Source of the DNA: Chiloscyllium plagiosum
Lineage: Eukaryota
Length of the DNA: 53,994 nt
Reading direction: 5' to 3'
Assembly (NCBI RefSeq): GCF_004010195.1
Contig: NC_057718.1
Span: 73,144,713 to 73,198,706 of the forward strand
Positions 1-53,994 of the stretch are shown one piece after another. A program made the translations under genes and the position numbers. The notes under the pieces are model-generated. The model saw only the letters and a list, made by a program, of their open reading frames with translations, did not search any database and was not told the origin of the DNA. Within the stretch, counting starts at the first letter, position 1, and every line of letters starts with the position of its first letter.

Positions 1-965
1 ATAAATTCTAAAACTTGCTATCTTCTGTAGTAAGAACCCTTATTCCAAAGAGTTGATAGGCAGCAATGATCATAGAACTGTTACATCATGGAAACAGGCC
101 ATTCGGCCCATCAAAATCACACTGAACCTCCCACCTCCTTACCCTGTCCCTGTAACCCTGCATTTCTCATGGTTAATCCACATAACCAACACATCACTGG
201 GCAGTTTGGGCCATCCACCTACCTGCACAACTTTTGACTGTTGGAGAAAACCAGAGCACCTGGAGGAAACTCCTGCAGACACTGGGGGAATGTGCAGAGT
301 ACACACAGACAGTAACCCAAGGCTAGAATCGAACCTGCTCCTTAGTGCTGTGAAGCAGCAGTGCTAACCACTGTGCCATCATAATGGCTGATGATTTTGA
401 GCTAAACTATAAAACTGAAACGTTTCTCAGTCAACCCCATAAATTCAAAAGGGATTGAAAATAGGAGAGTGAAAGGAAGGTGACAAATGGTTAACTGTGA
501 AAATTTCAAAGTCTCCTCCTCAGACCAAAAGGGAAAGTACTGACAATGGAGGCGAAAACTTGGAATCTGAGGTCTTTCTCTGCAACAAGGTAGAACATAT
601 TCATTCAGCATGCTGGAAGTTGAGATAAAAGCCCATGGAATTATTTAGAATGCAAAATAATGAGTCTGAAAGGGAACTTCAAAGGAAAAGGCCGTGAATC
701 AAATTGTAGCTTTTTCTAGAACTAAGAGACCAAGTGAGACACTACTGTGAGTGCAGATGATAGCCATAGTAGATAAGAAATATGAAGGTTTTTGTGTGAG
801 AAAAGATCACTCCTTTTCAAAAAAAAAATGCAGTCCGTAGCTATACTAAGAGTTACAAAGGGCTGCTCAAACTCTCTTGCTGGAGAAGCTTTTAGTTTTC
901 CCTCCAGAGAGTTCAAAGAAGCCAAATTGTTGATAAATGGCATAGGTGGAGAGTATTTTCTGGTT
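1..965 (+). pseudogene. Old Gmr1-like Gypsy gag (capsid end, zinc knuckle)-protease fragment, interrupted by the SINE at 68-378
   Basis: Broken frames read F*NLLSSVVRT (5-40), IMADDFELNYK (381-413), FLCNKVEHIHSACWKLR (CCHC-like, ~575-625) and VAILRV..GAAQTLLL..LLINGIGGEY (835-960). These parallel the gag/protease of the element at 41969-49121 (EEFKNSLP, ADEYMLVHK, CFHCGKVGH, ILRDTGSNQSL). Confidence 0.7.
68..378 (-). mobile_element. HE1-type tRNA-derived V-SINE
   Basis: The reverse strand begins ggcacagtggttagcactgctgc (A box), has ggttcgattc (B box), the same central domain as 18799-19113 and a CR1-like 3' tail. Confidence 0.85.
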
Positions 966-967
966 AG

Positions 968-1125
968 GATTATAGAGGTTTACAGCATACAAAAGACCCT
1001 TTGGCCCATCAAATCTGTGCCAGTCAAAAACAGCCACCTAACTATTCTAATCCAATTTTCCTGCACTTGGCCCAAAGTGTTATGCCTTGCCGTCACAGGA
1101 GTACATCTAAATACTACTAAAATGT
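968..1125 (-). mobile_element. CR1 LINE 3' tail fragment
   Basis: atagaggtttacagcatacaaaagaccctttggcccatc matches the reverse-complemented CR1 3' ends elsewhere (27062, 45309). Confidence 0.65.
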
Positions 1126-1167
1126 TAAGAACTGGTAGCATTCAGCCTTTTCGTTAGCTATATAATT

Positions 1168-1378
1168 TTAAAGATTTTCTAATCAATATTCAGACATGTA
1201 TTACACACCTCCTGGAGCATCCCAGGAGATGTGTACCACATCTCACCTCCCAGACATCTGGTTGCATTCAGGATATTTTCTTAATCAACCTGTTCAGAGA
1301 TGTTATTACACACATCTGGAGCAGGTGAAACTTGAACCCCGATCTCAGAGGTAGGGACACTGTCATTATGCCACAAGA
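1168..1378 (-). mobile_element. Second, non-HE1 tRNA-derived SINE with partial internal duplication
   Basis: The reverse strand reads cttgtggcataatgacagtgtccctacc (A box-like) then ggggttcaagtttcacc (B box-like). Segment 1180-1219 repeats 1283-1323. Confidence 0.55.
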
Positions 1379-2681
1379 ACTACTCAAGTAACTTTCTGAT
1401 TCACTTCTGTCAGTTGGATTCAACTATTGCTGCTAGTGGTGCAATAGACTATTAATGCCAGCCAATACTAGTAGCTAGGCAGTATGCCTCCCTTCTGGTA
1501 ATTGCATGATGCAAATATCTTTATAATGTGAATTGTTTCCCCACTGTTTTTCAGCTTTATGCTTTATTGTTAATATAAGATCAATAAAGTGGGATCAATA
1601 AAAAGGGGAAAAAATGCATGACAGCAGGACTGTCATGCTTTTCTTTTTATTTAAACTTTTATCAAGAAACACAAAAATAAAAACTGAAAACATGGAAATA
1701 ATTATACATGAAATTGTCAAAAGCAAACCATAATTAACTGTTATCAAGGCATCTAAAATCAAGAATGCATTGAAAATGTGACATAAGTTATGCACTGTGA
1801 TTGTATAAAGACAATAATTTTAACTAAAGGAATCCCAGAAAAAGAAACCAAAAATGGCTTCTTATTTAGGGACTGCATTTTCTCCACTGTGTACAAGATG
1901 ATCTTCCAAATCTCCTTTTGTTGGTTTCTCTTCACTTATCCCCTGGCTGTTCAGATAATGTATGAAGAATGTTTGCAAAAGAAAGAATTAGCTACAAATA
2001 TGATAAGCTATTGAAATGCGCAATGGATGCTCAGAAATAAAGTCAGCATCAAGTCATCAACTTGGATACCTCTTACAGCATTCATCTTTGCTGGTGGAAA
2101 GCCCGGCTTTCAGTTCATGATGCCAGTGCTTGCAAATCGTACGCACACCCTGCTCCACACAGACCCTGGAGTATCTCCAATCCATGTATGAGAACTGCAA
2201 TGGAGAAACAGAAATTGGAATTCTTCCAGTCACACAATCTCTGATATTTCAACATAAATTTCTAAAAGAAAAATATTACAATTGATTTAATATGTCTGTA
2301 GGCTTGACCACAGATCTTGAATGTTGAGTGTAGACAGAAATCTATATGGTACATAAACATCAAATGCCAACGGTTATGATATAAAATATGTTACAATCTA
2401 TTTTCATTTTTCTTTCCTAAGAGCCTTTCTCAGTCCTTTCACATCATATGATTCCTCTCTTTCTAATTATTCGCTGATGCCTTGGTGCCAATTCAGCCAG
2501 GGCGACCTCTGCACTGACTGCCAGGTGCCCAACATTTGGCAAAAAAAAGTGATACTTCACCAGAAGAATAGGGGTGAATGGTGATAAAACAATAAGTAAC
2601 AAGGGAAATGCAGGAATTTTGGGTGAAATAAAACTAAAGTGAAACTCAAGCCAGGCTCTTTTGACGGCTTCCAAACCTTCT

Positions 2682-3745
2682 AAACAGTACAGCACAGGAA
2701 CAGGCTGTTCTGCCCACTGTTGAACCAACCATGATGCCATTCTGAACTAATCCGATCTGCCTGTACATGTTCCATATCCCTCCATTCCTTGCTTGTTCAT
2801 ATGTCTGTCTAAATGCCTATTAAACGTTGCTACCATCTTTTGTGGCAGCACATTCCAGGCAAAGACCACATTTTGTTTAAAAAGCTTGCCTTACACATCT
2901 CCATTTTACTTTCCCCTCTCACCTTAAACCTATGCCGTCTAGTGTTTGACCCTTCCACCTTGGGTGGGGGTGGGGGGATGTAGGTGGAGAAAGAATGACT
3001 GACTATCCACATGATTCATGCCTTTCATGATTTTATATACTTCTCTCAGTTTGACTCTCAGTCTCTGACGCTCAAGCAAAAATAATCTGAGTTTGCCTAA
3101 TCTCTCTTTATAGTTAAAGCACTTCAATCCAGGCAACATCCTGGTAAACCTCTTTTGCATCATCTCCAAAGCACTCATATCCTTTCTATAGTGTGGTGAC
3201 CACAGCTGCAAGTAATACTCCAAATGTGGCCTAACTGAAGTCTTATACAACTGCAACATGACTTGACAACCGATGAAGGCAAGCATGCCATACAACTTCT
3301 TTACCACCTTATCCACATGTATTGACACTTTCAGGGAACTATGGTCTTACACCTCAAGATCCCTGTTTATCAACACTCCAAAGGGTCCTACCAACTACTG
3401 CATATTTTCATCTTGCATTGACCCCCCAAACTGCATCATCTGTCCAAGTTTAACTCCATCTGCCATTCCTCCGTCCAAATTTCCAAATGGCCTATATCGT
3501 GCTGAATCCTTTGCTAACCTTCGTCACTTCCTCAATTCCATTAATTTTTGCATCATCTGCAAATTTACTAATCAGACCACCTGCATTTTCATCCAAATCA
3601 TTTATATTACAAACAGAAGAGGTCCCATCACTATCACTTGTGAAATACCACAGAAAAACAGCCTCCATTTGTTTTCTGCCCTGTCTTCTGCAACCAAGCC
3701 AATTTTATATCCACTTTATTAACTCACCACGGATCTCATGTGACT
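2682..3745 (-). mobile_element. CR1 LINE, 5'-truncated (RT C-terminus and 3' UTR)
   Basis: ORF 2939-3328 has LYKTSVRPHLEYYLQLWSPHYRKD...QKRFTRMLPGL; a KFADD motif lies near 3550-3565; typical 3' tail. Confidence 0.9.
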
Positions 3746-3749
3746 TAAT

Positions 3750-4122
3750 GTGACAGAATGTATAGCAAAAGATCACATTGTCATGCAATTAAAACGATGT
3801 ATTGAACAAACCAAGATTGCTGTTAAATCTTTCATCTATTAGAATGGATTGCAGGTTTCGGTTTATACATATGTTAATCCCAGGTCACTACTTTTAGGTC
3901 ACATTCTTGAGATAACTTAAGGTTTTATAAATAAATGACATCTCAGTTCAAACAATGCATTAATGGTGTGAGGTTAGAATCTGTCTGTATCCCAATCTTG
4001 GGTCAGACTTGTTCTATTTCCAAAGTAGGAATTTATAAAATGCTATATGGATTGACTGCCGGCAGTTGTGTGCTTTTTGAACAAAACTAGAATGTATTTG
4101 CAAATACAATTCTGCAAATTCA
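3750..4122 (-). mobile_element. Diverged Penelope-like terminal repeat fragment
   Basis: Colinear similarity to 7605-7950 (acagaat.tatagcaaaag...gtcacattct...tgcaaatacaa). Confidence 0.6.
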
Positions 4123-4423
4123 TCTCCAACCAACACAGCATACTGACTTGGAATTAAAACACCCATCCTCCTCTGTCACTAGGTCAAAATCCTGGAACTC
4201 CAATCTTAGCAGGCCTCATCTACTCTGTTCTCAAGTACCTGGTACTGAGGGTCAATCCTCCAACTGGGGTTGGGGATGGGTGGGGGAAATACATTGAGAA
4301 AAAGACCTGCATCACTTCTGCCATCTGCAATGATGAGCACTTCAACAAGAGCTAGCCCAGGATGTGTTGCCCAACATCCAGACTGTTCTCCTGTGCAAGG
4401 AAGCCGGACATTCCAATACAATT

Positions 4424-5170
4424 AGGAGAAAGTGACAACTGCAAATGCTGGGGAGTCAGAGCCAAAAAGTGTGGCACTGAAAAAGACACAACAGCATCTG
4501 AGGAGAGTCGATGTGTCAGGCATAAGTCCTTCATCAGGATTGTGGAGGGGCAAGGTGGCTGAGAAATAAATAGGGTTTGGATGCGGCTTGGGGGAAGGTA
4601 GTTGGGATGGCAATGGCCGATGCAGCTGGGAGGTGATTGCAATAAGTTGTTGGGGAGGGTGGAGAGGATAAGTGGGCAAGAAGATGGACAGGTAGGTCAG
4701 ATCAAGAGGTCAGTGCCAAGTTGGAGGGTTAGATCTGGGATGGGTTTGGGTATTTGGCGAGATTCGGAAACTGGTGAAGTCAATGCTAATGCCATGTGGT
4801 TGTAGGGTCCCAAGGTGGAAGATGAGGCGTTCTTCCTCCAGTTGGTGCATGGCTCTGATTTGGTGGTGGAGAGGAGCCAGCATTTGCATGAGAGGGGGAG
4901 TTCAAATGTTTGGCCACAGGATGGTGGGGTTGTTTGGTGAGTGCAGACCAGACAATTTCACTGAAAAGCTTCATGATTTGGCACTTGGTCTCCGCAGTGT
5001 AGAGGAGAGCACATCAAGGGTGGATCCAGTGAATGAGGTGGGAGGATGTGCAGGAAAGTGTCTACAGGATTTGAAATGCTCTTTTAGGGACTTGAATGGA
5101 AGTGAGAGGGGAGGTGTGGACGTAGATTTTGAATCTCATGTGGTGGCAGGGAAAGGTGCCAAGTGGGTTG
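4424..5170 (-). mobile_element. Penelope-like element family A, antisense 3' portion (GIY-YIG end, terminal repeat, tail)
   Basis: Reverse complement resembles 6300-6940 (QPHHPVAKHLNSPSH versus QPHHPVANHFNSPSH). It carries a degenerate ctgatga...gaca hammerhead at ~4505-4540 and the tail ...cactttctcct. Confidence 0.8.
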
Positions 5171-5229
5171 GTAGGCAGTGTGATGGCAAGGGTCATAGTT
5201 CCCCAATCCCGCACCACCTAGTTCCACCA

Positions 5230-6940
5230 CTTACTCAAAACCCACACACTTGATTTCAGTTGAGCGATTGTCTCCGCCTGCTCCTGCCCCACCGAGCTCA
5301 TCTTCTCATATCTTGACTCTGACCTGTACCCCTTGGTCCATGGACTCCCCACATAAGTCCGGGACACTACCCACGCCCTCCACCTCCATGACTTTTGATT
5401 CCCTGGTCCCCAACACCTCATCTTCACCATGGGCATCCAGTCCCTATACACCTCCATCCCCCATGACAAAGGCCTTAAAGCCCTCTGTTTCTTCCTCTCC
5501 TGCTGACGCAACCTGTCCCCCTCCACCAACATTCTAATTTGATTGGCAGAACTGGTCCTTACCCTCAACAACTTCTTCTATGAATCCTCCCACTTCCTAC
5601 AGACAGGAGCAGTAATCACGTGCAACACTTGAGCCCCAGCTATGCCTGCCTCTTTGTAGGGTATGTGGAACAGTCCCTTATCCATAGCTACCTTTCCTCC
5701 ACTACATTGATGACTGCATTGGCGCCACCTTGTGCTCCCATGTGAAGGTTGAGGAGTTTACCAACTTCACCAATATCTTCCACCCTGACGTCAAGTTCAC
5801 ATGGACTGTCTCTGACACTTTCCTGGACCTCTCCGGCGACCAACTCATATTTCAAACCCACAGATTCCCACAGTTACCTTGACTACACCACCTTCCACCC
5901 GCATCACCCCTGTAAAAATGTGATCATTTACTCCTAATTCCTCAGTGTCTGCTGTATCTGCTCCCGGGAGGAGCAATTCCACTCCAGGACATCCTGATGT
6001 ATTCTTATTTCAAGCACTGCAATTTCCCTCCCATGTGATCAATAATAACCCCCATCACATCTCCTCCACTTCCCGCACATCTGCCCTCGAACCCCACCTC
6101 CCCAACCACAACAAGGGTAGAACCCACCGGTTTTTACATTCCACTCCACGAATCTCCAGATACAGCGCATTATCCTCCGCCATTTTCACCACCTACAGTC
6201 AGGCCCCACCACCAAAAATATATTTCCCTTCCTATTTGTTCCGCACAGACCATTCCCTCCAGACTCCCTTGTTAGGTCCACACTCCCCACCAAACCACTC
6301 TCTACACCTGACACCTTCCCCTGCCACCACACGAGGTGCAAAACCTGCACCCACACCCTCCCACTGCACCTCTGTCCAAGGCCCTAAAGGATCATTTCAA
6401 ACCTTGCAGAGATTTTCCTGCACATGCTCCCACATCATTTACTGCATCTGCTGCTCTAAATGTGCACTCCCCTACATTGGATAGACAGAGCGCCAACTCA
6501 TGAAGCGACTCGCTCCAAGCAACCCCACCACCCTGTGGCTAACCACTTCAATTCTCCCTCTCACTCCCCCAGGGTCATAAAAATCCTGGCCCTCCTCCAC
6601 TGCCAAAACAAAGACACCCACCAATTTGAGGAAGAATGCCTTGGCTCCTACAACCCCACGGCATTAACATTAACAATTCAATCTTCCAACTCTGTACTGC
6701 CCTCCTAACCTGACCTGCCTATCCGCTCCACCGTCCTCATCGACATGTCAATCACTTCCCACCTGTATCCACCAATCGCCATACCATCTACTTCCCCAGT
6801 CCCACCCCCATACACCTTTTTATCTCTCACCCGCTTTCCCGTCCATATTCTTGATGAAGGGCTTATGCCTGAAACATTGATTCTCCTGCACCTCAGATGT
6901 GGACTGACTTGCTATGCTTTTTCTAGTACCACACTTTTAA
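5230..6940 (+). mobile_element. Penelope-like element family A, decayed RT + GIY-YIG endonuclease and terminal repeat
   Basis: Frames give LIFTMGIQSLYTSIPH, PSYACLFVGYVE, YIDDC, YFKPTDSHSYLDY and HIIYCICCSKCALPYIG. The terminal repeat has ttgatgaagggcttatgcctgaaac at ~6850. Confidence 0.85.
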
Positions 6941-7551
6941 ATTTCAATACAACTACAAAGTCAGGATGACTAAAATGTCTAAGCATATTGTCATAAAAAT
7001 TATAGATCAAATGCTGCTATGCAACCATTTATATAGCCAAAAGCTTCAAATGTAAACTGTCACTTCCAGTTCTCCATCAAAACCCCTTCCTTTATGTAAT
7101 AGTGCACAACCCAACTCTCAAGCTATCGCTTCAGGCCTACAGTAATATACCTGCATGGCCACATGTCCTTGAGCTGCTACCTTCTCTGCCAACAATGCCT
7201 GAGTTTCAAAACTACGCTCGTCAGTAAACAAATTCTTCACAGGGCATTGGGCTGTTTCCCTCACTCTTCCAAATACCCAGGCCCTGAGACTACAATTCCA
7301 TCGAACTCCCAGGTCTAGGAAACTGCTCCCTCCAAACCCATGCCCCCAACCCAAAATAAAGCCCTAGTAACCTCTTCCACGCAGTAGCCATATTTCCTGG
7401 TGTTGACAAACGTTTCCTTCCAGGTAGCTCCACAATTAGGAGGTCCACTATAGGAGGTATTTTGTTAAAATAAGTTTATAACAATACCTGTATGTTATGA
7501 AGTTAAAAATCACACAACACCAGATTATAGTTCAACAGGTTTAATTGGAAG

Positions 7552-7586
7552 CACTAGTTTTCGGAGCGCTGCTCCTTCATCAGTTG
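7552..7586 (-). ncRNA. Minimal type I hammerhead ribozyme motif (family B)
   Basis: Minus strand: aac CTGATGA a GGAGC agc GCTCC GAAA acta gtg. Core boxes and helix II are intact; the helix III palindrome is altered. Confidence 0.7.
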
Positions 7587-8922
7587 GTTGTGGAGTACAC
7601 AATTGTAAGGCACAGAATTTATAGCAAAAGTTTACAGAGTGATGTAACTGAAATTATACATTGAAAAATACCTTGATTGTTTGTTAAGTCTCTCATCCGT
7701 TGAATGACCATGATAGTTTTAGTTCTTTCACATGTAAATCACAAAATTTTTTTAAAAAGTTACATTCTCAGGTTAACTGTAACAATTGGTGTCAGACCAG
7801 ATAAGATGTTGAAGGTGTTAGCCCCCTGTGTTCTATTGTCTGTGCCACAATGTTTAGACTGATTCTAATCTAAAAAATTAGTTAACAGAGTCTTATATGG
7901 ATGCATGCAGTTTTTGCGCAAAGTACAATGTAACTCTGCAAGTACAAATTCATCCCACAAACGTATGTGTATGCGTGCATGTGGGTTTGTGTGTGTGCAT
8001 ATGTCTTGTGTTTGGGGTTGTGAGTGTCTGTGCGAGAGAGTGTATGTGTGAGTGTAAAGGGGTCTTAAGTCTGTGAGAGGGTCATGTGTGAGTTGGGAGT
8101 GGCAACAGCCTCAGTACTCAACACAAACAATTGCCAATCTCAGAACACCGTCCTACAACTCATCCGCCTTATCCTCGATCACAACGTCTTCGCCTTTAAC
8201 AACCAGTTCTTTATCCAGAAACATGGAACAGCCATGGGGACAAAATTTGCACCCCAATATGCTAACATCTTCATGCACAAGTTCGAACATGACTTCTTCT
8301 CTACGCAGGACCTCCAACCAACATTATGCACCAGGTACATTGATGACATTTACTTCCTCTGGACCCATGGTGTAGGAATCACTGATAAAACTCCACAGTG
8401 ATATCAACAAGTTTCATCCCACCATCAAATTCCCCATGGACTACTCTCGACTATCTGTCTCATTCTTGGACACATCCATCTCTATCAAGGATGGACACCT
8501 CAGCATCACACTCTACTGCAAACCCACAGACAACCTCACAATGCTACACTTCTCCAGCTTCCTTCCAAAACATTTAAACAGCCATCCGCTATCAACAAGC
8601 CCAACGTGTACACCAGCTCTGTTCAGATGAGGAGGAACATGACGGGCACATGGAAGTACTCAGGGATGCCCTCATAAGAATGGGGTACGATGCTCAACTC
8701 ATCGACCACCAGTTCTGACGTGCCACAGCAAGGAACCATAATGACCTCCTCAGGAAACAGACACTTGCTGCAACCAACAGGGTACCCTTCATTGCCCAGT
8801 ACTTCTCAGGAGCCGAGAAACTACGCCATGTTCTTCACAACCTGCAACACATTGTCAGTGAGGATGAGCACCTCGCAAAGCTCTTCCCCACACCTCCACT
8901 GCTTGCCTTTAAACAACCTCAA

Positions 8923-9006
8923 GAAGGGCTTATGCCCGAAACGTCCATTCTCCTGTTCACTGGATGCTGCCTGACCTGCTGCGCTTTTCCAGCAACACAT
9001 TTTCAG
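8923..9006 (+). mobile_element. 84-bp family A Penelope terminal mini-insertion
   Basis: Flanked by an exact 16-bp direct repeat ctttaaacaacctcaa (8907-8922, 9007-9022) inside the family B ORF. Confidence 0.9.
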
Positions 9007-9504
9007 CTTTAAACAACCTCAAACAGATCATTGTTCATAGCAAACTACCCAGCTTTCAAGACAACTCCATACAACCCTGTCACGGTAGGCGCTTTAAGAC
9101 ATGTCTTAGTGTAGACATGGATACAACCATTACACGTGGGGACACCTCCCACCATGTACGTGGCAGGTAATCATGTGACTCAGCCAACGTTGTCCATCTT
9201 ATACGCTGCAGGCAAGGATGCTCTGAGGCATGGTATATTGGTGAAACCGAGCAGAGGCTACTGCAACGAATGAATGGGCACCACACAACAATCAACAGAC
9301 AGGAATGTTCTGTCCCTGTTGGAAAACACTTCGGCGGTTCTGGACATTCAACCTCGGACCTTCAGGTGACCATCCTCCAACGCGGATTTCGGGACAGGCA
9401 GCAGTGAAAAGTGGCCGAGCAGGGGCTGATAGCTAAGTTCGGTACCCATAGGGAGGGCCTCAACCGGGACCTTGGGTTCATGTCACACTACAGGTGACCA
9501 TCAT

Positions 9505-9960
9505 TGCACTCTACACACACAGACACTTCTATATACACACACACTCCTATACATACACAGACACTCTCACACACTCCAACAGACACACACACTCCTGAAC
9601 TCACACATGCACCATCTCACAAACTTAGATCCCTTTACATTCACACACATATACATATACACTCTTTCTCACAGACACTCACAGCCTCCCACCCCACACA
9701 CACACACACACACCACAGGCACTCCTGTACACACACACCTATACACAACACTCCCACACCATCACATGCATCCTCTCACAGACACACTCTCTCTCTCGCA
9801 CAGACACTCACACACACTCCTACAGACACACTCTCACACTCACACGTGCACCCTTTCACAGACTTAGACCCCTTTATACTCACACACATATACACTCTCT
9901 CTCACAGACATTCACAGCCCCCCACTCCAGACAGACACACACACACAAACCCACATGCAC
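9505..9960. repeat. CA-rich low-complexity tract in the Penelope 3' UTR
   Basis: Dense cacaca/ctctct with a repeated block (9616-9695 and 9855-9929). Confidence 0.9.
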
Positions 9961-10342
9961 ATATGTGTTCGTGGGGTGAATTTGTACTTGCAGAGTTACA
10001 TTGTACTTTGCTCAAAAGCTGCATGAATCCATGTAAGACTCTGTTAACTAATTTTTTAGATTAAATTAGTCTAAAGATTGTGGCACAGACAACAGAACAC
10101 AGGAGGCTAACAACTTCAACATCTTATCTGGCCTGACACCAATTGTTACAGTTAACCTGAGAATATAACTTTTTAAAAAAGTTTTGTGATTTACATATGA
10201 AAGAAGTGAAACTATCATGGTCATTCTAACACATGAGAGACTTAACAAACAATCAAGGTATTTTTCAATATGTAATTTTAGTTACATCACACTGTAAACT
10301 TTTGCTATAAATTCTGTGCCTTACAATTGTGTCCTCCACAAC

Positions 10343-10377
10343 CACCTGATGAAGGAGCGGCGCTCCAAAAGCTAGTG
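10343..10377 (+). ncRNA. Minimal type I hammerhead motif (family B), GAAA box mutated
   Basis: CAC CTGATGA a GGAGC ggc GCTCC aAAA GCTA GTG: helix I CAC/GTG, palindromic AGCT helix III, G>A change at a former CpG. Confidence 0.65.
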
Positions 10378-10856
10378 CTTCCAATTAAACCTGTTGAACT
10401 ATAACCTGGTGTTGTGTGATTTTTACCTTCATACATCCAACACTGGCATCTCCAAATCGTGTATTTTACTAATAATTTTATTTATCCATGTAGAAGTTTA
10501 GTCTTTTAAAATACTGTATTTCAATTTCCAGGGATTAGACATGATGAAATTTAATTCTTTTCTTCTGCTAAGGAGGCCTCTACGTGTTTTATGACTCTTG
10601 TGAAAATTATGACTTTTAGGGATTCAATCCCAAACGTATGTAGGACAATCATATTTTGTAATTTTATCATTTAGGAACTTTGATTCTAAAGAAGACTTTA
10701 ATGAGTTATACATTTTTATTGCGGTAAATTCTGACTTGTTTTCAGGAAAGGACTAGAAAACCACTTGGAATAGTCTTTACAAAAAGTGGTGTCTTAAATT
10801 AACATAATTTTCGTGATCTACAGTAAAAGAGTTGACCAGACAGCACAAAAAGCTCA

Positions 10857-10995
10857 GACATAGAGTCGTAGAGGTCTACAAGCACAGAAAATGTCTCTAC
10901 AGATCATCAAGTTTGCTGGTGAAAACAAGCACCTACCCATTCAAATCCCATTTTGCAGCACTTGGCCCGTATGCCTTGGCATCATTAATGCACAT
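10857..10995 (-). mobile_element. CR1 3' tail fragment
   Basis: catagagtcgtagaggtctaca...cccattttgcagcacttggccc matches the other CR1 tails. Confidence 0.6.
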
Positions 10996-11755
10996 CTACG
11001 TTCCTGAATCTGAGTACAATAAACTACGACAATAAGCTGACTATGACAAATAGAGAATTATTACTTAAAGAGATGGTGGTGGATAGGCAATGATAAACAT
11101 TTAAAGAGTGCATGGAGGAACTGCAAAATTGTTCATTGTTTGCTGCCACAAAAATAAAATGATATCCTGACCATGGCTAACAAGGGAAATTAGGGATAGT
11201 ACTAGATACAAGGAACGGCCATGTAAATTAGCCAAAAAGATCGGTGGACCTGAGGAATGGAAGACGTTTAGATTTCATTAAAGGAGTAAAGGGTTGATAT
11301 AAGAGAGGAAATATAGAGAAAACAATAAGCTTGTTGGAAAGATATAAACTGTTGTAAAGAGAAAAAAATTAGTGAAGATAAATATTGATCTCTTACAGTA
11401 GGAAATGGGATGTTATAATGGGATGATATAGTTGGTCTATCATTATAAGAAATGATAGACCAATTAAGTACGTATTTTGGTTCTATCTTCATAAAGGACA
11501 CAAATAACATCCAAAAATGTTGGGAAGCACATGGTCCAGTGAGAGTGAGGGACTGAATGACATCAGTATGAGAAGGGAAATGTGTTGGGGAAATTGATGG
11601 AATTAAAGGCTGACAGATGCCCTGGTCCAAACAGACTGTATCCTAGAGTGCTTAAGGAAGTGGCCTTAGAAATAGAGATGTGTTGGTAGTCATCTTTTAA
11701 GATTCTGTGGACTCTGAAATAGTTCCAATGGATTGGAGGGTAGCTAATGTAACCC

Positions 11756-11895
11756 GAGGAGAAAGTGAGGACAGCAAATGCTGGAGATCAGAGTCAAAAA
11801 GTGTGATGCTGGAAAAGCACAGCAGGAGAGGTAGCATCCAAAGGCTCTCCTGCTCCTTAGAGGCTACCTGACCTGCTGTGTGCCACACTTTTGAC
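11756..11895. mobile_element. 140-bp fold-back Penelope terminal mini-insertion
   Basis: Exact 14-bp direct repeat agctaatgtaaccc (11742-11755, 11896-11909); antisense then sense copy of the terminal sequence. Confidence 0.88.
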
Positions 11896-12037
11896 AGCTA
11901 ATGTAACCCCACTATTTAAAACAGGTCGTAGAGAGAAAATTTTACACTGGTTGGCCCAACATCAGTAATTGGGAAATTGCTGCAGTCCATATAAAAGATG
12001 TAATAACAAAGCACTGGAAAACAAACAGGTCAACATG

Positions 12038-12328
12038 ACACCAATTGTTAAAGTTCACTTGAGAATGTAACTTTTAAAAAGATTTTGTGATTGACATATG
12101 AAAAAACTGAAACCAACATGGTCATTCTAACAGATGAGAGACTTAAACAATCCAGGTCTTTTTCAATGTATAATTTCAGTTACATCACGATGTAAACGTT
12201 TGCTATAAATTCTGTGTCTTACAAACTTATACTCCACAACCACCTGATGAAGGAACAGCGCTCCAAAAGCCAATGCTTCCAGTTAAACCTGTTGGACTAT
12301 AACCTGGTGTTGTGTGATTTTTAACTTT
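12038..12328 (+). mobile_element. Isolated family B Penelope terminal repeat (degenerate hammerhead 12241-12275)
   Basis: Colinear with 10135-10430. Confidence 0.9.
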
Positions 12329-12632
12329 AGGATTGGAGAGACACAGAGGCAGGATATGTGAAAGGTTTGCTTATAAATCTATTGGAATTTATTGAGGATA
12401 TAGTCAGTAGTATTGATCAATGGGAACCAGGAGAGGTAGTTCATTTGGGTTTTTCAGAAGGCTTTCAATAAAGTCTTACAGTAGATATTAGCATGGAAAA
12501 TTAAAGCGTGTGTGGGATTTGGTATAATGTACTGACATGGATAGAGAACTGGCTGGCAGGTAGGAAACAAAGAATAGGGTCTGAATGGTAGCCAGTGACG
12601 ATTGAGATATCACAGGGATCAGTTCTTGGATC

Positions 12633-12722
12633 AGGAGAATCGACATTTCGGGCATAAGCCCTTCTTCCAACACAGTTTTCAAGCTCTGATCTCCAGCATC
12701 TGCAGTCCTCACTTTCTCCTTT
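12633..12722. mobile_element. 90-bp inverted-plus-sense Penelope terminal mini-insertion
   Basis: Exact 15-bp direct repeat atcagttcttggatc (12618-12632, 12723-12737). Confidence 0.9.
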
Positions 12723-13451
12723 ATCAGTTCTTGGATCCCAGCTATTCACCAATATATAGGATTTTGTTTGTCTTGTGAAGTTTCTGTTGTGACATTAATG
12801 GATCTAAAGGATTATTAATAATCAACAATATTCATTACACTTCTGGAATCATGTCTGTAGCTCGTCACCTTATCCAGAGTAACTTCTTTGTTTCTTGTGC
12901 AGACAACCTTAATTGCCCACATGTCACAAGGTAACAAGTTATCAAACAATTGTTCCGTCCTCTCTCCCAGAAAACAAGTTATATTTCTTCAATTCCTTTT
13001 TCCCTCGGAATGGTAATTGGCACGTTGCTTTTAATTCTTTATAACAGTTTCTCCTTGTCCCTTTCATCTTGGGAAACAGTTTATTCCAGGAAGAGTTATT
13101 GGTAATTCTTTCACTCCCTGAAATGATTAAAGTTCTGAAATTTACAATATCACAGTTCCTCCTCTTTGTTCATTATTTTTAATATGATGAACAAACACCA
13201 GTATAATTAAGCACTTTCCATCACACTGGTTCATATTCAAGTTGTGTTGCTATATAGTGTACAATTTAAACAAAATACCCTATTTCATTATGTAGTACAG
13301 ATATATACAAACCAATAATCAATAAATGAATTACAAAATAATGATCAGTAAATAAATCATGAAACATAGTAGGCTATTAATCATGTCATTAAAGACAATA
13401 AGTTATTACTGTGAAATAACACTGCTACCAGTTGCAATATTGATTATCATG

Positions 13452-14115
13452 TCATAACTGAGCTAATTCCATTTTCAGCAGCTGCATTTGTTGGTGACAC
13501 CAATGGCAAAAAATTATAGTAGAAAAAGTAAAATATACGGAAAATAATAACAAGATATGAAATAGAACAAACCCTGACTGCCATGAGTATATCAATACCC
13601 CAATTCCAGATATTGCCCACAGCTATGTTCCTTAATGTTTTTAATATCTGTCTCTATTTTCTGACTCTTCTGCTGTACCTTAACATGTTACATGTGTGCC
13701 TTTTTCAAAGTTCCTTCTATTTCTTCCAGATGTTCCCTTTGTAGGGCACTATGGACCTCATATATTTGTCAATATAACGCCATAATTGAAACAGAATATC
13801 TGAGAAATTCAGAATTATTGGTCCCAATTCATGATGGACATTTTCATCTAACACTACACCTGTGCTTCACATAACTATCCCTCCCGAGTCCTTCTTTTCC
13901 TACAGGACATTCTACAGGGTTTTCAGTCACTTCCATTGAAAATACAAGCACGGTCTGTCGGAGCAATGTAATGGAAGTTCTGCGCAAATTATGAGCACAA
14001 AGTGGACTTGTCTTCTGTGTTACCACTGCACCAAAAACATAATGTATGAGGTTGTAGGTGGAGGTGGCTCCGAACAGTTAGTCCACATATACTACAATAC
14101 TACAAATGATTGTTT
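13452..14115 (-). pseudogene. Candidate decayed retroviral envelope (TM subunit C-terminus)
   Basis: Frameshifted reading: Cys-containing ectodomain, then heptad-like EHLEEIEGTLKKAHM*HVKVQQKSQKIETDIKNIKEHS, Trp-rich GNIWNWGIDI, hydrophobic FVLFHILLLFSVYFTFSTIIFC and a short tail. Confidence 0.45.
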
Positions 14116-14622
14116 GTAGAATAACACAGTCATATATAGAACAATACAGCACACTACAGGCCCTTCGGCCTTTGATCTTGTGCCGACCTTTTTTTTCCTA
14201 CTCTAAGATCAAACTAACTTACATACCATTCATTGCATTTTCCATGTGCCTATCCAAGAGTCGTGTAAATGTCCCTAATTTATCTGACTCTACAGCCACT
14301 GCTGGAAATGCATTCCACGCACCCACCGCTCTGTGTAAAGAACCTACCTCTGACATCTCCCCTGAACCTTCCTCCAATCACCTTAAAATTATGCCCACTC
14401 GTGATAGCCATTTCTGCCCTGGGGAAAAGTACCTGGCTACCCACTCTATCTATGCCTGTCATCATCCTATACACCTCTATCAAGTCACCTCTCACCCTTC
14501 TTTGCTCCAGTGAGAAAATCCTAGCTCACTCAACTTTTCTTCATAAAACATGCCCTCCAGTCCAGGCAGCAACCTGGTAAATCTCCTCTGCACCCTCTCT
14601 AAAGCTTTAACATCCTTCCAAT

Positions 14623-14779
14623 GTTGGATAGAGCTCTCAAAGATAGTGGAATCAAGGGTTATGGAGATAAGGCAGGAAGAGGATACTGATTAGGAATGAT
14701 CAGCCATGATCATATTGAATGGCGGTGCAGGCTCGAAGGGCTGAATGGCTTACTCCTGCACCTATTGTCTATTGTCTAA
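14623..14779 (+). mobile_element. Short CR1 3' end of another family nested antisense
   Basis: gatcagccatgatcatattgaatggcggtgcaggctcgaagggctgaatgg and the tail ctattgtctattgtcta; the host CR1 resumes at ataatgaggcgacc. Confidence 0.8.
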
Positions 14780-14921
14780 TAATGAGGCGACCAGAGCTGA
14801 ATGTAATATTCCAAGTGTTGTCTAACCAGGGCTTTATAGAGCTGCAGCACAATCTCTCAGCTCTTAAATTCAATTCCCCCTGCTAATGAAAGCCAACACA
14901 CCATGTGTCTTCTTAATAAGC

Positions 14922-15134
14922 TGGAAATGTGTTGCTGGAAAAGCGCAGCAGGTCAGGCAGCATCCAGGGAACAGGAGAATCGACGTTTCGGGCATAAGCC
15001 CTTCCAACTTGGATGGCGACTTGAAAAATATATCGATATGGACCCCAAGAACCCTCTGCCTGACCTGCTGCGCTTTTCCAGCAACGCATTTCCAGCTCTG
15101 ATCTCCAGCATCTGCAGACCTCACTTTCTCCTTC
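14922..15134. mobile_element. 213-bp Penelope terminal mini-insertion with a captured 55-bp copy of the flank
   Basis: 15-bp direct repeat gtcttcttaataagc (14907-14921, 15135-15149); 15004-15058 is identical to 15153-15207. Confidence 0.92.
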
Positions 15135-16564
15135 GTCTTCTTAATAAGCCTACCAACTTGGATGGCGACTTGAAAAATATATCGATATGGACCCCAAGAA
15201 CCCTCTGTTCTTCCACACTGCCAAGAATCTTGCCTTTAACCCTGTATTCTGAATTCAAATTCCACCATCCAAAGTGAATCACTTCACACACTTCCAGGTT
15301 GAACTCCATCTGCAGTTCTCAGTCCAGTTCTGCACTCTGTCAATGTCCCGTTGCATCCTACAACAGCCCTCCACACTATCTACCACTTCACCAATTTTTG
15401 TGTCATCGGCAAGCTTATGAACTAACCCTTTCACTTTGTCATCCAAGTCATTTATAAAAATCACAAAGAGCAGAGGTCCCAGAACTGATCCCTGCAGAAC
15501 ACCATTGGTCAGCAAGCTCCAGACTGAATACTTTCCATCTACTATCACCCTCTGTCTTCTATGGGCCAGACAATTCAGTATCCAGACAGCCAGGATTCCT
15601 AGTTTCGGATACCTCCTTACTTTCTGATTGAGCCTACCATAGGGAACCTTCTCAAATGCCTTGCTAAAATCCATGTACAGTACATCTACTGCTTTACCTT
15701 CATCAATGCATTTTGTCATATCCTCAAATAATTCATTTAGGTTAATGAAGGAATGCCTTGCTCCTCACAAAGCCATGCTATCTCTAATCAAACTATGGTA
15801 TTCCAAGTAATCATAAACCCTGTCTGTCAGAATCCTCTCCCAATACTTTACCTACCACAGAGGTGAGACTGACTGATCTGTAATTCTCAGGATTATTCCT
15901 AATCCCTTTCTTGAATTTGCTACCCTCCAACATCTAGCACACTGCAGTCGACAGTGAGAACACAAAGATCATCAGAAAAGACGCAGCAGTTCTTCCCTTG
16001 CTTCCTGTAATAATCTAGGGTATGTCCCGTCTGGCCCATATTTTTCCTTATGATTTTCAAAATTTTCAGCATATCCTCCTCCTTAACATTAACGTGTTCA
16101 AGCATATCAGTTGGTTTCACACTGTCCTCAGGAACATCAAGGTCCCTCTCAGTAGTGAGCACTGAAGCAATGTATTCATTAAGAACCTCCCCTACCTCCT
16201 CCAACACCCCGCGGAAGTTCCCTCCACTATCCCTGATTGGCCCTATTCTCTTTCTAGCTATTCTCTTGTTACTCACAAGTGTAGAATGCCTTAGCGTTTT
16301 CCTTAATCCTACCTGCTAAAGCTTCGTCATGCCCCCCTTCTAGCTCTCTGAAGTCAATTCTTCAGTTCCTTCCTGGCTGCCTTATAACCCTCTAGAACCC
16401 TGTCTGATTCTTGCCTCCTGAACCTTAAGTAAGCTTCCTCTTGGCTAGATGTTCCACATCCCTTGTCACCCAAGGTTCCTTCACCCTACCATCCCTTCTT
16501 TGCCTCAGTGGGACAAACCTGTCCAATGCTATCAGCAAGTGATTCCTAAACAACCTCCACATTT

Positions 16565-16852
16565 AGATTAGATTAGATTACTTACAGTGTAGGAACAGGC
16601 CCTTCGGCCCAACAAGCCCACACTGATCCTCCAAAGAGCAACCCACCCAGACCCATTCCCCTACATTTACCCCTTCACCTAACACTATGGGAAATTTAGC
16701 ATGGCATCTAACCTGCACATTTTTGGACTGTGGGAGGAAACCGGAGCATCTGGAGGAAACCCACGCAGACGCAGGGAGAATGTGCAAACTCCACACAGAC
16801 AGTTGCCTGAGGTGAGAATTGAACCCAGGTTTCTGGTGCTGTGAGGCAGCAG
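16565..16852 (-). mobile_element. HE1-type SINE, slightly 5'-truncated, (TAATC)n tail
   Basis: Reverse complement of 18799-19113. Confidence 0.92.
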
Positions 16853-18798
16853 TGTTGTGCATTTCCCTGAGACCATCTGTTCCCAATTTAGGTGCCCCAG
16901 TTCCTGCTGAATAGCATTGCAATTCCCCTCCCCCTATTAAATACTTTCCGATACTGTCTGATCCTATCCCTCTCTGAGTGTAGGTCAAGGTGTTGTGATC
17001 ACTATTACCAATATGCTCTCCCACTGAGAGATCTGACACCTGGTCTAGTTCATTGCCAAGTACCAAATCCAATATGGCCTCCCCTCTCGTCAGAAGTGGG
17101 TACTGCAGATGCTGGAGATTAGAGTCTGACTCAGCCTCTGATATCGGCACCATGTACCTGACCGTAACTCACCTGTATGGCCTAGAGCATCTTGAAAGAA
17201 ATTCATCCTTTTCAGGTGTAAAAGGTATCATGGCTGCAAAATCTGCCATGTCCATCGCAGACCCCAAGGTTTCTTTGTTAGACAAAGGGGGAGAACCCAT
17301 GGGGGCTTATGTCTTGCTTCCGCCCTGTTTGCGAACTTGCAGCTTTTGTGGTCCACATGCTTGTTCAGGATCACCTAACATACCCAAAGTTTATACATCA
17401 CAGGGCCTTGCCCCACGTCGACTGTGCCTGTTACCCATGCAGGGCCATTTCCAGGGTTTTGGCACCAAACTTTGTCCCCTGAAGTAAACTCTCTTGCATA
17501 GCAGAGTCTTGAATCCAGCTTTGGAGTTTTTGATGCTGTTTCACACTCCTCCCCGCCCACCCCAGATCCCCGCCCCTCCCCCCCACACCCAGGTCTGGGA
17601 AGATCAGGTTTAGCGTGGGATGGAGCTGTCCATCTAGTTGATTGAGGGGTGATCCTATAATCACATAGGAACCAGATAGTTTGCTATCAAATAAAGCTAT
17701 AGGCTGTTGCTTTAAGCCTGCCAAAGTTTGGATTGTTCTTTCCACCAGACTGTTAGATGGTGTGGAATTGTGTTTATATGCCGAATAGCATTCAACATTG
17801 GGAAATACTCAAATTCCCTGCTGACAAATGAAGGCCCATTATCTATGACCAACACTTGGAGCTCATGTATTGCAAAAGATGCTTGCAGTTTTTGTATCAC
17901 GATCCCTATGTTTGACAAATGAACTCCCTGCACATCCAACCACTTGGTCATTCACAATGGAAGAGCCAGCATATCTGACATATAACCGAATCCAGGGTCT
18001 ACCCGACCATTCTCATGAGGGAGGGGGAGCTGCTGATGATAATTTTTGTCCTTGTTGGCATTGTGGGCACTGCCTCACCAATGCAGCTATGTCTGCATCC
18101 AATCCTGTCCACCAGATGTCTTGCCAGAATCTTCATTTTGGAAACCCCGAATGATGCTGGTGGAGTTCAACCAGTATCTGGCAGTGACTCCTTTTCAGGA
18201 CAATAACTTTTGCTGCCCATAATAAAGTACTATCTTCTACGGTGATCTGGTCTTGCCAGGCCCAGAAAGGTGTCAATTCATGTATGATGGCCCTTTTGTT
18301 GTTCCCCCATCACCACCAGCTGTTTTAGTTTTGCCAGGACAAGATCTTTTTGTATCTACAAATGTTTAGCAGAAGAGTGTCTAGAATATGTAAAATCAGT
18401 GCCAGTGATGGCACCACTGGCAGTGTGTCTGCCAGCAGGAAGCAGCTAGTGTCATCCGCATCTGCTATTTAGTCTCCAGAATGGCTTTCAAAGTTATAAT
18501 TGTAAGCACTTAGAATGAGAGCCCACCACTGAATTCGACCTGAAGATATGGGTGGCGTAGCCTTGTCCTCTTTGAGTAACCCGAGCAGGGGTTTGTGGAT
18601 AGTGACTTTTCTAAATTGATGTCTTTAAAGGTATTAGTGGAATTTTCTCAAATCAAAGATAACCTTGAAAACTTCCTTCCCTGTCTTGGCATATTTGCAC
18701 TCTGCATTAGACAAAGTCTGGGAAGCATAGTCTATTGGGCATTCCTCTCCATTGGGCCATCTGTGAGCCAACACTACACCAATATTGTGTAGTGTTGG

Positions 18799-19113
18799 GT
18801 GGCACAGTGGCACAGTGGTTAGCACTGCTGCCTCACAGCGCCAGAAACCCGGTTTCAATTCCCGCCTCAGGCGACTGACTGTGTGGAGTTTGCATGTTCT
18901 CCCCGTGTCTGCGTGGGTTTCCTCCGGGTGCTTCGGTTTCCTCCCACAGTCCAAAGATGTGCAGGTCAGGTAAATTGGCCATGCTAAATTGCCCGTAGTG
19001 TTAGGTAAGGGGTAAATGCAGGGGTATGGGTGGGTTGCGCTTCGGCGGGTCGGTGTGTACTTGTTGGGCCGAAGGGCCTGTTTCCACACTGTAAGTAATC
19101 TAATCTAATCTAA
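18799..19113 (+). mobile_element. Full-length HE1-type V-SINE
   Basis: ggcacagtggttagcactgctgcctcacagcgccag, B box ggtttcaattcc, V-domain tgtgtggagtttgcatgttctccccgtgtctgcgtgggtttcctcc, tail gtaagtaatctaatctaatc. Confidence 0.95.
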
Positions 19114-21207
19114 TTGTATGTGGAGGGATTGCATTTCAGCACCAGATCTCGCTTAGGATCATAGTGTGCCAACACCTTAGACAATCACCGCTGCTTCTTC
19201 ACTTCCTTAAAGGCTACATTTTAGCTACGTGACCATTTCCTAGGCTGGCCCTTTTTCAATAGCAGATGTAAGGGTGCCATGATGGAGGCCAGATTATGTA
19301 TGAACTTTCAATAATGACTCACTAATCCAAGGAAAGAGAAAAGCTCCGGTACAGAAGTGGGAGCCAGAGCATCTTTGATCACCCTCCCTTTATCTTGCAA
19401 CAGGTGTAACCCATTCTTGTCAACTCTGTAGCCCAAGTAGGAACACATGGGGTTTGTGGAGCATACATTTTTTTTCCTTCTAAGGCATACACCCACCTTG
19501 GCAAAATGTCTAAAGACTATGTTTACATAGAACATAGTACAGCACAGTACAGGCCCTTTGGCCCTTGATCTTGTGCCAACCTTTTATTCCTACAATAAAA
19601 TCAAACTAATCTACCTACCCCTCTTTTTAGTATCATCTATATGCCTATCCAAGAGTCGTTTAAATGTCCCTAATGTACCTGACTCTACTAGCACTACTGG
19701 CAGTGCATTTCACGCACCCACCACTCTCCCTGTAAAGAACAACCTCTAACATCTACCTGACCCTTCCTCCAATCGTCCAATTGCCTTAAAATTATGCCCC
19801 ATTGTGATAGCCATTTCTGTCCTAGAAAAAGTGTCAGACTATTCACTCTTTTTCTCTCATCTTGTACACTTCTATCAAGTCACCTCTCACCCTTCTTCAC
19901 TCCGATGAGGGGTGACATGCCCTCCAGTCCAGGAGCATCCTGGTAAATCTGTTCTGTATGCTCTCTAACACTTTCACATTCTTTCTATATTGAGGCGACT
20001 AGAGTTGAACACAACATTCCAAGTGTGGTCTAACCAGGGCTTGATAGAGCTGCAGAATAATTTCACAGCTCAATCCCCCTGCTAATGAAAACCAACACAC
20101 CACACACCTTCCTAAGAACCCTCTCAACTTGAATGGCAACTTTGAGGGATCTATAGAAATGGAATCCAAGATCCCTCTATTCCTCCACACTGCCAAGAAT
20201 CCTGCCTTTAACCATGTATTCTGCATTCAAATTCGATCTTCCAAAATGAATCACTTCACACTTTTTCCAAGTTGAACTCCATCTGCCAGTTCTTTAGTCC
20301 AGTTCTGCATCCTGTCAATATCCCATGGCAACCTACGACAGCCCCCATACTATCCACCACTCCACCAACCTTCATGTCATCGGCAAACTTACCAACCCAC
20401 CATTCCACTTCCTCATCCAAGTCACTTATAAAAATCACTAAGAGCAGAGGATCCAGAACAGATCCCTCAGAACACCACTGGTCAGCAATACTACCACCCT
20501 CTGTCTTCTAGGCCAGCCAATTTTGCATCCAGACAGCCAAATTTCCCTGTATCCCATGCCATCTTAGTCTCTGGATGAGCCTACCATGGGAATCTTAGCA
20601 AACACCTTGTTAAAATCCATGTACATCATATTCACTGCCCTACCTTCATTAAGGTGTTTTGTCACATCGTCAAAGAATTCAATAAGATTTGTGAGGCATG
20701 ACCTGCCCCTGACAAAGCCATGCTGACTGTCTCTAATCAAACTATGATTTCCAAGTAATCATAAATCCTGTCTCTCAGAATCCTCTCTAATTGTCCACCA
20801 CAGAGTTAAGACTGATTGGTCTGTAATTCCGAGGATTATCCCTGTTCCCTTTCTTGAACAAGGGAATAACACTTGCCACCTTCCAATCATCTGGCACTAC
20901 TCCAGTAGACAGTGAGAACGCAAAGATCATTGCCAAAGGCGCAGCAATCCCTTCCTGTAGGAACCTTGGATATATCTATCTGGCCCAGGGAACTTATCTA
21001 TCCTTATGTTTTTCAAACTTTTCAGCACACCTTCACCCTTAACATCAACTCATTCGAACATATCAGCCTATTTCATGTTGCCCTCACAAATGACAAGGTC
21101 CTCGCAATAGTGAATACTGAAGCAAAGTATTCATTAAGGATCTCCTCCAAGTTCCTTGCGCTATCCCTGATCAGACCTACCTGGCCACCCTCTTGCTCCT
21201 CACATAA

Positions 21208-21243
21208 GATTAGATTAGATTAGATTACTTACAGTGTGGAAAC
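21208..21243 (-). mobile_element. Tail-only HE1/CR1 stub
   Basis: gattagattagattagattacttacagtgtggaaaca equals the last ~35 nt of the HE1 copies. Confidence 0.8.
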
Positions 21244-21422
21244 ACTGTAGTGTAGAATGCCTTAGGGTTTTCCTTAATCATACACGCCAAAGCTTTCTCA
21301 TGCTCTCTTCTAGCTCTCCTAAGTCCATTCTTCAGTTCTTTCCTAGCCACCTTGTAACCCTCTAGAGCCCTGTCTGATCCTTGCCTCTCAGTCTTAAGTA
21401 AGCTTTCTTCTTCCTCTTGACT

Positions 21423-21529
21423 TGAAATGTCAATTCTCCTGCTCCTCAGATGTAGCCTGACCTGCTGTGCTTTTCTAGCAACACACTCTTGACTCTGATC
21501 TCCAGCATCTGCAGTCCTCATTTTCTCCT
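21423..21529 (+). mobile_element. Penelope terminal mini-insertion without a clear target duplication
   Basis: tgaaatgtcaattctcctgctcc...cagtcctcattttctcct interrupts CR1 cttgact|agaag. Confidence 0.85.
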
Positions 21530-23886
21530 AGAAGTTCTACATGCCTTGTCACCCAAGGTTCCTTCACCATCCCACCCCTTCGTTGCCTCAGTGGGACAAA
21601 CCTGTCCAGCACTATCAGCAAGTGCTCCCTAAACAACCTTCACATTTCTGTTGTGCATTTTCCTTAGAATATTTGTTCCCATTTTAGGCAGCCCAGTTCC
21701 TGTCTAATTGTATTTTAATTCCCCCACCCCCAATTAAGTACTTTCCCACACCGTTTACTCCTATCCCTTTCCATGAGTATTGTAAAGGTCAAGGAGTAAT
21801 GATCAGTGTCACCAAAATTCTCTCCCACCAAGAGATCTGACACTCGGCCTGGTTTGTTGCCAAGCACCAAATCCAGTATGGCCTCCCCTCTAGTTGGTCT
21901 ATCTACATATTGAGTCAAGAATCCTTGACAAAAGCTGCTCCATCCAAACTATTTGAACTAGGAGGCTCCAATCAATATTAGGGAAGTTAAAATCACCCAT
22001 GACAACAACCCTGTAACTTCTGCAATTTTCCAAAATCTGCCTCCCAATCTGCTCCTCCGTGTCTATGTCACTACTAGGGGTTTTGTAGAAAACACCCAAT
22101 AAAGTGTCTGCTCCTTTCCTGTTTCTGATTTTCACCTATAGACTGTAGCCAAACTGTCCTCGATGACCTCCCTTTCTGCAACCTATCCCTTTCTATCCCT
22201 GATTAGCAATGCCACTCCCCCACCTCTTTTACCTCCCTCCCCTCCATTTCTTTTGAACCATCTAAACCCTGGAATATTCAACAATTGTTCCTGCTCCTGT
22301 GATATTCAAGTTTCCTTAATGGCCATAACTTTATAATTCCAAAGACTGATCCATGCTATAAATTCATCACCCTTATTCCTGATGCTTCTATCCAGATAAA
22401 TGATGACTTGGTTTAGATCTTGTAAAATGTTCTCCACCGTCTGCTGAAAAATGACACAGGCTGATGAAATCCCAAATGGCAATCTTGTATCTTGGTGAAA
22501 ACCCTTATGAGTGCTAATTACAACATACTTCTGGGAATCCTCATCTAACTGCAATTGTACATATGCATGGCTAATGCTCATGAAAGACTGCACCCTACCC
22601 TGCCAGCAAAGGCCCTATGCAAGGGATTGGGTATTTACCCAGCTGTGAAAAGCGATTGATTTTTGTTTAAAATCCCTACAAAAGCAAACCAACTGGTCGG
22701 GCTTCACAATTGGTGCCGCTCAATTTGCAAATGGTACAGATTTGATCATTTCTTTGTTTTCCAGGCTCCTGATTTCTGCCTCGACTTTGCACATAAGGCA
22801 AATGGTACTGCACAGACCTTGCAGAATCATTGAATTGTTTCCTGGTGAACACAAGGCCTTAACTCTTTTTAATTATCTTTAGATCTTCCTGAAACACATA
22901 CAGGTATTTAATTAGGAAGTCACTCAGACAGCCATTTTTAAATTGAAGGATGTTGAGCCAATCAAGGTGACACTTTCTCAACCAATTTTGCCCCATCTGC
23001 CTTTTACTACAATCAGTGGTAACAGCTGCTTCTCATACGTGACCAGAACCAAAGTTGTACCCTTAATTTGTAAATGTCTCCCAGTTTTGATGTTCAGTGC
23101 CAACATAAGGGTTGGAATCCACAGTGAATTTTCATAAAGACTGGTTCTGCAATCACTGATGCAGACACACAGTACTGACCTCCATTAGAACCAGGTGACG
23201 TTTTAACCAGATGTTTATATTGGTTCTAATTTAGATGTTGAGCAATTCATCTATTCCAAGCCAAATGTAGGTGGACCTTCTGGGGCGTGCTCACTCCTGG
23301 ATACCAGCTTAAGTGTTCTCTTACTCAATTCAGGCCTAGTGAGACTCTTGCTGTCTGAAGTCTACATACTAGCATCAACTACAATGGCCTGCCGGCCCAG
23401 ATCCTGAAGAAAATGTTAACAATTTGGCTGAGACTTGGCTTTCTTTTGGGGTTTTGCAGTGGGTTGACCTAGAGTCCCTCTGTTTAGCTTATGTCCTGAG
23501 TGAGGCTACACAATTGCTATACAAATGCCGCATTTTCCACTGATAAAACCAGTTGTATGTCTGTTTGAAGTCCAGTGGGCTTCAGCTACTCAGCACTTTT
23601 GCATGGTTACATAATTAGTCCCACATACCAAATAGTGACTCAGCATCTCATTAAGGGTTAAACATTGTCACATGCCTCTGTCAGTCAACTTAACCTTGTC
23701 AATAATCCCCTGGACATGATCCATCTCTGCTGAGCTAAACTGTATCTCAGAATTAGAGGAGGTTTGAGGTCATGATATTCCTTACCAAAATCAGTCAACT
23801 CTTGAAAGGTTTTAATACCTTACGCCTCAGGAAATGTTAGGCTCCTAAAAACTAAAAAAGCTGTGGTCAGGGGAATTACTTGTGCT

Positions 23887-23988
23887 GGATATACGTTTGC
23901 TCGCAGAGCTGGAAGGTTCATTTGTCAGACGTTGCGTCACCATACTAGTAACATCATCAATGAGCTACAAATCTCAAAACTCGCTAAA
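23887..23988 (-). mobile_element. Mini-insertion of a third Penelope-like family with a degenerate hammerhead (23926-23962)
   Basis: Minus strand ca tTGATGA tgttac tagtatg gtgac GcAA cgtc tg; flanked by tacttgtgct / tacttgtact (23877-23886, 23989-23998). Confidence 0.7.
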
Positions 23989-24007
23989 TACTTGTACTTT
24001 TCATCTG

Positions 24008-24100
24008 ATTCCTGAAGAAGGGCTTATGCCTGAAACATCGATTCTCCTGTTCCTTGGATGCTGCCTGACCTGCTGCGCTTTTCCAGCAACACATTTTCAG
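24008..24100 (+). mobile_element. 93-bp family A mini-insertion starting with a hammerhead motif
   Basis: attc CTGAAGA a GGGC ttat GCCT GAAA catc gatt; exact 11-bp repeat cttttcatctg (23997-24007, 24101-24111). Confidence 0.9.
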
Positions 24101-24135
24101 CTTTTCATCTGCCCCAATGTCATTTGCCTGGAAGA

Positions 24136-24345
24136 CCCTCTCGCCTTAAGTGCGTGCTCCTTAGTTTTAGACATTTCTGGGAAAAAAGATTCTGACCGTC
24201 AATCCTCTCTATGCATCACATAACCTTAGAGACTTCTATCAAGTCTCCCCTCAGCCTCCGGCATTCCAGAGAAAACAACATTTTTTTCTAGCCTCTCCTC
24301 ATAGTTAATACCCTCTAATTCAGGCAGCATCCTTGGAAACCTGTT
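24136..24345 (-). mobile_element. CR1 3' fragment
   Basis: acttctatcaagtctcccctcagcctccgg is the antisense of RLRGDLIEV. Confidence 0.75.
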
Positions 24346-24610
24346 GCCCTTCACACCCCCCTCTCACCTTAAATACATGCACATATTATTATTTAATCTG
24401 CCTTGCATTTGTCCACTCACTCAACTATCCAAATCACACTGAAGCAACTCTACATCCTCCACAGTTCAGTCAAGAGTCAGGTACAATGCATTCATTCATA
24501 TTAAAGCTGTAAATAGGCAGTGATTTGGCCATGAGGTAAATGGAGATACTTGAGGGAACAGTGGAGTGGGACAGTGATTTGCTGCCAAAGTCCCCAGGGC
24601 TAATGGTAGG

Positions 24611-24613
<3 letters not shown>

Positions 24614-24643
<30 letters not shown>
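24614..24643. repeat. (TG)15 microsatellite
   Basis: Direct reading. Confidence 0.95.
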
Positions 24644-24645
<2 letters not shown>

Positions 24646-25689
24646 ACAGAATGAAAGTTGGCAAGATTGGCTGAGTGAGCCCCTTTGAGCTCACTCAGCT
24701 GGGAATCTAATCAGAGTGAGGATAGGGAAGATGGGTTTGCTGCTGATGAGGAGCAAGAAAAAAGCATCTCAATTGGGCTTTGGAGGATGCCAATAGAAGC
24801 ACTGAGGGAATATGAGTTTATTCAAGGGAAATGAAGCTGAAGAGTAGACATGCACAGTGGTAATGAGCTCTAATTTTAAGATGGTTCTGCCTAATTGTTT
24901 CAGGAATGCAACTTATCCCAGAAATATCAAAAGCATCTATGCAATGTTAACTTCATGTTATGCAGCAATTTAATGTTAATGTTATTGGAGAACCTTGGAA
25001 TGGAATTGAATTTACAACTGATGTTAAAGTGAAATCATAATATATACAGTAAATTAAGAGGAAGTCAATGGTTATTATCATGGAAGCCTGAAACTCTCCA
25101 CACTAATAAATTTTACTGAATTACCAATGATTGGATTCCATTGTAGTCTGTTTTAAAAAGTGTTGATATTCAAATATAGTATAATTTTGAATTGATGAGC
25201 ATAATAAATAATCTACTGAATATGCTAATATTTATTATAAAGGAGACAGTTCTAGTAAGCAGCAAAATCACTGGAAGAATGAAAAATGGTAACAATAAAA
25301 TAAAATATTTTTAAGAGGGTATGACTGTTTTATGTCCAAACAACCCTATATAAGGTTTTTATTAATTTTAGTTCAATGTTAATGTCTCATGAATATAAAT
25401 TCTTGTTGAATTGAATGAGAATGTGTTGATATTCTGATATTGGCAGCACTTCCTATGAGGGTGTTAAGTATGAAGGAGATTATAGGCTAAACAAAAGTAT
25501 TGTCTATTTTGGCTTTGGGACCTGATTTCTTGGAAATTCTTGTTCATCTTTGAGAATTCCTTAAGTTGCTAATTATTTTGTGTTCTTGCTTGTTCCCTTT
25601 TTAAAAATAGTACATTCGTAATATGCATTGCGATCTTATTGAAAATGAATGAAACCAGTTAATCAGTCAGCTACAAGAGCAGGCTTAGA

Positions 25690-25995
25690 ACGCTGCCGAT
25701 ATGTAATTCAACTCCTGACTCCCCAAATCTGTCCATCGTCTACAATGCTCAAGTCAGGAGTGCTGATGAATACTTTCCACTTGCTTCGATGAGAGCAGCT
25801 CCAAAAACACGTAAGAAGCTTGACATCATCCAGAACAAAGCGGCCTGCTTGATTCCACAAACATTAAATTCTGCCACCACCTACACTCAGTAGAACCAGT
25901 GTGTACCAGCTATAAGATGCAGTGCAGGCTCCTTAGCACCTTCCAGGTGACTGCCATCTGGGATGATAAGAACAGTGGATGCATGGAAATAAGGT
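25690..25995 (+). mobile_element. Old LINE RT C-terminal fragment of a second CR1/L2-group family
   Basis: VYNAQVRS..EYFPLASMRAAPKTRKKLDIIQNKAACLI; the same family appears at 35196-35870 and ~37850-38075. Confidence 0.7.
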
Positions 25996-28081
25996 GTCAA
26001 TCTGGTGAAGCTACAAAACAAGACCACTTAATGCCAGGGAGCATAATATCATAAACAATAGGAGTACAAATTAGGCCATTCAGCCCATTGGGTCTGCTCC
26101 ACCAATCAATCATGGCTGATAAGTTTCTTAATCCCACTCTCCCTGTAACCCTTGATTCCCTTGAGATCAAGAACTTATCTATCTCAGTCCTAAATATGCT
26201 CAATGACTTGGCTTCCAAGGCCTTCTGTGGCTATGTGCTTCACAGATTCACCACTCTCTGGCTGAAGAAGTTTCTCCTTATCTGCATTCTAAAAGGTCTT
26301 CCCTTTAACGCTGTGCCCTCACATCCTAGTGTCTCTTACCAATGGAAACATCTTCCCGACATCTATTCTGTCCAGACCATTCAGTATTCTTTATGTTTCA
26401 ATTAGATTCTCACTCATCCTTCTAAATTCCAACGAGTATAGACCCAGAGTGGTCAAATGTTCCTCATATGTTAAGCGATTAATTCCTGGGACTATTCTCG
26501 TGAACCTCCTCTGAATACACACCATGGCCAGTACATCTTTCCTGAAATAAGGAGCCCAAGACTGCGCACCATACTCTAAATGTGGTCTGACCAGAGCCTT
26601 ATACAGCATTAGAAGTACATCCCTGCTTTTATATTTCAACTTCTGACAAAATAAATAAAATCATTGCATTTGCCTTCCTACCTATTGACTTTGACAAAAT
26701 CCTGGACTAGAACTCCCAAGTCTCTTTGTACTTCAGACTTATGAATTTTCTCCCCATTTAGAAAATAAACCATGCATCTATTCTTCCTACCAGATTGCAT
26801 GACCTCACACTTTCCCACCTTGTACTCCATCTGACACTTCTTTGCCTACGCTCCTAATCTGTCCAAATCCTTCTGCAGTCTCCTTGCCTCTTCAGTGCTA
26901 CCTGTCCCTTTACCTAACTTTGTATAGTCTGCAAACTTAGCCAGAATGCCCTCAGTTCTTTATCTAGATCATTAATGTATCAAGTGAAAAGTTGTGGTTC
27001 TAACGCTGAGCCTTGCAGAATACCATTTGTCATCAGCTGTCATCCTGAGAAGGACCCTTTGAAAGTCAGAGAGATGTACAGCACGGGAACAGACCCTTCA
27101 ATCCGACTCATCCATGCCAAACAGATGTCCCAACCTAATCTAAAACCATTTGTCCGTACTTGGCCCATATCTCTCTCAACCCTTCTTAATCATATACCCA
27201 TCCAGATGCCTTTTAAATGTTGCAATTGTATCAGCCTCCACCACTATCTCTGACAGCTCATTCCATACACACACCACCTTCTTCATGTCAAAGTTTCCCC
27301 TTAGGTCTCTTTTATATCTTTCCCCGCTCACCCTAAACCTATGCCCTCTAGTTCTGGACTCCCCCCACCCCAGGGAAAATACCTTATCTATTTATCCTAT
27401 CCATGTCCCTCATGATTTTATAAAACTCTGTAGGGTCACCACAAAGCCTCTGACACTCTAGGGAAAACAGACCCAGCCTATTCATCCTCTCCCTTTGGCT
27501 CAAGTCCTCCAACCCTGTCATCATTCTTGTAAATACTTTAAGAACTCTTTCAAGTTTCACAACATCTTCCAATAGGATGGAGACCAGAATTGCATGCAAT
27601 ATGACCTCCCAATTCCTATACTCAATGTCGTGACCAATAAAGGAAAGCATACCAAATGCGTTCTTCATTATTCTATCTACCTGTGACTCTACTTTCAAGG
27701 AGCTTTGAACATGCACTCCAAGGTGTCTTTGTTGAGCAACACTCCCTAGGACCTTATCATTAAGTGTATAAGTCCTGCTAAGATTTGCTTTCCCAAAATG
27801 CAGCACCTAGCATTTATCGAAATTAAATTCCATCTGCCACTCTTCAGCCATTGGTTCATCTGATCAAAATCTCATTGTAATCTGAGGTAGCCTTCTTCAC
27901 TGTCCACAACACCTCCAATTTTGGTGTGGTCTACAAACTTACTAACAATACCTCCTATGTTCACATCCAAATCATTTATATAAATGACGAAAAGCAGTGG
28001 AGCCAGCACCGATACTTATGGCACTCCACTGGTTACAGGCCTTCAATCTGAAAAACAAGCCTACACCACCATCCACTGTCT

Positions 28082-29036
28082 TGTCAGCTCATATGTCAGA
28101 TACAATTGTTTTACAAAATGGCTTCTTAGCAAGGAGGACAAACTTTTGACTATAAAATGGCTTCCAGACATATTGTGCCAGAATCTCTTCAATGTTAGGT
28201 TGAGAATAATTTTTAAGCTAGGAGCAGACGCCTGCTCATTCTGTACCTGAGGCTGAGATGTTACTGTAAAGTTGCATTTAAACTGATTCATTTGTCTTCG
28301 AATTAAACATGCTTTCTTTTCAGGGTTATGATAAGACATAAGATCTGATTAGTTACAGTTGACAGTGAGGCAGTCTGTAAGGTCTGTAGAACGGACTGCA
28401 AGTACAGCAAGTAAGTTAAGGCTTCATCAATATTACCTTTTACAGAGTTTGTATTTCATAACTGGTGATGGCTCATAAAGTCTCAAAATTGCAATTAAGT
28501 TCAATCCATAGCAGATAAGCACAAAGAGTAAATTTTCTACTGGTTTTGGCAGCCCCAGCACTAAAATGCTCTCTCTCTCGAGTGTCCTTTCTAACTCTCA
28601 ATCAGGGACTTGTAACGGAAAAGCTGTTTTTCTCTCTGTGTCTGCCTAGCTTGCAAGGAGTAGTAAGAATCCATTATAATTGATAGGAGCTGACTGTCAG
28701 TTACAAGGCTTTTGACAGTACCGAGTTTTGTTTCAAGGTCAGAATCAAACACTGTCATTAATTTCACAAGGGAACAGCAATGCATGTTATCATTTGGTGT
28801 CTTGTTTACACAGATTCATTGATATTAAGGCAAATGTTCTTAATTGCCATAGAACATCCTGTTATCACTTGGTGAGAACAGATGTTTTTATCTTCTGCAT
28901 AACTTGGGTTCCCCCCTTTTTCTAAGCCTCCCTGCCTGTCTGTTTTCTAGTGTGCAGCAAATGTGTTTTATAATTCAACATTATATTTTAGTCAATGTTT
29001 AAGGACAGGTTTTAAGACTATAGGCTTTCTCAAAGA
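28082..29036. mobile_element. LTR-like non-coding insert replacing part of the CR1 RT
   Basis: Starts TGTCA at the CR1 break; no ORF; internal repeat aaaatggcttc. No matching end or target duplication found, and CR1 sequence is missing across it. Confidence 0.4.
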
Positions 29037-30000
29037 GTTCCCTGGCTTGTCTTTACCACCTTTGTTAAATAGTGGTACCACGTTAGCCAACCTCCAGTCT
29101 TCCGGCACCTCACCTGTGACTATCAATGATACAAATATCTCAGCAAGGGGCCCAGCAATCACTTCACTAGCTCCCACAGAGTTCTATGGTACACCTGATT
29201 AGGTATTGGGGATTTATCCACTTTTATGCATTTCAAGACTTCCAGCACTTCCTCCTCTGAAATATGGACATTTTTCAGGGTATCACCATCTATTTCCCTC
29301 CATTCTATATTTCCCAAGTCCTTCTCCACAGTAAACACTGACACAAGATACTCATTTAGTATCTCCCCCATCACCTGCGGCTCCACACAAAGATTATCTT
29401 ACTGATCTTTGAGGGGCCCTATTCTCTCCCTAGTTACCCTTTTGTCCTTAATATATTTATAAAAACTTGTTGGATTCTCCTTAACCCTATTTGCCAAAGC
29501 TATCTCATTTCCCTCTTTTGCTGTCCTGATTTCCTTCTTAAGTATATTCCTACTGCCTTTATACTCCAAGGACTTACTCAATCTATCCTGTTTATACTTC
29601 ATAAATGCTTCCTTCTTTTCCTTAACCAAACCCTCAATTTCTCTAGTCATCCAGCATTCCCCACACCTACCAGCCTTTCCTTTCACTCTAACAGGAATGT
29701 ACTGTCTCTGGACTCACTTTATCTCAATTCAGAAGATTTCCATTTTCTAGCCATCCCTTTACCTGCAAGTATTTGCCCCCAATCAGCTTTTGAAAGTTCT
29801 TGCCAAATACCGTCAAAATTAGCCTTCCTCCAATTTAGAACTTCAACTGTTAGATCTGGTTAATCCTTTCCCATCACTATGTTACAACTAATAGATTTAT
29901 GATTGCTGGCCCCAAAGTGCTCCCCCACTGTCACTTCAGTCACCTGCCCTGCCTTATTTCCCAAGAGTATGTCAAGTTTTGCACCTTCTCAAGTAGGTAC

Positions 30001-30724
30001 TGTTAACAAGGTGTAGAGGTGTACTATACCTTTAAGAAAGTTGAAAATCTAGTAGATCTATCTGACATAGCACCAAGTGTTCTGAACAAGGTAACAATGT
30101 AACATTTGGTCAAACAACTAGCTATGTTGCCAGGATACAAAAACAAATTCAAATTCAACCAATCAGTTTAAATTATGCCCCAAGATACCAAACTCCAATC
30201 AAGTTTGAATTTAGTATTTTGACAATATTAAAACCAATAAAACAATCCAATGTTTTGGGATATAAATGTCAGACATTTTGAACAGTTACCCAGAGCAGTA
30301 AAGAGCACCAACAAAAACAGAACAATACATAAGCCTGCTCTTTAAAGGTACCTTTATCTATAAAAGACCTGTGAAGCAAAATCCCTGAGAAGAAAAAAGA
30401 AGACAGAGAAAAATCTACAGAGGACACTCAGCTAAGCTAACTTTTGAAATGTGATTTTTTATTTTGTAAATCATGATCAGAATGTTTTTATCGGACCAGT
30501 ATTATAGAGGGGAAGATAAAAGATAGGTTTAGAGAAAGGAGTTGTAAATATTCATTAGTTAATTATTCTCTGTTGGACAAAAGAAATGTCCTTAATTTTT
30601 TCTTGAAATAGTAACTTTTGGGATAGTTCTTTGCTTCTTGAATTTTAACAGATTACATAATGGGGCGAATCTTTTCTGTGTCGCTGGTTTAAATTATCAG
30701 AGGGGTTTACTCTATGTCATAACA
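30001..30724 (+). mobile_element. Solo LTR related to the Gmr1-like element
   Basis: TGTTA...TAACA termini, GTAC duplicated on both sides (29997-30000, 30725-30728), colinear with 41969-42676. Confidence 0.93.
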
Positions 30725-33710
30725 GTACATCCACGTACTGAATCAGAAACTTTTCTTGTACATTCCTCTCCATCTAAACCCTTAACATTATGGCAGTTCC
30801 AGTCTATGTTTGTAAAGTTAAAATCCCCTACCATAACCACCCTATTATTCTTACTGATTACTGAAATCTCCTTACAAATTTGTTTCTCAATTTCCCACTA
30901 TTAGGGGGTCTATAATGCAATCCCAATAAGGTGATCATTCCTTTCTTATTTCTCAGTTCCACTCAAATAATTTCCCTGGATGTATTCCCGGGAATATCCT
31001 CCCTAAGTACAGCTATAATGCCATCCTTATCAAAAATGCCACTCCCCCATTGCTCTTGCCTCTCTTCCTATTCTTGTAGTACTTGTATCCTGGAACATTA
31101 AGCTGCCAATTCTGTCCAACCTTGAGCCATGTTTCTGTAATTGCTATAACCCCATTCTCTATTTTCTGTCAAACAGCCAACCTTCTATCCATGCTAGCAT
31201 CTTGCCTCTAACACCATGGACCCTTATCTTACTCAGTACCCGCTTGTGCGGCATCTTGTCAAAGGCCTTCTTGAAGTCCAGGTCGATAACATCCATTGGC
31301 TATCCTTGGTCTAACCTGCTCATTACTTCCTCAAAGAATTCTAGCAGATTTGTCAGGCATGACCTCCCTTTGATGAAACCATTCTGATTTTGCCCTATTT
31401 TACCATGTACTTGCAAGTATTCAGAAATCTCATCCTTCACAATGGGTTCCAGGATCTTACCCATGACTGAGGTTAGGCTAATCAGTCTGTTATTTTCCAT
31501 CTTTTGCCTTACTCCCTTTTTAAACAGGGGTGTATTATTTGTGATTTTCCAGTCTTCTGGGACCCTCCCTGATTCAAGCAATTCCTATAAGATCACCACT
31601 AACACCGCTGCCATCTCTTCAGCTATCTCCCTTTGAAATCTGGGACGTGGTCCATCTGGTCCGGGTGATTCATCAACATTCAGGCCATTTTGTTTTCTAG
31701 CACCTTCTCCTTGTAATGGTCCCCATACTCAGCTCTGCTCCTTCACTCACTCTCTTGAATTTTTGGGATATTACTTGTGTCTTCCATCATGAAGACTGAC
31801 ATGAAGTAATTGTCCAGTACCTCAGCTATTCCTTGTTATCCACTACTGTCTATCCAGTGCCATTTTCCTGTGGCTCAATGTCCATGTTTGCCTCTCATCT
31901 ATCCTTTATATATCAAATGAAACTCTCACAGTCTTCCTTTATATTACTGATTAGCTTACCCTCATATTTAATCTTCTCTCTCCTTATTTCTTTATTTGTT
32001 GCCCTCCTTTGGTCTTTGTAAGCTTTCCAATCCTTTGGTTTCCCACTGCCCTTCATCATATTATATGCTTTCTCTTTTGCTTTTATGCTATCCCTGACTT
32101 CCCCTAGTCAGCCATGGTTGCCTTATCCTCCTTATATCATGCTTCTTTTTCCTTGGGATGAATCTCTGCTGTGTCTCCTGAATTACTCCCAGAAACTCCT
32201 GCCACTGCTGTTCCACTGTCTTTCCTATTAGGCTCCTCTCCCAGTCAGTTCTACCCAGCTCCTCCTCATGCCTCCGTGGTTGACTTTATTCAGCAATTAC
32301 TATTGATTCTATCTTCTGCCTCTCAAATTGCAGAGTAATTTCAATCACATTATGATCACTATCTCTTAAGGGTCCCTTCACTTAAGCTCCCTTATCCAGT
32401 CTACTTCATTGCACAACACTAAATCCAGTATTGTCTGTTCCCTAGTGGGCTCCACCACAAGCTGCTCCAAAAAAACCATCTTGTAGACATTCCACAAATT
32501 CCTTTTCCTACAATCCACTACCAACCTGATTTTCCCAGTCTGCCTACATATTGAAATACCCCAAGATCACTGTAACTTTGTGCTTTTTCTACACATCTTT
32601 CCTAACTCCAGGAGTATCTTAAACCCCAGCTTCAGATTAATGTTTGGAAGCCTGAACATAACTTCAACTATGACTTTTTCACCTTTGCATTTCCTCAATT
32701 CTATACACACAGATTCTACACCACTGGACCTTACTTCATTTCTTACTATTGATTAATTTCATTTCTTACTAATAAGGCCAATTAGTTCATGGCTCAGGTA
32801 GTAATCCAGAAATCAATACCTTTCTGGTTCTTTTTAGTTTAACTCCTCGCTGTTCAGCAGAACCCTTAGCAGAACATTTTCCCTAGTTTTATTTATGTCA
32901 TTGGTACCAATGTGAACCATGACCACTGGATCTTTACCTTCCCACTTCAAGTTCCTCTGCTGCCCAGATGTGATATCCTGAACACAAGCGCCAGGTAGGC
33001 AACACCACCTTCCGGACTCTCTATCCTGGTCACAGAGTACAGTGTTTATGCCTCTATCTGTATTATCCCCAATTACAATAACATTTCTCTTCTCTTCCCT
33101 ACCACTTAAATAGCTCCTTGCACCACAGTGCTGCAGTCAGCTGGCTCATCCTCCCTGCAGACCCCATTACCATCCACACAAGGAGCAGAACTCTTGAAGC
33201 TGTTGGACAAGCACAGGGGCTGAGTTTCTGCAACTCTAACTCCTGGATCCCTCTCCCTGCCTCACTCACAGTCACATACCCCTGTCCCTGACCACTGCCC
33301 GAATTCAAGTTTGTCTAAGGGAGTGTGACTGTCTCCTGAAATATAGCATCCAGGTAACTCTCCCTCTCCCTGATGTGTTGCAGTGTTTGAAGCTCAGACT
33401 CCAACTCATCAAATCTGAGCTGGAATTCTTCCAGCAATCAACATTTTGTATGGACATATAACTGGGAAACCATAATGGGGGTCCACTGGCTCCCTCATCG
33501 TGCAGAAACAACACAACACCTGACCCTCCAATCTTATTTAATTTAATGAGTTTTACTTTTTTTTATTTTTAACTGTCTTTGTATCTCTGCTTATGCAGAA
33601 TGTAACCAATAAATAAGTTGTAGCCAATAAATTAACCAGACCCCTTCTCAGCCGATCAAATCACAGCCCTCCTGTCACATCACTTTTCAGTTTCCCCCTC
33701 AGAATCAAAA

Positions 33711-33945
33711 ACTCTTACATTGCCAAACTACTCTCCATTCAGTCCCACTCAGCTCCAGTCCCTAAGTACTGGCCCCAAATCCATGAGGTAAGTTTTTCTA
33801 ATTTCTTACCTTCTCAGACTGCTCTCCCTCACTCCTATTCAGCTCTGGTCCTGAAGTGGAGGCTCCAAATTCACAAGGTAAGTTTTTATAATCTCTTACT
33901 TTCCCAGACTACTGTCTGCTCGCTCCCACTGAGCTCCGGTCCCAA
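33711..33945. repeat. ~90-bp tandem repeat (about 2.6 units) in the CR1 5' UTR
   Basis: (c/t)tcttac...cagctc..gtcc...ccaaat.ca..aggtaagttttt recurs at ~33712, 33803 and 33893. Confidence 0.8.
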
Positions 33946-33998
33946 AGGAGCAAGTATTCAGCAGAGCTAACTTGTTCCACAACCAATGGATCAAATCT

Positions 33999-35195
33999 GG
34001 TGAACTAATAGGTTAACTAATAGGTTAAACTAATAGAGAAAGTGAAGTCACATGGTGTGCAGGGTATTCTAGCTCAGTGGATAAAGAACTGGTTCAGCAA
34101 CAGGAGACAGAGAGTAGTAGTTGAAGGGAGTTTCTCGAAATGGAGAAAGGTGACCAGTGGTGTTCCACAGGGATCAGTGCTGGGGCCACTGTTGTTTGTG
34201 ATATACATAAATGATCTGGAAGAGGGCACTGTTGATATAATCAGCAAGTTTGCAGGTGACATGAAGATTGGTGGAGTAGCAGAGAGCATAGGGGACTGTC
34301 AGAGAGTGTCAGAGAGTGTCAAAGAATGCAGGAGAATATAGATAGACTGGAGATTTGGGCAGAGAAGTGGCAGATGGAGTTCAATCCAGGAAAATGTGAG
34401 GCGATACATTTTGGAAAGTCTAATTCTAGAGTGAATTGTACAGTAAACAGAAGAGCCTTGGGGAAAAATTGATGAGCAGAGAGATCTGGGAATTCATGTC
34501 CATTGTACCCTAAAGGTTGCTGCACAGGTGGATAGAGTGGTCAAGAAGGCATATGGTATGCTTGCCTTTATCAGACGGGATATTGTGTATAAGAGCTTGC
34601 AGGTCATGTTAAAGTTATACACGACATTGGTTCAGCCGCATTTAGAATACTGTGTACAGTTCTGGTCACCACATTACCAAAAGGATGTGGACACTTTGGA
34701 GAGGGTGCAGAGAAGGTTTACGAGGATGTTGCCTGGTATGGAAGGCGCTAGCTATGAAGAGAGGTTGAGTAGGTTAGGTTTGTTTTCATTAGATAAAAGA
34801 AGATTGAGGGGGGATCTGATTGAGGTTCACAAAATCATGAGAGGTACAGACAGGGTGGATAGAAATAAGCTTTTTCCCAGGGTGAAGGATTCAATAATGA
34901 GAGGTCACACTTTCAAAGTGAGGGATGAAAAGTTTAAAGGAGATACATGCGGCAAGTACTTTACACAGAGGGTGGTAGGTGCTTGGAATGCGTTGCCAGC
35001 AGAGGTAGTAGAGGTAGGCACAGTGGATTCATTTAAGATGCGTCTGGACAGATGCATGAGTAGGTGGGGAGCAGAGGGATACAGGTGCTTAGGAATTGGG
35101 CGATGGGTTCAGACAGTACATTTGGATTGGCTCAGGCTTGGAGGGTCGAAGGGCCTGTTCCTAGGCTGTAAATTTTCTTTGTTCTTTGTTCTATT
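33999..35195 (+). mobile_element. Relatively young 5'-truncated CR1 inserted in an older LINE
   Basis: ORFs 34042-34341 ([13 protein letters not shown]) and 34528-35310 (LVQPHLEYCVQFWSP); tail ttctttgttctttgttct. Confidence 0.93.
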
Positions 35196-35870
35196 TAAGC
35201 TCTGCAATTCTACCATATCTGGTTTCCAATGGTGGACAATTAAACAACTCACTGGAGGAGGGGGCTCCACAAATCTGGTAGAGCCCAATACAAATCGTCA
35301 ACTCTGGTAGAGCCCAATACACCAAGACAAAAGGATGAAGCATGGACAATAATCTCCAGCCAGAAGTGTTGAGTGAATCATTCACCTCAGGCTCCTCCAT
35401 GGTTCTCTTGTGTCTCTGATGTCTTATCCAATTCGATTCACTCCATGCAATGTTAACAAGTGTCTGGAGGTACTAGATACTGCAAAAGCTATGGACCTTG
35501 ACAACATTGCAGCAATAGTACTGGAGATGTTCTCCAGAATATTCTGTACCCCTAGCTAAGCTCTTCTGTTACAGTTACAATACTGACATCTACCCAGCAG
35601 GAATGCTGGAATGCACAGGAATGTCGCGTACATGAAAAACAGGATAAATCCAACCCTGACAATCACAGTCCTATCAACCTATTTTTATTCATCACATAAA
35701 ATAATGTAAGTTTCATCAATAATACTATAAAGCAACACCTACTTAGTAATAACATGCTGACTGATGTTCAGTCTGGGTTCCACCAGAGCTACACAGCCTT
35801 TGACTTCATCAGTTAAAGCATTGACAAAAATGTTGAATTTCAGAGGTAAAGTGAAAGCGACTGCCCCTGC
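35196..35870 (+). mobile_element. Old LINE ORF2 fragment (second family), continuous with 33950-33998
   Basis: WWTIKQLTGGGGS, LDTAKAMDLDNI, KSNPDNHSPINL, VQSGFHQ. Confidence 0.75.
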
Positions 35871-36529
35871 AATTACATGGGAACACCTAATGGGTTCTTT
35901 TAGGTCTGACCAAAATGATCACAGATAAGATAACATTGCAGTTGTTATCAAGATGCATCAGTAGTCTTGGCAGTTGAATAGACGATTTTCAAGAATCTTG
36001 GTTTTGTCAGCTGATCAAAGTTCCTTTGGCCTATTCTTTATTTTACTTGTATGTAGCACTCAGAATGTAGACTGCAAATCAGGCTAAATAGGGAATAGGT
36101 CTTCGACTTCGACTATCACAGCACACTAATGCTTGAACCCAGGCTGGTACACATGTAAATGTTCAGTCCTACTGGTCCACTCCAATAGAGGGATTTTTTA
36201 CCCTGTCCTTGTGTATTTGTGAGGAGTAAAACAGACATGCCTGCCAAGAGAGGAATGAAAGCCATCCCCCTTGTCCTCTATTCTTGTTGAGGCTATCCCT
36301 GTTTGAAGCTTCCTTGACAATTTACATGTGCTGCATTCTCTGAGCTTCAACCAAGATCTTTCCAATAGTCAGTGAATTTAAATCCACATTTCATTTGTAG
36401 CACACATTTTGGAATTAAAAGTAAAAAATAAATACTTTGCAGTTGTGCTCCACCAACAAACTGGATTAGTCAGATCACTCACAATTCTGTGCTGATTTTT
36501 GACAAACTGATTTGTGTCTCAGTATTCAG

Positions 36530-37612
36530 ATTTTTTTTAGAATTTATTGTTGTGTACTTTTACAATAAAAATACAATATAAGTGTTATAAGTCTTCCTAC
36601 CATGGCATTTGTATTAATGAGAGAAGTCATAAGTAAATTCATAACTAACAATAAAAGTAAATTTAAGACAAAAGTTTATCAAAATCCATTTTAAAGACTC
36701 CTGGTCTCAGAGGAAGCCAATCAAGAGATGATACACACAGCCGGAATGAGACTATGAATCCATGATGAGAACACCACGCCAGGATGAAAACAAAATGCAG
36801 GGACACTGGAAAAATGAGCCAAAAGCCTCTGAAGAAAACCGCCCAAGACCACCACTTAAAACGCCAGGCAGTCGGATCACCAGGCTGGAAGCATCTGCCG
36901 AAGGAAATGCCACTGGGACAAGACCACCATTCCTGGAAGAAAATGGTACATTGGGCCATTGGGAACACCAGGCTGGAAGGGTTTGCCGAAATTAAGCAGG
37001 ACTGCCAACGAGACCTCAACACTGGGACAAACTACAACATTGGGAAACTGCTCCACAGAGCTGAGACGTCACACTGGGAAAGACCACTATTCCAGACTGC
37101 TGGAAGCTACCCATCACTGGAACAGGAGAAGTTCTCAGCTGAAGCTGTTAAATGAAGGTATATAATTGGTAACATTAGAACAGAGAAAGAAAAGGAGAAA
37201 TAATAAAAGCAAGAGACATATAAGACAATCAGAGGGTTAGATAGGTGGACAGAGAGCCTTTTTCCAAGAATGGTGACGGCGAGCACGAGGGGGCATAGCT
37301 TTAAATTGAGGGGTGATAGATATAGGACAGATGTCAGAGATATTTTCTTTACTCAGAGAGTAGTAAGAGTATGGAATGCTTTGCCTGCAACGGTAGTAGA
37401 TTCGCCAACATTAAGTACATTTAAGTCATCATTGGATAAGCATATGAACGTATAGTATAGTTAGATGGGCTTCAGATTGGCATGACAGGTCAATGCAATA
37501 TCAAGGGCTGAAGGGCCTGTACTGCGCTGTAATATTCTATGTTCTATGAGTAGATGAGCTACGGGCTCCTGGGTTGAGAAGCCCACATGTTACTCCACCA
37601 CCGCCATCTTAC
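36530..37612 (-). mobile_element. Candidate non-autonomous retroposon (YY1-like start, AATAAA + A tail), interrupted by CR1
   Basis: Minus strand begins gtAAGATGGCGGtgg at ~37612 and ends acAATAAAttctaaaaaaaaa at ~36530; no RT-like frame. Confidence 0.45.
37215..37548 (+). mobile_element. CR1 3' end
   Basis: TRGHSFKLRGDRYRTDVR...FFTQRVVRVWNALP; tail ttctatgttctatg. Confidence 0.9.
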
Positions 37613-38199
37613 CTCAGGCTTGTTCCTGAAGACTCAGGTTCATAAAGATTGATTAATAAACAGCAAACATAGAGTAAAAGACAAATGCTTGAGGTCAGCT
37701 TTATACAGCTTGTGTCATAAAAAGGATTGGACTGTGCACAATTTATTCAGTTTACTGGTGGTAGGATAATAAGACATAAGGAAAGTGTGAAGAGGTTACA
37801 CAGGGATATCATGGACAGGATAATCGAGTAGACAAGGAAAGTTTCAGCAAGAGAGAATCTAACCATCTCATCTTGGCATTCAATGACATGACCATTGCTG
37901 AAACCCTACTGTCAATATTGTGGGAGTTACCATTAATTAAAAACTTAATTGAGTCAGCTGCATAAAATTGCAACTGCTAAGAGTCAAACATTAGGAATTT
38001 TGCAGCAAATAACTCACCTACCAATTCCTTAAATCCTATTTACCATTACAATTCATAGGTTTGGAGTGTGATGGGATGGATCATTGTGCATTTCTCACAG
38101 TTATACATGGTGTGAACAACTCCAATTAGCCATTGGAGCTCTCTGGAAACAGCCAGCTTCATTTGTTGCTCAGAACAATTTTCACTTCCTTAACACCAA

Positions 38200-38316
38200 A
38201 ATAAAGCAAAAAGCTGAGGATGCTAGAGATCTGAAACAAAAAAACCCAGAAATTCCTAGAGAAACTCAGCAGGTCTGGCACACCTGTGGAAAGTGAAACA
38301 AAGTTAACATTTTCAG
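38200..38316 (-). mobile_element. Old Penelope-like terminal fragment
   Basis: gctgaggatgctagagatctgaaac...gaaactcagcaggtctggca parallels actgcagatgctggagatcagag...cagcaggtcaggcagc. Confidence 0.55.
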
Positions 38317-38440
38317 AACATGGGTGGTCACCATCCTCTCCATGAAGGATGCTATGTGCTTATGTGCCAAATGACTGACAAAAATAAAGGTGTGAATGGT
38401 CTCCTTCACTGAATGCTCACGGTTCTGCATTGTCTCTGGC

Positions 38441-39180
38441 ACATCATAGAACATAGAATGGTACAGCATGTGAACAAGCCCTTTGTGCTAACTATGGTGC
38501 CATTCAAAACTAATCCCATTTGCCCACACATGGTCCGTATCCCTCTATTCCCTGCCTGCTCATGTGTCTGTCTAAATACCTCTTAAACATTGCTATGGTA
38601 TCTGCTTCTAACACCTGAACTGGCAGCACGTTCCAAGCACCTACTACTCTCAATTTTTTGGGAAAATCTTAGTATCCCTACAGTGTGGAAACAGACCCCT
38701 TGGCCCAAAAGGTCCACTACGACTCTCCAAAGAGTATCCCACCCAAACTCATTCTCCATTACGAATGCTACGAATTATGATCTGTTTGAGGTTTGGCGGT
38801 TAGTTAAAGGCATGTAGTGGAGGTATGGGGAAGGTCTTGGTGAGGTGCTCATCCTCATTGATAATATGTTGCAGGTCACGAAGAACAGGGCATAATTTTT
38901 CAGCTCCTGGGAAATACTGAACAACGAAGGGTACCCTGTTAGTTGCAGCACGTGTCTGTCTCCTGATGAGGTCATTACTGTTTCCCTAGCTAACCTCTTG
39001 CTCCGAATATATGTATATAATGTCATGGGTTCTTACTTGCTAAGGACTTTCCATGGGCCCTTCTAGCCCTCCTAATTTCTTGTTTAAATTCTTTTCTGCT
39101 TTCTTTATACTCCTCAAGGGCCTTGTTTTATTTCAGTTTTCTAAACCTAACATATGTTTCCTTTTTTTGACTAACCTTTC
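38441..39180 (-). mobile_element. Patchwork: CR1 tail (38441-38665), HE1 tail (38668-38775), Penelope family B ORF piece (38778-38975), CR1 ORF2 piece (38975-39180)
   Basis: Each segment matches longer copies in the window; 38778-38975 is antisense to ~8740-9030. Confidence 0.8.
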
Positions 39181-39185
39181 AGTAT

Positions 39186-39880
39186 TGTGACACAGTGGTG
39201 AACCCTTCTCTTAATTAAACCAAACACTCAGAAAAAGTTCACCTCGCCTTGTGGTATGTTAAAATATGAGTGACAGAGAACTCCCAAATTCCACAATTTA
39301 AAGAAAAAAATATCAATTTATTCTTTAAGTCTAAAAGTTAACATTAAACAACTATTGACAACTCTAAGCCTCCTTTTCTCTTAACTGTTTATTATATACC
39401 TCCAACTCTATAAGAATATATTGTTCGAATCAAAGCAGTTATTAAAATTGCATCAACTTAATTTCAAAACCATATGGCGGCTGTCGTCTACAGTGTCTGT
39501 CTTCTACTGACTGAAGATCTCCCCGGGACATTTTCTATCTTTTTACTGTGATGATGTTTCATATGAAAAGGTACCTTTGATAGAGAGTGGTTCAATCTTT
39601 TGGGCCTCTCTCTCTCTTGATAGCAGTTATTCTGACTTTCAAAATATCTGCTTTTTTTATACCTCCAACAGCAGATCATTTCATTGATTCGATGTTAGCA
39701 AAGCAATAAGTTCAAACTTAATTGGCTTTTAGTATCCTGGGGCATAATTTAAAATTCAAATTGTTGTCAAAACAGCAACCAACTTAGGTATCCATTTCAC
39801 AGCCAAATGTTACATATTTTCAACTAACCAGTACACTCAGACTGCTCACTCGTCATCACAGGTGTTTGTCAGCTCTCAGT
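39186..39880 (-). mobile_element. Diverged LTR of the Gmr1-like group, reverse orientation
   Basis: tgtgacacagtggtgaaccc...aattaaacca..cagaaaa is antisense to the LTR 3' end; shares aaaggtaccttt and ggggcataatttaaa. The other terminus is unclear. Confidence 0.7.
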
Positions 39881-40063
39881 TCATAGAACGTAGAACATAG
39901 AACATTACAGCCCAGTACAAGCCCTGCGGTCCTCGATATTGCTCTGACCTGTGGAACCAATCTGAAGCCTATCTTCCTACACTATTCCATTTTCATCCAT
40001 ATATTTATCCAATGACCATTTACGTGCCCTTAAAGTTGGCAAGTCTACTAATGCTGCAGGCAG

Positions 40064-40293
40064 CTGGAAATGTGTTGCTGGAAAAGCGCAGCAGGTCAGG
40101 CAGCATCCAGGGAACAGGAGAATCGACGTTTCGGGCATAAGCCCTTCTTCAGGAAAACCATCTGGGTTGTGCGTTTTTGGAACTGGTCCTCCTGGGAGCA
40201 GATGCGACGGAGTCGAAGGAATTGGGAGAATTTGTGTGTTTTTGGAACTGGTCCTCCTGGGAGCAGATGCGGCGGAGTCGAAGGAATTGGGAG
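40064..40293 (-). mobile_element. 230-bp Penelope mini-insertion: terminal repeat plus 2 x 65-bp ORF-derived unit
   Basis: Flanked by aatgctgcaggcag / aatgttgcaggcag (40050-40063, 40294-40307). Confidence 0.88.
40121..40154 (-). ncRNA. Minimal type I hammerhead ribozyme, intact core
   Basis: tc CTGAAGA a GGGC ttat GCCC GAAA cGTC gatt: both boxes, 4-bp helix II, palindromic ACGT helix III, GUC triplet. Confidence 0.78.
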
Positions 40294-41225
40294 AATGTTG
40301 CAGGCAGTGCACCCTACGCCCCACTACTCTCTGAGTAAAGAAGCTACCTCTGACATTTGTCCTATATCTATCACCCCTCAATTTAAAGCTATGTCCCCTC
40401 ATCCTAGCCATCACCTTCCGAGGAGAAAGGCTCTCCCTGTCAATCCTATCTAACCTTCTGATTATCTTATATGTCGCAACTAAGTCACCTCTCAGCCTTT
40501 TCGCGAATGAAAACAGACTCATGTCCCTCAACCTTTCCTCATAAGACATACCAGGCAACATCCTAGTAAATCTTCTCTGCACCTTTTCCAAAGCTTCCAC
40601 ATCCTTCCTATAATGTGGTGACCAGAACTGTATGAAATACTCAAGTGAGGCTGCACCAGTGTTTTGTACAGCTGCAACATGATCTCATGACTCCAAAACT
40701 CAATCCCTCGACCAATAAAGGCTAACACACCATATGCCTTCTTAACAACCCTATCAACCTGGTGCCAACTTTCAAGGATCTTTGTACATGGACACCAAGA
40801 TCTCTCTGCTCATCTACATTATCAAGAATCTTTTCATTAGTCCAGTACTCTCTTCCTGTTGCTCCTTCCAAAGTGAATCACCTCACACTTTGCTGCATTA
40901 AATTCCATATGTCACCTCTCAGCCCAGCTCTGCAGCTTATCTATGCTTATCTAACCTGCAACATCCTTCCACATTATACACAACTCCACCTTACTAACCC
41001 ATCTTTCTGCACCCTCATCTGAGTCATTTATAAAAATGACAAGCAGCAATTGCTCCAAAACAGTACACCACTAGTGACTGAACTCCAGGATGAACATTTT
41101 CCAGCAACCACCACCCTCTATCTTCTTTCAGCTAGTGAATTTCTGATCCAAACCACTAAATTACCCTCAATCCCATGCCTCCATATTTTGAGCAATAATC
41201 AACCATGGGGATCCTTATCAAATGC

Positions 41226-41426
41226 ACAGCAAGTCAGGCAGCATCCAAGGAGCAGGAGAATCGACGTTTCGGGCACGAGCCCTTCTTCAGGCATTCCTGA
41301 AGAAGGGCTCATGCCTGCCCAAAACATCGATTCTCCAGCTCCTTGGATGCTGCCTGACCTGCTGCGCATTTCTAGCAACACATTTTCAGCTCTGATCTCC
41401 AGCATCTGCAGTCCTCACTTTCTCCC
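41226..41426. mobile_element. 201-bp palindromic (head-to-head) Penelope terminal insertion
   Basis: Exact 15-bp repeat atccttatcaaatgc (41211-41225, 41427-41441); dyad centre at 41293/41294. Confidence 0.92.
41259..41294 (-). ncRNA. Minimal hammerhead motif, intact core
   Basis: atgc CTGAAGA a GGGC tcgt GCCC GAAA cGTC gatt. Confidence 0.72.
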
Positions 41427-42679
41427 ATCCTTATCAAATGCCTTACTGAAATCCATATACACCACATCAACTGCTTTACCCTCATTCATCTGCTTGGTCA
41501 CTATCTCAAAGAACTCAATAAGGTTTGTGAGGCATGACCTACCCTTAACAAAACCATGTTGACTATCCCAATCGATGTATTCCTCTCTAGATAATGATAA
41601 ATCCTACCTCTTATAACCTTTTCTAACATTTGACCCATAGTGGAAATAAGGCTCACTGATCTATAATTACCAGCATTGTCCCTACTCCCCTTCTTGAACA
41701 ATGGGACAGCATTTACTATCCTCCAGTTTTCTGGAACTATTCCTGTAGACAATGATGGTATAAAGATCAAAACCAAAGGTTCTGCAATCTCCTTCCTAGC
41801 TTCTCAGAGAATCCTAGGATAAATCCCATTCGGCCCAGGCGACATATCTATTTTCACATTTTCCAGAATTGCTAACACCACATCTTTGTGAACCTCAACC
41901 CTATCTAGTCTAATGACCTATATCTCAGTATTCTCCTCGATAACATTATCTTTTTCCAGTGTGAATACTGTTATGGAGATATGGGTGTACTATAACTTTA
42001 AGAGAGTTAAAAGCTAGCAGTGACAACACCAAGTGTTCTTAATAAGATACAATGTAATATGTGGTCCAGCTAATGGGGTAGCTCGGGTAGCTGGTTTCCT
42101 GGACACAAAAACAAATACAAATGAGGCCAGTCAGTTTAAATTATACCCCAAAAAGAAAACCAAACTCCAATCAACTTTGAATTTAGTATATTGACAATCT
42201 TAAAAGCCAATGACACAATCTGATGCTTGAGGGGTATAAGATTGGGGAAGATTGAGCAGTTGGGATCAGAACTGCCAAGCCAGCATGTAGAGACTTCTCA
42301 AAAAATAGCTCTCTTAAAGGTACCTTTATTGATTAGTAACCTGTGAAGCAGAATCCCCAAGAAGATGAAAGAAGACAGGAATACAGAGAAGAACCAAAAG
42401 CTGTCTGGTTTTGAGATAAGTAGTTTGTTTTGTAAATCTTAATTGAGAGTTTTGTTGGGCTAGTATTATAGAAAGGACAGTAAAAGATAGATTAGAGGAA
42501 GGAGTTGTAAACAGTCGTTCGTTAATTATTCTCTGTTATACTTTAAGAAATAAAGTTGTTAAGTTTTCCTTTAAATAGTTCTTGCCTGTCAAATTTTCAC
42601 AGATTACTGCATGGGATAAATCTTTTCTGTATCGTTGGTTTTAAATTAGCAGAGGGGGTTAACCCATGTTGTAATAATT

Positions 42680-42699
42680 TGGGGGCTCATCATCAGGAT
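42680..42699 (+). promoter_or_regulatory. Primer-binding site, tRNA-Pro type
   Basis: tgggggctcatcatcaggat, 3 nt after the 5' LTR, versus the canonical tRNA-Pro PBS TGGGGGCTCGTCCGGGAT. Confidence 0.8.
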
Positions 42700-42859
42700 T
42701 TGAGCTGGTTTAGACATATTTGAATAGAATTGGGGGTAAAAACAATCCCAGCAGATTTAAAGACTTGTAGGTTAATGTCCTAGATCTTTAAACAAAACAT
42801 AGGTGAGACAATTTTTTAATTTTGGTGTCTTGTGGTTGATGAAATTAAAAGTGAGAGAA

Positions 42860-44440
42860 ATGGCTCTTAAAATTGTTAAAGACATTCTGGGATTTGAAAA
42901 TGATTCTCAAACTTGCCAAGAAAGTTTAGAAAGAAAAAAAAAGGCCATGCATTTAGAATTAGCAAATAAGTTGATTTGGGTTGAAACAAGGACAAAAGTA
43001 ACGATGAAATTGTCAGGGAATTACTCAAACACTTAGGTATGTCAGAGAAACAGACAAGTGTAGTAGAGGTTGAAAAATTTAAATTACAGTAGAGGATAAT
43101 GGAGATAGAAGATAACAAAGCGAGAGAGGAAAGAGAGAGAGAGAAAGGGAAAGAGAGAGAAGAAAGAGAGAAAGAGAGAGAGAGAGGAAAAAGAAAGGGA
43201 AACTTCTTCACTGAGCAATAAGTGAGAGAATTTGAACTTGAGAAGTTGTGTCAGCAAAGTCAAGTGAACAGGATAGAGATTAAAAGAAAAGGTAGTGATA
43301 CATATAAATATGTCAAAACTCTGCCACATTTTGATGAGAAGGATGTTGAAGCCTTTTTTATTTCATTTGAAAAATTGGCTCGGCAGATGGAGTGGTCTGA
43401 GGATTTATGGATAGTGCTAGTTCAGACTAAACTGGTAGGCAAAGCTAGTGAGGTATTTGCACTGGCAGATGAGGTATCAGAGATTATGAAAATGTTCAAC
43501 AGGCTATTTTAAGTGCTTATGAATTGGTACCAGAAGCATATAGACAGCAGTTCAGAAACACAAAGAAGGAACCAGGTCAGACTTATGTTGAGTTCAAAAG
43601 AATTAAACATAGCCATTTTGATCGATGGGTACGAGCTTTGAAAATAGATAAGACCTTTAAGGCTCTAAGAGACATTCTGCTGGAGGAGTTTAAAAACTCA
43701 CTTCCAGAGATGATAAGAATTCACGTGGAGGAACAAAAAGTTCAGGAAGTGAGAAGGGCAGCAGAATTTGCGGATGAGTACATGTTGGTGCATAAGACAA
43801 GCTTCTGGTCAGAATTTCATCCTGTGAGGGATAGAAGTTGGGAGGATGAAACCAAGAGTAGAGAGCACTGGTAAGAATGTAGTGCAGGATAAAAAAAGAA
43901 GCCCAAGATGGTGGAAAGGAGATAAAAGGCCTCAGGTGTTTCCACTGTGGTAAAGTGGGACACATGAAGTCACAGTGCTAGTTGTTAAAGAAAGGCATTG
44001 TGGGAAAATATGTGGTAAAAGAAGCTAAGCCAGTGGCATTAGTGAAGGTAGTGAAGGTTGTAAAGGACACCCCAAGAAGAGCCAAGGAGTTGCAGGAGAA
44101 TGCATAGCCTAGGCAGGGGCTGAGCTCTACAAAGAATTTGTTTTTGTGGGTAAAGTTTACTCAAAGAATAGGGTGAGAAGGACACAAAGTTATAATTTTG
44201 CGAGATACAGGATCTAACCAGTCACTGATAGTAAGAGATGAGCAAACATGCACTCTTTCTGATCTGTTACCAGAGAGAGTGGTTATTTGTGGGATAGATG
44301 GACAGAAAGTTAGCATTCCCCTGTGTAAGATGAGGTTGGAATGCCAAGTCAAGACTGGGGAAGTTACAGTGGGATTGATTGACAGAGTGTCAGTTTCAGG
44401 AATTCAGTTTGTTCTTGAAAATGATTTGGCAAGGTCCTTG
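42860..44440 (+). pseudogene. gag (SCAN-like capsid, CCHC knuckle) and aspartic protease
   Basis: LPHFDEKDVEAFFISFEK, VPEAYRQQFR, LLEEFKNSLP, CFHCGKVGHMKSQC, LRDTGSNQSL. Confidence 0.88.
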
Positions 44441-44759
44441 TTGTGGAGAAGCCCAAGGAAGACCAAGAAACTGAGGAGTTAAAACAGAAATATCCTGATA
44501 TTTTCCCAGACTGTGTGGTAATCAGATCCCACTATGGTAAGCCACAGCACGAAGAAAAAAAGTAAAGAGAAAGATGAAGGAATTGAGGTTCAGTTAGCAG
44601 ATACCCTGTTTGACATAATGGTGCAGGAAAAGTCTGAACAGGCAGAGGGTCATACAGAAGTGTTTAGCCCTGAAAGGCTAAGAGACTTGCCACAGCAACA
44701 TAAGACAATAAAAGATATATACGTGGGTTTATACTCTGAAAAGGAGCAGAGAATATTCC

Positions 44760-46440
44760 GAAGGGTTATTATCTGAAAGATAGGATCCACAGATGGAAAT
44801 GGAGACCATGGCAGATTAATGCAGACGAGAAATGGGCCGAAGTGCACCAGATTGTGTTGCCAGTAGGATACAGACAAGATGTGTTACAGGTAGCACATAA
44901 ACTACTGTAGGAGATCACCAAGGGGTACGAAAGACTCAGGTTAAGGTACAAAATATTCGGTCTTGAAATGAGAGGACCTTTGAAATTAATTAAAGAAAAA
45001 TTGACAAGACCATTGTTAGAGATATCACACTTAGATTATGTATCGGAGGTGAGGGAGAGACTGAATTGAGTAGGTGAGTTAGCTAAACAACACCTAAAGA
45101 GGGCACAGTGTAGAACGAAGCAGGTGGCAAATAAAAGCTCTGAGATTCGGACATTTACCTGAGGGGATGATGTGTCAGTACTGTTACCAGTGATAGGAGA
45201 TCTCTTCAAAGCCAGGTTTAGTGGTCCTTATCAAATTGAGAAAAAGTTGAGTCAGGTGAACTATTTAGTAAAGATGTCAGATAGAAAGAAAAGGTAATGG
45301 GTATGTCATAGAGTCATAGAGATGTACAGCATGGAAACAGACCCTTCAGTCCAACCTGTCCACATCAACCAGATTTCCTAACCCAATCTAGTCCCACCTG
45401 CCAGCACCCGGCCCATATCACTCCAAACCCTTCCTATTCATATACCCATCCAACTGCCTCTTAACTGTTGCAATTGTAACAGCCACCACCACTTCCTCTG
45501 GCAGCTCATTCCATACATGTACCACCCTCTGTGTGAAAAAGTTGACCCTTTGGTCTCTTTTATATCCTTCCCCTCTCACCCTAAACCTATGCCCTCTAGT
45601 TCTGGACTCCCCGACCCCAGGGAAAAGACTTTGTCTATTTACCCTATCCATGCCCCTCATAATTTTGTAAACCTCTATAAGGTCACCCCTCAGCCTCCGA
45701 TGCTCCAAGGAAAACAGCCCCAGCCTGTTCAGCCAGAAGGAGACCAGAATTGCATGCAATATTCCAACAGTGGCCTAACCAATATCCTGTACAGCCACAA
45801 CATGACCTCCCAACTCCTGTAATCAATTCTCTGACCAATACAGGAAAGCATACCAAATGCCTTCTTCACTATCCTATCGACCTGCGACTCCACTTTCAAG
45901 GAGCTATGAACCTGCACTCCAAGGTCTCTTTGTTCAGGAACACTCCCTAGGACCTTACTATTAAGTGTATAAGTCCTGCTAAGATTTGCTTTCCCAAAAT
46001 GCAGCACCTCGCATTTATCTGAATTAGACTCCATCTGCCACTTCTCAGCCCATTGGCCCATCTGGTCCAGATCCTCTTGTAATCTGAGGTAACCCTCTTC
46101 GCTGTCCACTACACCTCCAATTTTGGTGTCATCTGCAAACTTACTAACTGTACCTCTTATGCTTACATCCAAATCATTTATGTAACTGACAAAAAGTAGA
46201 GGACCTAGCACCAATCCTTATGACACTCCACTGCTCACAGGCCTCCAGTCTGAAAAACAACCCTCCACCACCACCCTCTGTCTTCAACCTTTGAACCAGT
46301 TCTGTATCCAAATGGCTAGTTCTCCCTGTATTCCATGAGATCTAACCTTGCTAATCAGTCTCCCATGGGGAACCCTGTCGAATGCCTTACTGAAGTCCAT
46401 ATAGATCACAGCTTATGTGAACATGTTGAAACCGTATTAT
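44760..46440 (+). pseudogene. Integrase remnant (HHCC start and GPY/F C-terminus; catalytic core deleted; CR1 inserted)
   Basis: QIVLPVGYRQDVLQVAH..DHQGVRKT joins FGLEMRGPL at ~44953; then KARFSGPYQIEKK..VCH|VNMLKPYY. Confidence 0.8.
45309..46410 (-). mobile_element. 5'-truncated CR1 inside the integrase
   Basis: ORFs 45418-45759 and 45729-46214 (VLGPLLF, KFADDTK, LVRPLLEYC). Confidence 0.93.
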
Positions 46441-46599
46441 ACGAGAGAGAAAGGTGTTAGTTACGGCCCCGCAGAGTGAGGAATCAAATCCTGATGATGT
46501 GGATTTTGATGTGCCAAAATAGATTAAAAAATAAAGAAGTCCTTGGGGAGTGGGATAGGTTGATAAGCTATCTGTCTCAGGAGTATAGAACGCAGTTGA

Positions 46600-47930
46600 A
46601 AGATTTGTTACTGTAGTATCAGGACATATGTAAGAATCAGTTGGGAAGGACTAATGCTATTGTACATGAAGTATGCATAGGGAATACTGCTCTGATAAAA
46701 CAACATCCCTATCAGCTTAGAGCTTTCAAAGCCAGACAGGTCCAGATGGAGGTAGAGGCCATGCTCGACGAGGGCATCATCGAACCAAGCCAGAGCAAGT
46801 AGAGTTCGCCGATCGTCTTAGTTCCTACACTGGATGGGACTCAACGATTCTGCATGGTTTATCAGAAGGTTAACACCGTTACAAAATTGGACTCATACTC
46901 AATTCATAGATTGGAGGACTGTATCAAGAAAGTCAGGAAAGCCAGTTACATCACCAAGTTGGACTTAATGCGTGGTTACTGGCAAGTACCTTTATCAGAG
47001 ATGGCAAAAGGAATTTCTGCATTTGTAACCACAGTTGGGCTATATCAGTTTAAAGTGACGCCCTTTGGAATGAAGAATGCGCCCACCACATTCCAAAGAC
47101 TCATGAACAGAGTTGGGACTGGGTTAACAAACTGTGCAGTCTATTTGGATAATGTAGTGATCTTTAGTAAGTCCTGGAAAGATCACATGGTACAGTTGGC
47201 AGAGCTCTTTGAGCAACTATGAGAAGCAAAACTGGTGATAAACTTAAATAAAACTGTATTTGCAAAAGCAGTGGTGACGTTCTTGGGACATAATATCGGT
47301 CATGGCAAGTTGACCCCACGGAATGCAAAGACGAAAGCCATCGAGGTATTTCCATGACCAACCTTGTAGAAAGAGGTGCTTCAATTCTTAGGACTCAGTC
47401 AATTCTATCAGAATTGTTCCAAACTTCAGCTGTAGTGACACCATTAACTGATTTGCTGAAGAAGAACACAAAGTTTCGGTGGACAGAACCATGCAGGAGG
47501 CATTCAACCATTTGAAATCAATATTAACTACCGAACCAGTTTTAGCTACACCAAACTTTTCAAAATCTTTTAAAATCACCACCGATGCTAGTGACATAGG
47601 AGTTGGAGCTGTACTCCTACAGGAAGATGAGGATGGGATTGAAGTGCCAGTTGGTTACTTTTCGAAGAAAATCAACATCCATCAATGGAAATACTCCACA
47701 ACCGAAAAGGAACTATTGAGTTTGGTACAGGCCTTACAACATTTTAATGTGTATGTCACAAACAATGTATCGGAGACGGCTGTGTACAGATCCACTTACA
47801 TTTTTAGAATGCTTTAACGATAACAATATGAGACTATTTTGTTGGAGTCTTATGTTACAGATTTCTAATTTAAAAAGCATACATGTTGCAAGTCATAAGA
47901 ATGTAATTGCTGATGCGTTATAGCGGATTT
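46600..47930 (+). pseudogene. Reverse transcriptase and RNase H
   Basis: LDLMRGYWQVPL, TPFGMKNAPTTFQRLM, AVYLDNV; TDASDIGVGAVLLQ, YSTTEKELL, NVIADAL. Confidence 0.92.
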
Positions 47931-47967
47931 AACTGATAGAGTTTAGATGACATTTGTATTTATTTAA

Positions 47968-48292
47968 TGTGGCATGGTAGCTCAGTGGTTAGCACTGCTG
48001 CTTCACAGTACCAGGGACACAGGTTTGATTCCAGTCTCAGGTGACTGTCTGTGTGGAGTTTGTACATTCTCCTCGTGTCTGCATGGGTTTGCTCTGGGTG
48101 TTCCGGTTTCCTCCCACAGTCCAAAGATGTGCAGGTCAGGCGAATTGGTCATGCTAAATTGCCCATAATGTTAGGTGCATTAGTCAAGGGTAAATATAGG
48201 GTAGGCCAAAAGGTTTGGGTGGGTTACTCTTTGGAGGGTCAGTGTGGTCTTGTTGGGCTGAATGGTCTGTTTCCATACTGTAGGGAATCTAA
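47968..48292 (+). mobile_element. HE1-type SINE in the 3' UTR of the LTR element
   Basis: gctcagtggttagcactgctg, ggtttgattcc, V-domain, tail gggaatctaat. Confidence 0.9.
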
Positions 48293-48420
48293 TGCTATAC
48301 ATATAAAACAGGTATATGGGAAGAAGTTAAGGTGAATGTATCTTAGAGTTATCTGTATATTAGAGTAATGTGTTTTTAAAAAACGAAGCCATCTTTTCAT
48401 TATGATGATTCATTTCTTTT

Positions 48421-48431
48421 AAGGGGGGAGG
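48421..48431 (+). promoter_or_regulatory. Polypurine tract
   Basis: aaggggggagg directly before the 3' LTR. Confidence 0.85.
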
Positions 48432-51400
48432 TGTTATGGAGATATTGGTGTACTGTAACTTTAAGGGAGTTAAAAGCTAGTAGTGACAGCACCAAGTATT
48501 CTCAATAAATACAATATAACATGTGGTCCAGCTACTGGGATAGCTAGGGTAGCTGTTTGCCTCAACACAAAAACAGATTCAAATTAGGCCAATCAGTTTA
48601 AATTATACCCCCCAAAAAAACTCCAATCAAGTTTGAATTTAGTATATTGACAATCGTAACAGCCATGACACAATCCGATGCTTTGGGAGTATAAGATTGG
48701 GGAAAATTGAACAGTTGGGAGGAGAATTACCAATCCAGCAGGTAGACACTGCCCGAAAAATAGCTCTCTTAATTAGACCTTTATCGATCTATAACCTGCA
48801 AAGCAGAAACCCAAGAAGAAGGAACACAGAGAAGAACCAAAAGCTGCCTGGTTTTGAGATAACAACTTTTGTTTTGGAAATCTTAAACGGGAGTTTTGTC
48901 GGACTAGTATTATAGAAGGGAAGGTAAAAGATAGGTTAGAGGAAGGAGTTTTAAATAGTTGTTAGTTAATTATTCTCTGTTATACTTTAAGAAATAAAGA
49001 TGTTAATTTTTACTTTAAACAGTTCTTGGCCTCTCAAAATTTCACAGATTACGGCATGGGATAAATCTTTTCTGTGTTGCTGCTTTTAAATTAGCAGGGG
49101 GATTTACCCCGTGTCATAACAATACTGATGAAAAATATTCATTTAGCGCTTCCCCTATCTCCTTGGACTCCATGCTCATCTTCCCACTACTACCCTTGTT
49201 GGCTCAAATCTTTCTCAAGTCATTCTTCTACTCCTCTTATACCTATAGAAAGCTTTAGGGTTTTCCTTGATCCTATCTGCCAATGACTTCTCATGTCCCC
49301 TCCTGGATCTTCTTAGCTCTCTCTTTTGGTCTTTCTTGGATATCCTGTAACTCTCAAGCGCCCTAATCTTTTTCTTCCTCTTGACAAGAGATTCAACTTC
49401 TTTAGTAAACCGCAGCTCCCTCACTCGACCACTTCCTCCCTGCCTGATAGATACATACTTGACAAGGACACACAGTAGCTGTTCTTTGCATAAGCTCCAC
49501 ATTTCAATTATGCCCCTTCCCAGCAGTTTGCTTCCCCATCCTATACATTATAAATCTTGCCTAATCACATCATAATTGCCTCTCCCCCAGCAATGTCTCT
49601 TGCCCTGTGATCTATATCTATCCCTTTCCATCGATAAAATAAACATAACCGAGTTGTGGTCACTATCACCAAAGTGCTCACCTACCTCCAAATCATTACC
49701 CAGTACCAAATCCAATGTAGCCTCGCCCCTTGTTGGCTTGCCTACATACTTTGTCAGGAAACCATCCTGCACACATTGGACAAAAGCTGACCCATCTAAA
49801 ACACTCGGACAGTAGTATTTCAAGGCAATATTTGGAAAGTTAAAGCCCCCATAACAACCAACCTGTTACTCTCGCTCCTATCCTGAATTATTTTTCCGAT
49901 CCTTTCCTTTAGATTTCTGGAACTATTCAGAGGTCTATAGAAAACTCCCAACAGGGTGACCTCTCCTTTCCTGTTTCTAATGTCAGCCCAATCTACCTCA
50001 GCAGACAAGTCCTAATATATCCTTTCCGCTACCGTAATGTTTTCGTTGACTAACAATGTCATACTTCCCTCTTTTCTTACCATCTTCTCTGTTCTTACTG
50101 AGACATCTAAATCCCAGAACCTGCAATAACCATTCCCATCCCTACTCTATCCATGCCTCTGAAATGGCCACATCAAAGTCCCAGGTAACATCCCACGCTG
50201 AAGTTCACCCACCTTATTCCGGATGCTCCTGGCGTTGCAGTAGAGACACTTCAAACCACCTTCCTGCCTGCCGGTGAACATTTGCAACCATGAAACCTCA
50301 TTTCTGACCTCACTGCTCTGAACTTCCTGGACACTGGAACTACAATTTGCGTTCCCATTCACCTGCTGAATTAGTTTAAACCTTCCTGAAGAGCATTAGC
50401 AATTATCCCCCCCAAGATATTGGTACCTCTCTGTTTCAGGTATAGACCAACCTGTTTGTAGAGGTCCCACATACCCCAGAATGAGCCCCAATTATCCAGA
50501 TATCTGAAATCCTCTCTCCTGCACCATCCCTTGTAGCCTTGCTAGCATGTGGCATGGGCAACAAACCAGAGATAACAACTCTGTTGGTTCTAGTACTAAG
50601 CTTCCATTCTACCTTCCTAAATTTCTGCCTTACATCCCATCCCACTTCCTACCTATGTCATTGATGCCTATGTAGGCCACGACTTGGGTCTGCATCCCCT
50701 TGCCCTCAAGGATCCAGAAAACATGATCCGAGACATCAAGAACCCTGACACCTGGAAGGCAACACACCAACCGTGAGTCTCTCTCATTCCCACAGAACAT
50801 CCTATCTGTCCCCCTAACTATGGTGTCCCCAATGACTAATGCTCTGCTCCTCTCCCTCCTTCCCTTCTGAGCAAAGGGACAGACTCTGTGCCAGAAACCT
50901 GTACCCCATGGCTTACCCCTGAGAAGTCAGCCACCCCCACCAACAGTATCCAAAACCGTAAATTTGATTTTATGGGGAATGGCCAGAAGGGTTCCCTGCA
51001 CTGCCTGTTGGTTCCCTTTCCGTCCCCTGACTGTAATCCATCTGCCTTTATCTCGCACCTGATGTGTGACTACCTCCTTGTAACTCCTCTCAATAAACCC
51101 TTCCGCCTCCTGAATGATCTGAAGTTCATCCAGCTCCAGCTCCCTAATGCAGTTTTTGAGGAGGATGTCAGCAGGGACGCTAGTGGTGATTCTTACCTCC
51201 CACATTCTGCAGGAAGGACATTCAACTGCCCTAACTGCCATTCCCACTATTCTAAATTCCCAAAAGTACTGGAGAAAACTAAAGAATAAAAAAAAGTTAC
51301 CTTACCAATCCGGCGCACAGAACTCTTTTTTGGGTTAGAGGAAGAAGATGAATGGGAGACACTACCTAAGTAGTGTTTCAGATAATGCAACCACCAAATA

Positions 51401-51679
51401 TCTGCTGTTTCCGCTCCTGCTCATTGTGCGCTCTGCCTATTCATGAGGCAAGTTTTAAAATCATGATTCACCTTCCCGTTAGACCCCTGGTCGATGCTCT
51501 TACTCTTCCAGCTGCTGAAATAAAAATAGAGGGCCCTGACCTCCAGATAAGTTTTTAAATCAGTGACTAACCTTCCTGTAAGCCCGCTGGTCGATGCGTC
51601 TGCTTTTCCTCTGAGTTCAGAACAGCATTCACTGTCTCTTAAAAATACAGTGCATGCCTTCAACCTCATAACAATGTCT

Positions 51680-53420
51680 CTATTCATTTAGAGTTCCCTA
51701 ATCTTGCCATCCTTATTTTTTATCCTTTCAGGAAAATGCTGATCCTACACTCTGTTTAATTGGCCCCTTAAAGACTCCACATGTCAAGGTGGATTTATGC
51801 TCAAATCACCCCAATCTACTTTTTCCAGTTCCTGCCTAATAGTGTTGTAATTAGCTTTTTCTCCACAGTTTATCAATTTCGCCTGAGGAAAGGTCTTATT
51901 CTTATGTACAAGTATCTTAAAACTTATGGAATTATAGTCACTGTTCCCAAAATGCTCCATCACTGAAACTACAATCACCAGGCTCATTCCCCAATTCAAG
52001 GTCTACCGCGACCCTTTCTCTTGTTGAGCTATCTATATATTATTTTAAGAAACCCTTTGGATGCACCTAACAAGTTCTGCCCATCTAAGCCCTGAGGGTG
52101 TCCCAGTCAATATTGAGGAAGTTAAAGTCACTACCACAAGAATATCACTGTTATTCTTACTATTTTTCATGATCTGCTTAGATATCTGTTCCTCTATCTC
52201 TTGCTGGCTGTTGGGAGACCCATTGTATAACTCCACCATAGTGACTGCATCTTTCTTATTCTTAAATTCTACCCACATGACCTCACTTGATGAGCCTTTC
52301 AAAATGTTCTCTCTTAGTATGCCTGTGACATTCTCCTTAATAACTAATGCAACTCCTTTACCCTTCTTTGCATCCCTCTCTATTGCACTTGAAACACCTA
52401 ATCCCTGGAACATTGAGCTGCCAATCCTGGCCTTTTCTCAATTAAGTTTCTGTATTAGCTACAGCATCATAGACCCATTCACTAATCCAGGCTCTAAGCT
52501 CATCTGCCTGACCTGTCAGCCTTTCCTCAATCACTCCAGATGCTGACTGACTGATCTGGTTCCTATCCACCTGCCACACCTCTACAGCCTCCTGAGTGAC
52601 ACTAGCAAAGCCTTCCTGTATTAATATTGGTGCCCCTCCAGTTTAGGTGAAAACTGTCCTTCTTAAGCAGTACCCACTTGCCCTGGAAAAGATTCCAATG
52701 ATCCAGATATCTGAAGCCCTCCCTTCAACACCAGCTCTTTATCTACACATTTGACTGTATTACCTTCATATTTCTGGCTTTGCTCATACATGGCACATGG
52801 AGTAATCCTGAGATTACGAACCTAGAGGTTCAACTTTCTACCTAACTCCCTAAATCCCCTTTGCCGGACTTTATGTCTCTTTCTGCCTATGTCATTGATA
52901 CCAATATGAGTCTCGACTTCTGATATCCTTAACTGTGGCACCAGGGAGGTTACACCATCCTGGATTCTTGTTACCAGTCACAGAAATACAGTGGCCTATC
53001 ATTGCTGCTCATCTACACTTTGATTTTCCCAGCTGTACAACAGACCTAAGTTGTTATCACTCATCTGGCTACTGCTGTTGCTTTTCCCTGAGAGACCGTT
53101 ACCCCCACGATAGTATCCAAGAAGGTGTATCTGTTGAAAGGGGAATGGCCACATGGGACTCCTGCACTGTCTGCTCACACTTACTAGTCTTCCTGGTAGT
53201 CACCCAAGACTTTTCTGCCTGTATAGCTCCTAATTGTGGTGTGTTCAGCTCACTAAACATGCTATTCACAATGTTCTTAGCATCATGGATGCTCCATATC
53301 AGGTCCGTCTGCAGCTCCAGCCACTCCACACAGCAAATAAGGAGTTGCAATGTCACCATGTTACACTGGAACTATCCCTGATTTTCCACATTTTGCAGAA
53401 GGTGCATTCCATATAGTGAT
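51680..53420 (-). mobile_element. Older CR1 5' part (ORF1 remnant and endonuclease)
   Basis: GKGVALVIKEN, SSEVMWVEFKNKK, EHFGNSDYNSI, WLELQTDLIWSIHDAKNIV. Confidence 0.8.
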
Positions 53421-53629
53421 ACTCCTCTAGCTTCCTTTGCATCTCCAGCAGTCTTATTGTGGTTAAGACTAGAGACTCAAAATCAATTTGAGTTCAGTTT
53501 GGGCCTGATCCCCAATAGTTCTCCCACTTGTTAGGGGCCTCAGCTGACACTGCATCCTTCAGGCGGTTCTGTAAAATGAACAGCAGCATGTACCCCAATA
53601 GAAGTTTGGTCTGGTTAAATAGCTATCTA

Positions 53630-53994
53630 GGGGGATCCAAGATGGCGGCGACCCAGTAAGACTGAGTCTATAGTGCTCCTCCCAAGACTTGGGCACAGTG
53701 GGTCACCTACCCCCTACCAAGCTCACCAAATCATTTATAAATCATTTATAATAGTTTAGTAACTCAATTAGTTGTGTAATATTACATTTAAGCAACTTTA
53801 TCCTAAGTTAAAATGACTAAAGGGAAGGGAGCCCGCAGCTCTCAGCAAGCAGGAACCCCTCCCCCACACTCTCCAGCTGCAGCAGAGGCGCCCACAGCCG
53901 CCCCGGGGGACTTACCAACAGTAGCAAGCCTTGCAGAAATGCTTTCCAAGCTTGACTCGAAGATCGATGCCTGTATCGTCGAATCCAGGAATCG
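53630..53994 (+). mobile_element. 5' end of an L1-type LINE, running off the window
   Basis: GGGGGATCCAAGATGGCGG start (G run plus YY1 motif), preceded by tt|aaatagctatcta; short 5' UTR then an open frame. Confidence 0.75.
53813..53994 (+). CDS. Putative L1 ORF1p N-terminus (partial)
   Basis: Stop-free from ATG 53813 to the window end: MTKGKGARSSQQAGTPPPHSPAAAEAPTAAPGDLPTVASLAEMLSKLDSKIDACIVESRN (basic start, then heptad-like). Confidence 0.65.
   Translation, partial: MTKGKGARSSQQAGTPPPHSPAAAEAPTAAPGDLPTVASLAEMLSKLDSKIDACIVESRN

What the first reader, a model, noticed from the sequence alone, without database searches (positions are those of the whole stretch)
8907..41441. A population of tiny Penelope-derived, hammerhead-associated insertions with 10-16 bp target duplications
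Seen: separate 84-230 bp non-coding inserts at 8923, 11756, 12633, 14922, 21423, 24008, 40064 and 41226 share one ~130-nt module (attcCTGAAGAaGGGCttatGCCCGAAAcGTCgattctcc...cagcatctgcagtcctcactttctcct). Seven are bracketed by 11-16 bp direct repeats of the interrupted sequence. A different family does the same at 23887. Established: Penelope-like elements carry minimal type I hammerheads in their terminal repeats. Inference: the ribozyme-bearing terminus moves as its own SINE/retrozyme-like unit, or by abortive Penelope integration. Intact CpGs and exact duplications make these among the youngest events here.
Basis: partly seen in the sequence, partly recalled or inferred. Interest (0 to 1): 0.72.

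Follow-up and report, generated by a model that had tools for sequence, protein, structure and literature searches.

The report
Cap-ended stubs of a Penelope retrotransposon
These short insertions are real and are the end piece of a very common Penelope-type jumping gene, not a separate ribozyme element; they likely arise when its enzyme copies only the first 95-130 letters of its own, likely capped, RNA, often likely from both sides of the cut DNA, which makes them a useful record of how this poorly understood class likely inserts.

Summary
All eight inserts exist; seven have 11-16-bp duplications, and four have exact empty sites in paralogous host repeats. The module is the 3' terminus (hammerhead plus 35-bp 'tail') of a Neptune-type Penelope-like element, present at about 134 clusters per Mb genome-wide, so the window is ordinary. 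It is not a separate SINE or retrozyme: copies continue into the 3' UTR and ORF, and only 2 of 8 window inserts keep an intact hammerhead core. 5' ends pile up at one site four bases before the core (38 of 58 arms at risk) and not at the ribozyme cut (0 of 68). Genome-wide, the foreign base before that site is G 7,390 times against T 1,347, reversed one base further in: a likely cap signature. Of 57 two-arm inserts, 52 pair one long with one short end. Best reading: internally primed cDNAs of the capped mRNA leader, often primed from both target ends. 'Youngest events' fails: one insert is shared with two related species. The layout is in print; I did not find the cap-ended stub or double-priming evidence in print. 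This scan reported the same reading before, on this genome and others.

The parts
8923..9006 (+). One-arm stub, module +8 to +95 (short end), hammerhead core incomplete; 16-bp duplication 8907-8922/9007-9022; sits in the decayed ORF of another Penelope-like family
11756..11895 (.). Head-to-head two-arm stub: long arm +49 to +131 on minus, short arm from +36 on plus; no hammerhead; 14-bp duplication; older variant, shared with organisms B and C
12633..12722 (.). Two-arm stub without overlap: inverted +7 to +46, forward +80 to +130; 15-bp duplication; 5-nt overlap of the inverted arm with the duplication
14922..15134 (.). Two-arm stub: inverted +10 to +95, a 65-bp copy of the right flank (14994-15058 = 15144-15207), forward +54 to +130; 15-bp duplication; inside a CR1-type LINE
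21423..21531 (+). One-arm stub +25 to +133 (long end), decayed CpGs, no duplication; inside a CR1-type LINE
23887..23988 (.). Second Penelope-like family, same layout: inverted hammerhead arm ending at that family's short end, plus a forward piece of its tail; 10-bp duplication with one mismatch
   Evidence: 13 homologous hits in held loci
24008..24100 (+). One-arm stub exactly +1 to +95, preceded by G (last base of the 11-bp duplication); core present but cleavage triplet and stem II changed at CpGs
40064..40293 (-). Stub +2 to +95 with intact core, preceded by two 65-bp copies of the element's own RT-region sequence (40167-40296 tandem); 14-bp duplication with one mismatch
41226..41426 (.). 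Two-arm stub: inverted +1 to +75 (intact core), forward +1 to +129 with a 4-bp insertion; 15-bp duplication; inside a CR1-type LINE
4423..6937 (.).
17094..17129 (-). Tail-only piece, +90 to +124; no duplication found

Best explanation
The inserts are copies of the hammerhead-and-tail end of a Neptune-type Penelope-like element, likely made when the element's reverse transcriptase starts inside its own, likely capped, RNA at about +95 or +130 and runs off the RNA's 5' end at +1. Shown: the element's identity, two preferred 3' ends 35 bp apart, a pile-up of 5' ends at +1 with an excess of foreign G, no pile-up at the ribozyme cut, and long+short pairing of arms. Inferred: (1) +1 (TC|ATT, initiator-like) is a transcription start and the G is copied from the cap; (2) the endonuclease leaves a staggered break of about 13-15 bp and both 3' ends prime, one at +130 and the other near +95 through 2-10 nt of pairing with the RNA; (3) the two cDNA ends are joined head to head by a few shared bases or filler, or one arm alone is kept; (4) the stubs lack the sequence beyond +130 that the Anolis enzyme needed in vitro, so they are predicted dead ends made afresh from ORF-bearing (or internally deleted) source copies. 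The hammerhead is a passenger in this process.
For: Identity: 13 of the 30 best genomic hits continue directly upstream into one shared 3' UTR; a natural copy has a 561-aa frame with RT (Pfam RVT_1, E 1e-8) and GIY-YIG (E 5e-4, 20.7 bits, under the 22.6 cut-off) and a C-x4-C-x2-C linker. In 156 random 10-kb loci: 3' ends of 92 young arms fall at +78 to +101 or +125 to +129; 38 of 58 arms at risk end between -10 and +10 (0.03-0.05 per nt against 0.003-0.006 upstream), 0 of 68 at +31 to +36. Whole-genome counts of the base before +1: G 7,390, A 3,395, T 1,347, templated C 31,365; before +2: G 1,735, T 4,036. Of the first 40 G hits, 39 are true ends; in 20 the G is explained neither by the duplication nor by the other arm (my reading). 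Two-arm inserts: 52 of 57 long+short, while one-arm inserts split 76 long to 68 short. Overlap with the duplication of 2 nt or more: 14 of 21 at the inverted short end (null 17%), 15 of 31 at the long end (null 20%). Seven forward arms stop at +90 to +100 and none at +61 to +85, as expected if a second primer near +95 blocks the first cDNA. The second family at 23887 shows the same layout. Frangieh 2024 (PMC11167929, main text read): two internal starts define the tail, both strands are extended, hammerhead cleavage is not needed.
Against: No RNA 5' end was observed; the start site and cap rest on DNA junctions alone. In 19 of the 40 G hits the G coincides with a target or arm base. 5' ends spread from -8 to +16, not one base. 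Fourteen arms end at +46 to +60, unexplained (several are short matches that may belong to other families). Arms of one insert agree at 220 of 239 polymorphic calls (53% when permuted), which fits one RNA but also a hairpin; 10 of 50 pairs differ at +43. Only 26 of 144 one-arm clusters gave a duplication. Frangieh 2024 found no homology between primer and RNA in vitro, unlike the overlaps here. No intact full-length ORF was seen; the candidate loci were partly withheld.
Confidence: 0.72

Rival explanations
1. Ordinary 5' truncation of read-through RNA, with the reverse transcriptase stalling or the RNA breaking at the 5' edge of the hammerhead fold; the G is generic untemplated addition.
For: 22,181 exact copies continue to -4 or beyond, so read-through templates are common; +1 is also the 5' edge of stem I; ends are spread over about 25 nt.
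Against: The G excess holds at +1 (G:T 5.5) and reverses at +2 (0.43). The region folds no better than shuffles (z about 0), stem I has only three pairs, and the stronger stem II (+13 to +24) has few ends.
Confidence: 0.1
2. Two-arm inserts come from self-priming (fold-back) of one strand, as proposed for rotifer Penelopes on an antisense template, not from two target-primed cDNAs.
For: Arms share haplotypes (220 of 239); perfect palindromic joints are frequent among the A hits; Arkhipova 2013 (PMC3846280, passages) argues for this.
Against: A fold-back cannot give arms without overlap or an inverted arm that reaches further upstream than the forward arm (L084, L112, L128, L204, window 12633), nor the stop of forward arms at +90 to +100, nor a tail on one arm only, without extra deletions. 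The G excess points to a sense template.
Confidence: 0.1
3. The terminus is a self-propagating SINE or retrozyme: short copies are transcribed, cut by the hammerhead, perhaps circularised, and re-inserted by Penelope protein.
For: About two thirds of young inserts lack upstream sequence (41 of 60); some loci hold two units with the same 5' start, as a circle or a jump on one RNA would give (L058, L059, L062); animal retrozymes are reported to derive from Penelope termini (bioRxiv 10.64898/2026.07.22.740005, main text read).
Against: No pile-up at the cut: purine before +33 1,068 against 767 for the matched control, and 10 of the first 20 are point changes in longer copies. Only 2 of 8 window inserts keep the core. 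Each joint differs, so two-arm forms are not copied as units. Haplotypes are shared with long copies. Units are not cut-to-cut.
Confidence: 0.06

Closest known systems
EN+ Penelope-like elements, Neptune clade (Craig 2021, PMC8557442, passages)
   Same: RT then GIY-YIG, CX2-5CxxC linker, heavy 5' truncation, inverted 5' copy, 30-40-bp tail often at one end only, hammerhead in the terminal repeat.
   Different: Here most copies are under 250 bp, and the truncation point is tied to one site with an extra G; the passages read give no such figures.
Poseidon PAc of Anolis (Frangieh 2024, PMC11167929, main text)
   Same: Two internal start sites that define the tail, both strands extended, AT-rich targets (duplications 66% AT against 59% background), hammerhead cleavage dispensable.
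   Different: Other clade; starts lie before the ORF's first ATG (+167) here and inside the ORF there; they saw no primer-RNA homology and no strand bias, while here the ends pair long+short with 2-10 nt overlaps.
Adineta Pen2a and relatives (Arkhipova 2013, PMC3846280, passages)
   Same: Inverted terminal repeat, one-sided 31-bp tail, 8-10-bp duplication, initiator-like motif in the repeat, palindromic joints.
   Different: Few copies with ORFs; explained there by self-priming on an antisense template, which the data here disfavour.
Non-LTR retrozymes (Cervera and de la Pena 2020, PMC7229834, passages; Li 2026 bioRxiv)
   Same: Type I hammerhead, Penelope ancestry, long duplications.
   Different: Retrozymes are head-to-tail repeats of 170-400-nt units with a ribozyme in each; these stubs are single or head-to-head and mostly lack a whole core.
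LINE-1 twin priming (recalled, not read here)
   Same: Both ends of a staggered break prime; 5' part inverted; second primer uses short pairing.
   Different: L1 arms do not overlap; here both arms usually copy +1 to +95, and both starts are internal.

Membership tests
EN+ Penelope-like element | RT followed by GIY-YIG endonuclease in one frame, joined to the terminus | tested here: met
   L072: 561-aa frame, RVT_1 above cut-off, GIY-YIG E 5e-4 just under cut-off, module 150 bp after the stop
EN+ Penelope-like element | Terminal direct repeat (pLTR) that also precedes the ORF | tested here: met
   Module precedes an ATG at +167 and recurs after the 3' UTR in L055
EN+ Penelope-like element | Optional 30-40-bp tail and inverted 5' copy | tested here: met
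   Ends at about +95 and +130; 57 of 201 clusters two-armed
EN+ Penelope-like element | Intact full-length autonomous copy | tested here: inconclusive
   Four long-frame candidates were partly withheld (N); none showed a whole ORF
Neptune clade | CX2-5CxxC linker before the GIY-YIG motif | tested here: met
   C-x4-C-x2-C in L072; criterion from PMC8557442; shared with Nematis
Neptune clade | RT phylogeny with named members | not tested
   No named reference set was fetched
Minimal type I hammerhead | CUGANGA and GAAA cores, stem II, NUH triplet | tested here: met
   Present in source copies and in 2 of 8 window inserts; no Rfam match; stem I three pairs, stem III a 2-bp palindrome
Minimal type I hammerhead | Self-cleavage | not testable with these tools
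   Needs an in vitro assay
Non-LTR retrozyme | Head-to-tail repeats with a whole ribozyme in each unit | tested here: not met
   No such array in the window; 56 of 57 two-arm clusters are head-to-head; rare direct pairs include ORF start
Non-LTR retrozyme | Unit ends at the cleavage site | tested here: not met
Non-LTR retrozyme | Circular RNA | not testable with these tools
   No suitable RNA data were laid
SINE | Own masters: fixed unit with private diagnostic changes | tested here: not met
   Same haplotypes in long (L128, L192, L201) and short copies; 9 sites only, so a weak test
Catalogued non-autonomous family (Repbase/Dfam) | Entry exists | not testable with these tools
   No repeat library is on hand

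The most novel reading that the evidence does not exclude
Penelope-type enzymes act as a pair on one capped sense RNA, each using a different internal start (+130 and about +95) on each end of a staggered break. Because the starts lie at the front of the mRNA, the default product is a 100-230-bp cap-ended stub, and jumps from the cap to the RNA's own 3' end (L053, L058, L059, L062) would be the route that rebuilds tandem repeats and seeds retrozymes. This would settle the sense-versus-antisense question for inverted Penelope ends.
Probability: 0.4. Interest if true: 0.65.

Novelty: new member of a known kind. Interest (0 to 1): 0.45.

Why it matters
The element class and its layout are known, so the window itself is ordinary. 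The population matters as data: how Penelope-like elements finish integration, why their ends are inverted and why only one end has a tail are stated as open in PMC11167929 and PMC3846280. Roughly 140,000 young copies (extrapolated) give sharp, testable predictions: a capped start at +1, one start site per target end, short primer pairing, and no role for ribozyme cleavage. It also warns that hammerhead-bearing short repeats in such genomes need not be retrozymes.

Tried and rejected
Rfam scan of the window: no hammerhead family hit, three chance hits. Single-strand folds: no stability beyond shuffles. PDB sequence search with the RT-EN frame: no hit. Laying four DNA runs on 11000-16700 was swamped by repeats: none of the 15 joints shown (of 6,584) skips an insert, which proves nothing; only contig ends were usable; the other five inserts were not examined in relatives. 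For 12633, organism B contigs reach 23-26 bases into the insert, under the tool's 31-base rule. The worry that the +1 pile-up comes from sister families with another 3' UTR is real for older copies (about ten share a different upstream sequence); it was handled by restricting to arms of 88% identity or more, reading junctions and using a young-family pattern. A search by sequence of earlier findings gave one unrelated hit. Paper searches that found nothing on cap-ended Penelope stubs, twin priming in Penelope or these repeats in sharks; PMC12602865 (passages) held nothing relevant. Protein database, structure prediction and complex tools were not used.
Full report
Setting. The window lies in a 3.56-Gb animal genome, is 42% GC with CpG at 0.23 of expectation, and is dense in CR1-type LINE and LTR-element remnants. 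That it looks like a shark genome is my recollection of such repeats, not a call result. Positions below are numbered on a natural copy (L055), with +1 the A of ATTCC, four bases before the hammerhead core.

Observation. All eight inserts are there. Six have exact duplications of 11-16 bp, 40064 has 14 bp with one mismatch, 21423 has none; the other family at 23887 has 10 bp with one mismatch. A looser test fired at 12 of 289 random placements. Paralogous copies of the host repeats are empty with an overlap equal to the duplication in 25 of 30, 15 of 23, 8 of 16 and 3 of 3 pairs for 41226, 14922, 40064 and 11756; the one paralog for 8923 was inexact. So these are true insertions. They are less uniform than described: four are head-to-head two-arm inserts, one carries two 65-bp pieces of the element's ORF, one a 65-bp copy of its own flank, and only two keep a whole hammerhead core. 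Of 32 scorable CpG positions 21 are intact. At least one insert is therefore older than these species, and no empty orthologous site was seen; only three inserts were within the stretch laid.

What the module is. Thirteen of the 30 best genomic hits continue directly upstream into one shared sequence, which leads to a GIY-YIG and RT frame. L072 has 561 open codons with RVT_1 above cut-off, GIY-YIG just under it, and a C-x4-C-x2-C linker, the mark that Craig 2021 gives for Neptune and Nematis (PMC8557442, passages). Beyond +130 the module runs into an ORF with ATG at +167. It is thus the terminal repeat of an endonuclease-bearing Penelope-like element. All 150 scored hits to the endonuclease region were 81-100% identical. 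No whole intact ORF was seen; candidate loci were partly withheld.

Unbiased sample. I took 156 stretches of 10 kb at round coordinates (1,503,854 readable bases). They hold 201 module clusters (134 per Mb; clusters within 120 bp of a stretch end dropped), 60 of them young (88% identity or more), about 475,000 and 140,000 when extrapolated, older sister families included in the first figure. The window's 11 clusters are unremarkable. Of the 60, 19 reach upstream of -21, 11 reach the ORF end and 3 the RT part; 7 border withheld bases, so these are lower bounds. Duplications were found in 39 of 57 two-arm and 26 of 144 one-arm clusters, 38 of 65 being 14-16 bp.

3' ends. Among 92 young arms, ends fall at +78 to +101 (42) or +125 to +129 (46), four earlier. 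This is the 30-40-bp tail of the literature, which Frangieh 2024 traced to two internal reverse transcription starts (PMC11167929, main text read). Of 57 two-arm clusters 52 pair one long with one short end, 3 short-short, 1 long-long, 1 tail-to-tail, though one-arm clusters split 76 to 68; in all held loci 52 of 53 young pairs did so (overlapping set). The inverted short end overlaps the duplication by 2 nt or more in 14 of 21 cases (null 17%), the long end in 15 of 31 (null 20%); three rows outside -6 to 10 were dropped.

5' ends. Thirty-eight of 58 arms at risk end between -10 and +10, about ten times the upstream rate; none of 68 ends at +31 to +36, where the ribozyme would cut; 7 of 46 end at +90 to +100 and none at +61 to +85; 14 end at +46 to +60, unexplained. 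Junction reading shows unique flank or the other arm upstream, not a sister family's UTR, for the young arms, though that confound exists for older copies. Whole-genome exact counts of the base before +1 are C 31,365 (templated; 22,181 extend to -4), G 7,390, A 3,395, T 1,347; many A hits are perfect palindromic joints counted twice. One base further in, G is 1,735 and T 4,036 (C not counted). Of the first 40 G hits listed, 39 are true ends and one a point change; in 20 the G is explained neither by duplication nor by the other arm, four of them with a single G between a 12-15-bp duplication and +1; in 19 it coincides with a flanking G; two hits are one duplicated event (my reading). An extra G at a retrocopy's 5' end as a copy of the cap is recalled knowledge. 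At the cut site, purine before +33 gives 1,068 and the matched control 767, and 10 of the first 20 are point changes in longer copies: at most a small contribution. TC|ATT resembles an initiator (recalled consensus); Penelope terminal repeats hold the promoter in Drosophila (PMC2377424, passages and Discussion) and an initiator-like motif in rotifers (PMC3846280, passages).

Mechanism. Shown: identity, two 3' ends, pile-up and G excess at +1, long+short pairing, overlaps. Inferred: a capped RNA starts at +1; the enzyme starts inside it at +130 or near +95, so a complete run gives only 95-130 bases; both ends of a staggered break prime; cDNA ends join by a few shared bases or filler, sometimes after copying flank or ORF pieces as at 14922 and 40064. 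The arms agree at 220 of 239 polymorphic calls against 53% when permuted, so both mostly come from one RNA or one source; some pairs differ (10 of 50 at +43). Arms that do not overlap, or an inverted arm reaching further upstream, do not fit a simple fold-back, the model of Arkhipova 2013. Loci in which a second unit follows ORF-start sequence and both units begin at the same base (L058, L059, L062) suggest a jump from the RNA's 5' end to its own 3' end; a circle is not excluded. The 23887 insert repeats the inverted-arm-plus-tail layout in a second family.

Against a SINE or retrozyme. Retrozymes are head-to-tail repeats with a ribozyme in each unit (PMC7229834, passages; bioRxiv 10.64898/2026.07.22.740005, parts 1-3 of 5). 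These stubs are single or head-to-head, do not end at the cut, mostly lack the core, and share haplotypes with long copies. Whether a repeat library already lists the stub could not be tested.

Novelty. Truncation, inverted copy and one-sided tail are in print. I found no paper on cap-ended stubs or double priming in Penelope elements; the library lacks most subscription papers and I read no supplements. I recorded this reading before seeing that earlier agents of this scan had reached it on this and other genomes; those notes are not independent support. One of them prompted the cut-site count. Verdict: real, a new member of a known kind, with a mechanistic signal of moderate specialist interest.

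Noticed in passing
window 7496-10460: A third Penelope-like family with its own hammerhead variant forms a 3-kb head-to-head insert (arms 7496-8101 and 9829-10433, 90% alike) around a decayed ORF; the 8923 stub is nested in it. A further piece lies at 12036-12327. No duplication found.
   Followed up: partly
window 14994-15058: 65-bp copy of the right flank placed between the two arms of the 14922 insert, resembling a locally templated repair insertion.
   Followed up: partly
window 40167-40296: Two tandem 65-bp copies of the element's RT-region sequence inside the 40064 insert, suggesting repeated template jumps.
   Followed up: partly
L244:385-560 and window 41226: An independent stub sits within 3 bp of the same position of a CR1-type LINE as the 41226 insert, and L243 about 70 bp away; a possible target preference, one coincidence only.
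   Followed up: no
L021:2235-2400: A two-arm stub nested in the ORF of a long copy of its own family.
   Followed up: no
L053, L058, L059, L062 (about 1380-1940): Direct pairs in which the module follows 100-340 bp of ORF start and both units often begin at the same base; possible jump or circle products and possible retrozyme seeds.
   Followed up: partly
random loci, module +46 to +60: A second cluster of 5' ends (14 of 92 arms), seven at +50; unexplained.
   Followed up: no
window 43473-43874 and 46803-47817: Remnants of an LTR retrotransposon (gag-like and RT/RNase H-like frames, label from recall), interrupted by LINE pieces.
   Followed up: no
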